Assembly: GCF_006345805.1 (NCBI RefSeq)
Contig: NC_043000.1
Span: 115,816,001 to 115,880,000 of the forward strand
Source: Octopus sinensis
Taxonomy: Eukaryota
Length of the DNA: 64,000 nucleotides
Direction: 5' to 3'
Made by a program: the position numbers and the translations under genes. The notes under the pieces were generated by a model. It worked only from the letters and a program-made list of their open reading frames with translations, searched no databases and was not told where the DNA came from. This document shows, piece by piece, positions 1-64,000 of the stretch. Positions within the stretch are counted from its first letter, which is position 1, and the number at the start of each line of letters is the position of its first letter.

Positions 1-1062
1 TCCCACAAGGCACTGTGTTGGGCCCACTTCTCTTCATCATCTACATAAATGATATTACTGATACCATCAAACACAGTAATATCAGAACCTTCGCTGATGA
101 CTCCAAGCTCCAGAAGGTCATCAATGGCGTGGATGACCGAATAAACCTTCAGTCAGACCTACTGGCTGTTGTCCAATGGGCGGAAAAGAATAACATATTG
201 CTAAATGAAGACAAATTTGAACTGATCCACTTTGGAAGGGAGGACGCTCTGAAACTCCCATACTCTCTTCCTTCTGGAGAAATTCTCATGGCATCCAACA
301 ACATCAGAGACCTGGGAGTAACAGTGGACAACAACATAAGCTGGGCTACACATATAAGCAGCAAAGTTGACATGGCCCGCAGAATGTGTTCCTGGATTCT
401 CAGAACCTTCCAGTCGAGAGATTCCCACGCTATTATCCTTCTCTTCTCCACTTTTGCCGACCACCCCACCTTGAATACTGCTGTCCACTGTGGTCTCCCT
501 ACACAAAACAAAATATTATGAGAATTGAAGCTCCCCAAAGGTCAATCACAAAAATAGATGGCATGTCAGACCTTGACTACTGGGGTAGACTAGAGAAGCT
601 GAAATTGTATTCACTCCAACGACGCCGTGAACGCTACATTATCTGTATGATGTGGAAAATATTCCACCAGCACTGTCCGAATGATGTTGGCATCACCTTC
701 AAAATGCATCCAAGGCTTGGACCACGTGCCATCCGTCCACAACAAAAATCTAAATCGCATCACATAACGACAATACGGCACAACTATTTCACCTCAATTG
801 GACATGCTCTCTTCAACATTACACCAGGGCACGTCAAAAAAGAAACTGACCACACAAAATTCAAGAAGTCTTTGGACAAATTCCTTCAAACAGTACTGGA
901 CAAACCACCCACACCCGGATATGTCTCCGCAAACAATAACTCTCTGCTCGAATGGGCCTTGGTGCCCAAATCCTGAACTGAAAGACTTCACCAGGTGGTG
1001 CTATTAAGTTAGACATGGCCTGGGCCAATACTGGCCAAAACCTTTCTAAGTTATTCTAAGTT
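1..1062 (+). mobile_element. 3' end of a CR1/L2/Jockey-group LINE (RT C-terminus, frameshifted near 460, then 3' UTR and short-repeat tail)
   Basis: PQGTVLGPLLFIIYIND and FADDSKL RT motifs. The ORF continues in another frame (PHLEYCCPLWSP...LYSLQRRRER) to a stop at 976. The tail is tctaagtta-t-tctaagtta. Confidence 0.9.
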
Positions 1063-2610
<1,548 letters not shown>

Positions 2611-2619
2611 TAACATCAG

Positions 2620-3052
2620 GAAATCAATAGGACTCTGCATAATGCCACAGAAGCAGGAGAACCAAGGCATGGCTGTCAGACAATATCTGCGACAACATCA
2701 CCCGGACCATCTGGCCACCAACCACCCCCACCCCTAGACTGCAATTCCTCTGACCATTATGTTGAAGGAGTGACCGACAAAACTCCTTGTAACCTCAAAG
2801 ATGAACTGAAGGCAAGGATTATGACAGCCTTCGCCAACTTATGACAGCCTTCACCAAGGAGGCCGTCTAGAATCTTCCAAAGTCGTTTGAAGGCCGTGGT
2901 TGAAGTCAATGCTGATTTTATCGAATAAATTTACCCTTTAGTATTTCAAGATATTTGAATGTAATTTTGGTAAATATATCTGTTAAAATAAGATGTCAGT
3001 ATTATTTTCATTTTTGCGTAATTTAGACGACGGTTTATTTACCGCAGCCTGT
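2620..3052 (+). pseudogene. Tc1/mariner transposase C-terminal remnant with 3' TIR
   Basis: Degenerate DSA*CH..RT.AWL...WPP..DCN..D.Y, KDELKARIM and SRLKAVVE.N.DFIE* motifs. It ends in ...accgcagcctgTA, the reverse complement of a TACAG.. TIR. Confidence 0.75.
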
Positions 3053-3066
3053 ATATATATATATAT

Positions 3067-3105
3067 ACTAGCTGAAGGTGACCCGCTCTACGCGCGGGTA
3101 AGAGT
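3067..3105 (-). mobile_element. Helitron 3' terminus fragment (identical copy at 3482-3520)
   Basis: Reverse complement is cccgcgcgtagagcggg hairpin + tcaccttcag-CTAG|T. Confidence 0.6.
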
Positions 3106-3107
3106 GT

Positions 3108-3395
3108 GTGCGTGGCACTTTGGGCAAGTGTCTTCTACTATAGACTCGGCCCGACCAAAGCCTTGTGAGTGGATTTGGTAGACGGAGTCTGAAAGAAGCT
3201 CGTCGTATATATATATATATATGCTTGTGTGTGTTTGTGTGTCTGTGTTTGTCACCCTAGCATTGTTGACAAACCGATGCTGGTGTGTTTATGTCCCCTT
3301 ACTTAGCGGTTCGGCAAAGGAGACCAATAGAATAAGTACTGGGCTTGCAAAAGAATAAGTCCCCGGGGTCGAGTTGTTCGATAAAGGCGGTGTGC
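3108..3395 (+). mobile_element. CORE-like tRNA-derived SINE, 5'-truncated
   Basis: Matches the complete copy at 43626-44037. Confidence 0.8.
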
Positions 3396-3419
3396 TCTAT
3401 GTACATATCTATCTATCTA

Positions 3420-3482
<63 letters not shown>

Positions 3483-3544
3483 CTAGCTGAAGGTGACCCG
3501 CTCTACGCGCGGGTAAGAGTGTGGGTGTTACTTTCTGTTGCTTC

Positions 3545-3858
3545 CTTTCAGCACGTAAGAAGCACCATCCGAACGTGGCCGATTGCAGCACCGCCTTGAC
3601 TTGCTTCTGTGCTGGTGGCACGTAAAAAGCACCAACCGATCGTTGCCACTGCGAGCCCCCCTGGCACCAGTGCCGTCGGCACGAAAAAAGCACTCACTAC
3701 ACTCACAGTGTGGTTGGCGTTAGGAAGGTCATCCACCTGTAGAAACACTGCCAGATCAGACTGGAGCCTGGTGCAGCCTCCAGGCTTCCGAGACCCGGTC
3801 ACACTGCCAACCCGTGCTAGCACGGAAACGGACGTTAAACGATGATGATGATGATGAT
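3545..3858 (+). mobile_element. RTE-tailed SINE/LINE 3' fragment ending in (GAT)n
   Basis: ggttggcgttaggaagg..catcc, ggacgttaaac and a (gat)n tail. Confidence 0.55.
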
Positions 3859-4713
3859 TCTCCGTATTTGTTTCTCTCTCCTTTCTCTCTCACTTTCCCA
3901 CTCTCTTACTTTTCTTTTCTCTCTGACTCTCCCTCGCTTTCTCTTACTCTCTATCTTTATCTATCTCTCTCCCATTTAAAACAACAGAAGATCTTGAGTA
4001 AGTTGAGAAATAAAATATTTAGAAAGATCAATCAGAAATATGAGGCAGTGGCAATGGAAAGGTCTGCTTCAAGGCAGACAGCAAAACGCTAACATTCAAA
4101 AGGGACAGACGAACTTGCGAGCTGAAAAAAATAATAAAATATTGGAAACAAAGTTTGAAGGGATAGAATCTGAGGATAGTAGAGTCACCATGGCTGGCAT
4201 TTGTAACGACGGACAGCAACGTAGTGACAGTTTAACGGCTGGCGTAAAATTTTGAACTTGATGTAAAAGAAAATTCGTAAACACCAATTTTTGAAGTGAT
4301 TCTTTCTCACGACAGTAGACTCACCATGGCAAGCATTCAAAACTTCTTTATCATGGACGGCAACACATTGACGATTAAAAGGCTGGCGCAAATTTTTTAG
4401 CTTGATGCAACAGAGAATTCCTAAACACCCGCTTTGAAATTTTAATCCCCTTCCAGCCCCATTTAGACCCCTTTTCACATTTTGGTTAATATAACCCGAT
4501 TTCATTCGGGCGTACTGGGGCCACATTTTATAAGATGAGGAATTTTGTCCTAGAGGTGACGCCTTTCATTTGAGGAACAAAATAGTTGTGATGCAAACTT
4601 GTCAGCACCTTTAACATAGGTGTGCATATTTTCAGGTGAATCGACCGACTACGTAATGCACACATATATATATGTGTATATATATATATATATACAATAT
4701 ATATATATATGTG

Positions 4714-4760
<47 letters not shown>

Positions 4761-4899
4761 ACGCATTATATATACAAATGTATACAAATGAGATATATAT
4801 ATGTATAAATTAAATTAGAGATAAAACCACTAATAGCAAATCAAACAGTGAAAAACCAAAACAAAAACATAAAAAAAGAAAATATAACATAGAAATATA

Positions 4900-5913
4900 T
4901 CTATAATATAAAAACTGTAGTTGTGTGAGTGTCTGTCCCCTTCGATTTAGATTCCTAACTACTCCCAAATTTTGCGGTGCAGTTTAACCAAATTCGGGCC
5001 ATCTTATAGTCGTGATTCATATCGAGCCCGTCTGGGTATTAGCGCGCGTCTACGATGAGTGTACGATTTTAAAAATAATTTAACATCATTTTTTATTCCA
5101 TTTTAATTTATATTTTTTCGTGTGTCGATGGCGGCGGAGTTGGCGTCCACGCTCACGCCTGCACCTGTGTTGCTTCTCCCCCTTCTTCCCTCCCTCGTGA
5201 AGCTGTGGGGAAGGGAGTGTAAAGAAATCAACGTCGTAATGCGTTGTGAAGGAGACCAGCGTTCTTTTAGAACGACTTCATGGCTTGAAGTCGCCAAAAC
5301 AAATCGCTAAAAAAAGCTGAAACAGATCCACAAATGGCAAAAACCGCCACACAGGGCAGGTTTCCTGTGCAAACAATTTGCACAACCGAATGTTTTAGTT
5401 GTTGCACAAATCTTTATATATAAAAGTAAGGTTGTGGTGTCTGTCTCCTACGATTTAGATTCCTAACTACTCCCACATTTGCGGTGCAGTGTAACCAAAA
5501 CCAGGTATCTTATAGTCGTGATTCATATCGAGCCCTTCTGGGTATTAGCGCGCGTCTACGATGAGTCTACGATTTAAAAAAAATTTACCATAATTTTTTA
5601 TTCCATTTTAATGCATTTTTCGCTATTATTAAGGGAAGTAACTCTCTAAAAAATGTCTACGATGAGTCAACGATTAAAAAAAAAAATACCATCATTTTTT
5701 TATTCCATTTTAATGCATTTTTCGCTATTATATAAGGGAAGTAACTCTGTAAAAATGTCTACGATGAGTCAACGATTTAAAAAAGAAATTACTATCATTT
5801 TTTTATTCCGTCTTTAATGCATTTTTTGCTATTTTTTTTTGCTATAACTCACTAAAAATGCTTATATAGTTATTTCCCTTACAAATCCGAGCAACGCCGG
5901 GCGATACTGCTAG
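4900..5913 (+). mobile_element. Non-autonomous Helitron with duplicated 5' end and internal ~100 bp tandem repeats
   Basis: A|TC start at 4900 and a second TC start at 5411. 3' hairpin ccgagcaacgccgg followed by CTAG|T at 5910-5914. Confidence 0.8.
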
Positions 5914-7909
5914 TAAAATATAAAATTGAAAACTTTAAATTATTTAAATTGAAATAAAAATTATGAAATTATATTATAATTTGTTTAAAAATATATATAA
6001 CTATGAAAGAGTATGAAAAAGTTTAATATACATAAATACAGATATATACACTTTGTATATATACATTATATATACATATTTATATATAGAACACACACAC
6101 ACACATACATTATATATACATATTTATATATAGAACACACACACACACACATACATTATATATACATATTTATATATAGACACACACATACATTATATAT
6201 ATACATATTTATATATAGAACACACACACACATACATTATATATACATATTATATATAAACACACACACACACACACACATATAATGAACGCAAAATATC
6301 TGATTCATATATTTGTTCTCATGCTCGTGTGTTTGATTGTTGGTGACAGACATATACTTCAAAGAACGCCGCCGAAGTGATAGGAAGGTAGGAAACAGAG
6401 TCAGTGAAAAAGAAAGGAAATAGCGATAGTGACAGATACTTTAAATAACCGTATGGCATTCTGAAAGTTATAAATGAAGAGGAGTGACAGAGTACTGGAG
6501 GAAATAGGGTGAGGTAGGAAGATGGCCCCTAGAAACCACAGCTTTTAAGATAGGGATTTCTAAGGTACCCCGCGCATCGTCACCTCATTCTACATGTCCC
6601 TGTAAATTTTGGAGCGAATCGGACGGGATGTAGTGGCATTGAAAGCGATCCAAGCGGTAAAAACGCATTTCAGTTTTATATATATATATATATATATATT
6701 ATATTATAGTGTATTTTATATGACTATATAATGTACATATATATATATGTATGTTATTTATATATATATGTGTATTTTATATGACTATAATAATGTATAT
6801 ATATATATATGTATATAAAACACACACATATATACATGTGTGTATACACAAATATATATGTATATAAATATATATATAAATATACACACACACATATTTA
6901 TATATATATATAGAGAGAAAGGGAGACTTACATATAATCTAGCGATTTTCTGGTTAATTTTTTCCCTCTAATTCTTTAATTATATGCAACGACTTGTAGC
7001 AATATACGCAATCTAATAAATATCTTCCTGGTTCTAGTCATTCCACCAATATTGTCGTCGACCCAAGAGGCAAGAACGCTTATTAACATTGTTATCTCAT
7101 ATCGTGGTACGTTACATCTCTCGCAAGATGGAAATTTGCTAAGAGAATACAAAATTTAATGTACTACAACTAATATTATATATTAGTTTCTTAAGTTAGC
7201 ATAAGACATCTGTAACTAGTGAAGAATACATCGACCCCAGTAGATGTCTGGTACTTATACATCGATCTTAGAGTAAAAAACAAAAGAAGATAAAGGTTAT
7301 GATCGACCGCATCTAGTTCGATTTCATTTCTTTAATATTATTTGTCATTTAAGGCGCTGAAATGGCAGAATCGTTAGCACTCTGGACAAAATGCTTTGCG
7401 GCATTTCTTCCGGCTTTGCGTTCTAGGCCATGCATGCTCACAATAACGATGATGATGATAAAAATAATAATAATAAGAAGCAATATAGAATGTGTGCTTA
7501 TTAGTGAATGAACCTCTTGAGATACAACGGAAAATAAATTATTAACCCCCTCAAAATGTATGTAACTTAGTTCAACTTGAATCATTAGTTATTAGAAACA
7601 TGCGAGCTTAAATCATTACACACACACACACATATATATACACACATATATATATATGTATAATTAATAATATCGTGTTTATATGTTTAATGTTGGCGTA
7701 CCTGTTGACGAAGACTTTGCCAAGCAAATTAATTTTTTGCTAAAATAAGTCAGAAACCAAGGTCCAGGAAATAGGTGGTAAATGTTTTTATTTTTCATTC
7801 CTTTTGAGAATTTATTCTTAATTAGTAGTTTGGACTTTAGCTGTTCCTTCTAGCGTAAGGGAGTCCTATGATGGAAACCTCTTAATGTGTTTAAATGTAC
7901 ACTGTATTT

Positions 7910-7961
7910 TATGTATGTATGTATGTATGTATGTATGTATGTATGTATGTATGTATGTATG

Positions 7962-8000
<39 letters not shown>

Positions 8001-8051
8001 TCTATTATCTATCTATCTATCTATCCATCTATCTATCTACTATCTACTATC

Positions 8052-8090
<39 letters not shown>

Positions 8091-8423
8091 CATCCATCTA
8101 TCTATCTATCTATCTATCAGCTATCCAGCTATCCAGCTAGCTATCTATCCAGCCATAGCAGCTATCTATCTATCTATCCATCTATCCATCTTACCAGCCA
8201 GCTATCCATCCAGCTAGCCAGCTATCAGCCAGCCAGCCAGCCATCAGCACCATCTCTATCTATCCATCTAGCTATCATCCATCCATCCGCCAGCCATCTA
8301 GCTAGCCATCTATCTATCTATCAGCCAGCCAGCCAGCTATCACCAGCTATCCAGCCATCCACCAGCCATCCATCCATCCATCCATCCATCTATCTATCTA
8401 TCTATTATCTATCTATCTTCTAT

Positions 8424-8475
<52 letters not shown>

Positions 8476-8480
8476 GCTAT
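7910..8480. repeat. (TATG)n/(TATC)n/(CCAG)n compound microsatellite
   Basis: Directly visible. Confidence 0.95.
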
Positions 8481-8796
8481 ATAGTTATATCTATATATAT
8501 AATAAAAAAGGGTAAATAATTTTTTCGTGGTTTTTTAGACAACCAACAATTATTTACCGGTAAATTTCGGTAAATAATATATATATATTTGAGTAGTTGA
8601 ATGAATTATCTTATTAAGGATGATTCGAAAGATAACCGATACCTGGGTAGCAAATTCACATCAGAAAGAACACGGTTGAAGTTACGTCCCTAGGGCATAG
8701 ACTACGTGCTTTCGTGCGGAAATTTGTATGTTTATTTTAAAATTATAAGTATATGAAAGAATGGAGTTGAACGACTTGTTAACAAATTTCCTTTAT

Positions 8797-8877
8797 TTTC
8801 GACATATGTTTCGAAGGCTGCATATTCCTAATTCCGAAGGAATATGGAGTACATTATGCAGATTTCTCATCAGGAAA
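8797..8877 (-). ncRNA. Type I hammerhead ribozyme, family A
   Basis: Reverse complement is tttc-CTGATGA-long stem II-GAAA-catatg-TC-gaaa. Confidence 0.8.
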
Positions 8878-8966
8878 GGCAAGGAACTTATGTCGACATC
8901 AAAATGCACAAAAACTTTTAGCTGAAAGTTTTTTGTGCATTTTGATGTCGACATAAGTTCCTTGCC

Positions 8967-9047
8967 TTTCCTGATGAGAAATCTGCATAATGTACTCCTT
9001 ATTCCTTCGGAATTAGGAATATGCAGCCTTCGAAACATATGTCGAAA
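8967..9047 (+). ncRNA. Type I hammerhead ribozyme, family A
   Basis: tttc CTGATGA g..ctgcata..tatgcag..c GAAA catatg TC gaaa. Confidence 0.8.
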
Positions 9048-9096
9048 ATAAAGGAAATTTGTTAACAAGTCGTTCAACTCCGTTCTTTCATATACT

Positions 9097-9127
<31 letters not shown>

Positions 9128-10077
9128 GATATGAACAGGAAGTTGCACTGTGTCACCAAAACGGAGAAATATAATTATCACTAAGAAACATCTACATAAA
9201 TGCCGATCGAGAATGCTTAATACTGACGTCAGATAAACCCGCTCGATCTCTGCTTTCTTAGACTTGCTTCTCTATAATTCTATATATATAATGCTGCAAA
9301 TGTGCAAGCTCTTAAAGCAGTTGCTATGCAACTTTCTTTGTGTACATCTCTTCATTTGACCATGGTATATCATTCACCTTAATCCTGATAAAAGGAGGAA
9401 AACGAACTTAAAATAGCCACGTAAAAATATCAGTGGATGACATGGATGACACTTGTACATGAAAAAAATGTCTGAAGCGAATACCGCCCACTGGTAAACT
9501 GTTTTATAATATAGAATGTTAATATACAGGAAAAATGCGTCGTCAGCATCGACCAAATGACATTTATGAGAAAAATTAAGGTGACGGTAACTTTGTCATC
9601 AAGGCAAAAATATTTATTGGTCAATAAGCAACATCTGACGATTGAAACATAATTCACAGAGCCGAGAGTATGTATAAATTTAAACGTCTACAAATTGGAG
9701 CGGTACATAATGTCAGCCATTAACGCATGCAGCATTTGATGGCATATGGCTTATAAAACGCGCTCTATCCATTATAACTATGTCTCGAAAATCACTCCAG
9801 GTCCTTTATGCGGGATATGCATTACATGAATTAAATACATCAATTCACTAAAATAATTCTTTTATATGCGCTGCTGAAATTTGGAATGATTCTAGTATAT
9901 TCTGCATCTTTTATGCCATTAAATACGGCAGTTAAATTGGTTTTTATTAACATGGAAGTGTTAGACAGGAATATAACATAATTAAGCGAAAGATAGACTA
10001 GTAATGACCAATAATGCTTTGACTTGCTTGGGGCCCCTCAATCCTTGAAGGAATCATAAGAGCACTGTTATGATATG

Positions 10078-10583
10078 CGGTACTTAATTTATCGACCCCG
10101 AAAGGATGAACGGCAAAGTCGACCTCGGCGAAATTTGAACTCAGAACGTAACGACAGACGAAATACCTATTTGTTTACTACCCACAAGGGGCTAAACACA
10201 GAGAGGATAAACAAGGACAGACAAACGGATTAAGTCGATTATATCGACCCCAGTGCGTAACCGGTACTTATTTCATCGACCTCAAAAGGATGAAAGGCAA
10301 AGTCGAATTCGGCAGAATTTGAACTCAGAATGTCACGGCAGACGAAATACCTATTTCTTTATTACCCACAAGGGGCTAAACATAGAGGGGACAAACAAGG
10401 ACAGACATAGGTATTAAGTCGATTACATCGACCCCAGTGCGTAACTGGTGCTTAATTTATCGACCCCAAAAGGATGAAAGGCGAAGTCGACCTCGGCGGA
10501 ATTTGAACTCAGAACGTAACGGCAGACGAAATACCGCTTAGCATTTCGCCCGGCGTGCTAACGTTTCAGCCAGCTCGCCGCCT
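10078..10583 (-). mobile_element. tRNA-derived SINE family 2, tandemly amplified (~184 bp period)
   Basis: Head ggcggcgagctgg..gttagc / gagttcaaattcc (A/B box) at the right end; body repeated about 2.7 times. Confidence 0.85.
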
Positions 10584-11229
10584 TACGATAACACCTGATT
10601 AAGAACTCAATAGATTTCAAAGCAACAAGGTATATAAGTAATTAGACGTGATGAACATTTAAAAATAGGAAAATAGATTTTTTACAAGTTGTGTCGCGGT
10701 TTACAATGAAAGAATAGTCGTAGTTTGCTTTTAGGTCGCAACAAGTTCTGTTGAGCAAATGGAAAGCTTTTTTTTACAAGAACTCGATGGAGTTTCAATT
10801 CTGGACTGAAGTAAATTAACTAAACTTACAATACAAATACTTCCTGGGAAAACAGAAAAGTCACAACAAGTTTAAAATAAAGAGCTTTCGTGTCTGAAAA
10901 AAAAATATATTAATATGTTTGTGAATTGGTATAGCGTATAGAATAGATTCCTGTAGAGTCTGCCTAGGACTTGCTTTAAATATTCAGGACTGTGAAAAAT
11001 GCAAACGAAGACACGACCGGATGTGATTTAATAACGTAGACAGAGACACCACGAACACATTCAACCGTCCGGTCCGGTGTCCTTTGCGTTTCTTCCACTT
11101 CACTGCATTCAAAACCCAGTTATTAATTAAAAAGATACTTTCTGGGAAAAGAAGAAAACAACCCGGTAATTATGTGGTTGCGTGCCTGAAATAATGGTTA
11201 CCATAGAATTTATAAATTGGAATGCTGAA

Positions 11230-11282
11230 TTCTATTATTATTATTGTTATTATTATTATTGTTGTTGTTATTATTATTATTA

Positions 11283-11328
<46 letters not shown>

Positions 11329-11351
11329 GTTAATATTGTTATTATTATTAA

Positions 11352-11387
<36 letters not shown>

Positions 11388-11484
11388 TATTATTATTATT
11401 ATTATTATTAATGTTGTTATTATTATTACTATTATGAAATATCACATATGGCTTGTGTGTATGCGTGTATGTGTGTGTATATAC

Positions 11485-11520
<36 letters not shown>

Positions 11521-11572
11521 ATACAAATGTATGCCTGTACAAAAGTATGCCTGTGTACAAATGTATGCATGA

Positions 11573-11654
<82 letters not shown>

Positions 11655-11692
11655 GTGTGTAAACGTGTGCCTGTGTACAAATGTATGCATGA

Positions 11693-11724
<32 letters not shown>

Positions 11725-11799
11725 ATGTATGTATGTATATATATATATATGTACGTACGTGTGTAAACGTGTGCCTGTGTACAAATGTATGCATGAGTG

Positions 11800-11838
<39 letters not shown>

Positions 11839-11873
11839 ATGTATGTATGTATGTATGTATGTATGTATGTATG

Positions 11874-11904
<31 letters not shown>

Positions 11905-11905
11905 A
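11230..11905. repeat. (ATT)n followed by duplicated (TG)/(TATG) cassettes
   Basis: Directly visible. Confidence 0.9.
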
Positions 11906-12232
11906 TTTTGATGTCTGAAATAATCATATTAAAACGAATTAAATTTAATAATGTATGACTAATCAGATTCTAGACACCAAATAATCAACAAACACGGAAA
12001 CAATTGCAATTCTGATATTTTATCGTTTACCTTGGACTTTCCCTGGAGAGTGCAGCAGAACTGCGGCAAGCTCCACTGAAGGTGCATCGGCAACTTTTTT
12101 TCTACCTGTGATTGTGGTTTCACTTCATTTATGTCGCTATAAATAAATATCTCTAGCATGGCACAAATACAAAATTATTTCTTCCCCAGAAGTTAACTAG
12201 TGTTTATTTTATTGGACCCAGACAAAATCATC

Positions 12233-12985
12233 AGGCACAGGAGTGGCTGTGTGGTAAGTAGCTTGCTTACCAACCACATGATTCCGGGTTCAGTCCCACT
12301 GCGTGGCACCTTGCGCAAGTGTCTTCCACTATAGCTTCGGGTCGACCAAAGCCTTGTGAGTGGATTTGGTAGACGGAAACTGAAAGAAGCACGTCGTATA
12401 TATGTATATGCATATATATATATATATTATATATATATATATATTAATATATATATATATTATATACCAATTAAGGACTGAACACGAAAGTGGACAGTCA
12501 ACATGCTAGATATAGACGTCAAATCGCCATTCTCCACAAAAGATTATGTTCTCAAATCAAACTGAGTTTGATTTGAGAACATAATCTTTTGTGGAGAATG
12601 GCGATTTGACGTCTATATCTAGCATGTTGACTGTACACTTTTCGTGTTCAGTCCTTAATTGGTATATATAAATATTTTAATCTCCGGATTCTTTTTTAAT
12701 ATGCTAGACCACTGGTTTTAATTGATAAATATCAATTTCTACCCTTAATTAATTTTATATATATAAACATGTGTATGTGTTTGTGTGTGTGTTTGACCCC
12801 CCCAACATCGCTTGACAACCGATGCTGGTGTGTTTACGTCCCCGTAACTTAGCGATTCGGCAAAAGAGACCGATATAATAAGTACTAGGCTTACAAAGAA
12901 TAAGACCTGAAGTCAATTTGCTCGACTAAAGGCAGTGCTCCAGCATGGCCACAGTCAAGTGACTGAAACAAGTAAAAGAGTAAAG
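12233..12985 (+). mobile_element. CORE-like SINE interrupted in its central (TA)n by a palindromic insertion
   Basis: 5' half at 12233-12400 and 3' half at 12775-12985. Confidence 0.85.
12467..12662. repeat. Near-perfect ~196 bp palindrome
   Basis: ccaattaaggactgaac...caaact|gagtttg...gttcagtccttaattgg. Confidence 0.9.
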
Positions 12986-13385
12986 AGGACTTGGTCGGAG
13001 TGACCGTTGTCAAGGGATGACATGTGACCTCGTTCTCCATTGAATCAGATGCTACGGCTTTCCATATAAATCGCTGCGTTATTTCTTGCAGAAGATTGGT
13101 CTGGAATCGAAACAACTGGAGAATGTCACCGAGAAGATAGGTATAGCAAATGAATCCAGATCAAAGTGGCTGTAGTTGATTGGAGACCATAGGCGGAAGC
13201 CTTCCGCAGCCAATTACTATTTCGGTCCTCGCAGCCTCATTAAGGCAAAGCGTACTGGCTAAGAAGCGAAGTGTTTGTGACTCTGGGAACCTGGTGTACT
13301 AATTTCAACTCCTGCGTCTATGACGCAAACCCAGGGAGCATTCGAGAATTAAATCTAGCATCACGGTTACAAGATTGTGGTTTCG

Positions 13386-13620
13386 GGCGGCGAGCTGGCA
13401 GAAACGTTAGCACGCCGGGCGAAATGCCTAGCCGTATTTCGTCTGCCGTTACGTTCTGAGTTCAAATTCCGCCGAGGTCGACTTTGCCTTTCATCCTCTC
13501 GGGGTCGATAGATTAAGTACCAGTTACGTTCTGGGGTCGTTATAATCGACTTAATCCGTTTGTCTGTCCTTGTTTGTTCTCTCTGTGTTTAGCCCCTTGT
13601 GGGTAGTAAAGAAATAGGTT
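13386..13620 (+). mobile_element. tRNA-derived SINE family 2, complete monomer
   Basis: A/B box head, gcctttcatcct..ggggtcgat body, gccccttgtgggtagtaaagaaat tail. Confidence 0.85.
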
Positions 13621-14032
13621 TCGATTTCCGGAACAGGCAAGGCATTGGGTTCTTGAGCAAGATACTTCATTTCACTCCAGTCCATTTTTTGTATTTTGAA
13701 TATATTTTAACTCTTTAACAAACATATGTCGATGGAGTGCCAAGTAGCCACGAACGAATTCCGCTGATAAACAAAAACGTAGCCCCTCAACAACTTCTGT
13801 TTCACAAGATACATAATAAAGGCACGCTTGGCTGTGTAGTAAGAAGCTTGCTTCCCAACTACATAGTTCCGGGTTCAGTCGCACTGCATGGCACCTTGGG
13901 CAAGTGTCTTCTACTATTGCCTCGGGCCGACTAAAGCCTTCTGAGTGGATTTTGTAGACGGAAACTGAAAGAAGCCCGTCGTGTGTATGTATATATATAT
14001 AAAGTGTAGGTGGCATACGAGTGGGTATATAT

Positions 14033-14359
14033 TTATAAAAAAGAAGTTTGAAAACGCCACTATGTAAGATAAATTTTAATTTTCTGAGAGATTTTACATG
14101 TTTCGGTTCTTGAAAAAACGAACCTTATCACTATTATAGCCAACGATTCTAGTTACCGCGCAAGATAGCCATTATGCTCCCCCCACCTCAAAACACCACC
14201 ACGTGGACTCTGTTGAGACTAGTAAGAAACAATTATGAACTTATTTATTACACTTAACTTTTAAAAATATTTATGAAAAGGCTCGTTTTTTGAAGAAGAA
14301 CCGAAGCATGTAAAATCTCTCAGAAAATTAAAATTTATCTTATAAAGTTTTCAAAACTT

Positions 14360-14365
<6 letters not shown>
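14033..14365. repeat. Inverted pair of degenerate hammerhead-like pLTR fragments
   Basis: 14033-14130 and 14270-14365 are reverse complements. ggttc..gaacc-GAAA-catg-TA-aaat with a decayed core. Confidence 0.55.
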
Positions 14366-14399
<34 letters not shown>

Positions 14400-14551
14400 G
14401 TAAATATAAGAGAGTTACCACTATGTGGTCGACTCTAGCACTAAAAATAGATCCGCTAGGTTTCAGCCACGAAGAATTGTTTCCGATGAAAGTTAGCACG
14501 ACTATTAGCGTAAACGAACAGGGCAAATAAAGAATAACAAAAGTGCAGATT

Positions 14552-14630
14552 AATTCAGGACAATTGTTTCGTTATTAATAAATTATGCAATTTTACTCAC
14601 ACAACATATCCGTATCTCCTCAGCTGAATT
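14552..14630 (-). ncRNA. Type I hammerhead ribozyme, array unit 1
   Basis: aattcag-CTGAGGA-gata..taac-GAAA-caattg-TC-ctgaatt, with a 7 bp stem I. Confidence 0.85.
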
Positions 14631-15044
14631 TGTCTAGAATACAATTTACTCAACCGCATGCCAGATTTTACCATAACAATAAACACACATGCGGTTCAGT
14701 CGATTGCATTCACCGTTATAATTCAAGTGCCCCCGCCAAAATCACGGAAACAGATACTACATCAAAAATTAAATGCAGCATAATTACAATCAACTAATAA
14801 GGGTGAGAAAAGTGGATACTAATTAATAGTACCATCTTTTAACACCAAGTGGCTTAGTGCATAAAAGACCAGGAATATAATAAATTTTATACGTAAATAT
14901 AAGAGAGTTACCACTATGTGGTCGACTCTAGCACTAAAAATAGATCCGCTAGGTTTCAGCCACGAAGAATTGTTTCCGATGAAAGTTAGCACGACTATTA
15001 GCGTAAACGAACAGGGCAAATAAAGAATAACAAAAGTGCAGATT

Positions 15045-15123
15045 AATTCAGGACAATTGTTTCGTTATTAATAAATTATGCAATTTTACTCACACAACAT
15101 ATCCGTATCTCCTCAGCTGAATT
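15045..15123 (-). ncRNA. Type I hammerhead ribozyme, array unit 2
   Basis: Same as unit 1. Confidence 0.85.
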
Positions 15124-15537
15124 TGTCTAGAATACAATTTACTCAACCGCATGCCAGATTTTACCATAACAATAAACACACATGCGGTTCAGTCGATTGC
15201 ATTCACCGTTATAATTCAAGTGCCCCCGCCAAAATCACGGAAACAGATACTACATCAAAAATTAAATGCAGCATAATTACAATCAACTAATAAGGGTGAG
15301 AAAAGTGGATACTAATTAATAGTACCATCTTTTAACACCAAGTGGCTTAGTGCATAAAAAACCAGGAATATAATAAATTTTATACGTAAATATAAGAGAG
15401 TTACCACTATGTGGTCGACTCTAGCACTAAAAATAGATCCGCTAGGTTTCAGCCACGAAGAATTGTTTCCGATGAAAGTTAGCACGACTATTAGCGTAAA
15501 CGAACAGGGCAAAGAAAGAATAACAAAAGTGCAGATT

Positions 15538-15616
15538 AATTCAGGACAATTGTTTCGATATTAATAAATTATGCAATTTTACTCACACAACATATCCGTA
15601 TCTCCTCAGCTGAATT
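15538..15616 (-). ncRNA. Type I hammerhead ribozyme, array unit 3
   Basis: Same as unit 1, with a perfect gata/tatc stem II base. Confidence 0.88.
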
Positions 15617-15795
15617 TGTCTAGAATACAATTTACTCAACCGCATGCCAAATTTTACCATAATGATAAACACACATGCGGTTCAGTCGATTGCATTCACC
15701 GTTATAATTCAAGTGCCCCCGCCAGAGCCCGCCAAAATTCACGGAAACAGATACTACATCAAAAATTAAATGCAGCATAATTACAATCAACTAGT

Positions 15796-15856
<61 letters not shown>

Positions 15857-16464
15857 TGTGTATCATGGTTTGTCCTCCCACCATCGCTTGACAACAGATG
15901 TTGATGTGTTTACATCCCTGTAACCTAGCGGTTCGGCAGAAGAGACCGATAGAATAAGTACTAGGGTTACAAAGAATAAGTCCTGGGGTCGGTTTGTTCG
16001 ACTATAGGCGGTGCTGCAGCATGGCCACAGTCAAATGCCTGAAACAAAAAAAAAAATAACAGAAATAGATGAAGACACAGATATAATATGGCGCCGATCA
16101 AATACGGGTATGTGTTTATAACTCCTACTTAAAACCGGGTGGATTATGTTCATTTATAATTGAAGCAGAATTGGATTCCGTCATCTTGTCAGCAGACCGG
16201 CACCATATTGGTTGGCATTAATTATTTCTATTCAGCGTCATACATTAATGAGATTCAAGATAACAAATTGCTCAAACAACACACATACACACCCATACGC
16301 AAGCACACACACAAGCACGAACGCAAACACATATTCACAGGTGCACGCCTGCACACAGACGTACACACAAATACATACATAATACACACACACACACACA
16401 CACATATATACATACATATACACATATATGTATGTATGCATATATATATATATTTATTTATATA

Positions 16465-16676
16465 CAGGGTGGCCCAAAAGTAGGTTTACAGTTATTCGAC
16501 TATCTCTTTCGCATTCAAATATTAACAGTTTAGATCTTAATTATAAAAATATATGAAACCATTATTCTATGCTAATTTAGTTAATTGTAACATACAAATT
16601 TAAATGTAATAAGATGTTTGAAAAATAATTTAAAGTGCCTAAGTGACAACTGTAAACCTACTTTTGGGCCACCCTG
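16465..16676. mobile_element. Tc1/mariner MITE
   Basis: ~29 bp perfect TIRs cagggtggcccaaaagtaggtttacagtt with TA target duplication. Confidence 0.92.
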
Positions 16677-17296
16677 TATAAATATATCTGCCCCATCACT
16701 TAGACTCTATCACTACACATTTGTCACTCCTTTACCTTTTATTACCCACCATTCCTTCTATCTTTTTACACTCTAATACCTTTTCTCTCTCTATCACCCT
16801 TTATCTCCCCACCACCTACTTTCAAATTATCTCCACTGACCACTAACTGTATATCTTTGATTTTCTTTTTCCTTTTTTCTTTCTATCCTTTATTCCTATC
16901 TTTCTGTTTTTAAAAAAAACTTTTATTATTTTATTATTCTATTATTTTTCTTCTTACTCTCTCTTTTTCTCTTGCTTTTTCTCTTTCTTCATTACACTCT
17001 TCCTGCTTTCGATTTGACCTTACTAATACATTCCCTATTTTTAGCTCACTTTAAATAAAACCCTAGTTTCAATAACACTGTGTATAAACTCTATACTTGG
17101 AATGACCATTTTAAAATATTATTAGATTTTACTCGCAAGGTATTGGAATCTTATATGTATACCATTCTGCCTAAAAAATGGATCTACAAATGCAATATCC
17201 CTACATATCTCACATCTATTTTCTTTTCTTTCCCTACCTCACTCTCTATTTTATATCTTATCTAAATTACTTATTTCTTAACCATCCCCTCACACC

Positions 17297-17344
17297 GACT
17301 CCGATGAAGGGATATAATAAATATCCTGGAAACAGCTGTAAGAC
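17297..17344 (+). ncRNA. Hammerhead variant (CCGATGA core)
   Basis: gact-CCGATGA-a-ggata..tatcc-GAAA-cagctg-TA-agac. Confidence 0.65.
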
Positions 17345-17406
17345 CTTCTGTCTATAAATGCTCTAATATCTATACAGACTTGGTTTTTTTAATCTCATTA
17401 CGAAAA

Positions 17407-17479
<73 letters not shown>

Positions 17480-17540
17480 TTTTGCGTAATAAGATAAAAA
17501 ACAAAGGCTGTATAGATATTAGAGCATTTATATATAGAAG

Positions 17541-17592
17541 GTCTTACAGCTGTTTCTAGGATATTAATTAATAATATCCATTCATCGGAGAC
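17541..17592 (-). ncRNA. Hammerhead variant (CCGATGA core)
   Basis: Reverse complement is gtct-CCGATGA..GAAA-cagctg-TA-agac. Confidence 0.7.
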
Positions 17593-17703
17593 GGTGTGAG
17601 AGAAGTTAAGTCATAGTTAGTTTAGATGTGATACAAACAGAGAGTGAGGTGGAGGAAAGAAAATAGATGTAACTAACTATGACTTAATTTTTCCACTCAC
17701 ACC

Positions 17704-17755
17704 GTCTCCGATGAAGAGATATAATGAATAAATATCCCAGAAACAGCTGTAAGAC
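17704..17755 (+). ncRNA. Hammerhead variant (CCGATGA core)
   Basis: gtct-CCGATGA..GAAA-cagctg-TA-agac. Confidence 0.7.
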
Positions 17756-18219
17756 CTTCTATTTATAAATGCGCGAATATCTATACAGCCTTGATTTTTT
17801 TTTATATTATTACGCAAAAAATTCTTATAAACACACGCTGACATATAACCAACGTTGAACCCTTTATTCGCAATATTACCGAATCTGGAACATAACTATA
17901 GTCTGTCTATAGCACTTATTCCGCATTACCTGAAACCTTTGGGTCTTAATGACACCATTATCTATTATATATATATATATATATACATATTTATTTCATA
18001 TAATATTTGTAAACAAACGTGGAAGGCTTTGTAAGTTACAGGGGAGAAAGCTACTATGGAAGGCTCATAGTATAATAACAACAATATAATAATATAACAT
18101 AATAATTTTATCTTCTATTTGAAGCGACGTGTTAGGGTTGATTTGTGTGTTCGATTCTGGCTGGGGTTAGCTCATAATTTCTCAGTCATGTGTTCGGAGA
18201 ATAAAATATTACAATGATA

Positions 18220-18250
<31 letters not shown>

Positions 18251-18539
18251 TATAATATATATATATATAATATATATATATATATAATATATATATATAT
18301 ATGTTTATGTATGGATTTATGTGTGTCTTGGTGTCTGTTTGTTCCCCCACCGTCGTTTGACAACCGGTATTGGTGTCTTTACGTTTCTGTAATTTAGCGG
18401 TTCTGTAAAAGAGACCGATAGAATAAGTACTAGACTTACAAGATTTGTTCGACTAAAACATTTCAAAGCAGTACACCAGCATGGCCGCAGTCGAATGTCT
18501 GAATCATATGAAAAAATAAAAGAATACATACGTACATGC

Positions 18540-18950
18540 GAATGTTAACATAAAGCCGAAGATCAGTGAAAAAGAGAACACCTACGCTAAACTATTGAGA
18601 AATCTGCAGTTACTCTATCCAGATTACAAGTTTAAGTTTATACCTGTAATTATTTGGGGCCTTGGAATATGTAACACACTGCCTAAATACCACTCTTGAG
18701 AAATTAGGCTTCTCAAAACCAGAAAGGAGAAATCTAATTCAAAGACTACAGATCCAATCCATCACTGGAACTGTAAAAATCTGTAAAACTTTCCAGAAGT
18801 TTATCATTTAAATATATATGAGCATGTCTAGATATGCAACTATATGCATGAGAATGCATGTATAAAGCAAGACATACAAATCTGCACATATACATACATA
18901 CATGCATACATACATACGTACATATATACATACATACATACAAAAATACC
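18540..18950 (+). mobile_element. 3' end of an RLE-type (R4/Dong-like) non-LTR retrotransposon
   Basis: EKENTYAKLLRNLQLLYPDYKFKFIPVII..LEKLGF..IQRLQIQSITGTVKICKTF*, flanked by (CATA)n. Confidence 0.65.
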
Positions 18951-19731
18951 CTGGTGTGATAACCGACGCTAGTGTATTTACGTCGCTGTAACCTAGCACT
19001 TCGGCAAAAGGAGACCGATAGAATAAGTACTGGGCTTACAAAGAATAAGTCCTGGTGTTGATTTGCTCGACTAAAGGCGGTGCTACATCATGGCCACAGT
19101 CAAATGACTGAAACAAGTAAAAGAATAAAAGAATGTATATATATAAATATAAATATGTATATATATACATATATATATGTACACACACACACACACTGAC
19201 ACACACATATATATATATGTATGTACATTCGCACACACACATAGATGCAAATATATTATGCATTCATAGATGTACACAGCTATGGTTACATATATTTTTA
19301 CAGGATTTTGCCATAGATATTTACTCTCCAAGTCTCTGCAACACATATTGCAAGTCTAATGAGGGCCATCCGTCTGGGATTAATTTCACTAATTACTTCT
19401 ATTTAGCTTCACACATTAACGAGGTGTGAGCTAAGATACGTCTCGTTGTTTTCAACATCATATGGATGCAGAGAAGTGGAACTAAATTCCAACGCCTTAG
19501 CACGATAATTATAGCCCTTCATAGCCACCGTACATCACTACCATCGCCTGTGTCGTTAAACTTATATTTCACTCCCAGATTGAGTTTTATATCTGTGAGC
19601 TTAATGACGCGTGTTTATTTGTCATAAAGTATAAGCTAATGAGAACACCTTGTCGTTTCTCCATGTGCTTAAAATAGCAGCTAAACTACTGCTTGAGTGG
19701 CTAACGATAAACGATCAGCCACTTACTCCTA

Positions 19732-20045
19732 GGCGGCGAGCTGGCAGAATCGTTAGCACGCCGGGCGAAATGCGTAGCCGTATTTCGTCTGTCATTACGT
19801 TCTGAGTTCAAATTCCGCCGAGGTCGACTTTGCCTTTCATCCTTTCGGGGTCGATTAAATAAGTACCAGTTACGCACTGGGGTAGATATAATCGACTTAA
19901 TCCGTTTGTCTGTCCTTGTTTGTCCTCTCTGTGTTTAGCTCCTTGTGGGTAGTAAAGAAATAGGTATTTCATCTATTGCTACGTTCTGTGTTCAAATTCC
20001 GCCGAGGTCGACTTTGGCTTTCATCCTTTCGGGGTCGATTAAATA
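19732..20045 (+). mobile_element. SINE family 2, monomer plus partial repeat
   Basis: Homology to 13386-13620. Confidence 0.85.
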
Positions 20046-20079
20046 AATCCAGAATTGCTGTATTTTCTGTCGGTGGTCG

Positions 20080-20195
20080 AGTGTGGGTTTGGAGACTCTG
20101 TGATCAAGAATTTGACGTGAAAATATTTAAGCCAACAAAGAAACATGGCAACTATTCTGTGATAGTCTGGGGAGCAATTATATTGTATAATGCGT
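20080..20195 (+). pseudogene. Tc1 transposase fragment
   Basis: FKPTKKHGNYSVIVWGAI resembles the PTVKHGGGSVMVWG motif. Confidence 0.55.
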
Positions 20196-20367
20196 AGCGT
20201 GTATATTAGTGCAGGCATACGGAACATGCATATTAATGCAGACATATGCAAGAAATTATTATACATGGTAAATATATTTATATATTTATCTAATGACTTG
20301 TCATTTAACCAGGATGACAAGTGCTTGAATAAATATATTCACCACAAATAACTTTTGTTTTTTTTAT

Positions 20368-20412
<45 letters not shown>

Positions 20413-20447
20413 GCATATACGCATATGTGCTTATGTATATATATATG

Positions 20448-20481
<34 letters not shown>

Positions 20482-20596
20482 TGCGTATGAATATATATAC
20501 ACATTTGTTAATATACATATATATACATCTATATATATATGTATGTATACGTATGAATATATATACTATTTGTTAATACACATATATATACATATC

Positions 20597-20707
20597 CCTT
20601 TTAGGTGTTTTCGCTAAATAAACACGCACAACGCCCGGTCTGGGAATCGAAACCGCGATCCTACGACCGCGAGTCCGCTGCCCTAACCACTGGGCATTGC
20701 GCCTCCA
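20597..20707 (-). mobile_element. tRNA-derived SINE head (third family; relatives at 35590-35810 and 38050-38210)
   Basis: Reverse complement is ggcgcaatgcccagtggttagggcagcggactcgcggtcg..ggtttcgattccc. Confidence 0.65.
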
Positions 20708-20714
20708 CACACAC

Positions 20715-20758
<44 letters not shown>

Positions 20759-20778
20759 ATATATATATTATATATAAT

Positions 20779-20832
<54 letters not shown>

Positions 20833-20999
20833 GAGTAGTGAATGATTATCTTATTGATAATTCGGTTAACGATACCAAGGGGTAGCATTCCCCGTCAGAA
20901 AAACACGGTTGAAGCTACATGCCTAGGGCAGAAATCACGTAAGTACATTTTAGATAAATACATACCTATATAAATCAATAAGTTAAAACTCAGCCTATG

Positions 21000-22938
21000 G
21001 TCTAGCTCCACTCAAGTCGTAGAGTGCTTTTCTTCTATTACTAATAAGGACAGCACAAACTTCATTCAATTCCATATATCTAGTTTCTACCCTTCGATAA
21101 ACCCTAGTGCACTCAATAAGGCCCTATGGCACGCACATAATAAGGCAGGCCTCTCAAGGGAGGAAATTCATGTAATTTTAGCGGCTAGAAAATCCTTCAT
21201 AAAGTTCGATGATAAGTTATGGGTCCGCAGGGAAACCTCCAACGCGTTCGGTGTACTAATGGGAAGTACAGATAGCGCCCAGATACCCGATTTGGTCGGA
21301 ATCTATATTCTCTATGAATTGGCCGACTAATTCCCGGACATCTGCGGCGGTCTGTATCGAGACGATTGTCTACTTTACCTACAGAATGCTCCGAACAATA
21401 TGATACAGAAGACTAAAAACAGATTAGCTAGATTTTTTAGCAGAATGGGCTTGAGCATAGTTTTCGACGACGAATTAACTAAAGCCAACTTCTTAGATGT
21501 TACCCTAAATCTGCAGAATAATTCTTACTTCCCTTATCATAAGCCTTCTACTAATCTTAAATATATCAGCATTTTCAGTAACCATGCCAAAACTATCACC
21601 GATAATTTAGTTAAAAATATATCATTAAGACTATCAAATTTATCTGCTAATGTCGACATCTTTAACCAAAAAGCGGAATTTTATAACGCCGCCTTGTCAA
21701 AAGCCGGTTATAGAGATAAAGTATCATATATCGACCCGGCCCATTCTAAACCGATATATGCTTCTCAGGATAAGAAAGCTAATAACAATAGAAATAATGT
21801 AATAATGATTTCAGCTCTAACAACGTCGACACCACTACAACTAAACAAAATATTTACGGACCAAGGGAGGCAATCGGAAACAACAAAAATTCTCCAACAC
21901 AGAAATACTCCCTTTAATGTAAATGTTAACACTCTGAACTATTTTAAGTCCAAAAAAAACTATATCTGGTTTGTCATTCCTTTCGGGAAACAAATCAGGT
22001 CTAACCTCCCTTTACAGTTCCGTGAAGCCATAGCTAGAAACTTTCTCAGGAATTCTAGGTATTACTCTACTATCAATTCGCATAAGGTAAGGATTGCATT
22101 CTCCAACACTAGTAATCTATCGCAGATCATTGCCTCCCATAATAACAAGCTGCTAAATAAGGACTCATCACCCGGGAGTAGCGACACTGCCCTTACCAAT
22201 TCCAACCAAACATACAATAATAATAATAATAGAAATAGTATTGATAATAGCAACATTCATAACAGCGTTGGCATTAACAATAGTAATATTAATAATAATA
22301 TTAGTCGGATTATTAACAGTGGTAGTGTTAGTGGTAATAACGACAGCATTCCCAATAACAGTGGTAGTATTGATGATAACAACCCCAGCATTCCTATAGT
22401 CAGGGAAATTACCGACGATAGTACAATTAATAGTAATGATAATAATATAAATAGTATTGTGGTTAATGCTAGCAATAATATTAACACCAATCATAACAAT
22501 AAAAACTCCGTCTTAGTCTCGGAGGTAAACCCTAACAGATTAAAGTTCTTATCCAGCAATTCCAAAATTAGAAATTCCATTTACCAGTGCAAAATTTCTT
22601 CTGGTACCGATGTCTTCTTCTACATTGGGGCAACTACTTCTAAATTAGCACACAGGATCTCCAACCATTATTCAACTTTCCGAGATAAGAGAAAACAACA
22701 CAGCACAGGACTAAGTAAAATAATTTGGCGTCTTAAGGACAGCAATACAACTTTCAAGCTGGAATGGTCCATATTGTCTGTATCCTTTCCGTTTGATAAG
22801 GGCAGAAAATTTTGTGGCGTCTGTAATTCCGAACTTTTCCATATTTTGTTCGCCAAAGTCCCTTTAATAAATACAATGGTCGAGAAATCCTATAGATGCA
22901 TGCACTGGCAAAAACACACCTTTCACTCATATGAATAA
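21000..22938 (+). pseudogene. Penelope RT + GIY-YIG endonuclease ORF (in-frame TAA at 21328; open 21331-22938)
   Basis: YRDD, NFLDVTLNL..Y.PYHKP, SIYQCKI..YIGAT..RISNH, CGVC..E and RCMH motifs. Confidence 0.88.
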
Positions 22939-23487
22939 TGATTAATATAGATAACCTCCTTGAATTTTAATAATATAGTCCCATTTATATTTAACCCCAT
23001 AGTCAATTTTTATACTCTTAAAGGACTACTACCCAACCCTTTGTCTCTCTAACTCGCCCTCCTCTCTCTCTCTCTCTTTCCCTCTCTCTATCGTAAGCAC
23101 AATCAAACACACAGACACAAACCAGTCACTTCACCATTGTCTGTTTTTGGCATCTACCCATCCACACACACAATCACGCACACACATACACACACATAGC
23201 CATTAATGCAGTTATATACATACACACACATAGGCACTCATTCACAAAAGAAAACAACAAAATCACCATTCATTTGACCTGCACCCTTTCACCTTCCTAT
23301 TCTTAGGTCTCTCTCCTCCAACCTTGTTTGAACCCTTGAACCTTCTAGAATCTTCTACATTCAACCATTTTTGACGTCACTGCTTATAACGGAATATTTT
23401 AAAGAAACACTCATTACCGCTATGGGTTCCGTGTGGGCAGTCATCTAAAAGTTTTTGTGCATCTTGATGCTGACATAAGTTCCTTGT

Positions 23488-23570
23488 TTTTCCTGATGAG
23501 AAAGCGGCATAATGCACCCCTTATTCCTTCGAAATTAGCAATATGCAGCCTTCGAAACATATGTCGAAAA
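23488..23570 (+). ncRNA. Type I hammerhead ribozyme, family A, in the PLE pLTR
   Basis: ttttc-CTGATGA..GAAA-catatg-TC-gaaaa. Confidence 0.8.
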
Positions 23571-23627
23571 TAAAGGAATTTTGTTAATTCGTCGTTCAAC
23601 TCCATTCTTTCATTTATATATATATAG

Positions 23628-24797
23628 AGGCCATCCGGATTCCCGTTTGCGCCGTGAACAAGAATTAATCTTCTCTCTTCGCTCTTATACGCCATTTGGT
23701 CTCAACTCTCCCCCCTCCTCATCTAACCCCCCTCTCCCCCCTCCTCACCTATCCTTCCCCCCGACCCCTACTTCTTCAGTCCTTCATCCTTTCACCCCTA
23801 CTCCCCTTCCCTTCTTCCCGCTTTCTCCCTCCCTCCTTCCCTCTTCACCTTCCCTCTGCTCCCTCACTCCCCTTCTCTATCCCCCTCCCCTCTTTCCTCC
23901 TTCCTCCCCCCTCCTCATCCCCTTCCTTGTACCCCACCTCTCCCCTTCCCCCCTCTCCTTCCCCTCCCCTTCTCCCCCTCTCTCCTCACTACACCACACG
24001 ACTTTACACATCACATCATATATGATGTGCCATACTAATACAACACCAACTAATACATACTAATACGTACTAATACATACTAAACATACTAATACTACAC
24101 CAACCCTATACATACACACGTCCAGACCCCTCATACGCACTTACACTCTCTCATAACAACACACACACTTATACATACTAATACGTACTAATACATATAA
24201 TACATACTAATACATACACCAACCCCATACATACGCTGTCCAGACCTATCCTACGCACAATACTCTCTCATACACACACCACACTTACATACTAATACTA
24301 CTAATACATACTAATACATAATAATACATACCCAACCCTACATACGCCTGTCCAGACCTATCCTACGCACTAATACTCTCTCATCACACACAACACCACA
24401 CACACACACACACCCTTATACATACTAATACATACTAATACATACACCACCCCTATACATACACACGTCCAGACCCCTCCTACGCACTAATAGGTGGTCA
24501 TTCAACTCTATTATCAACCCTATTATCTCCCCTTATTTCGCTCTCGCGTCTCATGTTTGATCTTTGACTTCGGCTGAAATCAGATCGCCAGTTGATTCGT
24601 TAGCTACTGCACGCATTTTTTTTCTCTCCTTCTTTCTGTGTTTTTTTTCTCTCTGTGTATCTTTCTGTTGAAGAGCGTAGGCTCGAAACGTTAAAGACTT
24701 GTTTTATTTATATTTCCTGAGCGCCATACTAATACAATGTTGTTTGTTTTTTCCACCTGCCTTCGTCTTTTGTCTATTTTCATAAAGCTTCCCGTTA
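23628..24797 (+). mobile_element. 3' end of a second PLE (Neptune/Poseidon-like EN tail, pyrimidine tract, minisatellite, pLTR)
   Basis: RLRREQELIFSLRSYTPFGLN matches the GIY-YIG C-terminal RE..I..L....P.GLN motif. ~115 bp repeats at 24050-24490 and an HHR-like motif at 24660. Confidence 0.7.
24660..24697 (+). ncRNA. Minimal hammerhead variant (CTGTTGA core)
   Basis: tcttt-CTGTTGA-a-gagc-gtag-gctc-GAAA-cg-TT-aaaga. Confidence 0.6.
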
Positions 24798-24837
24798 ATA
24801 TATATAATATATATATATATAATATAGATATATATAT

Positions 24838-25100
24838 CCTTAAAAATGTTTTAGCCCGAAGGCCTCGGCCATGCTGGGGCACCACCGCTGAATGAGCTAC
24901 ACTAATATGTGAATCCACCTTGATACGTGGGACTTGATCAACAGAAGTTCGATGCCGCTGCCCGCATCTGTGTCTCCCGTCGTGAGGTAGGTTCATCTGG
25001 GACCCCGCAAGAAGAGATCCAGTTTAGTTTTAAAGAAACCCACATCCACACCATGCAAGTCTCTCAGGCATTTAGGGAGGATGTTAAAGAGCTGTGGTCT
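24838..25100 (-). mobile_element. CR1/L2-type LINE 3' end fragment
   Basis: [27 protein letters not shown] on the minus strand; homologous to 32828-33120. Confidence 0.75.
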
Positions 25101-25166
25101 TCTATATATATGTGTGTGTGTATGTATGTATATATGTATTTATGTATATATATATATGTATATATG

Positions 25167-25206
<40 letters not shown>

Positions 25207-25276
25207 CATACATATATATATGTATATATATACATATATATATATATATACATACATCTATATATATATGTATATA

Positions 25277-25307
<31 letters not shown>

Positions 25308-25317
25308 CTATATATAT

Positions 25318-25351
<34 letters not shown>

Positions 25352-25364
25352 CTATATATATATA

Positions 25365-25403
<39 letters not shown>

Positions 25404-26689
25404 GTATATTATATATATATACATATATATACATACATATATATATATATATGTATATATATATACATACATACATATGTATGTATGTATATATATATCA
25501 TAACGTAACACAATAATAACATTAGTTCTCGTATAGCATTCACGAATTTAAACAAAACAATAAGGCAAATATTTCAACGATGTCGAACAAAATCGATAAA
25601 ATTAAAATAACTTTAAAAGCAGCAACATATAAAAAATTTACTTTTCTTTGTTTCTCAATTCAATTATCTACTTATTTGTCTATTAATTTCCATCTGTTGA
25701 TACTCTCGCACCATGTTAACACAGACATAAAAGACACCGAAAAAGAAGAGGAAAGAAAAAGAAAAAAAATGAAAAAAAAATAATAAAAAATAACAACCCA
25801 ACGACAAAAAAAAACAATAAGTGATATCAAGAATGTAATTTTTTAAAAATAAAACTACTCTAATGGTTATTGAATGACAGAGAAGAGTAATTAAATAAAA
25901 TAATCTAAGATATTGTGGAAATGAAATAAAAAATATATATAATTAGATTTTTAAACAATAACAATAATAATAATAATAAATAGAAGAAAATCTATTATAG
26001 AAATATTAACAAATAAAATTACGGTAATTGTTAAAGTAAACAATAATTTATCAAAACGTTTAAAATGGAAAATAAAAAAGTATAATAGCTGGCTAATAAA
26101 AAATAGATTAAAGACCATAATAATTATGACCTTTGCGACTTTACTTTTATATTTCTCGCAAGCGGCGTGATAATGTGATTATAAACGGAAGTAGTTCAAT
26201 GATATCCGCCCAGTGAACTTCCGCTCTTTGTATCAAGTACGTTTCAGCTATTTTAATGATATTGCTATAGTAATTATTAACCTCGTGATGGAAACGGTGT
26301 ACAACGTTGTTTGTTTTCTTCTCAGTTTAGGGAATGCAGTTGCGTGATGTTCATGTCGTACTTATGTAAATTCGCATTGAACTGGGTGGAGGCCTGTCGG
26401 CTGGATTCATTTACGCTTCAAAGTAAATTCAGTCTATTACAGTGAAACCCCCCCCCTAAAAACAAAATAAAAAAGGGACTGTGTGGTCAGAGGCTTGCTT
26501 TCCAACCACATGGTCCCGGGTTAAGTCGCACTGTGTGGCACTTTGTGAGTGAATTTGGTAAACGGAAACTGAAAGAATCTCGTCGTACACACACATATGT
26601 ATATTATATAAAGATAGTTTTGGCCGGTCTATCAGGTTACCCTGAGCTTCACGTTCATGTCCATAAAACGCTTATTTTCTACATTTTAA

Positions 26690-26919
26690 GATGCACAAAG
26701 ATCTCGGTGGGCCAAATCGGATATGCGATGTTAGTGGGTTTCTTTTCAGTGCAATGTCTGGTTTAAGAAGCCACAGACGCCATGATGAATCTAATGTGGA
26801 GGTACGGGACGTGGTCAGACTTACATATGGAGTGGACAGCCACCATATATATATATATGATGGATCTAATGTGGAGGTACAGGACGTGGTCAGACTTACA
26901 TATGGAGTGGACAGCCACC

Positions 26920-26922
<3 letters not shown>
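26690..26922 (+). mobile_element. Probable RTE LINE 3' end with a duplicated ~66 bp tail
   Basis: CDVSGFLFSAMSGLRSHRRH resembles the terminal C2H2-like motif of RTEs. Direct repeats at 26782-26848 and 26857-26922. Confidence 0.45.
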
Positions 26923-26975
<53 letters not shown>

Positions 26976-27692
26976 TCTGTGTGTGTATTTGTTTGTGCTC
27001 CTTATCAGACTTCAAAAAAGTAAGTACTGGGGTCAATTTGTTCAGCTAACTCCCGGAAGGTGGACCCTTAGCATGGCCGCCATCCCGTGATTGAAACAAG
27101 AAAAAAAGTAAATAATTTTCGTTGTAGTCTATGTATTTCTGATATATACTATACACCGTTTAATTTTTGCTGTATGTTTGCAGCACAGAACAATGACTTT
27201 ATTGGAGTACCAGAGAATAATAGTTGTACAATGGCTGATAGTATGGTAAGGCATAGAATAAATATTCGATTAGTTGATGGATAATAGCTATTAGTTCTTG
27301 TGAAAGATAAAGATAATATGATAAATAACAAAGAAGTGGAGTTAAGTACAAGCATTCTTACGTTAGGAGGACTTAGATCGATATCATTCAACTGTATTCT
27401 ATGTAGTATGAATGCCGAGACAAGAAATAATTACTAGATCAAGACACACACACACCACACAATATATATATATATACACATAAATACATATATGTATATA
27501 TGTGTGTGTGTGTACACACACATTGATACATGCACGCGCACACTCAAATGCATACACATGCTAACATGCATATATATATATATATATACATAAATACATA
27601 TGTGTATATATGTGTGTGTGTACACACACATTGATACATACACGCGCACACTCAAATGCATACACATGGTAACATGCATATATATATATAAT

Positions 27693-27726
<34 letters not shown>

Positions 27727-27790
27727 ATAAAACTTTCTATCTACATCTGTTCAAAATAAACATATATGCATATCTATCTATCTATCTATC

Positions 27791-27864
<74 letters not shown>

Positions 27865-27942
27865 ATATCTATCTATCTATCTATCTATCTATCTACCTTT
27901 CTCTCTCTCAGTATATATATGTTTATATATTTATAAATACGC

Positions 27943-27975
<33 letters not shown>

Positions 27976-28559
27976 TTTTCTTTTTATTATGGTGTTTCGG
28001 AACAAATTAGGAGATTATTATGTCGACAGGGAAATTAAAATAGAATGGCAGCCATTAAAATATATGTTTACACACGTGTCACATGCGTAGATGTTTGCGC
28101 ACGCGTGTTTGCACACGCGTGTTTGCACATTTTACAAACACCCAGTCACATGTATGAATGTGTGCGTGTTTGTGTATGTACAGTTGTATGCGTTTGGGTC
28201 AAGTTATTGCGAGGGAAAAGATATTTATTTATATTTCAACTTTGATCGATAATCGTATTGCTTAGTGGCAAATGTACTATTCTGAATCGATTTCTCGTGA
28301 GAGTTTTGCTTTTATGAATTAAACAGGACACCGTCCCGAATATCTCTAAACTCTAACTGCCCTCAACCTCACATATTACCAGAATATCAGCTCAATGAAT
28401 AGTCCTCGTTTTTCAATTGTTATACTTCATATTTTTATTGTATTTCTTCCACTCTATAAGACTGAAAGTATTCCAGTTTCATTGATTGGAAGTCTCCATT
28501 GCTGTCTTTAAGAATAAATTGGATATCGCTTTTTTTTTTTTGATACTAATACTAAAGAA

Positions 28560-29180
28560 AGGCGGCGAGCTGGCAGAAGCGTTAGCACGCCGGGTGAAAT
28601 GCTTAGCGGTGTTTCGTCTGCCGCTACGTTCTGAGTTCAAATTCCGCCAAAGTCGACTTTACTTTTCATCATTTCGGGGTCAATAAATTAAGTACCAGTT
28701 ACGCACTGGGGTCGATATAATTGACTTAATCCGTTTGTCTGTCCTTGTTTGGCCCCTCTATGTTTAGCCCCTTGTGGGCAGTAAAGAAATAGTATTCCGT
28801 CTGCCACTATGTTCTGAGTTCAAATTCTGCCGGGGTCGAGTAAATAAGTACCAGTTACGCATTGGGGTCGATATAATCAACTTAATCCATTTGTCTCTCC
28901 TTGTTTGCCCCTTCTGTGTTTAGCCCCTTGCGGGTAGTAAAGAAATAGGTATTTCGTCCGTCGTTACGTTCTGAGTTCAAATTCCGCCGACGTCGACTTT
29001 GCCTTTCATCCTTTCCGGGTCGATTAAATAAGTACCAGTTACGCACTGGGGTCGATGTAATCGACTTAATCCGTTTGACTGTCCTTGTTTGTCCCTTCTG
29101 AGTTTAGCCCCTTGTGGGTAGTAAAGAAATAGGCATTTCGTCTGCCGTTCCGTTCTGAGTTCAAATTCCGCCGAGATCGA
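28560..29180 (+). mobile_element. SINE family 2 tandem array
   Basis: One head and about 3 body repeats. Confidence 0.85.
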
Positions 29181-29209
29181 ATAACTGAAAGAAGCCCGAC
29201 GTATATTCA

Positions 29210-29240
<31 letters not shown>

Positions 29241-29449
29241 GTATATGTATATGCTCGTGTGTCGATGTTTGATGTTGATGTATTTACGTCCCCGTAACTT
29301 AGCGGTTCGGCAAAGACACCGATAGAATAACTACTAGGCTTACAAGAATAGGTCCTGGGGTCGATTTCCTCGACTAAACGCGGTGCTCCAGCATGGTCGC
29401 TATCAAATGACTGAAGCAAATAAAAGAATAAAAGAAAACACATATGCAT

Positions 29450-29945
29450 AAAACTTTCCAGAAGTTTACCACTTAAATATATATGAGGATGTCTAGATAT
29501 GCAACTATACGCAGGAGAAATTTGCAAAACATGCAAATCTGCACATACACATACATACATCTGCAGTTACTCTATATAGGTTACAATATCAGGTTTATAC
29601 CTATAAGTATTGGGGCCCTGAGATATGTAACACACTACCTAAATATCAATCTCGAGAAACTAGGCTTCTCGAGACTAGAAAAGAGGAAGCTGATTCGAAG
29701 ACTACAGATCCAAGCTATCACTGGAATCGTGAAAATCTGTAAAACTTTCCAGAGATTTATCAGTTAAATATATATAAGCATGTCTAGATATGTAACTATA
29801 TGCATGAGAATACATAAACAAAGCAAAACATACAAATCTCTCTATATATACACATACATACAAACAAAAATTGATGATGAACCTGGGATCTAGGTTAGAA
29901 ACCTACTCCTTATCGGGAAGAAATCTTGAAATAAAGCTGAATAAT
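29450..29945 (+). mobile_element. RLE-type LINE 3' end, same family as 18540-18950, with partial duplication
   Basis: LQLLY..Y...FIPISIGAL..LEKLGF..LIRRLQIQAITG.VKICKTF; (CATA)n flanks. Confidence 0.65.
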
Positions 29946-29996
29946 TACATACATACATACATTTGTATATATAATATATATATGTATATATATATA

Positions 29997-30048
<52 letters not shown>

Positions 30049-30537
30049 GTAGGCGTGTGTGTGTGTACACGTGTGTGTGAGATAAAGGAAATATAGAATG
30101 ATATATTGATACAAAGTGAGATTATCTCAAAAGCATAGCACAGCGAAAAAATATGTTGGAAATATTTGAGCTCGTGTGGGAGTATTTGAGATGCTGTGAT
30201 AATGAGGGAAAAGAAAGAGAAAATAGTGCAAGAGAAATGTAAAGATGCTCTACATATGTCCGTGTGTCCTAGTTTAGCAAAGAAAGGTGGATTACATTTC
30301 CGAAAATTTACTGAAGATCATTAAAAAAAAAAAAAAACTAAAGAATTGTAACAATATTTGAAAGAGTGATTTTGTATTAAAAAGGAAAAAAAAAAAGCGA
30401 AAAAACCTGACGTTATAATATTAAAATAAAGCAGTTAAAAGAAAACGTAAAAATCACAAATACCTTCTGAATGTTAACGAGATGACTAACACGTGTAGCG
30501 AGTACAGATATGAAGCGTGTCGTACAAGTTTGTTAAA

Positions 30538-30602
<65 letters not shown>

Positions 30603-31082
30603 ACAATAATAATAGTAATATCAATAATAACAACAACAATAATAATAATAACAATAATAATAATAGTAACTATAACAACAGCAGCAACAACAATAATGAC
30701 AATAATAATGATAATAATAATAATAATACAACGACAACAATAATAACAATAATAATAATAATAATAATAATAACAGCAGCAGCAGCAACAACAATAGTAA
30801 CAATAATAATAATAGTAATAATAATAACAGCAGCAGCAGTAAAAACAACAACAACAACAACAGCAATAATAATAGTAATAATAACAACAGCAACAATAAT
30901 AATAATAGTAATAATAACAACAGCAACAACAATAATAATAATAATAACAGCAACAACAACAACAATAATAATAATAGTAATAATAACAACAGCAACAACA
31001 ACAATAATAATAATAATAACAGCAACAACAACAGTAATAATAATAACAACAGTAATTATAATAACAACAGTAATAATAATAA
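30538..31082. repeat. (ACT)n/(AAT)n/(AAC)n trinucleotide tract
   Basis: Directly visible. Confidence 0.95.
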
Positions 31083-31311
31083 AAACGTCTTCCATACTGT
31101 CTACAGTTAGAATGTAGGTAAAATTCAAAAGCTTTTTCTTCCGCATAATTATTGAATTGAAACATTTTCCCTGCAACACTTTCTGACAATATGATTAATC
31201 AATCGTTTCCGAAATGATAATAAAATGATAATCTTTCAACTATTTCTCAGTTTCCAGAGTTTTGGAACAACTTAATTGTTTTCGTAGTTTTCGTTCTTGA
31301 ATTCCATAATA

Positions 31312-31352
<41 letters not shown>

Positions 31353-31849
31353 GCCCTGATGCAGTACCAGGCAGTGGCTCTCATGGCTTCTGATCTTAAC
31401 TGATTGGAAGTGTTATCATGTACATTGTTTTGTCTTGGTATAAAAGATGGGCTACAGCAAATATTCTGCTCAAAACCACAGATTTGCTTGTCAGTTGTTT
31501 GACCTTAACCAGTTGACCATGTCCCTTAGTGGCTGACAATATGTGTATTTCTGATCATGAGCAGAAGTAGTGGGGGAGCATCATAGCCATGTGTTGAGAG
31601 GGATTCTTTGGGGTTTGAATGATTCACTTCTGGAAACATGGGTGTTTCATTCAACATCCTTAAACAACCTTTATTCAAGGACCTTTTGAGCGGGATGGGT
31701 TACTCGACCAGAAGAAAATTCTAACTGGGCCCCACCTGCAAGGTCATGTGCTGTTCTTGACATTTGTGTTTTATAATATTTGGCGTAAAATTACCATTCA
31801 TGGACGAATTTTCGGATCTGATGGTTTTACAGTTGCTTTTTTATATATT

Positions 31850-32200
31850 ACCTTTTATTGGTTTCAATATGCGGCCATGCTGGGGCACCGCCTTGAAGAA
31901 TTTTTAATCGAATGAATCGATTCCAGTACTTTTTTTTTTAGAAAGGCTGGTACTTATTGTACCGCTAAGTTACGGCGATGTAAACACACCAGCACCGGTT
32001 GTCCAGCGGTGGTGGTAGACACACACGGACACAAATGTAGACAGACACACGAACACACACACACATGACGGGCTTCTTTCCGTTTCCGTCTACTAAACTC
32101 ATAAGGCTTTCGCTGACCCGAGGCTGTAGCAGATGACACTTGCTAAGGTGCCACACAGTGGAATTGAACCATGTGCTTGGGAAACAAATTTCTTAACACA
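31850..32200 (-). mobile_element. CORE-like SINE, diverged
   Basis: Homology to 47640-48036. Confidence 0.7.
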
Positions 32201-32564
32201 ACCACACTCACACACATACACACACGCGTGCGTGCACGCATCCTTCACACGAGTACAAAGCGTATGTTATTCCTATCATGAGCACTGAAAGTCTCATTGA
32301 ATTCGCCATCGTTCGATTAAATTTTGCAAATTCTGAACAATAACGTCCGTTAATTCACCTGTAGGATTTCGTTCCACTGTGTTCAGCGCTTTTATGGACA
32401 TACAATGCATCTTCTTAAATAGCATATCTCTTCAACATAAAACATGGTACATAACATGCTATATGTGATATAACATATCTCTTTCAATTCCGGAATGCAA
32501 ATATTCATTCATAATTTTGCCTTCCATTTGACATTCAACGTTGATGAACCTATTTAAAAATTCA

Positions 32565-32830
32565 TAGAAATGTCCTCTGGAAAATTGGCATAAGTTGTTT
32601 TGCGTAGCAAAGGGCTTACATTCAGGAAGATATCAACTCAACTAAACAAACCTGTTGATGCTGACCAAAAGTATTTGTCTCAATATCGTCAAACGGTTGG
32701 ATATAAGTCCTTTAGTAGATGGAGCAGACCTGGCACAGCGGTTACATTGCCGTTTGTTTCTGTCAATGCCATGGAAATCACAGTTGCAAATAAAAGTAAG
32801 ATTCATTACTGTGACAATAAGACGTCAATT
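32565..32830 (+). pseudogene. Tc1 transposase N-terminal HTH remnant
   Basis: LRSKGLTFRKISTQLNKP...SRP resembles the Tc1 paired-like HTH and GRP motif. Confidence 0.45.
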
Positions 32831-33120
32831 CCTTAAATCCTTAAAAGTGTTTCAGCCCGAAAGCTGCGGCCATGCTGGGGCACCACCGCTGACTGTGCTA
32901 CACTAGTATGTGAAACCACCTCTGATACATGGCACTTGGTCAACAAGGGAGTTCGACGCCGCTGCCCGCATCTGTGTTTCCTGCCGAGAGGAACCCCTGA
33001 CAAGAAGAGATCCAGTTTAGTTTTAAAGAAACCCACATCCACACCATGCAGGTCTCTCAGGCATTTAGGAATGATATTGAAGAGCTGTGGTCCCCTTAAA
33101 CCCAAGCTGTTGAAACACTT
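32828..33120 (-). mobile_element. CR1/L2-type LINE 3' end fragment
   Basis: [27 protein letters not shown]..; tail ttttaagga-tttaagga. Confidence 0.78.
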
Positions 33121-34212
33121 TAATTCATTTTGAACGAATAAGATCAAGATTGCTATTGAAGATAATTTAAGATCATTTGTAATTTTATAGGGATGATGAA
33201 AATTGGATTAATGAGGAATGATTTAAAGACGTTGAGTAATGAAATATCTATTAAACAATTAATAGCCTGAGTCCCTTTCGTTCGACGTCCATTAGACTCA
33301 AGATAGAACCTCATGTAACAAATGAGGTCCTTCCATTATAATCTGGGGGCGGACCGTTTCTACAGAGGGAGGAAATGGTATTCGGATAATGTTTCACGGC
33401 ATAGACGAACGATAGTGTTATTTAGATGTCGTTGGACTACGGCCAAGCTGGGGCACTGTCCATGGATGGTTTAGGGAAATCAATCGGCCAAAGTGCTTAT
33501 TTTTGTTTTAAAGTTGGATACTTATCTTAATTTTGATATTTTAGTTTGATACTTATCGTTCTCTTTTGCCGAACCGCTAAGTTACCGGACGTTAACGAAC
33601 CGACACCGGTCGTCAATCGGTGGCGGCGATAAACACAAATATAAATACACACACTCACACGCACACAAACACGCGCACATATATATGCACACACACATAT
33701 ATGCACACATACACATATATATATATGCACACACACACACACTCACATATATATACACACACACAGACGCACGCAAACACACACACGCGTTCGCGCGCGC
33801 ACACACACACACACGACTGTATTCCACACAGTTTAGGCTACTAAATTCCCTTACGAAGCATTGGTCGCCAGTCGCTATATCAGAACATACTTGCCTAAGG
33901 TGCAGGATAGTGGAACTGAACTCGAAACCTCATGGCTACAAGACGAGTTTTGCTTCATTGAAGCAGATATATATCATATTTAGTACGAAGCAGTAATATA
34001 TCTTTTCTGGATATTTTGTTTTCCTTTTTTTGCTTCACCTAACTGTCTGTATGTTTTGCGTTCTTGCCCCATTTTGTATTATAAAATCCATTCACAAGGC
34101 TTTGATCGACCGGAGGGTATAGTAGAAGGCACCTACCCAAGTTGCCACGCAGTGGGACTGAACCCAGAACCATGTGGCTGGTTAGCAAGCTACTTGCCAC
34201 CCAGCCACCCAG

Positions 34213-34263
34213 CGCGTACATACATACATGCATACATACATACTACATACATACATACATACA

Positions 34264-34299
<36 letters not shown>

Positions 34300-34390
34300 T
34301 ATATGTATATATATATGTATATATATATGTATATGTACATATATATATATGTATATATATATGTATATGTACATATATATATATGTATAT

Positions 34391-34423
<33 letters not shown>

Positions 34424-34728
34424 ATATATATGTATAGTATATGTATATATATATGTATATATATATGTATATATATATGTATATTGTATATATATGTATA
34501 TGTATATGTATATATGTATATATATATGTATATATATATATGTAATATATATATATGTATATAATATGTATATGTATATATATATGTATAGTATATATAT
34601 ATATATTATATGTATATATATATGTATATGTATATGTATATATGTATGTATATATGTATGTATATGTATATATATATATGTATATGTATATATATATGTA
34701 TATGTACATGTATATGTATATATATATA
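34213..34728. repeat. (CATA)/(TA)/(TATG) microsatellite
   Basis: Directly visible. Confidence 0.95.
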
Positions 34729-35908
34729 CAAACGTCTATCAAATCTACTCATAAGGCTTTGGTCGGCACGAGGCCATATTAGAAGGCACTTGGCCAATGT
34801 GCCACGCAGTGGAACCGAACCATGTGTTTGTGAGGGAAGCAAATCTTCCTAGAATACAACCATTTTTTAAAGCTATTTACAGGTCTTCTCCCTGCTCCCT
34901 TATAAAACATCCTTTCTTTTCCTTTACTCCATGAATCACTTTATTAAACCGTAATAACATCAGTGTAGTCCGAGTTTTGGTTAGAATTGTACGAAGAGAA
35001 AACGTGTTTGACTACAATGTTTAGGAAATCGATAGTCGAAATTTTATTCATGGTGTTGCGCTTACCAATTCCTTTATTACGAAGTGAAGACAATGCCATT
35101 ATCGCAATCCAATATTCGTGTGAAAAGTAATACATTTCTCTTTAATGACCTATATGAACTCACCGACTAACCAACAAGTCACACGCATTTACTTATAAGG
35201 TTAACGTGTTTATGTTTGAAGGTTCATGGCGTAGTGGTTAGCGTGTTCGGCTGGCGATGATAAAGTCGTGAGTTCGATTATGTGTGTATATACATAATAT
35301 TCGGTTGATATATGTTTATCGACGTTTTTTTTAACATTCTGAATTTTAAATAAAACTGTTATAAATTAAATTATATAACGGTCGTTAATTATGAACAACC
35401 CAATATTGTATGTATCATACATATGTATATGTAATAATAAGTATAATGCATGCTATACTACATATATATATATATATATATATATACATATCTTTAAAGT
35501 ATTATATATATAAACATTATACATACATATATGTGTGTAAATATATATGTACATGCGCGCACACACACATACTAACGTAAAAAAATAGATGTGCCCTTTC
35601 AAAGCCTAGCCAAGCTCATGGGCCCGGTTTCCCGTTTTAAAATGGTGTACGTGTTCCCCAGCTGGACGGACGGCAGTCCATCGCAGCGTTAATAACTTTT
35701 GCCAGCTGAGTGGACTGCTCAAGAACACAACGCGTCTCCCGGTCCAGGAATCGAAACCACAATCTTACGATCATGATGCTGACAGCCTAACCACTAAGCC
35801 ACGCTCCTCCACACACATATACGTACACACACACACATATATATATAACTTTATATATATATATATATAATATATATATATATATATAATATATATATAT
35901 ATAACTTG

Positions 35909-35963
<55 letters not shown>

Positions 35964-36423
35964 AAACTTTATATATATATATGTACATACACGCGCTCGC
36001 ACACACACAGATATATTTCCCCACCTTCATTATTGATGTATGTATGATACAATTTACATATTACAAGATATGCAAATTTAAGCCTAATCTTATCGTATAC
36101 AATCTCGCCTCTTTCCCTTTTATCTGTCATGTATATCAGCTGCTGTCTGTTCAACCATTTCAATTATCGACAAAACCACATTACAAATGATTTATAATAG
36201 AGTTAAACCCTATCTAATCTCATAGCAAATCTCATCTCGTCTAGTCTTATCCTCCTTGTATATAATTATTCCGGACAATTTGGTGGACTATGCTGCTATC
36301 AAAAAGCCGTTACCATCCTGATTTATTCCTTTCCGCCGTATTTAGGTTGAAAATGGTTATATGTTGACACTAGCCAAAGGTAAATTCAACATACATACTT
36401 GCATACATATGCGTGTGAATGTG

Positions 36424-36454
<31 letters not shown>

Positions 36455-36544
36455 TATTTGTTCCTTCATGAGCCAAGCCTGCCTCATAAGGGTCGGTTTC
36501 CTGGTTTGCTCCACTGTATATACATACATTCATATATATATATT

Positions 36545-36597
<53 letters not shown>

Positions 36598-36602
36598 CAT
36601 AC

Positions 36603-36805
36603 ATAGGTTGAAAATTTGCAAAAGCAACAAAAGACGAACACGGGTGTGTAAACAACAAACAGATGAATTAGTTTAACACTCGGGAAGTGAGAAAGTCTCT
36701 TATGTTTCGAGCCTACGCACTTCGATAGAAAGGAACACAGAAATAAAAAACAGGGAGAGAAAATAAAAAAAAGGCTTGGTGGCATTGATCTATCATGGCG
36801 AATGA
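36603..36805 (-). mobile_element. Solo pLTR fragment of the 24570-24797 family (another at 58060-58250, +)
   Basis: Shared gcgtaggctc-gaaac hairpin and flanks. Confidence 0.65.
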
Positions 36806-37782
36806 CGGACAGAGGTGTTACACAGGAGAGCTACGAAGAAGGGGAGATAATAAAGTTGTGGTGATCCCAAAATGAAGGTGCGCGTCCGTGTGTATGTACG
36901 TGTGGAAGGGGGTTGGTGACTTCGACGTGTATATATATTACATGTGTGTATGTGTGTGTGTGTGCGCGTGTGCATGTGTGTGCCTGTGCGTTGTGCCTGT
37001 GTTATCCCACACCACCGCTGGCTAACCCTATGGTTACGTCCCCGTAACTTAGCTATTAGAGCATAACAGATTAAGCATCAGGCTAAAAACATAAGTAATG
37101 GAGTCGTTTCGTTCAACTAAAATGATTCAAGGTGCTGCCCCAACATGGCCGCAGTCTAATGACTGAAACAAATGATAGATTGAAAAAAAAAAAGAACTGC
37201 CCAGTTTGAACACATTCACATATATTGTTTGCTAGCGTTTAAGACGCACTCTCATATAAGACGCACCTCTATTTTACAGATATATATTGTGGAACAAATC
37301 TACTTTAGAATGTTTTATCTCAAATCTTGAAACACATTTTAAAGTGGTTTTATATGGGAAAAAATTATGATTCTTTGACAAGATACTGTAATGAATTATG
37401 AGACCATATAATCTACGCTATGTGATTATGGTATCGTTTTTCAGATCAACTGTATAGTTTAGATATTGATCTTGAGAATTACTTTACAGGATGCAAATCT
37501 TGCATTTTTGGCTATGGTTCTTTGTGCAACCGCGATCGACCACCTCGGAACAGAAACGAACGTATTTAAGCATCACAATGTACGAGTACGCCATAAAATA
37601 TTCTGCGGTGTTCCAATTCCGCAGAGATTGATTATACCTGAGCGCTATAAAATATGTGGCAATAGAGTACCTCATTACCATCATCCATTGGACATAATTG
37701 TTTTCGAGGCCTAGGACTCATTAGGCTGGTACCCGGCTTCCATGTCGTATAAGTTTCCGAAATCACAACAACCAAGACCCAC

Positions 37783-38041
37783 GGGCATATGGCGTAGTGG
37801 TTAAGAGCGCGGGCTACTAACCCCAAGATTTCGAGTTCGATTCTAGGCATTGACCTAAATAATAATACTAAAAATAATAACAACAACAATAACATCGAAA
37901 AATACCTTAGGAATGAGAACCTAGGTTCGAAATTTCCCCAAGACACCTGATGAAGGCTGGAGGGTATATCAGCCGAAATGTTGTGTTAACAACAAACAAG
38001 ATGAGGACAAATATCCGTCAAATGTAAATAATGTAAATAAT
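37783..38041 (+). mobile_element. tRNA-headed SINE with (AAT)n linker and hammerhead-containing tail
   Basis: A box tggcgtagtgg, B box gagttcgattc, HHR at 37942-37987, tail (aatgtaaat)n. Confidence 0.8.
37942..37987 (+). ncRNA. Minimal hammerhead ribozyme in SINE tail
   Basis: gacac-CTGATGA-a-ggctg..cagcc-GAAA-tg-TT-gtgtt. Confidence 0.7.
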
Positions 38042-38999
38042 GAACCTCCACCCTGAATGGAACGACGCTCAGTCGTAGGGTTACTCATTTAGAGCTGTGT
38101 GAATCGGAGCAACATGAAATGAAGTGTTTTGCTCAAGATAACAATGAACCGCCCAGTTCGGGGATCGAAACCACGATCTTGCGTGCAGCACCTCTAACCA
38201 CTAAGTGACGGGGCTTCTGTGTGGAGTACTATGATAAATTAATTCACCCACACACTTCCCGAATATTCAAGGCTTAATGCTTAAAGTAGAAAGCATGATA
38301 TCCTACTAATATCCATTATAAACTGGACAAATATTTTCGTGGTGATCACATATTTTAGGGTTGCTTTAGTAATAAATCTGCGAAATGCATTTCAGAGACA
38401 TTAAGTACGTGCCTAAAATGGCGTTTTCCGTTAAGACTAGAATATCTACCCCAATTTCCTGGAGTAGAATTCATCTGAGAGGTTTAGACTCGGTTTCACT
38501 TTCTTCATTATACTGTATCTCTATTATTGTGAACGTTCACGAAATCAGGATATGTTGCAAAGAATTTTCATTTCAACTTATATCAGGTATTCTTTTCTGG
38601 GAAGAAAGAATACACTTTGGGCGGTCATTTTGTTTAAATGTTCAGCGTTTCTATTATGTAAGTAGCTGTTTGTTGAATTGAATAATGCTAGCCAACAAAA
38701 TATTAATCCATTATATAGTGTTACACCTACTAGAAGCAATGAATGATTACCTCTTTAGTTTCTATACAGTGTGATGGAAACTGCATCTGTCAGAGTCGAC
38801 GAAGAAGTAAGATGGCCGCAAGATAAGATAATGACGCCCTGCTAGAAATAGTAAACAGATGTTACTCAAAATCGTATACTACTACATTAAACAAAAATAG
38901 ATTTATAATATATTGGGCAAGCTAGTCTATGATAAGTAAAAAACGGGAATACCATTGCTGGAATACACGTACATATTAAATATATGTATGTGTGCATGT

Positions 39000-39570
39000 G
39001 TTTACTAAGCCCCTCACTAACGCAACGCCTCCTGCTAATTTAGGTACGGACCTGAATAATAATTGCTCCCCACAATACAACATGGACATACATACACCTA
39101 ATTATTTATGCGGCTGTAGGGATAGAATAAAGTGTCATTTCTCAAATAGATGTAAGACAAATAGCGTAGTTTGCCAATGTGACGTCCACACAAACAACCA
39201 GACGAAATCATACATAGGTGCAACAAAGAACCAAATGATTCTCAGATATAATACGCGTGTATCCAGCTTCAGAAATAGGAATAAGGCTAACTCAAGAGGG
39301 TTAAGTGTATATATTTGGGAACTTAAGGATAAAAAATAGATTTTAGCTTAAACTGGCGTATACTCACAAAAACAACCTCCTACAACACCGCCTCCTAACC
39401 TATGCATCTATCTATATTCGCATTCTGAAGAGATTTACTTAAACCAGTAAATCGAAACGATCGTAAATGCTACCCTCATCTCTGCTTCTTCCTTCTTTGT
39501 TATCTATTTAATTAAAGACATGTCAGCGTAAACCACGAGTTTCCCTTGTTATTATATCCATTTTCTTCTC

Positions 39571-39663
<93 letters not shown>

Positions 39664-39950
39664 GGGTATGAGTATGAGTAAGTATCCATGGGTATGAGTA
39701 AGTATCTCATTTATTTCTTTTGCGACATGTATCACTGACGAAGAGAGGGCTCTTAGTAGCTAACTCTGAAATCGGTCCGATATAGTAATAATGGAATTTT
39801 TTAGAAATTTCTGTCGACCTTTTTTCGAGTAGCGTGCGTATTATGAAAAAATTATATGGTTAATGGACAATATGTCCAATTTTTCGGCATATATGGCATT
39901 AGAAATTTTTTCCTTTGCCCTCATTTATGAATTGTTTATAAATTTAACCG
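39000..39950 (+). mobile_element. Degraded Naiad-type PLE 3' end (GIY-YIG EN + pLTR)
   Basis: CGCRDRIKCHFSNRC..VVCQCDV..SYIGAT..RY..SSF..GLSVYIWELKDK, followed by an HHR at 39730. Confidence 0.8.
39730..39782 (+). ncRNA. Hammerhead ribozyme (CTGACGA core)
   Basis: tatca-CTGACGA-agag..ctct-GAAA-tcgg-TC-cgata. Confidence 0.7.
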
Positions 39951-40019
39951 TTAAAGGTATTTTTTAATATGCTGGCCATTGATAAATATTTTTTTCGAAA
40001 AGAATTTTATCCTCACATT

Positions 40020-40070
<51 letters not shown>

Positions 40071-40378
40071 CTTATGCTTACTTCTGGCTTGCTTATGGTA
40101 GCCTATCAAAGGTGATGACAGCGTCGATCCAAGACATTCATCCTTCTCCACCTCCAGCACATTGTTTTTCAGAGGAGCGGACGTAACTGGCAAGGCCGAT
40201 ACGAGATCCCGTGACACTAAGGGCACTGAATGTGGCCCCGAAAAACAGCTGCAGGGGTGTGATGACGACGTTTTCTCTCTTCACGCATTCTCTTACGGTC
40301 GCTTTCAATATACATAATGCATGCATACATACATACATACATACATACATACATACATACATACATACATACATACAT

Positions 40379-40436
<58 letters not shown>

Positions 40437-40511
40437 TAGGGAGTATAACTCCAAACTTACAGGGAAAAATTCAATTTAGCATTAAATCAAATTTCTCAGT
40501 ATAAATATATA

Positions 40512-40572
40512 AAATATAAATTAGAGATAAAACCACTATCGGAGTTGCATAATAGTGGCTTTATCTCTTATT

Positions 40573-40578
<6 letters not shown>
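40512..40578. repeat. Small fold-back of a repeat end also present at 4805-4835
   Basis: aatataaattagagataaaaccacta..tagtggctttatctcttatttatatt. Confidence 0.6.
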
Positions 40579-40629
<51 letters not shown>

Positions 40630-41449
40630 CCTACGTAATATAGATCTTCTAGTATTGTGGCTGATTTATAGTAACGCGTGAACTCCAAGAACAACAGCAG
40701 GTCCAATGTTTTCAGACAGGGCAGAAACAACAATAGGTTAGCCATGTGTTACTACATGGACGTCACAAAACCACACACATACACAGCTCAAAGCAGGTTG
40801 ATCAATACCGTATCGATTTAACCACTTACGCTTCTCAATCGTCTGAACATATCGGGTATATTCCGATAGTATGGCATTTCTGAAATAATATTGATATAGA
40901 AGCAAAGCCAGTAAAATGAATGGCTTTCATTTTCATGAAAGATATTCTAGATTAACTAGTAAGGGAATTTAGTATCTATATATTCATAGCAAGGCGTTTT
41001 CGTAGATTAAATGCATGTTGTTGTTGTTGTTGTTGCTGTTTTAGTTCCCGTTATTTCGGATGTGAGTGATTTTTCGTCTCGCAGTTCAAATGATAACGAA
41101 GAGAAATGTTTTCTCGTTGTGATTCTAAGAATTTTTCAATTTGATACCGATTTCTTTATTGATATACTTTAGGTATCTCCATCACCGCTTCCTCTCCCTC
41201 TCTCTCTCCATCCATCTCTCTCTCTGCAACTCTCTCTTTTTACGCATATGCATGCGTGCGCGCGTGTGTGTGTGTATGTATGTATGTGTGTTTTGGGGAG
41301 TGTTTGAGTGCGCAGGTATGTATATGCCTGGTGTGTGTTTTTGTGTCTGTATATAAATATATTTCTATGTATTGATATGTATGTACATACGGATACAGAT
41401 GCACACATATATTCATATATTTAATGTGCGTGTTCATAAATATCTGTAT

Positions 41450-41492
<43 letters not shown>

Positions 41493-41633
41493 ATATATGT
41501 ATATATATGTATATATATGTATATATATACATACATATGCATATATACATACATGCATACATATATAATATATATGTATATATATGTATATATATATATA
41601 CATACATATGCATATATACAACATGCATACATA

Positions 41634-41686
<53 letters not shown>

Positions 41687-41716
41687 TCATATGTACATAT
41701 AAATACATACACACAC

Positions 41717-41750
<34 letters not shown>

Positions 41751-41979
41751 GTATATATTCGTATAAATATTTGTGTATCTCACTGTATATATACCTAACA
41801 TATCTAATTAAAAGTGTACTGACGCGTACGCACGCATATTTAACGCACAGGAATAGACAGAAAAAGCTGTATACACACACACACACGCACACACACACAC
41901 ACATATCTATATATATCTATATATATACATATTTATATATTATACATATATTATATATAATACATATATATATATATAT

Positions 41980-42010
<31 letters not shown>

Positions 42011-42328
42011 ATATATATATATACATATATTATATATATATATACATATATTATATATATACATTTATTATATATATAACATATATTATATATATATAAT
42101 TTATTATATATATATATATACATATATAATTTATATATATATACATATATGTATATATATACATATATAGTATATATATTATATATATTATATATAATAT
42201 ATATATTATATATATTATATATAATATATATTTATATATTATATATATATATTATATATATTATATATATTATATATATATATTATATATATTATATATA
42301 CTATATATATAATATATATTATATATAT

Positions 42329-42375
<47 letters not shown>

Positions 42376-42405
42376 TATATATATATATATATTATATATA
42401 TATAC
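41450..42405. repeat. (TA)n-rich microsatellite block
   Basis: Directly visible. Confidence 0.95.
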
Positions 42406-42580
42406 AATAGCATACGTACATCGTCAAATATTTCACAGTGTAGATTTTGTCATTTAAATGACTTCCTTTATTGCGGTTGCTACAATACAACAATACAGTA
42501 ACCATCAATAACAGCGAAACAGCTTTAACAAGTCTAGATTATATTACGGAACTGTTTGATTTTTCCTACATGAAAAGACC

Positions 42581-42641
<61 letters not shown>

Positions 42642-43173
42642 AATGAATAGATAAATAAATAAATACGTAGAAAATATAAAAGAATTGCTCTTAGCAGATA
42701 CAAAGGAAATCTAATCTGAAGGAATTTTAAGGCCTCAAATATTTGTTCTAAACCTCATAACTTAAGATTATTGCCGTCGTAAGCTGTATCCCTGTAATGT
42801 AATTTTTGGTAGTAAAACTATTTAGCCTTATAATCGCTTGTTATTGCTTTATAACAAGCCATAATGTATTTTGTTTCTAGACCATGTTTGATTTTGGACA
42901 TTGAATAAATATTGGACTGGAGGGGAAACATTTAGAAATGTTTGGAAATTATGATTTTTAATGCTGGTGTGTAGCTGTATCAATATTTGATGACTCTTTC
43001 TGAGTTTTAAAATTTTGACTACACAGTTCCTTGGAGAATTGTGGAAGAAACGAGGTTATGATATTGTGTAGTTAAAAATTCTTTTTCGTCATTTAATAGT
43101 TGATTTCTTTAAACAGCCGTGATATTCCTAGCAGTTTGGCGAATAATTATATCTCCTTTTTACCTCTGTGATA

Positions 43174-43403
43174 TGGCAGCGAGCTGGCACAATCGTTAGC
43201 ACGCTGGGCGAAATGCGTAGCCGTATTTCGTCTGCCGTTACGTTCTGAGTTCAAATTCCGCCGAGGTCAACTTTGCCTTTCATCCTTTCGGGGTCGATAA
43301 ATTAAGTACCAGTTACGCACTGGGGTCGATGTAATCGACTTAATCCGTTTGTCTGTCCTTGTTTGTCCCCTCTGTGTTTATCCCCTTGTGAGTATTAAAG
43401 AAA
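43174..43403 (+). mobile_element. SINE family 2 monomer
   Basis: Homology to 13386-13620. Confidence 0.85.
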
Positions 43404-43625
43404 CATTGTTGTACACACAAAAACACACACACAAACAGGCACACTCATATAGGCACACAAACAGACACATACACAAATACACACACACGTGTGTGTTTCT
43501 GTGTGTGCATATGTGTGTTTGTATGTGTGTCAGGTCTCTGTGACCACTACTAGTAACATGTGAGTTCAGCAATGGAATTGCAGCTGCCTACTTCATTAGT
43601 TCCTAACACAAAAAATTACTTACTA

Positions 43626-44037
43626 GGCGCAGGAGTGGCTGTGTGGTAAGTAGCTTGCTAACCAACCACATGGTTCCGGGTTCAGTCCCCCTGCGTGGCA
43701 TCTTGGGCAAGTGTTTCTGCTATAGCCCCGGGCCGACCAATGCCTTGTGAATGGATTTGGTAGACGGAAACTGAAAGAAGTCTGTCGTATATGTGTATAT
43801 ATATATATGTATATATGTGTTTGTTTGTGTTTGTGTGCCTGTGTTTGTCACCCTAGCATTGCTTGACAACTGATGCTGGTGTGTTTACGTCCCCGTCACC
43901 TAGCGGTTCGGCAAAATAGACCGATAGAATAAGTAGTGGGCTTACGAAAAATAAGTTCCGAGGTCGATTTGATCGACTAAAGGCGGTGCTCCAGCATGGC
44001 CGCAGTCAAATGACTGAGACAAGTAAAAGAGTAAGAG
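43626..44037 (+). mobile_element. Complete CORE-like tRNA-derived SINE
   Basis: Head ggcgcaggagtggctgtgtggtaag..gggttcagtccc, CORE-like cttgggcaagtg, central TA/TG microsatellite, tail ggcggtgctccagcatggccgcag..aagtaaaagag. Confidence 0.88.
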
Positions 44038-44148
44038 TTTATTTTGTCCTGGTGCTGAATGAACATTTAATGTCGCTTTTGAGTCAGGTTTTGACTGCTA
44101 TTTCCAGCGTGGTCGTATCTCTTAGATACCCTAAATTATAACATACAG

Positions 44149-44191
<43 letters not shown>

Positions 44192-46229
44192 TAGATAGAT
44201 AAATACACGGTAGAAATGAACTATTTGGCTATTTGGCTGAAGTAATATTTACTTATAATCAAATTGATGTTAACAGAAATTGTTTGTTATCGACCTCGTC
44301 TTACAAGATATGGCTTTTTACGAAGAATCGATAATTATAATTGACACCCGTCATCAGTATTGTGTTCGGTGTATGTGGACAGACATTCGTTTGCTTAATC
44401 GAGAACGATTTAAGTTTTCGCGACGAAAACACTAAATTCTTATCAACTGGATTTTATCCAGTCCCAACATCTCCACCACGACAAAAACCTTATATTGGGA
44501 AGTATGAATTCCATTGACACCTTCCGGGGGTAAAAACAGGAGATAAATTCGACGCTAAGTGTCACTTCTTATCAAACCCGATAAAATGTAGTGCCAAATA
44601 CTGCAATAAATTAATGTAAAGTTTTACTGTTTTTCTTAAATTCTATTTTATCCATTTAAATAAGTTATATATAATCCTGCTTTCAAGATTATTCTGATTT
44701 TGCTTCTATTCATAATTTAATGCCTTTTAGATATATTTTTTATCTCATGTAATAAAGTTTAATTACGTTCATTATTGTACGAATTATTTTTTTAATCTAC
44801 AATACGTTGTGAATGATATTTTGCCGCTCATTTTTGTATCTTTGGCTGCCATTTTGTTTTTGGCATTGTACGAGTTTAAGCTTACACTTGGTCTTATGTG
44901 ACAATTATACAACTATAAAAATACCGTATCTCTTCATTTTACTTGAAACCAAAGGGAATTGTTCACGTGCGCATATATGATGATATCGCTGTTATTGTAT
45001 TGACCAGACTAGGGATGTGTTGTACACCTTTAGCACGCCGGGCAAAATACTTAGAAGAATTTTGTCCGTTTTTTTGTTCTGTGTTCAAATTCCACCAAGG
45101 TCGACTTTGCGTTTCATTTTTTTCTGGTCGATAAAATAAGTACCAACCGAACACTGGGGTCGATGCAATCGACTTAGCCTCTCCCCGAAATTGCAAGCCT
45201 TGTGTCAAAATTTTAAATCAATATTAAGGCATCTAAAAGCAGTGAGCTGGCAGAATCGTTAACATGTCGGGTAATCAGCCGTCTTTACGTTCTGAGTTCA
45301 AATTTCGTTGAGGTCGACTTTGCCATTTATTTCTTTCAAGATCGATGAAAATAAATTGCAGTTGAACACTGGGGTCGACGAATCGATTTACCCCTCCCTC
45401 GAAATTGCTGACCTTGTGCCAAAATTTGAAATCCATATTATATCATCTAAGAACCGCAGAAGTAAAACTGCCAAGTTTTCTCTATATAATTAACTCCATC
45501 GTTTGTTACTCAAACATGTATCCGGTCGTTATGTCTTAGAAACGGTTAGAGGAAGTTAATGGTATTTTAATCGCTATCATTACCATACAAATTATATCCT
45601 CTTGCATTTGACAAATCTAAAATGTTACCGAAGATTCTTTTAAATAAATACAAAAAAATAAAATATCGGTCTAAATGTTCCGAAAGTGTATGTACCGGTT
45701 GCGATGATAAAATTCCGTAAATTCGAATCATTATTTTAAATTAGTTTCTATTCAGACAGTTGTTACATTGAGATATTTTCGAAATATTTTTTTGAAAATC
45801 TTTTAATTAGATTGTCAAGTTAAAACAAAGATTGAATCTTTATGTAGTTAATTGGATAACATCGCTGCGAAATACGCATGACTAAACAACGAACACATTT
45901 GTGGAAGGTTCATACAGTGCGTAATTTCACGAACGGTCTTTCATGATCAAAGGAATTTTTTTTATTTTGTAAGCTCAAAATTCAATTAAATTGGTTGAAA
46001 CGCACCATTTAGGTGATCATTCATAACTACGTATCCAGTGGCAGTTAAAAGAGAAGACAAGACCATTATATTGTATATTTTTAAAAATATATACTGCCAA
46101 TAATAACAACAGACTTAGTAGCGTTCCTGCCACCACCTGGTTCAAGATAGAAGAAAACTCACAAAGACTTAAAATTGAAACAATTCTTTCTATCACATGC
46201 GCAAGAACAAAAAATTGTGCAAGAGGAGA

Positions 46230-46915
46230 GCTGATCGATTTTATCAACTTCAGTGCTCAATTGGAATTTATTGTATTGAGACCTAAAGAATGAAAGTTAA
46301 AGTTAACCTCGGCGGAATTTGAACTCAGAGCATGAAGCCGGAAGAAATGCCGCTCAACATTTTTTGTCCGATGTGCTAACGATTTTATCAGTCAGCTCAC
46401 CGTCTTCTATAAATGAAATAATTATTTATTTCTTTATTGCCCACAAGGGGCTAAACATAGAGCGGACAAACAAAGACAGACAAAAGGATTAAGTCGATTA
46501 CATCGACCCCGGTGCGAAACTGGTACTTAATTTATCGACCCCGAAAGGATGAAAGGCAAAGTCGATCTCGACGGAATTTGAACTCAGAACGTAACGACAG
46601 ACGAAATACCGCTAAGCATTTTGCCCGGCGCGCTAACGTGTTGGCCAGCTCGCCGCCTTCATAAATGGAATAATTCTTTCTACTATAGGCACAAGGGATG
46701 AAATTTTGAGAGAGAGGGTCTAGTGATTACATCGACACCAGTACAAAACTGGTACTTATTTCATTGACACTGAAAGGATGAAAGACAAAGTCGAAGTCGG
46801 CGGCATTGAACGCAGGATGTAAAAAAGAGAAAAACAAGAAAAGAAAAAGAAAAGCGAAGGAAATTCTCAACAGCATTTCGTCGAGTGTGCTAACGCTTCT
46901 GCTTTCTCGCCGCCT
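46230..46915 (-). mobile_element. Cluster of SINE family 2 copies
   Basis: Three minus-strand copies of varying divergence. Confidence 0.8.
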
Positions 46916-47139
46916 CCAACGAATGAAATAATAATGTACTGATATTAAGTACTGTTCTTTTATTGTATTATTAGCTGTGGCAATCTTCGGACACCCGTTT
47001 CTTGTGTTCCGTCAGTTACAATAACACCAGTAATCAACTGGTGTATATTTTCAGTTCTATATTTAAAAGATGAGGAATTATGTACGTTATTTACATTATT
47101 TACATTCGACGGATATTTGTCCTCATCTTGTTTGTTGTC

Positions 47140-47185
47140 AACACAACGTTTCGGCTGATATACCCTCCAGCCTTCTTCAGGTGTC
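47140..47185 (-). ncRNA. Minimal hammerhead ribozyme
   Basis: Reverse complement is gacac-CTGAAGA-a-ggctg..cagcc-GAAA-cg-TT-gtgtt. Confidence 0.75.
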
Positions 47186-47353
47186 TTGGGGAAATATGCC
47201 CATGGGCATATGGCGTTGTGGTTAAGAGTGCCGGCCACTAACGCCAAGATTCCGAGTTCGATTCCAAGCAGTGACCTGAACAAGAATAATAATAATAATA
47301 ATAACATCGAAAAATACCTTAGGAATGAGAACCCAGGTTCGAAATTTCCGCAA

Positions 47354-47399
47354 GACACCTGAAGAAGGCTGGAGGGTATATCAACCGAAACGTTGTGTT
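47354..47399 (+). ncRNA. Minimal hammerhead ribozyme
   Basis: gacac-CTGAAGA-a-ggctg..caacc-GAAA-cg-TT-gtgtt. Confidence 0.72.
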
Positions 47400-47639
47400 A
47401 ACAACAAAGAAGATGAGGACAAATATCCGTCAAATGTAAATAATGTAAATGGTGTATATTTTATTATTCGTACTTATTTGCCGAACTTGGAAGAGGGAAA
47501 AGCATCGTGAATCTGCGTAGGATTTGATCTCAGAAAGTAAATATACATACCCAAATTTCTCGTGATATTTTATTTGCTTCTCTATCGATTCGAACCTGTA
47601 CTTGTCAGACATATGTCTCATTATCGATTCAATGTACTC

Positions 47640-47850
47640 ACTTTTTTACTCTTTTACTTGTTTCAGTCATTTGACTGCGGCCATACTGGATCACCGCCTT
47701 TAGTCGAGCAATTCGACCCCAGGACTTATTCTTTGTAAGCGTAGTACTTACTCTATCGCTCTCTTTTGCCGAGCCGCTAAGTGACGGGGACGTAAACACA
47801 CCAGCATCGGTTGTCAAGCGATATTGGGGGGGGGGCAAAGACACACACAC

Positions 47851-47883
<33 letters not shown>

Positions 47884-48036
47884 CGACGGGCGTCTTTCAG
47901 TTTCCATCTACCAAATCCACTCACAAGGCTTTGGTCGGTCCGGGGCTATAGTAGAAGACACTTGCCCAAGGTACCACGCAGCGGGACTGAACCCGGAACC
48001 ATGTGGTTGGTAAGCAAGCTACTTACCACACAGCCT
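47640..48036 (-). mobile_element. CORE-like SINE, near complete
   Basis: Reverse complement of the 43626-44037 family. Confidence 0.88.
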
Positions 48037-48234
48037 ATCAGTCATTATATGACGGGTAACTTTGTGGGTATACTTTTGCCAGCCTGGGTAATATCTGCAA
48101 ATATGGCATAAATGCTAGGGTTACCATTTTAACTTTTACCAATTTTCTTGGTGATTATATAAAATGAGGTGTATATTAAATTTCAAAAGAAAACATATTC
48201 ATTATTTTAGCATTAATAAATGTGTTTCTTTATA

Positions 48235-48432
48235 CGAGGTGGGTGCTGAGAAGTTCCTGGCTTTAAGGGTATCGCGTACACCAACCTTCCGAGTCCTTTT
48301 ACGGGGCTTAGTAAAACTGTAGGTCTGCTGCAATGAGTATGTGAATTTGAGAGGGGAACATGTTGAATAAAATCATAATTAACTGATCCTCCTGTATTTT
48401 CTTTTACCCAACGCCAGGAACTTTTCAGCTCG
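48235..48432. mobile_element. mariner-type MITE
   Basis: TA-cgag..gctgagaagttcctgg / ccaggaacttttcagc-tcg-TA imperfect TIRs. Confidence 0.7.
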
Positions 48433-48899
48433 TATATATGTATGTGTGCTTGTGTGTGTGCGAATATGTATGTATAATGTATATTTCTGTGAATGTATGT
48501 GTGTATATATATGTTTTGTTTGTGTATGCATGTATGTGTTTCAATATTTGTGTGCATCTATATACAAACACGTTACTCGCTGACGCACGTTACACGCACA
48601 CATTTTGTATAGACTTAAGACACACACATTTTACACACACACCCGTGCACACGTTTGTGAGTGTGTCTGTATTTTTACTTAACCTATAATGAATTATTTT
48701 TCTGTTTGCATTTCAGGTGAATATATTTATTTGTCTCAAGAAAACTTGCCACTTGTTTTTATCTTTTTGAACTGTTTACGACCTTTTGAATTGACGATCC
48801 TCGTCTTTATCACACCCTTGTCATTGTTTTACAAACAACGTTTTTGATATGATACGCTTTAAATTCTTCCATGATACACTTGTAATTAATTGCCCCCTC

Positions 48900-48981
<82 letters not shown>

Positions 48982-49208
48982 TACCTTCTTACCATACTCT
49001 CCCCCTCCTCCCCCTCTCTCTCTTCTCCCTTTTAGTTCTACTTTGTTTTATAAAGTTTATTTCGTCTTGCAATTTTTCATACTCTCCACGTCCATGACAC
49101 TTTAATCACTCTATCTACCTCTCTGAACATATTTGTAAACACTCACTCTCTCACTCACTCGTTTACTCGCTCTCTCTGTCTATAATTATGTAGCTATATA
49201 TACGTACA

Positions 49209-49256
<48 letters not shown>

Positions 49257-49371
49257 TATTAATACATATTTATGCATATATATCAATATGTATGCATATG
49301 CATATATACATATGTATGTGCGTATATATATATATATATATATGACATAAATACATGTATATATATTTATT

Positions 49372-49409
<38 letters not shown>

Positions 49410-49415
49410 TCCATG

Positions 49416-49471
<56 letters not shown>

Positions 49472-50419
49472 TAGGATGTATGTGCACATTATTTAAATGC
49501 ACAATATCAATTTGTTTTAATGTCTTTATAATTATGCAGATATAACGTCTTACGTATAGTTCTTAAACAATTAACTTTTCTCAATTATGTCCAATTTTGC
49601 ACACACTCTCCCGAAATTTATATTTATTTATTCATACTTTTGTTCCGCCATTTTTCCTTAGATTAAATGTACCCCTCCCCCATCTTCCTTTTACATAAAT
49701 TACGTTCAGTTCTTCCTTTATTTAACATTTATTATCTTCGGCATTAGTAAATACTTTCATACGTAGCACCATTCTAATTTGCAATTAATTCCACAAAATT
49801 CCCGTTGAGCTTAAAATCTTTATTAATATTCTTCTGAGATCAAAGGTTTTTCTCTATTTTCTATAATTAATAATTATGTATTAATTTGAACAAGTTTTAT
49901 CATCTTTAATCTAAACATAAGCTTTTGCCGTACGATATTGGATTTGTTCTTTTCATTGAATTAACCCCAGAGCTTTCGAAGTATATTTATGCTTGTAGTT
50001 GTTTTAACAGCTGATTCTCAAGGAATATACCTTTTGCTTTTGAATCTGTTCAGCCATTAGACTGCGGGACGTCGCCTTCAAGGGTTTTCGTCGAGCAGGC
50101 CGAACCCTGTATTTATCATACCGTTCTCTTATACCGAACTGCTAAGATACGGGGACGTAAACAAACTAACACCGGTTCTCAAATGACTGCGGAAGAACGA
50201 GCAAACACACACACACACACAAGCACACACGCAAACACACACACATTCATAGGATGAGCTTCCACGTGGTTTCCTTCTACCGAGTTCACACACAAGACAC
50301 TGAGCCACTCGGGGTTATATTAGAAGATGCCCACTCGAGGAACCGTGCAGAGGGATTGAACCCGAAATCACGTAATTGCAAAGCGAGCTTCTTACTCTCA
50401 GAACTATGCCTGCACCTAT

Positions 50420-50459
<40 letters not shown>

Positions 50460-50594
50460 TTATAAAATAAGAGCAAGAAAATTTCATCAAAAAAATCATC
50501 ACAGAAGATATACGTCCCAAATAATATTGTATTAACAGATAGAAGCATAAATATATAAATTATGATTATTTAAAAGGTTTAAAAGTTTAAAATA

Positions 50595-50683
50595 TCTTAC
50601 GATCGTTTCGTGAATATATTACCTTTCGAAATGGAATCTAAAATTGATAATCATTATTAGGTAATGCATCCACTCGTCCGAGA
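50595..50683 (-). ncRNA. Hammerhead variant (CGGACGA core) in a pLTR-like fragment (~50460-50850)
   Basis: Reverse complement is tct-CGGACGA-gtg..attacct..aggtaat..cac-GAAA-cgatcg-TA-aga. Confidence 0.62.
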
Positions 50684-50849
50684 GAAAGAAGGTGAATTTC
50701 TGTGTAGTCAATCGAATGCTATTTAAAAATATATGAAAAAGATGTTGTTTAAAGATGTTGCTTAAAAGGTTAGTGACGTAGATATGTGTTGGTACAATTT
50801 TGTGCTAGAAATTTTAAAGAAATAATTCTCATTGAATATATTTGATTAA

Positions 50850-50894
<45 letters not shown>

Positions 50895-51026
50895 TATAAG
50901 AGGAATCGCCACCAAGGTGAGTTCCTAATATGCTTGAAGAAGACGCCAAATACTCTTCGTGGTAAGGCGATTTGGCGTCTTCTTCTAGCATATTAGGAAC
51001 CCACATTGGTGGCTATTCCTCTTATA
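50895..51026. repeat. Imperfect ~130 bp palindrome related to 12467-12662
   Basis: Shared ggcgatttgRcgtct..tctagcat motif. Confidence 0.8.
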
Positions 51027-51062
51027 TATATATGTATGTGTGTGTGTGTTTTATGTATCTAT

Positions 51063-51475
51063 TTATTTTTTTCACTTGTTTCAGTCATTTGACTGTGGCC
51101 ATGCTTGAGCACCGCCTTTAGTCGAGCAAATCGACCCCAGGACTTATTCTTTGTAAGCCTAGTACTTACTCTATCGGTCTCCTTTGCCGAACCGCTAAGT
51201 TACGGGGGCGTAAACACACCAGCATCGGTTGTCAAGCGATGTTGGGGGAACAAACACAGACACAGAAACCTATACACACACATACATATATATACATATA
51301 CATATATACGACGGGATTCTTTTCAGTTTCCCTCTACCAAATCCACTCACAAGGCTTTGGTCGGCCCGAGACTATAGTAGAAAACACTTGCCCAAGGTGC
51401 CACGCAGTGGGACTGAACCCGGAACCATGTGGCTGGTAAGCAAGCTACTTAACACTCAGTCACTCATACGCCTAC
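51063..51475 (-). mobile_element. CORE-like SINE
   Basis: Homology to 47640-48036. Confidence 0.88.
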
Positions 51476-52104
51476 AATATATATATATTTATATATATAT
51501 GCCTACCTGTATCTGAATGAATGTTTATATATGTACGAGTATGTGTGTGTTTGTACACACACACACACTCACGATAGCGTCTAAGCTTGTGAATATGTGT
51601 ATATGTGTGTTAGTGCATGTTTGTGCTTGTGTGTGTGTAAACACAATTCACGTCTATTAGAATTATATTCTTAAAAACATGACCCGGAACCTAATTGCCT
51701 CTGAAACGTATAACAGCGTATATCGCCCCGTTTTCAGATTTTCGCTTTTATGATTTATGATGACACAGCTGCTTCGAGATTATTGTCCAAGTATTTCGAT
51801 TAGCGAAACCTTTTTTATAAGCTTCAAGCTGTGAATGAAATATTTTTCGATTTAAGTTTTCATTAATTCCGCAAAAGCTATAAACGAAAATATCTGAGGA
51901 AATATAATCATGCGCCATTATAATATACACGTATGGGTGTGGGTAGGTAGGGTGGTAAGGGCAATATGTGTATGCATGTATGTATGATTCATATATGAAT
52001 GTCTGTGTGTATATGATATATGTATGAATGTGTATATGTATGCATGTAGGCAGTGGGGGATGTACACATGCCTGAATGTACGTTTAAGTTATTGTGTTTG
52101 TGTA

Positions 52105-52152
<48 letters not shown>

Positions 52153-52165
52153 CACACACACACGC

Positions 52166-52200
<35 letters not shown>

Positions 52201-52202
<2 letters not shown>

Positions 52203-53627
52203 GATAAATATCAAAGTGAGTTATATACAGTAGCGGTAACACATCGTGATGTATTTTTGCCATTTCAATATGGCTAACCCCTAAGGGTGGATGCTACTGT
52301 AGTTTTTAGCCCCAGGAGGACACACTCCTCCAGCTGGCCATAGACACACTATCTGTGTCCTGTCAGTATTTGCAAAGGGAAGTCATCCTTCCCGTCTTCA
52401 ACTTATGATACACACGGACTCGAGTTTCGAGGTATTGACCTCTCGTCATCGTGTGACAATCATAGTTGTCGCCGAGAATTAGATTTCCTTCACAAATACT
52501 TATACTTTTTCCAGCGCCCACTGTCGCTGATATTGAAAAAGTGAAATCAAACAATGATAAATATCAAAGTGAGTTATATACAGTAGCGGTAACACATCGT
52601 GATGTATTTTTGCCATTTCAATATGGCTAACCCCTAAGGGTGGATGCTACTGTAGTTTTTAGCCCCAGGAGGACACACTCCTCCAGCTGGCCATAGACAC
52701 ACTATCTGTGTCCTGTCAGTATTTGCAAAGGGAAGTCATCCTTCCCGTCTTCAACTTATGATACACACGGACTCGAGTTTCGAGCTATGGACCTCTCGTC
52801 ATCGTGTGACAATCATAGTTGTCGCCGAGAATTAGATTTCCTTCACAAATACTTATACTTTTTCCAGCGCCCACTGTCGCTGATATTGAAAAAGTGAAAT
52901 CAAACAATGATAAATATCAAAGTGAGTTATATACAGTAGCGGTAACACATCGTGATGTATTTTTGCCATTTCAATATGGCTAACCCCTAAGGGTGGATGC
53001 TACTGTAGTTTTTAGCCCCATGAGGACACACTCCTCCAGCTGGCCATAACACACTATCTGTGTCCTGTCAGTATTGCAAAGGGAAGTCATCCTCCCGTCT
53101 TCAACTTATGATACACAGGACTCGAGTTTCGAGCTATTGACCTCTCGTCATCGTGTGACAATCATAGTTGTCGCCGAGAATTAGATTTCTTCACAAATAC
53201 TTATACTTTTTCCAGCGCCCACTGTCTGATATTGAAAAATTGAAATCACAATGATAAATATCAAGTGTTTATATACAGTGCGGTACACACCGCTACTGGT
53301 AACTCACTTTGATATTTATCATGTTTGATTTCACTTTTTCATATCAGCGACAGTGGGCGCTGGAAAAAGTATAAGTATTGTGAAGGAAATCTAATTCTCG
53401 GCGACATCTATGATTGTCACACGATGACGAGAGGTCAATACCTCGAAACTCGAGTCCATGTGTATCATAAGTTGAAGACGGGAAGGATGACTTCCCTTTG
53501 CAAATACTGACAGGACACAGATAGTGTGTCTATGGCCAGCTGGAGGAGTGTGTCCTCCTGGGGCTAAAAACTACAGTAGCATCCACCCTTAGGGGTTAGC
53601 CATATTGAAATGGCAAAAATACATCAC
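52201..53627. mobile_element. 353 bp tandem array (3 units + partial) followed by one inverted unit; retrozyme-like
   Basis: Unit starts at 52201, 52554, 52907 and ~53251; inversion near 53290; one HHR motif per unit. Confidence 0.88.
52411..52455 (-). ncRNA. Hammerhead variant (ATGACGA core); further copies at 52764-52808(-), 53114-53157(-) and 53418-53462(+)
   Basis: cacacg-ATGACGA-gagg-tcaata-cctc-GAAA-ctcgag-TC-cgtgtg. Confidence 0.78.
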
Positions 53628-53768
53628 TATATATATATATATATATATTATATATACATACATATATCACAGTATCAAAATATCGACCAGACAATCAGAT
53701 GCTGTTATACACCTCTGGTCACAATGCGTTTCCATTTTCGTCTTGATTAGGCAAAAATGTGTGTGTAT

Positions 53769-53802
<34 letters not shown>

Positions 53803-56124
53803 CATATATACACACACACACATACATGAATGTGTACACAAATTTACGTATGAATCTGTATATTTATGTATGTGTTTATAAGTGTATGTATGCTTGCATG
53901 TACATATGTTCTTGATGTATATGTGAAAATTCTCGCCTATAGACACAGAACTGATTTCTATCTGAGAAACAAGATTCTTTCATTAGAATTCAGATGTCAG
54001 TTAGATAATGTATGTATATATTCGTGATTGTATTTTTCGAATATTTAACCGATTTTGTAGGAAACGGCTCCTAGCTGAAAACAAGGCTCTCTTAAATACC
54101 CCAAGCAAGATGACACATTTGATAAATAACAGAACCAAAGTACTCTGTCAAATTCTTCCATCATCCAAAATGTCATACATTAGATAAAAAAAAATAATAC
54201 AAAATAACCCTCAAAATCTCTATATTGCAACCACCGCCTTGTCTTTAGATTAAACTACTTACCAAATACTTTAACTGAAAACATTTACAAAGAGAATGAT
54301 GGCGACTGCTGAATATTTTATGAATCATGTTTATAAAATATTTATCCTAATGCATCTCATCTCAATCATAAGATAGAAACTCCAGGAAATAATCTGCATG
54401 CAGAACTTTAGTCTCTCTCTTCTCTCTCAATTGCTGAAGTATTAACGACCAATAAAAGTTAAAGAGAAAAATTTCTATGAATTTCTTCTAAACTGTTACG
54501 CTTCGTAAAAATATTTGATTTAGTGTCATTTATTTGTCTTGGGTTATGCCATGCTCATGATTTCAAATAAGAATGAAATGGTGATATACATGCCTACTTG
54601 TGATTAAAACATTGTAAAGAATAGAAAAATTTGAATATTTAAATTCTGTGCATTTTCTTCGTTGTTCTCCGATTGCAAACTGTAAAACCTAACTCAGCTA
54701 TGATTAATCTAGAATAATCAGGATTAATCTTACAATAACGACCTCAGGTCACACCATAGGTTTAGGTATCCCAACCGTCTTCAAAATGTTTAATCATGGT
54801 TGATCATTCAACATTTGCCACCTAGATCCGAAATATAACTTATAAGTTGTGTATGTAGTAGGATAGGAACACACTTGTCTCTCGTTTGCTAATTTCTCAT
54901 CTGTGCTCGCAGGTCCGATAGACGATTCCAGTGCTTGTCAAACTGACGGGTTTCCCAGACCAGGTTTCATTAAAGTGTAATTTATTCTGCGAAATGGAAA
55001 GAAATTCAATGATAAAGTATTTCCCGTAGTTTGCGTTTCATTCCCTACAACCATTCTGCTTTCCAGGGATAGTGACATTTCCGCTTTTTTCAGGGCTTCA
55101 GGATTTCGCCTTAACTCTGGCAGGGTGGCTAACGGGTACTATGCGTACCAAAGAGCAACTTGTGATTTTGTCCAGGACTGCTTATTGAGTCTCCGCAGTT
55201 AACCCATGTATCTACAAGTCGTACCCCTATCCACAAACCGAGGACCCGTTGATGAGAGTTTTGATACCACACTAAAAGAACAAATTTCTCATATTTCTTT
55301 AAGTATTCCAGAGATACATCGAAACCCTAATATTCAGAAATAGAATAGTGTTGATTTCGGATACTTTAATAACAATATATAATATCGTGTATAATTCTTT
55401 CTACTACAGACACGGGGCCTGAAATTTTGGGAGAGTGGATGCTAGTCGATTATATTGAATCCTGTACACAGCTGGTACTTATTTCATCGACCCCGGAAGA
55501 ATGAATAGCAAATTGAACCTTAGCGGAATTTGAACTCAGAACTTAGAACCGGAAGAAATACTGCTACACATTTTCTCCGGCAAGGTTACGATCCTGCCAG
55601 TGCATTGGCCTCATGTTGTATATAATTAAAAAAAAAGGGTCTTGGATTATGAGTTGAAATCCAGTGTCTTTTTGTGTGCATGTGTGTGTTTAGTAGAGAG
55701 GCTTTTGTTAGGATGGTTCTTACAATAAGCTGGCATTTTTGCCAAGCAACAATTTGATTCTTATTCATTTCATGCTAAGAATTATAGAGTATCAGCTATC
55801 TGAATAACCCCTGTGGCCTGAAAACGGACCATCGGAAACTTTACCACTTCCGAAATCTAATATCTCGACACGCCATTTGAAAATGTATCATTGATATGGA
55901 TTATCTTCAACTGTGATAGCCTCGATGAATTATTTGCAACTGTATCACTCTATAATATCATTTTAAACTGTATATCTCCAAATGTTACAGCGATTGGACA
56001 ATGACAAGACCATCCACTTCAGAGATATCCAAAATGGGTCGTGTTGTATCCCGTAAATATGTAATGCCACACGGAAAGACATGGTAATCATTATTCATTT
56101 TAATATTTTTTTAATCCCTCTAAG

Positions 56125-56760
56125 ATGGCAGAACCGATAGCACGCCGGGCAAAATGCTTAGCGGTATTTCGTCTGCCGTTACGTTCTGAGTTTAAATTCC
56201 GCCGAGGACGACTTTGCCTTTCATCCTTTCGGGGTCGATAAATTAGATACCAGTTACGCACTGGTGTCGATGTAATCGACTTAATACCTATGTCTGACCT
56301 TGTTTGTCCCCTCTATGTTTAGCCCCTTGTGGGTAATAAAGAAATAGGTATTTTGTCGGTTGAAGGCGGCGAGCTGGCAGAAACGTTAGCACGCCGGGCG
56401 AAATGCTTAGCGATATTTCCTCTGCCGTTACGTTGTGAGTTCAAATTTCGCCGAGGTCGATTTTGCCTTTCATCCTTTCGGGGTCGGTTAAATAACTACC
56501 AGTTACGCACTGCAGTCGATATAATCGACTTAATCAGTTTGTATGTCCTTGTTTGTCCTCTCTGTGTTTAGCTCCTTGTGGGTAGTAAAGAAATAGGTAT
56601 TTCGTCTGTCTTTACGTTCTGAGTTCAAATTCTGCCGAGGTTGACTTTGCTTTTCATCCTTTCGGGGTCGATAAATTAAGTACCTGTAGCGTGCTGGGGT
56701 CGATCTAATCGACTGGCCCCCTCCTCCAAAATTTCCGTCCTCGTGCCTAGAGTAGAAAAG
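56125..56760 (+). mobile_element. SINE family 2 tandem cluster
   Basis: Two heads and three bodies. Confidence 0.85.
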
Positions 56761-56784
56761 AATCGTTAACACATCGAGTAAGCG

Positions 56785-57065
56785 GTCTTTAGGTTCGAGG
56801 TGGTCATTAAGCTCTGCTGTAATTTTGGGAGCTATACTTTTTTTATTCGTTCTCACAACTCCCGTAAGAGTCCGACCGTCCCTATCTGAAAGTTTTGGTT
56901 TTCTTGCGGAGTTTTGCTTCGATGAGGAGGTTTTTCCCCTGTTTCTCAAAGGCTGTCATTACTTTCGAGACAGTACTTCTTGATACACCAAACATTTCAG
57001 CTGTTTTTTGTTACGCTAGCGCACGCCATACGAGCACCAAAAATTTGATCTCTTTGCTCAACATC
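56785..57065 (-). pseudogene. Tc1 transposase N-terminal fragment
   Basis: QRDQIFGARMACASVTK..FGVSRSTVSKV..GKTSSSKQNSARKPKLSDRD.RTL..V..NKK..APKITAELN. Confidence 0.8.
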
Positions 57066-57390
57066 TCCTTGATTGTGTTGAGAACGATTACAAAGCTTTT
57101 GAAAAGTTTGTGTAGGCCTCTGAGTAGGTATCACCAAGCTCTTGGCAAAATTTGATGCAGATTCTCTGCTCAACTGTATCATGGTCAGTGTGACGACCAC
57201 ACGCTACACACGTTCCTTCCAAGAATTTCTGTAAACAGCGGAAGTGAGCTAGAACGTTAAAACTTAATGCGCATGCACAGCACAGTTCAAGGTCAATCTG
57301 TGCATAGCGACTGCACTTTGCATGCTTTAGCTTCGTTGCTATGGCAACAGTCAGTATACTTACTGATCAAACCACGTATACATACATATG

Positions 57391-57431
<41 letters not shown>

Positions 57432-57442
57432 CTAAGCAATAT

Positions 57443-57993
57443 AGTGGATAAAACAGTGTATTTGGCTTTAGAATAACCCTCTTTAGCCCTTAATTATATG
57501 ATGTATATTGCAACCGTAACGGTTTTTTTAAATATACTGCCCACGCTTCCTGATGAATTCCTTTGCTGTAGAGTAAGGGACTTCATCCTATATTGCTTAG
57601 TAGTAAACTCGATGCTTGCTACAGGAGGACTGGTAACCATTACAATTTGTAGCGGCGAAAGGTCTGGACGTTGTTTTCTGAGGCTGACCAAAGAATTTTT
57701 ATTTTAGATATAAGTGATGTACTCAAGTGTAGTTATGTTTTTAGCTTGTGCTTTTCCATGATCATACGTGAGTATTTTATTTATATCCCATCGAAAGTTC
57801 TACTGAAGAAGGAATATATCTTTTTTTATAAGATTAAGTCCGAAATTGATTCAATATAGAGATAACGAAATTTAAATTTTCTAAAGGTTAGTTGCCCGTT
57901 TTCAGTTTCAATTTTCCTGTAACAAGCGGATTATAAGTGGATAAAACAGTGTATTTGGCTTTAGAATAACCCTCTTTAGCCCTTAATTATATG

Positions 57994-57995
<2 letters not shown>
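57443..57995 (+). mobile_element. Terminally redundant 493+60 bp element with a hammerhead (monomeric retrozyme/pLTR)
   Basis: 60 bp direct repeats at 57443-57502 and 57936-57995; inserted in (TA)n. Confidence 0.8.
57799..57860 (+). ncRNA. Type I hammerhead ribozyme
   Basis: tcta-CTGAAGA-a-gga..tcc-GAAA-ttga-t-tcaa-TA-taga. Confidence 0.75.
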
Positions 57996-58054
<59 letters not shown>

Positions 58055-58249
58055 TATTAGTCGCCATGATTGATCGTTAGCCACTACACACATTTTTTTC
58101 TCTCCTTGTTTTTTCTGTGTCCCTTTCGGTAGAAGAGCGTAGGCTCTAACCGTTAAAGACTTTTTCTATTCCTGAGCGTTATACTAATACATCTGTTTGT
58201 TTTATACATCACCTGTCTTCGTCTTTTGTTTCTTTCGTAAACTCTCCCT

Positions 58250-58396
58250 ATATATATCTATATATATATATATAGGATATATATATATAGGATATATATA
58301 TATATACATATATATATACATATATATATACATATATCTATATACATATATCTATATACATATATATATACATATATATATATCTATATACATATA

Positions 58397-58453
<57 letters not shown>

Positions 58454-58595
58454 ATATATATACATTATATAGATATTATATAATATATATATAACATATA
58501 TAATATATATATACATATATATATACACATATATATATATAATATACATATATATATATTATATATACATATATAATATACATATATATATATAC

Positions 58596-58663
<68 letters not shown>

Positions 58664-58664
58664 T

Positions 58665-58715
<51 letters not shown>

Positions 58716-58758
58716 CAATATATTAGATATATACTATATATATATATATATACAATAT

Positions 58759-58808
<50 letters not shown>

Positions 58809-58908
58809 ATATATATATATACATATATATATATATAACAACATATATATATATATATAATATATATATACATATATATCTATATATATATATATATAAT
58901 ATATTATA

Positions 58909-58945
<37 letters not shown>
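58250..58945. repeat. (TA)n microsatellite block
   Basis: Directly visible. Confidence 0.95.
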
Positions 58946-58948
<3 letters not shown>

Positions 58949-59312
58949 AGTTTGTGTTTTATATTTGAGTGTGAATGTACGTATAATGCGTATATTATGT
59001 CTGTATATATGTACATGTGTTTTAGAGAATATTTATTTAGATCGACGCATTCTGCGGCAATCTATAAAAGATTCACACATACACACACGCACACAGACAC
59101 ACCTTATACCTTCTATGCAAGGATAAAGATGTAGAAGAAGTTAATAGATTTATCATGTGTATCTTGGCATATTTAATGCATATATTAAGTTTCAGTATGC
59201 ATGTGCATAGAGTGCGCACAGGATTGTCTATGATTACGTATATATATATATATATATATATAGATAGATATAGATATATGTGTGTGGGTGTGTTGGTAGA
59301 CGATAGACAGAC

Positions 59313-59363
<51 letters not shown>

Positions 59364-59956
59364 CACAGATAGATTTTGGCTACGTTGTGAATATTTGTGT
59401 ACGTACTGTATATATGCTGACGACGACATTTTGTTGATATTGATGTCGTTCATGTGTATGCACTTATGTCTCTCTCTCTCTCTCTCTCTAAGTGCAAGCA
59501 TATCCGTTTTAAAATATGATTTTATTATCGCACTTCATATAAAGGATCACCTCACATAATGCATCTACTCCATCAATAATATATGTATTAATTTCGCGAG
59601 ACAGTTTTCATGCGATTTCATTTAACTCTGCGCTGCAACATGGAACTTATTAAACATAGCTGACGTATCGGTAATTGTAGATGCGTTCTTCAATAATTAT
59701 GATCGTCTTTGATTAGAGCTGAGCATTCGCCGAACGATGTGGATTTACTTACACCACCGTGAAACAGTCTTAAGAAGGATTCTTGTTTTGGCCTCTTGAA
59801 GATTTAGGCGTTTTAATAAAAATCTCTTAACCGATAAATATATAGATAGGTAGGAAGGTAGGCAGGCCGGTAGGTAGATAGATAGATAGGTGGAGAGATA
59901 GATAGATAGACAGACAGACAGATAGATAGATAGATAGATAGATAGACAGACAGATA

Positions 59957-60060
59957 TGTTTCTTTATTAGCCACACAGGGCTGCACACAGACGGGACAAA
60001 TTACAAGGCAGAGCTTTTCTTTTTGGGGAGAAAAAAATAAGGCGAGTAGGTTTTCGACTG
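59957..60060 (-). mobile_element. Short LINE-like 3' tail inserted in (GATA)n
   Basis: Reverse complement is ..ccttgtaatttgtcccgtctgtgtgcagccctgtgtggctaataaagaaa. Confidence 0.55.
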
Positions 60061-60752
60061 ATAGATAGATAGATAGACAGATGGATGGATGGATGGATAG
60101 AGAGACAGACAGACAGATAGATAGATGGAGGGATGGAGAGATAGATAGACAGACAGACAGATAGATAGATAGATAGACAGATGGATGGACGGATGGAGAG
60201 ATAGATAGACAGATAGATGGCTAGATAGATAGATAGATGGATGGATGAATGAAGAGATAGATAGACAGACAGACAGACAGATAGATAGATAAATTGATGA
60301 ATAGATAGATAGATAGATGAGGTATTGGGTTCTGACTGAAATATAAGGGAGTGTGTGTCTGTGCGCGCGTGTGTGCGTGCATGTGTGTGTGAGTGTGTGC
60401 GCGCGCATTTGCCTCCAGTGCAAAAAATTACTATCACAAGACTGAATGTCTAACCAGCCGAAGCAATTTATCAGAGTCCAAACAGCTGGTCTCAGTCATC
60501 TGGTTTTGATTACAAGAAATTGGTGAGGAAATACTTGACCAACCATTGGCAAAAGAAAAAAAAGAACAGAGGAAAACCTGCGGCTCGATCAAACTATTTT
60601 ACTCTATATGGAAACAATGATTTACTCAACATTAGGTGCAGGCGTTGATGTGTGAAAAGAAGTTTGTTCTCCAATCACATGGTTCCAGATTCAGTCACAC
60701 TGCGTGGATTTCGTAGACGGAAACTGAGAGAAGCCCGTCGTATGTATACATA

Positions 60753-60815
<63 letters not shown>

Positions 60816-61697
60816 AATACATTAAAAATGAACGTCAATCTTTCTTGCTTGCCTGCCTGCTTGCAATGTTACACAACCAAAGCGGTGGGAAAATACTCCG
60901 AAAATAACTTAACCCTGAAAGGGAAGAAATTCTGACCTTTACAGTAGGCACATTATGATGGGGAAAATATTCGTAAGTGAAAATGACTTAGAAAATACAG
61001 TAAATATTTCGTAAAAGACCCGTAACCTCGGTGTGAAATATTTTTTCCATAGGTTTCTTTCGGGTGCATTCAACGTATCTCACCTCCATAGATTTGGCTG
61101 CTATTTCTAGCACACCCTTCCACCACGTAACAGCTATTTGCGATAAAGGATCCCAAATGCCCGTTTCGTGGTAGCAGGGCGTGCATGAAATAGCAGCCAA
61201 ATCTTTCCTTTTCTGGTGAAAGGAGTCGTATACGCGTGATTTCGAAATCACATTCGTCGAAAGCATGCGACATAACCTGGAAAAGAATAACAACACCCAC
61301 GAAACAAAACTCCGTTCCTGAGAAACTCAGACTTTCCCGGTACCTTGAATTATTGGTGACCCAACGGGTAGTCTTGTGTGTATGTGGTGTGTGTGTGTAT
61401 GCAGGTGCAGGGATTTGTTCACAAAATTACATTCAGTTGACTGAAGTATTTCATTTGAAATGCAGTTGGTTAATCATACTTTCATCTTTTATTTGTTTCA
61501 GTCTTTGGAATGCGGCCATGTTGGGGCACCGCTTGGAGGGCTCTTAATCGAAGAAACCAATCCCAGTATTTATGTCTGGTACTTATTCTGTCGGTCTCTT
61601 TTGCCGAACCACTACTTTATATGTTCGGAACACACCAAAACCGTTGCCAAGCGGTGAGGTGAGGAGAAAAACAGACAGACAGACAGACATACAGACA

Positions 61698-61734
<37 letters not shown>

Positions 61735-62784
61735 ACACACACACATATATATATATACATGCATATGCACACACGTGCACGTACACATACACTCACGCGT
61801 ATGTAGAAGGGGCTTCAACGCAGTTCTGTCTACTAAATTTACTCGCAAGGCATTGGCCGGGCTGAGACTTCAGTAGAGCCACTCAATCAAGCTACCGCGC
61901 AGTGGTACTGAACCCTGGAGACCACATGGTTGCTAAACGAGATTCTTAACCACATAATCATGTCTATATCACAGGAAACATTTACGTTTACGCCCTACAT
62001 TCCGGTTTCTGCTGCTGCTGAGGAGGAGAAACCATTCCGAAATGCATGCATCCAAAAATTCTGGTTGGTGGGAGGGGCAATGCAAACTGACTCGGTGTTT
62101 TTACCTTTCTGTCTACATCAAGAAATTTTCTCTATGGCAAAGCACAGTGGGTGACTTTCTTCCGGGTTCGAATATGCCTCAAGCATATTTAAACTTGTAA
62201 CAAGTTTGTATTTATATAGGAAATATGATTCAGAAATATGACTCGAAAATACCCACAAAAACTTACACACACGCCCACAAACATATAAATAAAGAGAGCG
62301 TATGAAGCCCAAGAACAACAACAAATTGAATGCTAAAACTTCTTTTACGAATATACATTTTGTTGTAGACGTTATTGAAATACCTGTTTCATTGCCTTTG
62401 AAATCAACCGATTGATTATGAACAATGTAATAGTATTTCTGTGCAAGAAAGCCGTATAGAAAGTGAAAAGAAAGTCAGTGTGATGTTTATTAAGTACGTG
62501 TGTGTGTGTGTGTGAGAGAGAGAGAAAGAGTGAGTGTATGTATGTATGTGGATACGCGCGCGGGAGTGTGTGTACGTGTCTGTGTGCCACCAATGATGGA
62601 AAGAAAAGCTAGTTGCGAAAAAGTTTCTATTACATATTTCATTATAAATTAATACGCCACACACACACACACACTCACACAACACACACACACACGCACA
62701 CACATACACACGCACACACACACATTTTTTGTATTTAGTTTGCAAGATTCTTTGTGTGAATTTGTGTGTTGAAACATATTTTAT

Positions 62785-62953
62785 TGTCTGGGGAGAGTCA
62801 TTCACTTTTAGTGCCATAGTTTTTAACACACTCATCGGTTCGATTTCCACTCATTTACTTATATATTTTTTCTAGAAAAAATAGATGAATAGCAATCGAA
62901 CCGGTGAGTGTGTTAAATACTATGGCACTAAAAGTGATGACTCTCCCCAGACA
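62785..62953. repeat. Imperfect ~170 bp palindrome
   Basis: tgtctggggagagtca..cttttagtgccatagt / actatggcactaaaag..tgactctccccagaca. Confidence 0.85.
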
Positions 62954-62960
62954 CAATTAT

Positions 62961-63000
<40 letters not shown>

Positions 63001-63005
63001 TATAT

Positions 63006-63168
63006 ACGCAAGAGAGTGGTTGTGTGGTAAGTAGCTTGCCTACCAAACCCATGGTTCCACTTCAGCCCACACTGCATCGTACCTTGAGCAAATGTCTCTA
63101 CTATAGCCCTCGGCCGACCAAAGTCTTGTGGGTGGATTCGGTAGGCGGAAACTGAAAGAAACCTGTCG

Positions 63169-63203
<35 letters not shown>

Positions 63204-63385
63204 ATGTGTTGTGTGTCTGTGTTTGTTCCCTCACTATTACTTGACAACCGATGTTGGTGTGTTTACGTCCCCGTAATCTACCGGTTCGGCAAAAGAACCT
63301 ATAGAATAAGTTCTAGGCTTACAAAGGCGGTGCTCCAGCATGGCTACAGTCAAATGACTGAAAGAAATAAAAGAATAAAAAGATA
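63006..63385 (+). mobile_element. CORE-like SINE
   Basis: Homology to 43626-44037. Confidence 0.85.
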
Positions 63386-63399
63386 ATATAATATGAATT

Positions 63400-63600
63400 G
63401 ATTTCAAATTTGGCACGAAGCCAGATATTTCGGAGTTAGAGTTTAAATCTATTACGACTCCTGTACGCAACTGAACTTAATTTATCGACCCCGAAAGGAT
63501 GAAAGCAAAGTCGACCTCGGCGGAATTTGAACTCAGAACGTAACGCAGACGAAATGCCGATAACCATTTTGCCCGGCGTGCTAACGTTTCTGCTAATGCC
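63400..63600 (-). mobile_element. SINE family 2
   Basis: Homology to 13386-13620. Confidence 0.8.
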
Positions 63601-64000
63601 AAAAGAATTGATACCCACACAATGCGGATGTGGTTTGTCTTAGACATTCTCTTATCCAAAATACAAGACGAATCAACGTCCCGAAGGCGATGGTGTTAAA
63701 CGTCCTCTTGTACAAAAGATAAACACGTAAAAATCACATGCAGCAATGAGGATATGAGAAGAAATCATCCCGATAAAGGGACCGTTCGAAAGATAACAAA
63801 AATCAAGGTGGCACTCCGCATGGCAGCAGCCATGGCTTAATGCGGGAGAAATAAATGAAATAAGAAACATATACCTTACACACACACACACAAAATGTAT
63901 TTAAAAATCCTGGCAGATATCAGTTAAGCATCTCTTATGATAAAAGCAGATTTTTCTCTGCCTCCCAAACCGTTCGTTTTTTATACAATTCTACAATATA

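Follow-up and report, generated by a model that had tools for sequence, protein, structure and literature searches.

The window analysed here, a 64-kb stretch of the Octopus sinensis genome, contains 27 hammerhead ribozyme motifs belonging to 13 repeat families. Pattern scanners, including one that does not require a palindrome, miss motifs with a bulged stem II, so these counts are taken from a hand-built catalogue. The features are listed below (HHR, hammerhead; helix III is given by its sequence).

7705-7764, plus: HHR, C3U core, decayed helix III CCAAGG (CCTAGG in its relative L061); missed in an earlier note
8801-8873, minus: HHR, intact core, CATATG; forms the inverted arm of an insertion at 8.6-9.1 kb
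8971-9043, plus: HHR, intact core, CATATG; of 1571 candidates from a search for its family, 40 were scored
14095-14131, minus: HHR remnant, CATG; U3-A8 covariant core in family copies
14270-14312, plus: decayed inverted partner of the 14.1 kb motif (GAAG, CATG)
14395-15793, minus: tandem array, 493 bp x 2.8, with three same-strand intact CAATTG HHRs
14559-14623, 15052-15116 and 15545-15609, minus: the CAATTG HHRs of this array, core intact
17301-17340, plus: HHR, U4C core, CAGCTG
17545-17588, minus: HHR, U4C core, CAGCTG, inverted partner
17708-17751, plus: HHR, U4C core, CAGCTG
20962-22938, plus: Hydra-like Penelope frame, 5'-truncated, named by motifs
23493-23565, plus: HHR, intact core, CATATG; 555 nt 3' of the Penelope frame
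24665-24692, plus: minimal HHR, CG, core CUGUUGA; all 12 family copies fetched have U at position 6
36701-36729, minus: decayed member of the 24.7 kb family
37947-37982, plus: minimal HHR, intact core, TG; same family as 47.1 and 47.4 kb
39142-39330, plus: remnant of the endonuclease from a related Penelope element, lying just 5' of the 39.4 kb HHR (36.5% over 63 aa, E 6.5e-8)
39425-39465, plus: HHR, intact core, CGATCG; missed in the earlier note
39735-39782, plus: HHR, intact core, 9-nt TCGG-T-CCGA
47145-47180, minus: minimal HHR, intact core, CG
47359-47394, plus: minimal HHR, intact core, CG
50598-50680, minus: HHR, U4G core, CGATCG; relatives have a CUGACGA core, and a relative has CGATTG
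52200-53290, minus: tandem array, 353 bp x 3.1, with three CTCGAG HHRs
52417-52449, 52770-52802 and 53119-53151, minus: the CTCGAG HHRs of this array, all C3A
53424-53456, plus: inverted fourth CTCGAG copy, C3A
57803-57856, plus: HHR, intact core, 9-nt TTGA-T-TCAA; two further copies in L004
58125-58154, plus: decayed member of the 24.7 kb family
62018-62052, plus: HHR of an old family, intact core, 8-nt TGCATGCA; beyond the range of the earlier note

Type I hammerheads have the core CUGANGA, GAAA and UH, with stems I to III in type I order. The window motifs show this core and stem order: the core is intact in 13 of the 27, and the other 14 are altered copies of families. All four copies at 52-53 kb carry C3A and all three at 17 kb U4C; further changes are U4G at 50.6, C3U at 7.7 and A6U at 24.7 kb, and the hammerheads at 14.1, 14.3, 36.7 and 58.1 kb have decayed. 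Over 1.064 Mb, the scan without a palindrome requirement gave 35 matches, compared with 3 when the sequence was reversed, and such controls rule out chance matches. Rfam Hammerhead_1 (RF00163) scored 35.9 bits at 15539-15615, above the gathering score of 34, and 33.1 bits, just under it, at 14553 and 15046; among the 150 matches listed, beyond which lie 137 weaker ones, it found only the 14.6-15.6 kb copies. Repeat-finder output on the window was dominated by microsatellites. By their sequence these are real hammerhead motifs, predicted to cleave themselves 3' of H17.

The earlier note had counted about 20 hammerheads from about nine families. Hammerheads are present at the places it listed, but the numbers were too low, and those at 7.7, 14.3, 36.7, 39.4, 58.1 and 62.0 kb were lacking. 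Its readings of helix III were borne out for CATATG (one minus-strand and two plus-strand copies), CATG at 14.1 kb, CAATTG (three copies, 14559-15609), CAGCTG (three copies, 17301-17751), CG at 24.7, 47.1 and 47.4 kb, TG at 37.9 kb, CGATCG at 50.6 kb, CTCGAG (four copies, 52417-53456) and, at 57.8 kb, TTGATTCAA. The 39.7 kb motif had been misread as (T/C)CGG. It runs GAAA TCGGTCCGA TA in 15 of 15 family copies; the TCGG parse was therefore dropped for an odd 9-nt palindrome, TCGG-T-CCGA, resembling that at 57.8 kb.

What elements carry these hammerheads? The window families probably represent 3' ends of Penelope-like retrotransposons and of their short non-autonomous derivatives. In 3 of the 13 families, a reverse transcriptase and GIY-YIG frame recognized by motifs lies 5' of the hammerhead on the same strand, as in EN+ Penelope-like elements. 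These are the CATATG family, through the window's own frame, the CATG family, through locus L289, and the 39.4 kb family, through the endonuclease remnant. The window's frame has reverse transcriptase motifs with one in-frame stop upstream of 21331 and is open from 21331 to 22938; it carries YRDD, an Asn-rich linker and, at the C terminus, a GIY-YIG-like domain containing CxxC-E and N-CxH. Neither Pfam nor PDB yielded a match to this frame or to those of its relatives. The endonuclease residues of the Hydra clade (C95, C98, E101, N114, C123 and H125) are invariant in 8 of 8 aligned sequences. Because the CxCX5C linker of that clade is absent from the window's frame, though present in its relative L115, we class the frame as Hydra-like only. 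At L289, a CATG-family hammerhead follows a GIY-YIG frame on its 3' side at a distance of 641 nt; the CX4CxxC linker of this frame is of the Neptune/Nematis type. The script that joined endonuclease matches to hammerheads downstream misses motifs with a long stem II.

The window also displays Penelope anatomy in its partial tandems and inverted 5'-truncated arms. A (TA)n-type run follows 19 of 21 motifs on the 3' side, an uncontrolled count in a microsatellite-rich genome. As in non-LTR retrozymes, each unit of the 493-bp and 353-bp arrays holds one hammerhead. For the 52 kb family, public contigs contain head-to-tail joints, which tandem DNA gives too. An RNA origin for these contigs is a guess: none of the public runs listed for the family is recorded as RNA. 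Ends, strand and level are not readable from contigs. The frames and arrays, together with the self-complementarity of helix III, uphold the Penelope/retrozyme-type identity that the earlier note had given these motifs.

Hammerheads abound throughout the genome. Two strict patterns matched 59,769 times against 3,147 in reversed controls (separately, 20,321 against 1,767 and 39,448 against 1,380), leaving about 56,600 matches of the 6-nt class above control; the 4-nt pattern was too noisy for counting (7,581 against 3,220). The window has 7 strict matches in 4 insertions, compared with 22 in a spread sample of 1 Mb. Its density is high, not exotic, and we rejected the idea of a special cluster. 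With tens of thousands of intact-core matches, and with 210 loci yielding at least 37 families, this is a very hammerhead-rich animal genome, in which most copies would be dead insertion ends.

The earlier note had proposed that helix III, the self-complementary sequence between GAAA and the UH site, is family-specific and serves as a dimerization address. We examined 210 loci chosen independently of the palindrome and grouped into 37 families and 25 clans; most of the listed rows lie at the start of contig C1. A self-complementary helix III is present in 33 of the 37 families (shuffles: mean 7.8, maximum 16) and in 23 of the 25 clans (mean 4.9, maximum 12), and this part of the proposal is supported. 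Ten different palindromes occur among the clans, several of them without a link to CpG decay (CAGCTG, CCTAGG, CGTACG), and in CTC-N-GAG the middle base is free. The kept self-complementarity matches that of published dimer-type hammerheads.

Specificity did not hold. The form C-NNNN-G permits only 16 hexamers, and families share palindromes more often than in a uniform draw (47 pairs against 25, P=0.002), which led us to reject avoidance between families. Clans were defined by BLAST, so that part of the sharing between them (17 pairs against 12, P=0.09) may be old kinship; CATATG and CAATTG are each the leading palindrome of 4 clans and CGATCG of 3. Even inside the window CGATCG is common to the 39.4 and 50.6 kb motifs, which otherwise have just a 14-nt exact match, and CG is common to the 24.7 and 47 kb families, as the earlier note had itself remarked. 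Nor is one palindrome fixed per family. Among 100 listed rows of a 2,595-copy family, sorted by eye, 67 have CGATTG, 29 CAATTG and 4 another sequence, and none has the mismatched CAATCG. L143 and L154 are identical in 192 of 213 columns yet have CCGCGG and CTGCAG, and the window's own clan includes CATATG, CATGTG and CACGTG. CTCGAG, for its part, was found in 13 of 13 fetched copies, and the sole in-palindrome change listed for the 52 kb family in public contigs, 52420 T>C, is wobble-compatible. Palindromes thus do vary within families, as the earlier note had said would refute it, but not freely: self-pairing is kept while the sequence switches within families and between relatives. CpG decay on both strands converts palindromes without selection, and can account for the swaps between CGATCG and CAATTG and between CCGCGG and CTGCAG.

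Which arm would decide the partner? On co-folding, homodimers were predicted to be 8-30 kcal/mol more stable than heterodimers in 22 of 22 window pairs, and a difference in palindrome carried a mean penalty of about 10 kcal/mol. An intermolecular helix III formed in the co-fold minimum of 8 of 14 motifs and was absent from the other 6, to which each of the three 2-nt CG/TG motifs tested belongs. In unconstrained co-folds the 39.4, 15.6 and 52.4 kb motifs adopted the complete double hammerhead and exchanged both arms; they are three of the five motifs drawn so, leaving aside 39.7 kb, which gave none once re-parsed. The predicted dimer therefore swaps stem I as well as helix III between copies. 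In comparisons that include loci fetched by fixed palindromes, stem I is the predicted block in 371 of 378 between-clan pairs and in 36 of 39 family pairs with the same palindrome; helix III is the sole predicted barrier in 4 of the 378, in 5 of 40 within-clan pairs (L143/L154 and L149/L309 among them) and, in a separate comparison, in 3 of 496 pairs. Both arms are compatible in 3 between-clan pairs, against 0.7 expected. In these predicted pairings helix III is not the discriminating arm. Of the claim that the palindrome restricts dimers to their own family, the greater predicted stability of homodimers survives, but the predicted barrier is mostly stem I, and the idea that helix III alone sets partner choice is corrected.

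We consider it likely that these are Penelope-end hammerheads in which helix III is kept self-complementary for dimers, while the palindrome itself is inherited and drifts, not selected as an address. Parts of PMC4209133, PMC6765202, PMC3088659 and PMC8557442 stand behind this reading. Two copies of one element would pair as a double hammerhead through the self-complementary helix III, the core of one copy cutting the other. With helix III and stem I both formed between copies, recognition would use both arms, and the separation of families would be a by-product of divergence, chiefly in stem I. The partner would usually be the adjacent repeat within a tandem transcript, or an RNA that the element's own protein holds. 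Palindromes would shift from one to another by transitions that pass through a G-U state, with CpG decay assisting (CGATCG-CGATTG-CAATTG; CACGTG-CATGTG-CATATG). Natural compensatory series of this kind support dimer cleavage and provide pairs for testing it.

That the palindromes are instead selected to differ, so that co-resident families neither dimerize nor cut one another, seems to us very improbable. Many young families are uniform, as CTCGAG is; unlike palindromes do carry an energetic cost; and helix III alone parts those few within-clan pairs. Yet only 16 hexamers would have to serve the 37 or more families of the 210 loci, their sharing exceeds the uniform draw, a single family has amplified two palindrome states, stem I already parts nearly all clan pairs, and pairs compatible in both arms exceed expectation. 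The insulating role given to the palindrome in the earlier note is not supported on the same evidence.

Cleavage mainly as monomers would make dimer specificity irrelevant: the 6- to 9-nt class would form 2 to 4 bp and a loop, its self-complementarity a remnant or else the result of CpG decay and hairpin bias. Monomeric coral (~0.8/min) and mussel (~0.1/min) retrozymes cleave during transcription according to part of PMC7229834, and since such monomers self-cleave in vitro, dimer formation may be dispensable for the 6-nt class. A 4-bp hairpin is possible in the 9-nt palindromes (57.8 kb), and the free middle base of CTC-N-GAG fits as well. Against this, positions that a monomer would leave unpaired in the loop are complementary in 23 of 25 clans and across ten palindromes, several without a CpG-decay link; the mismatched CAATCG is missing from the 100 listed rows; and monomers of the 2-nt class lack a helix III. 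We judge this reading improbable. A role for the element's protein in family fidelity is somewhat easier to credit, though still rather unlikely, and is compatible with the dimer explanation preferred above: the protein would bind its own RNA and aid the ribozyme, leaving the RNA arms in need of self-compatibility only. Portions of PMC11167929 report that the anole Poseidon hammerhead requires its protein for cleavage, that this protein is predicted to dimerize and that insertion in vitro is independent of cleavage; here, the insertion at 52-53 kb arose with C3A in all four copies, whereas its family has C. This behaviour is, however, known from one Poseidon element, and would extend to the Hydra- and Neptune-type proteins here by analogy only.

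A bolder extension, which we think has a slim chance of being right, is that the lock of stem I and helix III acts in trans in cells. Active families would then cut transcripts of dead copies, such as the 52-53 kb C3A array, and host RNAs with family ends, and a G-U palindrome switch, compatible with parent and daughter, would start the escape of a sub-family from the parental ribozyme. Just as speculatively, this would amount to ribozyme 'speciation' among retroelements, exemplified by the 2,595-copy CGATTG/CAATTG family and by L143/L154. If true, co-resident retroelements could cut or rescue each other and host transcripts, which bears on the role of Penelope hammerheads.

Among the closest known systems are the minimal and short-helix-III hammerheads of metazoan Penelope-like pLTRs. 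According to the sections of PMC4209133 cited here, they too have the type I fold, and their 15.2-16.2 and loop 3 are palindromic; a genome holds many consensus families, in which compensatory changes occur, inverted pairs lie at a spacing of 100-700 bp, copies are mostly single and truncated, and the U3-A8 core variant is found. In contrast, 6-nt palindromes with a long stem II (47-77 nt inserts) predominate here, and the 6-nt class alone gives its 56,600 matches where 2,000-9,000 per genome are reported there; part of PMC7229834 gives 126,247 for the axolotl. Palindrome sharing, the G-U path and stem I analysis are absent from the main text of PMC4209133 as far as it is cited here, whereas its supplementary alignments may already show the sharing. 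The minimal and short-helix-III classes are also the subject of Lunse et al. 2017, as cited in parts of PMC6765202 and PMC6466107. Compared with animal non-LTR retrozymes (PMC7229834 and bioRxiv 10.64898/2026.07.22.740005, each in part), our arrays have only about three units, include an inverted arm at 52-53 kb and are known from DNA sequence, not as circular RNA; the 493 bp unit exceeds the 150-450 bp of the former source and lies inside the 51-972 bp of the latter. The Hydra clade of C-terminal EN+ elements, as portrayed in parts of PMC8557442, has the same order of reverse transcriptase and C-terminal GIY-YIG, a conserved E and N flanked by CxxC and CxH, a hammerhead at the 3' end and (TA)n surroundings; the window element differs in its Asn-rich linker without the CxCX5C that L115 has, and in having lost the N-terminal RWK and DKT motifs through truncation. 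Excerpts of PMC3088659 describe the double hammerhead of newt satellite 2 and ASBVd, and repeats of Aedes, Schistosoma, Nematostella and Xenopus whose self-complementary helix III differs between ribozymes, as here, and is read as permitting dimers; species are compared there, many families of one genome here. The hammerheads of the window and their families are further members of the known Penelope/retrozyme type.

The window contains genuine hammerheads, of a kind already known. Core and stem scans together with a hand-built catalogue yield 27 hammerhead-like motifs, which belong to 13 families; the CUGANGA/GAAA/UH core is intact in 13 of the 27. The earlier note had described about 20 hammerheads in about nine families; the motifs are present, but that count was too low. 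Six were overlooked, including one at 39.4 kb (palindrome CGATCG) and one at 62.0 kb, also a family member, with the palindrome TGCATGCA. The palindromes that had been named, self-complementary sequences lying between GAAA and UH, are present too, with the exception of the one at 39.7 kb, which was misread: 15 of 15 copies of that family have GAAA-TCGGTCCGA-UA, and TGGTA forms part of stem I. A scan without the palindrome requirement, covering the window and 100 spread 10-kb stretches, finds 35 matches versus 3 in reversed sequence. The 14.1 kb family has a U3-A8 covariant core, a variant described in PMC4209133 and PMC3088659.

Other repeats in the window are the following.

3-976: fragments similar to the RT end of a LINE
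10078-10535, 19731-20055, 28833-29174 and 56126-56714: a common 184-249 bp repeat, tandem and in both orientations, probably of an octopus SINE type
62787-62951: a MITE-like inverted repeat, long and imperfect; its match to a miRNA family was spurious

The surrounding genome (2.72 Gb, 34.6% GC, with abundant microsatellites) is rich in such motifs. One of its proteins has a relative, 66% identical, that carries the label Octopus at its source, and the genome is thus likely that of an octopus. Two strict patterns with a free 4-base loop gave 20,321 genome matches versus 1,767 in the control and 39,448 versus 1,380. Fixed palindromes gave 427 versus 5 (CATATG), 1,250 versus 0 (CTCGAG) and 2,317 versus 2 (CAGCTG). 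Among 100 matches listed of the 20,321, which include tandem copies and so are not independent, we counted by eye 71 perfect palindromes, 15 with G-U pairs and 14 with neither. The window, with 7 strict matches in 4 insertions, is about five-fold enriched relative to the spread sample, which has 22 per Mb, yet it is the same kind of place as the rest of the genome. A young CGTACG family with tandems of about 558 bp and inverted arms, seen at loci L132-L139 and L149-L150 and common near the beginning of contig C1, is a good candidate for an active retrozyme.

Does the palindrome act as a family address? The earlier note proposed that family-specific palindromes form a dimerisation code. Four tests speak against this: the small number of hexamers, sharing, variation within families and the geometry of the dimer. 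Palindromes of the commonest class begin with C and end with G, a feature fixed by the search pattern and also found in most free-scan matches; this leaves 16 hexamers, of which 29 families used 11. Palindromes were shared by 47 pairs of families versus 25 for a uniform draw (P = 0.002; least possible 13) and by 17 pairs of clans, or BLAST-defined groups of related families, versus 12 (P = 0.09; least possible 4), an excess that kinship can inflate. Measured against the uniform draw, neither families nor clans show any sign of avoiding each other's palindromes.

Nor is the palindrome constant within a family. A family of 2,595 copies, identical in stem II and the start of stem I, has two main states, CGATTG (67 of 100 matches listed, by eye) and CAATTG (29; other, 4). 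Loci L143 and L154 differ in 21 of 213 columns, two of which convert CCGCGG to CTGCAG, and the window's own clan runs through the series CATATG-CATGTG-CACGTG. States with a G-U wobble pair with both neighbouring states, and CpG decay on both strands can explain several of the swaps without selection.

In a double hammerhead the core of copy A cuts copy B, so stem I is formed between copies too. Unconstrained co-folding yields this exchange of stem I for the motifs at 39.4, 15.6 and 52.4 kb and not for those at 47.1, 57.8 and 39.7 kb. Among 32 hand-picked representatives, 39 pairs have the same palindrome, and in 36 of these stem I is still the predicted block; over all 496 pairs, the palindrome would be the sole barrier in 3. 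Between 28 clans, stem I is predicted to block 371 of 378 pairs and helix III alone 4, leaving 3 open in both arms versus 0.7 expected; some loci in each of the two sets were retrieved with fixed palindromes. Of 40 pairs within clans, 19 are predicted to be open, whereas stem I alone would block 10, helix III alone 5 and the two arms together 6. The predicted cost is 12.8 kcal/mol for 39.4 with 50.6 kb and 8.3 kcal/mol for 24.7 with 47.1 kb, each pair having its palindrome in common.

Self-complementarity itself appears to be kept. From 210 loci picked without regard to palindrome came 101 distinct 6-nt matches, of which 68 having stem I were retained and the other 33 left out. A self-complementary sequence is the dominant form of helix III in 33 of 37 families and in 23 of 25 clans, versus 7.8 and 4.9 in column shuffles. 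This fits selection for dimer pairing, as argued before in PMC4209133, PMC6765202 and PMC3088659 (Fig. S8). Longer forms of helix III at L041, L196 and L017 (CGGTGCATCG, CGGTATACCG and CTAATTTAG) could also fold as monomers.

Most likely, the hammerheads here operate as dimers. Two copies would be brought together by a tandem or read-through transcript, or by the element's protein holding two RNAs; they would then swap stem I, pair through helix III and cut one another. Any self-complementary helix III would suffice, and therefore lineages would drift; families would separate because either arm diverges. Several observations weigh against certainty. Co-folding did not form the intermolecular helix for 6 of 14 motifs. 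According to published work, coral and mussel retrozyme monomers cleave in vitro (PMC7229834), the anole hammerhead requires protein although in vitro insertion does not depend on this hammerhead (PMC11167929), and cleavage was absent in 8 of 9 dimers from Xenopus. Public contigs gave no evidence of expression. A reading in which the hammerheads cleave in trans through a two-arm lock, with palindrome switches as an escape step, is improbable. Among the papers listed by literature searches, no title or abstract opening points to octopus hammerheads or to a palindrome address code.

Some copies have changed cores. All four copies of one insertion (52417-53456) carry C3A, whereas the nine other fetched copies of the family all have C there, as do public contigs over almost their entire depth (52449 T>G). 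Because C3A is in all four copies yet missing from the family, they probably arose by repeated copying of a single defective template; these copies would still be substrates in trans for intact family members. Core position 6 is U in every one of the 12 fetched copies of the 24665-24692 family (L078, L083, L137 and others), whereas a sister family keeps A. The family is common (9 BLAST matches in a 1 Mb sample, some belonging to the sister), and its amplification took place either with an unusual core or in the absence of cleavage. Six copies of the 17301-17751 sub-family, which includes L087, were fetched, and four of them have U4C.

What carries these hammerheads? A 535-aa frame at 21331-22938, which upstream of one stop continues 5' into RT-like motifs, has YRDD and a C-terminal YIG domain and is followed on its 3' side, at a distance of 555 nt, by the CATATG motif. 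Pfam and PDB searches with this frame returned no naming match, and it is therefore by its motifs only that the frame is identified. CxxC-E and N-CxH are invariant in alignment with relatives and agree with the description of the Hydra clade (PMC8557442), from which the frame differs in being without the CxCX5C linker. Between RT and endonuclease, an Asn-rich low-complexity linker (22180-22530) stands where the cysteine motif would be; a related protein, P0004, has an Asn-rich insert too and keeps the cysteines. Hydra-type elements at L032, L049, L053 and L115 have an odd 7-nt helix III, CTC-N-GAG, with A, A, G and T in the middle; those of L053 and L115 lie 3' of an endonuclease frame.

An endonuclease remnant lies directly 5' of the 39.4 kb motif, and L289 links the CATG family to a GIY-YIG frame whose linker is CX4CxxC. 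The remaining ten window families are assigned to carriers solely by anatomy. Tandem arrays have units of 493 bp and 353 bp, there are inverted arms, and (TA)n runs lie 3' of 19 of 21 motifs, an uncontrolled figure. This anatomy agrees with the structure of published Penelope insertions and with the published view that retrozymes are Penelope derivatives.

What the first reader, a model, noticed from the sequence alone, without database searches (positions are those of the whole stretch)
14397..15793. Young 493 bp tandem array with one canonical hammerhead per unit (non-LTR retrozyme candidate)
Seen: about 2.8 almost identical non-coding units. Each has a minus-strand HHR with a perfect 7 bp stem I (aattcag/ctgaatt), intact CTGAGGA/GAAA core, GUC site, palindromic stem III (ACAATTGT) and an unusually long stem II. 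The array sits inside a (TA)n tract. Established: metazoan non-LTR retrozymes are tandem HHR repeats processed to circular RNAs and thought to be mobilised by Penelope elements. Inference: cleavage releases 493 nt monomers or circles, and the non-integer copy number fits rolling-circle reverse transcription.
Basis: partly seen in the sequence, partly recalled or inferred. Interest (0 to 1): 0.82.

Follow-up and report, generated by a model that had tools for sequence, protein, structure and literature searches.

The report
Hammerhead-ribozyme tandem repeat in TA microsatellite
This is a non-coding DNA repeat, each copy carrying a hammerhead (self-cutting RNA) motif, that belongs to a multi-copy family shared by related genomes and was likely pasted into a TA microsatellite by a Penelope-like retrotransposon: a new member of a known kind of parasitic element (retrozyme), probably from an octopus.

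Summary
The array is real: 2.8 copies of a 493-bp non-coding unit between (TA)18 and (TA)28, each with a minus-strand type I hammerhead (Rfam RF00163, 33-36 bits). Contigs of four public runs show a variable multi-copy family with the same head-to-tail ring, and 10 of 11 listed variants inside the ribozyme keep its fold, including a double change in stem II. The RNA 3' end lies 160 nt past the last cut site, against (TA)n; the 5' end carries a short fold-back. Hydra-clade Penelope-like elements insert this way, and broken ones with hammerheads lie in the same window. Best reading (0.75): a non-LTR retrozyme mobilised in trans by Hydra-type RT/endonuclease. Expression, cleavage and circles are untested. 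A coding partner was neither found nor excluded. New member of a known kind.

The parts
14363..14398 (.). (TA)18 tract at the RNA 3' end of the insertion; likely target site; shares TATA with the unit, so the junction is ambiguous by a few bases
14395..14887 (-). unit 1 (3'-most in RNA sense)
14888..15380 (-). unit 2, 1 difference from unit 1
15381..15793 (-). unit 3, 5'-truncated; five events of difference from units 1 and 2, including an 11-nt insertion that other genomes share
14552..14630 (-). type I hammerhead of unit 1; predicted cut after C17 at 14559; stem II mismatch
15045..15123 (-). type I hammerhead of unit 2; predicted cut after 15052; stem II mismatch
15538..15616 (-). type I hammerhead of unit 3; predicted cut after 15545; intact stem II (4 bp, 2x2 loop, long hairpin); passes the Rfam gathering score
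14399..14558 (-). 160-nt tail between the last predicted cut site and the (TA) tract; the genomic 3' end is not at the ribozyme site
15786..15799 (.). 14-bp palindrome at the 5' truncation point: short fold-back (four bases that are neither unit nor TA are the reverse complement of the preceding four)
15798..15853 (.). (TA)28 tract at the RNA 5' end

Best explanation
The array is a non-coding, hammerhead-bearing repeat of a multi-copy family, and is most likely a non-LTR retrozyme that Hydra-clade Penelope-like reverse transcriptase/endonuclease copied into a (TA)n tract. Steps: (1) the minus strand is likely the RNA strand: ribozyme orientation, folding and family variation point to it; transcription is not shown. 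(2) Hammerheads would cut after GUC every 493 nt, probably as dimers through the 8-nt palindrome, giving monomers that a host ligase could close (inferred from coral, mussel and axolotl retrozymes). At this locus only unit 3 is predicted to fold well, so it is likely a poor producer. (3) A Hydra-type enzyme would nick (TA)n and start cDNA synthesis inside the RNA, 160 nt past a cut site, so the template had to be uncut multimer, circle or a chain of monomers (inferred). (4) Synthesis stopped after 2.8 units and left a short fold-back (the palindrome is seen; its cause is inferred). (5) The units derive from at least two family variants. My split for how: uncut transcript of a mixed donor array 0.4, 1.8-unit insertion with later local doubling 0.3, template jump between cut RNAs 0.15, one circle plus later change 0.15.
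For: Hammerhead in each unit. Monomer folds far better than shuffles: z -5.3 linear, 0 of 100 shuffles; circular z -5.2 minus strand against -3.1 plus. One unit laid on four runs took 283, 103, 485 and 68 contigs; the end-to-start joint was found in 4 of 4 runs; overlapping pieces tile the ring, including the stretch across both array ends; the share running on into unlike sequence was 0, 0.05, 0.01, 0.01. Of 11 listed variants inside the ribozyme, 10 keep the fold: stem II pair 2 is C-G in over 90% of depth in all four runs against A-U in unit 3; a stem I A-U/G-C pair of changes; four G.U to A-U changes in the long stem; one at N7; one in an internal loop. Hydra signature: 26 of 27 Hydra families listed in Craig et al. 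insert into (TA)n, one is from Octopus, with hammerheads near the 3' end (PMC8557442 section 11, File S1/S2). In 36 of 61 usable coding loci from metagenomes a sense hammerhead follows the ORF, and in 6 of those 36 a TA run follows 43-112 nt after the cut. The window holds two broken Hydra-type ORFs with CxxC/E/N/CxH or CxCX5C motifs and 3' hammerheads 48 and about 110 nt before TA. Fold-back or inverted 5' ends occur here, in X1 contigs and in neighbours. Internal RT initiation away from the hammerhead is shown for another Penelope-like element (PMC11167929).
Against: No expression, cleavage or circle shown; no holder is on record as RNA. No nucleotide similarity between the unit and any Hydra element held: window elements E > 0.3, 78 metagenome loci best E 0.10, no ribozyme-motif hit in the Craig supplement. 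So the partner is inferred from anatomy alone, and Naiad elements also favour (TA)n in Octopus. Units 1 and 2 have a broken stem II; their active fold costs about 5 kcal/mol against 2.7 for unit 3. In Xenopus only 1 of 9 tested dimers cleaved (bioRxiv 2026.07.22.740005). One of the 11 ribozyme variants (15046) breaks a stem I pair unless an unlisted change restores it. Variants are unphased, only 40 of 87 were shown, and the four runs share most sites, so they are not independent. Contigs are short and only 24 of 165 loose ends were shown, so a rare join to an ORF would be missed. The host name rests on one protein hit at 58%.
Confidence: 0.75

Rival explanations
1. The unit is the 3' end (pseudo-LTR) of a coding Hydra-type element, and the array is a set of 5'-truncated tandem ends copied in cis, not an independent non-autonomous family.
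For: Coding Hydra elements in the window leave ORF-less, hammerhead-bearing 3' fragments in TA tracts (8744-9108 matches the 3' end of the 20974-23615 element at 88-89%). That element also has a long stem II (54 nt) with a basal 2x2 loop and an 8-nt palindromic stem III. In Xenopus 24 of 57 retrozyme families match known repeats, nearly all Penelope-like ends.
Against: The ring closes without an ORF in 4 of 4 runs, at most 0.05 of what was laid runs into unlike sequence, and the loose ends shown mostly look like divergent unit sequence (read by eye). No ORF remnant in the unit. None of the 78 coding loci has a non-coding hammerhead tandem of period 100 or more (one 100-bp repeat inside an ORF), though many are short contigs.
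Confidence: 0.13
2. One or two units were inserted long ago and the array grew by DNA-level duplication (unequal crossing-over or slippage); at this locus the ribozyme is a decaying passenger in a minisatellite.
For: Units 1 and 2 are almost identical and share a stem-II-breaking change that unit 3 lacks. Local amplification of Penelope-like ends is proposed in bioRxiv 2026.07.22.740005.
Against: It does not explain the family: head-to-tail joints, compensatory changes and a strand-biased transition pattern (T>C 13-15 of 132 against A>G 5-6 of 189 places, p 0.004-0.016) in other genomes point to selection on the RNA. It can explain the unit 1/unit 2 doubling, which the best explanation allows.
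Confidence: 0.09
3. The tandem is a long-read assembly duplication.
For: Units 1 and 2 differ by one base in an A-run. The 353-bp array in the same window shows scattered small deletions in one unit, typical of poorly polished long reads. No raw reads of this individual were available.
Against: Unit 3's insertion and the head-to-tail joint exist in four independent runs. Unit 3's differences are substitutions and a family variant, not read-error-like deletions. At most the extra middle unit could be artefactual.
Confidence: 0.03

Closest known systems
Metazoan non-LTR retrozymes (Acropora, Mytilus, axolotl; Cervera and de la Pena 2020, PMC7229834)
   Same: Non-coding tandem unit with one type I hammerhead, GC below 45%, strongly self-paired monomer in which stem I can form, palindromic stem III, co-existence with Penelope-like elements.
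   Different: Unit of 493 bp is above the 150-450 bp range given there (within the 51-972 bp range of the 2026 preprint). Stem II is extended to 46 nt in place of a short loop 2. Insertion into (TA)n with a fold-back end is not described in the text I read. Circular RNA is shown there, not here.
Hydra-clade Penelope-like elements, incl. Hydra-1_Obim of Octopus bimaculoides (Craig et al. 2021, PMC8557442)
   Same: (TA)n target, sense hammerhead shortly before the 3' end, 5' truncation with an inverted piece.
   Different: No ORF; no detectable sequence similarity (Hydra-1_Obim 3' end compared by eye). Stem II region 46 nt against 10-25 nt in 36 of 36 coding loci. 3' end 160 nt past the cut against 43-112 nt.
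Xenopus retrozymes derived from Penelope-like pLTRs (Li, Clavereau, Pollet, bioRxiv 10.64898/2026.07.22.740005)
   Same: Meets their working definition in outline (tandem repeat with a hammerhead motif in consecutive units); short arrays are the norm there.
   Different: They show homology to named pLTRs in frogs; none found here. No mollusc was among the taxa named in the text.
Non-autonomous Chlamys elements such as MRC1 (Craig et al. 2021)
   Same: Non-coding head-to-tail insertions mobilised by a Penelope-like partner.
   Different: Green algal; 3' ends match their autonomous families; most Chlamys lack canonical hammerheads.

Membership tests
Type I hammerhead ribozyme (RF00163) | Conserved core with three stems and an NUH site | tested here: met
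   unit 3 35.9 bits above gathering 34; units 1 and 2 33.1, just below, with a stem II mismatch
Type I hammerhead ribozyme (RF00163) | Structure-preserving variation across copies | tested here: met
   10 of 11 listed variants in the motif keep the fold; unphased, 40 of 87 variants shown
Type I hammerhead ribozyme (RF00163) | Self-cleavage at the GUC; loop 1-loop 2 tertiary contact | not testable with these tools
   Needs in vitro assay; stem II is extended, so the usual terminal loop 2 is absent
Metazoan non-LTR retrozyme | Tandem units with one type I hammerhead each | tested here: met
   head-to-tail joint in 4 of 4 runs
Metazoan non-LTR retrozyme | No protein coding, no LTR/PBS/PPT, GC below 45-50% | tested here: met
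   Longest open stretch 82 codons; GC 35%; no LTR layout seen; tRNA primer site not searched explicitly
Metazoan non-LTR retrozyme | Highly self-paired monomer | tested here: met
   z -5.3, circular z -5.2; the plus strand also scores -3.1
Metazoan non-LTR retrozyme | Multi-copy family independent of a coding element | tested here: inconclusive
   Multi-copy and ring-closed in four runs; ORF joins not seen but not excluded; no genome held
Metazoan non-LTR retrozyme | Expressed as linear and circular monomer RNA | not testable with these tools
   No holder on record as RNA; only contigs available
Hydra-clade Penelope-like element (autonomous) | Single ORF with RT and C-terminal GIY-YIG endonuclease | tested here: not met
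   No ORF in the array; it is not an autonomous Hydra element
Hydra-clade Penelope-like element (as mobiliser) | (TA)n target, hammerhead near the 3' end, inverted piece at the 5' end | tested here: met
   runs of (TA)8 or more and their edges cover 4.6% of the window; Naiads share the target
Hydra-clade Penelope-like element (as mobiliser) | Sequence homology to the 3' end of an autonomous family | tested here: inconclusive
   None in the window, in 78 metagenome loci or in the Craig supplement; host genome not searchable

The most novel reading that the evidence does not exclude
Octopus genomes carry several retrozyme families that are passengers of Hydra-clade enzymes, and their arrays are built not by rolling round one circle but by the reverse transcriptase jumping between ribozyme-cut RNAs, so that variant boundaries fall at the hammerhead site (4 of the 5 unit-3 differences lie 5' of the first cut). 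In the boldest form the A-to-G excess on the RNA strand records ADAR editing of the template written back into the genome.
Probability: 0.13. Interest if true: 0.68.

Novelty: new member of a known kind. Interest (0 to 1): 0.38.

Why it matters
Which autonomous element moves animal retrozymes, and whether arrays arise from circles, are open: a 2020 review says the repeats show no motif that reveals the mobiliser (PMC7761336, passage). Here target site and end anatomy point to one clade, a second unrelated array in the same 64 kb shows the same anatomy, and mixed units give a genome-only test of the rolling-circle model. No cephalopod retrozyme turned up in my paper searches, and the part of a 2026 Octopus vulgaris repeat annotation I searched never uses the word ribozyme. 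The kind of element is established, so the gain is a new lineage, an unusually long stem II and a testable mechanism, not a new category.

Tried and rejected
No host genome was held, so copy number, empty sites and ORF joins could not be counted. Rfam gathering-mode scan: 0 hits, a filter miss. Sequencing runs: no RNA holder listed; run X8 is only guessed to be RNA and its variant pattern resembles the DNA runs, so I take it as no evidence on expression either way. A ribozyme pattern scan of metagenome contigs found 0 matches. Pfam found no family for four window ORF fragments (0 of 4); the Hydra assignment rests on motifs and on a profile match to metagenome proteins (E 1.5e-28), not on a tree. 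A U-rich motif I thought I saw downstream of Hydra hammerheads was not enriched (TTGT 10 of 36 downstream, 15 of 36 upstream, shuffled mean 7.9): rejected. RNA polymerase III boxes: one loose A-box per strand, no B-box: no promoter identified. ADAR reading: A/G against U/C differences on the RNA strand give only p 0.02-0.06 per run, and p 0.24 for listed non-CpG sites; tolerance of G.U pairs explains the same bias; kept only as a weak lead. Outside the ribozyme the listed variants support the predicted fold little: 11 of 16 paired sites kept on the minus strand against 7.6 expected for single changes, and most of the kept ones are in the ribozyme. A second protein search to fix the host gave no octopus name. 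Three look-ups of earlier findings returned nothing. 17 of 78 metagenome loci were dropped for having under 150 nt after the ORF. The supplement of PMC7229834 could not be read and that of the 2026 preprint was not seen; either might list cephalopod repeats.

Full report
OBSERVATION. The array is there as described: 14395-15793, period 493, 2.8 copies, between (TA)18 and (TA)28. Each unit has a minus-strand type I hammerhead with 7-bp stem I, CUGAGGA and GAAA boxes, an 8-nt palindromic stem III, a GUC site and a 46-nt stem II region. Rfam RF00163 scores the three at 33.1, 33.1 and 35.9 bits against a gathering score of 34; the fast whole-window scan missed them. A strict motif search gave one hit in 60 shuffled windows. 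The unit is 35% GC and has no stop-free stretch above 82 codons. The monomer folds with z -5.3; as a circle z is -5.2 on the minus strand and -3.1 on the plus strand.

THE UNITS ARE NOT EQUAL. Units 1 and 2 differ at 1 of 493 bases. Unit 3 differs from both by five events: three single substitutions, one double substitution and an 11-nt insertion. One of them decides the ribozyme: the second pair of stem II is A-U in unit 3 and A.A in units 1 and 2. In a fold of the whole array the four basal stem II pairs have probability 0.7-0.8 in unit 3 and 0.00-0.04 in the others; stem I forms in all (0.7-0.9). Stem III hardly forms within one ribozyme (0.01), while two palindromes pair at -6.4 kcal/mol. 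This fits the dimer mode described for metazoan hammerheads (PMC4209133, parts 1-2 of 4 read; PMC7229834, body read).

IT IS A FAMILY. Twenty listed runs from ten studies and four coded organisms hold part of the stretch, none half or more of its words. One unit laid on four of them (X1, X2, X4, X8; contigs only, 80% likeness) took 283, 103, 485 and 68 contigs, most under 95% identical. The joint from the end of the unit back to its start appears in 4 of 4 runs. Listed pieces overlap all round the ring, also across the 90 bases that link the two array ends. The share running on into unlike sequence is 0-0.05. An 11-nt insertion at unit 3's site is present in all four runs, so it is a family variant and not a read error. 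Eleven of the 40 listed variants (47 more not shown) fall in the ribozyme. Positions 15108 and 15065 both carry another base in over 90% of depth in all four runs, which makes stem II pair 2 a C-G: a double change against unit 3's A-U. 15118 and 15050 turn a stem I A-U into G-C; four changes turn G.U into A-U in the long stem; one is at N7, the free core position; one is in an internal loop. One (15046) breaks a pair unless an unlisted change restores it. Transitions are strand-biased (T>C 13-15 of 132 places, A>G 5-6 of 189; p 0.004-0.016, runs not independent), as expected if the minus strand is a structured RNA that tolerates G.U pairs. The variants are unphased and depth is no copy number.

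INSERTION ANATOMY. In RNA sense the insertion ends 160 nt past the last cut site, directly against (TA)n, not at the ribozyme. It begins inside unit 3 with a 14-bp palindrome. Contigs of X1 show another fold-back-like loose end and an opposite-strand joint. The same window holds six more hammerhead-bearing insertions next to TA runs, two of them degenerate and read by eye: a 5'-truncated RT-endonuclease element (ORF 20974-22938 with one stop, hammerhead 23488-23570); an inverted pair of its 3' end (8744-9108); a second endonuclease fragment (38980-39570); a fragment at 39660-40020; an old inverted pair sharing the array's left TA tract (14026-14362); and a 353-bp tandem array with an inverted arm (52200-53630). 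The two ORFs carry the motifs that Craig et al. give for the Hydra clade: CxCX5C linker in one, CxxC and CxH around the conserved E and N in the other (PMC8557442 sections 6, 11, 15 and passages read). Their supplement lists (TA)n for 26 of 27 Hydra families, among them Hydra-1_Obim from Octopus bimaculoides, with the hammerhead near the 3' end (parts 2, 52, 53 read). The best protein hit of the larger ORF is an Octopus sinensis protein at 58%; with the TA-rich landscape and SINE-like repeats I recall from octopus genomes (no call), the host is probably an octopus. As a comparison set I fetched 78 coding loci of this type from metagenomes. Of 61 with enough 3' sequence, 36 have a sense hammerhead 73-494 nt after the ORF; stem II regions are 10-25 nt; 2 of 36 have an 8-nt stem III; 6 of 36 show a TA run 43-112 nt after the cut. 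The array's long stem II and 8-nt palindrome are thus unusual in that set, but the window's own coding element shares both (54 nt). No nucleotide similarity links the unit to any of these.

MECHANISM. Shown: sequence, ribozyme motif, family, ring closure, target and ends. From established work: retrozyme RNAs self-cleave and are closed by RtcB-type ligase (PMC7229834); a Penelope-like protein nicks AT-rich DNA and starts reverse transcription inside its RNA, with no need for hammerhead cleavage in vitro (PMC11167929, parts 1-3 of 4 read); frog retrozymes derive from Penelope-like ends, and 1 of 9 dimers cleaved (bioRxiv 10.64898/2026.07.22.740005, parts 1-3 of 5 read). Inferred: a Hydra-type enzyme nicked (TA)n, primed 160 nt past a cut site, copied 2.8 units and ended with a fold-back. 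A cut linear monomer alone would give only 160 nt, so the template was a multimer, a circle or a chain of RNAs. One circle predicts three equal units that then drift independently. Instead all five events sit on unit 3 (p about 0.012 if each could fall on any unit), and at least one is a variant found in other genomes. I therefore favour an uncut transcript of a mixed donor array (0.4), then a 1.8-unit insertion with later doubling (0.3), a template jump (0.15; such jumping by R2 enzymes is recalled, only a search listing seen) and a single circle with later change (0.15). Four of the five events lie 5' of the first cut site, which a jump would predict, but one locus cannot decide this.

RIVALS. 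Truncated ends of a coding element (0.13): favoured by the neighbours' behaviour; disfavoured by ring closure without an ORF, not excluded with short contigs and 24 of 165 loose ends shown. Pure DNA-level satellite (0.09): may explain the unit 1/unit 2 doubling but not the family's covariation. Assembly artefact (0.03): the joint and unit 3's variant exist elsewhere; the middle unit alone cannot be verified, and the 353-bp array shows read-error-like deletions.

COMPARISON AND NOVELTY. It works like, and on all features I could test except independence from a coding partner qualifies as, a metazoan non-LTR retrozyme; expression and circles are untested. It is not an autonomous Hydra element. 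Searches for octopus with hammerhead ribozyme, cephalopod with hammerhead and retrozyme and retrozyme with A-to-I editing listed no paper on such a family. A 2026 Octopus vulgaris repeat annotation has no occurrence of 'ribozyme' in its main text (PMC13282606, part 1 of 3 read plus term search). The library lacks most subscription papers and Repbase-type libraries, and the supplement of PMC7229834 was unreadable. A review states that no motif identifies the mobiliser of animal retrozymes (PMC7761336, passages only); insertion anatomy here offers a candidate.

VERDICT. Observation confirmed; interpretation partly supported. New member of a known kind, interest 0.38. The boldest reading, arrays built by jumps between ribozyme-cut RNAs and possibly recording RNA editing, has about 0.13 probability.

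Noticed in passing
window 52200-53630: Second, unrelated tandem array (353 bp x 3.1) followed by an inverted arm, between TA tracts. Each unit has a minus-strand type I hammerhead-like motif with A in place of the conserved C3 in the copies examined, 8-nt palindromic stem III, 3' end about 217 nt past the cut site; circular fold z -6.0. Units vary in stem II; one unit has several small deletions that look like long-read errors.
   Followed up: partly
window 20830-23625: 5'-truncated Hydra-type Penelope-like element on the + strand (RT and C-terminal endonuclease, one in-frame stop at 21328-21330, Asn-rich insert), after a TA tract, with a long-stem-II hammerhead at 23488-23570. Closest protein is annotated 'myb-like protein I' in Octopus sinensis, likely a misannotation.
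   Followed up: partly
window 8570-9124: Inverted pair (176-nt arms, 98% complementary) of the hammerhead-bearing 3' end of the element above, plus about 160 nt that resemble, by eye, the piece before that element's ORF at 20830-20960.
   Followed up: partly
window 38980-39575: 3' fragment of a second Hydra-type family: CxCX5C linker, endonuclease piece, hammerhead 39420-39470 (GUA site), then TA tract.
   Followed up: partly
window 39660-40020: Fragment between two TA tracts with a degenerate hammerhead at 39728-39784.
   Followed up: no
window 14026-14362: Older inverted pair (53-nt arms 94% complementary, longer degenerate arms) with a decayed hammerhead-like motif, sharing the left TA tract with the array; not similar to the 493-bp unit.
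   Followed up: partly
window 371-976: C-terminal fragment of a LINE-like RT ORF; many unnamed relatives at 42-79% identity, no host name gained.
   Followed up: partly
window 10078-10535, 13400-13640, 28833-29174, 56126-56606: Dispersed SINE-like repeats with a 184- or 249-bp tandem internal structure; resemblance to octopus SINEs is recalled, not tested.
   Followed up: no
window 15141-15192 and 14770-14840 (unit 2 frame): Two hairpins outside the ribozyme; the contig depth peaks near them suggest conserved blocks that could be protein-binding or initiation signals.
   Followed up: no

What the first reader, a model, noticed from the sequence alone, without database searches (positions are those of the whole stretch)
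37783..38041. A tRNA-headed (Pol III) SINE that carries its own hammerhead ribozyme
Seen: a tRNA-like A/B-box head, an (AAT)n linker, and a tail with a canonical-core minimal HHR (CTGATGA/CTGAAGA, ggctg/cagcc stem II, GAAA, gacac/gtgtt stem I). The same head-linker-tail architecture recurs independently at 47204-47449, so it behaves as a family. Established: minimal HHRs are typical of Penelope pLTRs and retrozymes, and HHR-bearing SINE-like repeats are known in schistosomes (Sm-alpha), but most SINEs lack ribozymes. Inference: this is a Pol III-transcribed SINE-retrozyme hybrid whose self-cleavage could define its 3' end or yield a processed or circular RNA. I do not know of it being described in cephalopods.
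Basis: partly seen in the sequence, partly recalled or inferred. Interest (0 to 1): 0.85.

Follow-up and report, generated by a model that had tools for sequence, protein, structure and literature searches.

The report
Penelope retrotransposon with tRNA-promoter terminal repeat
This short repeat is the end-piece of a longer jumping gene (a Penelope-type retrotransposon); it carries a tRNA-like start and a hammerhead ribozyme motif, and the tRNA-like start likely works as a captured promoter whose RNAs would explain the thousands of short, SINE-like copies.

Summary
The motifs are real, but the unit is not a free-standing SINE-retrozyme. It is the pseudo-LTR (pLTR) of an abundant Penelope/Poseidon-type element. 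The tRNA-like head lies 29 nt after the endonuclease ORF's stop (25 of 30 loci), and the ribozyme tail is read in frame as the start of that ORF. The hammerhead sets neither end: 69 of 70 copies run past the cut, and 5' ends show no excess there.

Two things are unusual. (1) 5' ends pile up at the tRNA head: 21 of 26 copies that reach it stop there, against about 2 expected. With intact A/B boxes and an upstream TATA-like word, this likely marks a Pol III start inside a Penelope pLTR. A hairpin at the same place is the main rival. (2) Head-to-head insertions pair one long with one short 3' end in 46 of 49 cases, never long-long, which suggests each target strand primes at a different internal RT start.

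Short copies share variants with ORF-linked pLTRs, so they are probably dead-end products of PLE masters. Nine literature searches listed no tRNA-headed PLE; Repbase, Dfam and SINEBase could not be searched. Pol III transcription and cleavage are untested.

The parts
37783..37856 (+). tRNA-derived head of the pLTR, copy 1 (isotype unresolved; no longer folds as a tRNA)
   Evidence: 38-47 identical positions of 73 to 33 genomic tRNAs, best scores Arg(TCT), Ala, Cys, Thr; ARAGORN negative
37790..37800 (+). Pol III A box, at tRNA positions 8-18
   Evidence: Sequence; family majority; box consensus recalled
37835..37843 (+). Pol III B box
   Evidence: Sequence; family majority; box consensus recalled
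37857..37892 (+). (AAT/AAC)n linker of variable length; in other copies often split by later insertions
37893..38043 (+). Tail of copy 1: start of the PLE ORF (in-frame ATG at 37913), ending at the short 3' end; no target duplication found
   Evidence: best duplication 4 nt
37942..37987 (+). Minimal type I hammerhead without stem III loop; predicted cut after 37982; C15.2>T in this copy
47039..47051 (.). Left 13-bp target-site duplication of the inverted insertion
47052..47195 (-). Inverted arm: tail positions 40-183 with the long 3' end and a hammerhead whose stems I and II and palindrome are intact (47140-47185)
47194..47211 (.). 18-bp palindrome at the head-to-head junction, centred just before the head start
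   Evidence: Sequence
47204..47449 (+). Forward arm (copy 2): head, linker and tail with the short 3' end; hammerhead 47354-47399 has a stem II mismatch
47450..47462 (.). Right 13-bp target-site duplication

Best explanation
The repeat is the pseudo-LTR of a Penelope/Poseidon-type retrotransposon, with a tRNA-derived head 29 nt after the ORF's stop and a hammerhead motif inside the ORF's first codons, and the head likely acts as an RNA polymerase III promoter whose RNAs would be the templates of most short copies. Shown: the architecture, the pile-up of 5' ends at the head, two 3' ends about 36 nt apart, target duplications of 9-14 bp, and long/short pairing of inverted arms. Inferred: in tandem master loci Pol III starts at or up to about 6 nt before the head and runs through the linker and hammerhead into the ORF. 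The element's RT-endonuclease nicks target DNA and starts reverse transcription at one of two internal sites in the ORF's first 55 codons, then runs off the RNA's 5' end at the head. When both target strands prime, one uses the distal and one the proximal site, and the two cDNAs join head to head. The hammerhead is not cut in the templates that insert; it likely cleaves only as a dimer or with protein help. Short copies end at the RT start, so they likely lack the protein-binding RNA beyond it and cannot move again.
For: PLE identity: head directly after the endonuclease ORF in 25 of 30 loci; tail continues in frame into the ORF in L048, L089 and L011, and that N-terminus is 59% identical to an 806-aa RT protein; RVT_1 above cut-off in 2 of 5 natural ORF pieces; endonuclease piece nearest to GIY-YIG clusters at 0.96-0.97 (family on 12-27% of members); near-full-length copies L171, L180, L181. 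5' pile-up: 21 of 26 core-anchored copies that reach the head start stop there, against 0.007 per nt inside the head (binomial P 1e-18); 25 of 30 head-anchored copies end within -7..+1; 86 of 1081 exact head starts keep the exact 9 upstream bases. Many heads are joined at +1 to arbitrary points of an inverted arm (L192, L202, L211, L212, L214, L215, L218) or both arms meet at +1 (L208, L219), as run-off from a fixed RNA end would give (read by hand). A TATA-like word starts at -34, 28 nt before the purine at -6 (Pol III spacing recalled). No run of four T on the majority sense strand of ORF, head or tail. Long/short pairing 46 of 49, chi-square P 6e-10. The anole Poseidon element has two internal RT starts, cuts and extends both strands, needs RNA beyond the starts and does not need its hammerhead (PMC11167929).
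Against: No direct evidence of Pol III transcription. A hairpin spans -14..+10 at the same place (RNA -9.7, cDNA -5.6 kcal/mol), and several junctions are palindromes with a 2-nt loop that fit snap-back priming. A and B boxes are no better conserved than the rest of the head in ORF-anchored copies (4.1% and 3.9% against 4.2% mismatch). The T-run absence is weak: P about 0.02 against base shuffles, about 0.06 against synonymous-codon shuffles, and G4 runs are also absent. No copy with a head-starting 5' pLTR, whole ORF and 3' pLTR was seen in 44 long stretches; every ORF copy seen is broken or 5'-truncated, so no master was identified. An uncapped Pol III RNA would need another route to be translated. 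The dead-end claim is carried over from the anole element and was not tested.
Confidence: 0.62

Rival explanations
1. Same Penelope pLTR, but the tRNA head is a passive fossil insertion. Templates are Pol II or read-through RNAs, and 5' ends pile up because the hairpin at -14..+10 makes the nascent cDNA fold back or the RT leave the template.
For: The hairpin is real and is the strongest of those folded. Palindromic junctions with a 2-nt loop are common, a few ends fall at the hairpin base near -14 (L033, L046), and palindromes at PLE inverted junctions have been read as self-priming (PMC3846280 passages). Known PLE promoters are internal and LINE-like (PMC2377424 abstract). Boxes are not extra-conserved.
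Against: A stall would be expected at the 3' foot of the stem (about +10), not at +1 to -7 (inference). Blunt joins at +1 to unrelated points are frequent. A weaker hairpin in the tail (RNA -7.1, cDNA -1.7 kcal/mol in copy L002) shows no pile-up: 4 of 68 by hand count, and 0.003-0.005 per nt. That control is imperfect because the hairpin is weaker.
Confidence: 0.28
2. An independent, self-propagating tRNA SINE that borrowed the PLE pLTR as its 3' end and multiplies from its own copies.
For: About four fifths of copies that reach the head begin there and carry no ORF; SINE-like layout; short copies look slightly less diverged (4.6% against 6.1% in the tail).
Against: The head is also part of the coding element (25 of 30). 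Non-CpG variants are shared about equally by 125 short and 56 ORF-linked units (tail 59, 128, 130; head 64). The one exception, head 49 (P 0.005), matches the window copy used as query and is likely a sampling effect. The lower divergence is confounded by how short copies were picked. Short copies end at the RT start sites.
Confidence: 0.07
3. One reading: a SINE-retrozyme in which hammerhead cleavage sets the RNA end or yields a circular RNA that is the template.
For: The majority hammerhead has all core bases, the unpaired base before stem II, a G-C closing pair and a palindromic stem III; the only common non-CpG core change is at the tolerant position 7 (22 of 147). Animal retrozymes are proposed to derive from PLE pLTRs (bioRxiv 10.64898/2026.07.22.740005).
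Against: 69 of 70 copies read through the cut, and 0 of 154 tails are followed by a head; 3 loci show tail-tail repeats. No 5' excess at the cut. Core mismatch 4.0% against 4.4% elsewhere in the tail; 13 of 71 ORF-anchored tails match a full descriptor.
Confidence: 0.03

Closest known systems
Penelope/Poseidon clade PLEs, e.g. PAc (Poseidon_Ac) of the green anole (PMC11167929; read parts 1-2 of 4)
   Same: Single RT plus C-terminal GIY-YIG ORF, pLTRs, hammerhead overlapping the ORF start, two 3' ends 30-40 nt apart inside the ORF, uncut RNA as template
   Different: No tRNA-derived head or Pol III promoter is mentioned in the parts read; here most copies are short and start at the head, and arm pairing is quantified (46 of 49 long/short)
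Minimal hammerheads of metazoan PLEs (PMC4209133; read parts 1-2 of 4)
   Same: No stem III loop, palindromic 15.2-16.2, unpaired base before stem II, G10.1-C11.1, mostly dispersed single motifs from truncated PLEs, pairs on opposite strands 100-700 bp apart
   Different: Stem II is 5-6 bp here against 7-8 in the schistosome PLE motifs; the tRNA head is not described in the parts read
Adineta vaga Penelope families (PMC3846280; passages)
   Same: Inverted pLTRs, 8-10 bp target duplications, optional 31-bp tail on one inverted pLTR, palindrome at the pLTR 5' end
   Different: Their pLTR has TATA/Inr-like motifs; the word tRNA does not occur in the main text
Sm-alpha / Sj-alpha SINE-like elements of schistosomes (PMC2770079; passages)
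   Same: tRNA-related SINE-like repeat that carries a hammerhead, tens of thousands of copies
   Different: Those carry canonical hammerheads (per PMC4209133); no link to an autonomous element's pLTR appears in the passages read; here the unit is part of a coding PLE
Non-LTR retrozymes (bioRxiv 10.64898/2026.07.22.740005, parts 1-2 of 5; PMC7761336, passages)
   Same: Type I hammerhead, non-coding appearance, pLTR origin
   Different: Defined by tandem hammerhead-to-hammerhead units and circular RNA; not seen here

Membership tests
EN+ Penelope-like element, Penelope/Poseidon clade | Single ORF with RT followed by a C-terminal GIY-YIG endonuclease | tested here: met
   RVT_1 above cut-off; endonuclease piece has no Pfam hit of its own but is nearest to GIY-YIG clusters, and 2 of 14 relatives hit PF01541 below cut-off; order on L171/L181
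EN+ Penelope-like element, Penelope/Poseidon clade | [quoted passage not shown] | tested here: met
   Read from alignment A1 against the definition in PMC8557442 passages
EN+ Penelope-like element, Penelope/Poseidon clade | pLTR sequence on both sides of the ORF; partial tandems and inverted 5' pLTRs | tested here: met
   L171, L180 have tail on both sides; L161 is a partial tandem; 53 inverted insertions
EN+ Penelope-like element, Penelope/Poseidon clade | Optional 30-40 nt 3' tail and variable target duplications | tested here: met
   3' ends cluster at tail about 137-159 and 180-185; duplications of 9 bp or more in 25 of 53 against 0 of 300 random pairs
EN+ Penelope-like element, Penelope/Poseidon clade | RT falls in the Penelope/Poseidon clade in a tree with named references | not testable with these tools
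   No named PLE reference sequences were available; the clade call rests on domain layout
tRNA-derived SINE | tRNA-related head with A and B boxes | tested here: met
   isotype unresolved
tRNA-derived SINE | Copies start at the head | tested here: met
   21 of 26; 25 of 30
tRNA-derived SINE | Transcribed by Pol III | not testable with these tools
   Standard RNA-seq gave no start peak and both directions equally
tRNA-derived SINE | A family separate from its autonomous partner, sharing only a 3' end | tested here: not met
   The whole unit is part of the coding element; variants are shared
Non-LTR retrozyme | Tandem units, each with a hammerhead; ends set by the cut | tested here: not met
Minimal PLE hammerhead ribozyme | Core bases, stems I and II, palindromic loopless stem III | tested here: met
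   Majority sequence and per-position counts; pairing in window copies
Minimal PLE hammerhead ribozyme | Self-cleavage as a dimer or with protein help | not testable with these tools
   Needs an assay; the two-strand minimum-energy folds did not show the stem III dimer and say nothing either way

The most novel reading that the evidence does not exclude
An autonomous Penelope-like retrotransposon has captured a tRNA-type Pol III promoter into its pLTR and runs its whole cycle on it: Pol III reads through a 2.3-kb ORF free of T4 terminators into the next pLTR, so one locus makes both the coding element and a SINE-like swarm, and each target strand primes at its own RT start.
Probability: 0.3. 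Interest if true: 0.85.

Novelty: new variant of a known kind. Interest (0 to 1): 0.6.

Why it matters
It shows a route by which a SINE-like family can arise inside an autonomous element rather than as a separate parasite of it, and it would be a Pol III promoter in a retrotransposon class whose known promoters are Pol II-like. The near-strict long/short pairing of inverted arms gives a testable explanation for two old PLE oddities together, the inverted pLTRs and the optional tail: both target strands prime, each at a different internal RT start. In practice, such repeats are easily annotated as tRNA SINEs when they are Penelope pLTRs. The hammerhead itself is ordinary for a PLE.

Tried and rejected
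A DNA search with the tail alone returned nothing because common words are skipped; the exact pattern was used instead.

Expression: no RNA holder listed. Reads of three 2026 RNA runs of coded organism B and contigs of one run of organism A were laid on L171. Both directions were covered about equally and no begin/end peak appeared at the head or the cut. That reference lacks part of the hammerhead and the libraries are standard RNA-seq, so this does not test Pol III starts or cleavage. Loose ends at two places 36 nt apart (980 and 1019 reads in X21) only echo the two genomic 3' ends.

Selection on the hammerhead core or A/B boxes among copies: none seen in ORF-anchored copies; the low B-box mismatch in the pooled set comes from query bias. 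5' pile-up at the hammerhead cut, suggested by a few loci: rejected. T-run absence as proof of Pol III read-through: too weak. tRNA isotype: unresolved, from 36 genes called in 37 stretches that cover only some isotypes. RNase P trimming at +1: unlikely because the head does not fold as a tRNA (inference).

DNA of close relatives (P0002-P0008), to see whether they also have the head: not obtained; the one metagenome scan gave a single 45% match with no informative boxes. PDB sequence search gave only weak RT hits. Earlier-finding look-ups were empty.

Paper searches listed no paper on a tRNA- or Pol III-headed PLE pLTR or on twin priming in PLEs. PMC5785218 is not held. Ohshima and Okada 1994 on octopus tRNA SINEs was seen only as a reference and may cover the head. 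Supplements (including repeat libraries of PMC13282606 and the bioRxiv preprint), Repbase, Dfam and SINEBase were not seen and may already hold this family.

Full report
OBSERVATION. The window holds the head-linker-tail unit at 37783-~38043 and 47204-47449, plus an inverted tail at 47052-47195. The head has A and B boxes at tRNA positions but is not called as a tRNA. It matches 33 distinct genomic tRNAs at 38-47 of 73 positions, best Arg(TCT), Ala, Cys and Thr, so it is tRNA-derived with the isotype open. The hammerhead is the minimal type: stem I 5 bp, core, one unpaired base, stem II 5-6 bp, and a loopless palindromic stem III. Copy 2 has a stem II mismatch and copy 1 a changed palindrome. 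The genome (2.72 Gb) holds 2021 exact 37-nt cores and 1081 exact 26-nt head starts, with reversed controls at 0. Scaling by the share of ORF-anchored copies that match exactly (6 of 71; 4 of 39) gives very roughly 24,000 hammerhead-spanning tails and 10,000 full head starts.

WHAT IT IS. Several copies share upstream sequence that translates to the end of an endonuclease. A protein search with it gave 4221 candidates, 150 scored. In the best 30 loci the head follows the ORF directly in 25; 2 have the tail with the head deleted, 1 has a short head piece, and 2 have neither. The stop codon ends 29 nt before the head (majority of 20 loci). At the other end the tail is an open frame of 55 codons from an ATG upstream of the hammerhead, and it continues into the ORF in L048, L089 and L011. 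That N-terminus is 59% identical to an 806-aa RT protein from an unnamed assembly. RT pieces pass the RVT_1 cut-off (2 of 5 pieces). The endonuclease has no Pfam hit of its own; its nearest language-model clusters carry GIY-YIG on 12-27% of members, 2 of 14 relatives hit PF01541 below cut-off, and it shows the two cysteines between the GIY and YIG positions with no extra linker finger (definition from PMC8557442 passages). L171, L180 and L181 are near full length. So the unit is the pLTR of a Penelope/Poseidon-type element. All ORF copies seen are broken or 5'-truncated; the longest stop-free stretch in one copy is 551 codons.

3' ENDS AND INSERTION. In 70 core-anchored copies (the first 70 of 2021 exact matches, all on contig C1), 3' ends fall in two groups, near tail 137-159 and 180-185. 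69 of 70 run at least 30 nt past the predicted cut. This matches the anole Poseidon element, where RT starts at two internal ORF sites that bound the optional tail, both strands are cut and extended, and hammerhead mutants still insert (PMC11167929, parts 1-2 of 4). Among 53 head-to-head insertions (52 from the 100 pattern-anchored loci, plus the window's own), 46 pair a long with a short end, 3 are short-short, none long-long, and 4 have an end outside both classes and were left out of the test. Independent choice predicts 24 mixed of 49 (P 6e-10). Target duplications of 9-14 bp were found in 25 of 53 against 0 of 300 random pairs; a few are low-complexity. An optional tail on one inverted pLTR was described in rotifer elements (PMC3846280 passages). 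The simplest reading, inferred, is twin priming with a different RT start for each strand.

5' ENDS. Of the 70 copies, 15 end in the tail, 12 in the linker with no head seen within 1.5 kb, 17 inside the head, 21 at head positions 1-5, and 5 continue into the ORF (BLAST ends, a few borderline or misassigned, such as L079). So 21 of 26 that reach the head start stop there, against about 8% expected from the rate inside the head (P 1e-18). In 30 head-anchored copies (the first 30 of 1081), 25 end within -7..+1, 1 keeps 14-20 upstream bases and 4 run into the ORF. Genome-wide, 86 of 1081 keep the exact 9 upstream bases, an undercount because of mutation. There is no such excess at the hammerhead cut (8 of 300 arms at risk; 342 of 355 arms used, 13 with internal deletions dropped).

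POL III OR HAIRPIN. For a Pol III start: intact boxes in the majority sequence, a TATA-like word at -34 and a purine at -6, 13 nt before the A box (spacing rules recalled), blunt joins at +1 to unrelated points, and no T4 run on the sense strand. Against, or for the hairpin rival: a stem-loop over -14..+10, palindromic junctions, no extra conservation of the boxes in ORF-anchored copies, weak T-run statistics (P about 0.02 and 0.06, with G4 also absent), and no head-to-end full-length copy in 44 long stretches. Of 30 loci anchored on the ORF's N-terminus, 4 have a head upstream: 2 start at it, 1 starts inside it, and 1 continues into an upstream endonuclease end. RNA-seq could not decide. I put the Pol III reading at about 0.6.

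NOT A SEPARATE SINE OR RETROZYME. 125 short and 56 ORF-linked units share their non-CpG variants, apart from one position explained by query bias. No tail is followed by a head in tandem (0 of 154), and 3 loci show tail-tail repeats. Hammerhead cores decay like their neighbours (4.0% against 4.4%), as expected for dead insertions from a few masters. The one common core variant is at the tolerant position 7, which is compatible with constraint in masters, though the same bases also code for protein.

WHAT IS KNOWN. Minimal hammerheads in PLE pLTRs, mostly as dispersed single motifs with little or no monomer activity, are known (PMC4209133, parts 1-2 of 4). So are hammerhead-bearing tRNA-related SINE-like repeats in schistosomes (PMC2770079 passages), non-autonomous PLE derivatives (PMC8557442 passages) and a pLTR origin of retrozymes (bioRxiv 10.64898/2026.07.22.740005, parts 1-2 of 5; PMC7761336 passages). 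A 2026 octopus repeat annotation lists Penelope and SINE families without the words ribozyme or hammerhead (PMC13282606, part 1 of 3 and passages). Also seen: PMC6962438 and PMC4758252 (passages) and PMC2377424 (abstract). Nine searches listed no tRNA-headed PLE pLTR. Repeat databases, supplements and most subscription papers were not searchable.

VERDICT. A new variant of a known kind: a Penelope/Poseidon-type element whose pLTR begins with a tRNA-derived, probably Pol III, head and sheds SINE-like copies. The ribozyme is standard for the class and does not define the ends. Interest 0.6.

Noticed in passing
window 14380-15800, - strand: About 2.9 tandem units of 493 nt between (TA)n tracts, each with an Rfam type I hammerhead hit (35.9, 33.1, 33.1 bits; cut-off 34). 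The unit has 2124 candidate places in the genome, many as partial tandems or inverted pairs. It looks like a true non-LTR retrozyme or second pLTR-derived family, unrelated in sequence to the finding.
   Followed up: partly
L033, L057, L080, L090, L203, L210, L216 (linker): The (AAT)n linker is often split by later insertions of another repeated element, which explains part of the apparently headless copies. The label Dong/R4-like LINE is recalled, not tested.
   Followed up: partly
L142-L170 (about 12 of 30 N-terminus-anchored loci): Internally deleted forms: part of a pLTR, 200-460 nt of the ORF start, then a jump to the 3' pLTR. The clustering of jump sites is biased by the query.
   Followed up: no
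window about 38090-38210, - strand: A second tRNA-like repeat with A- and B-box-like words lies just downstream of copy 1 in the opposite direction (sequence).
   Followed up: no
window about 47660-47800: Piece of another very common repeat that also appears in many fetched loci.
   Followed up: no
window 8857-8989 and 62787-62951: Long inverted repeats, MITE-like; their Rfam microRNA hits are below cut-off and reflect hairpin shape only.
   Followed up: no
proteins P0002, P0003, P0015, P0025: Close relatives of the element's protein (59-68% identity where compared) occur in unnamed ENA and Logan assemblies; host and flanking DNA unknown.
   Followed up: partly
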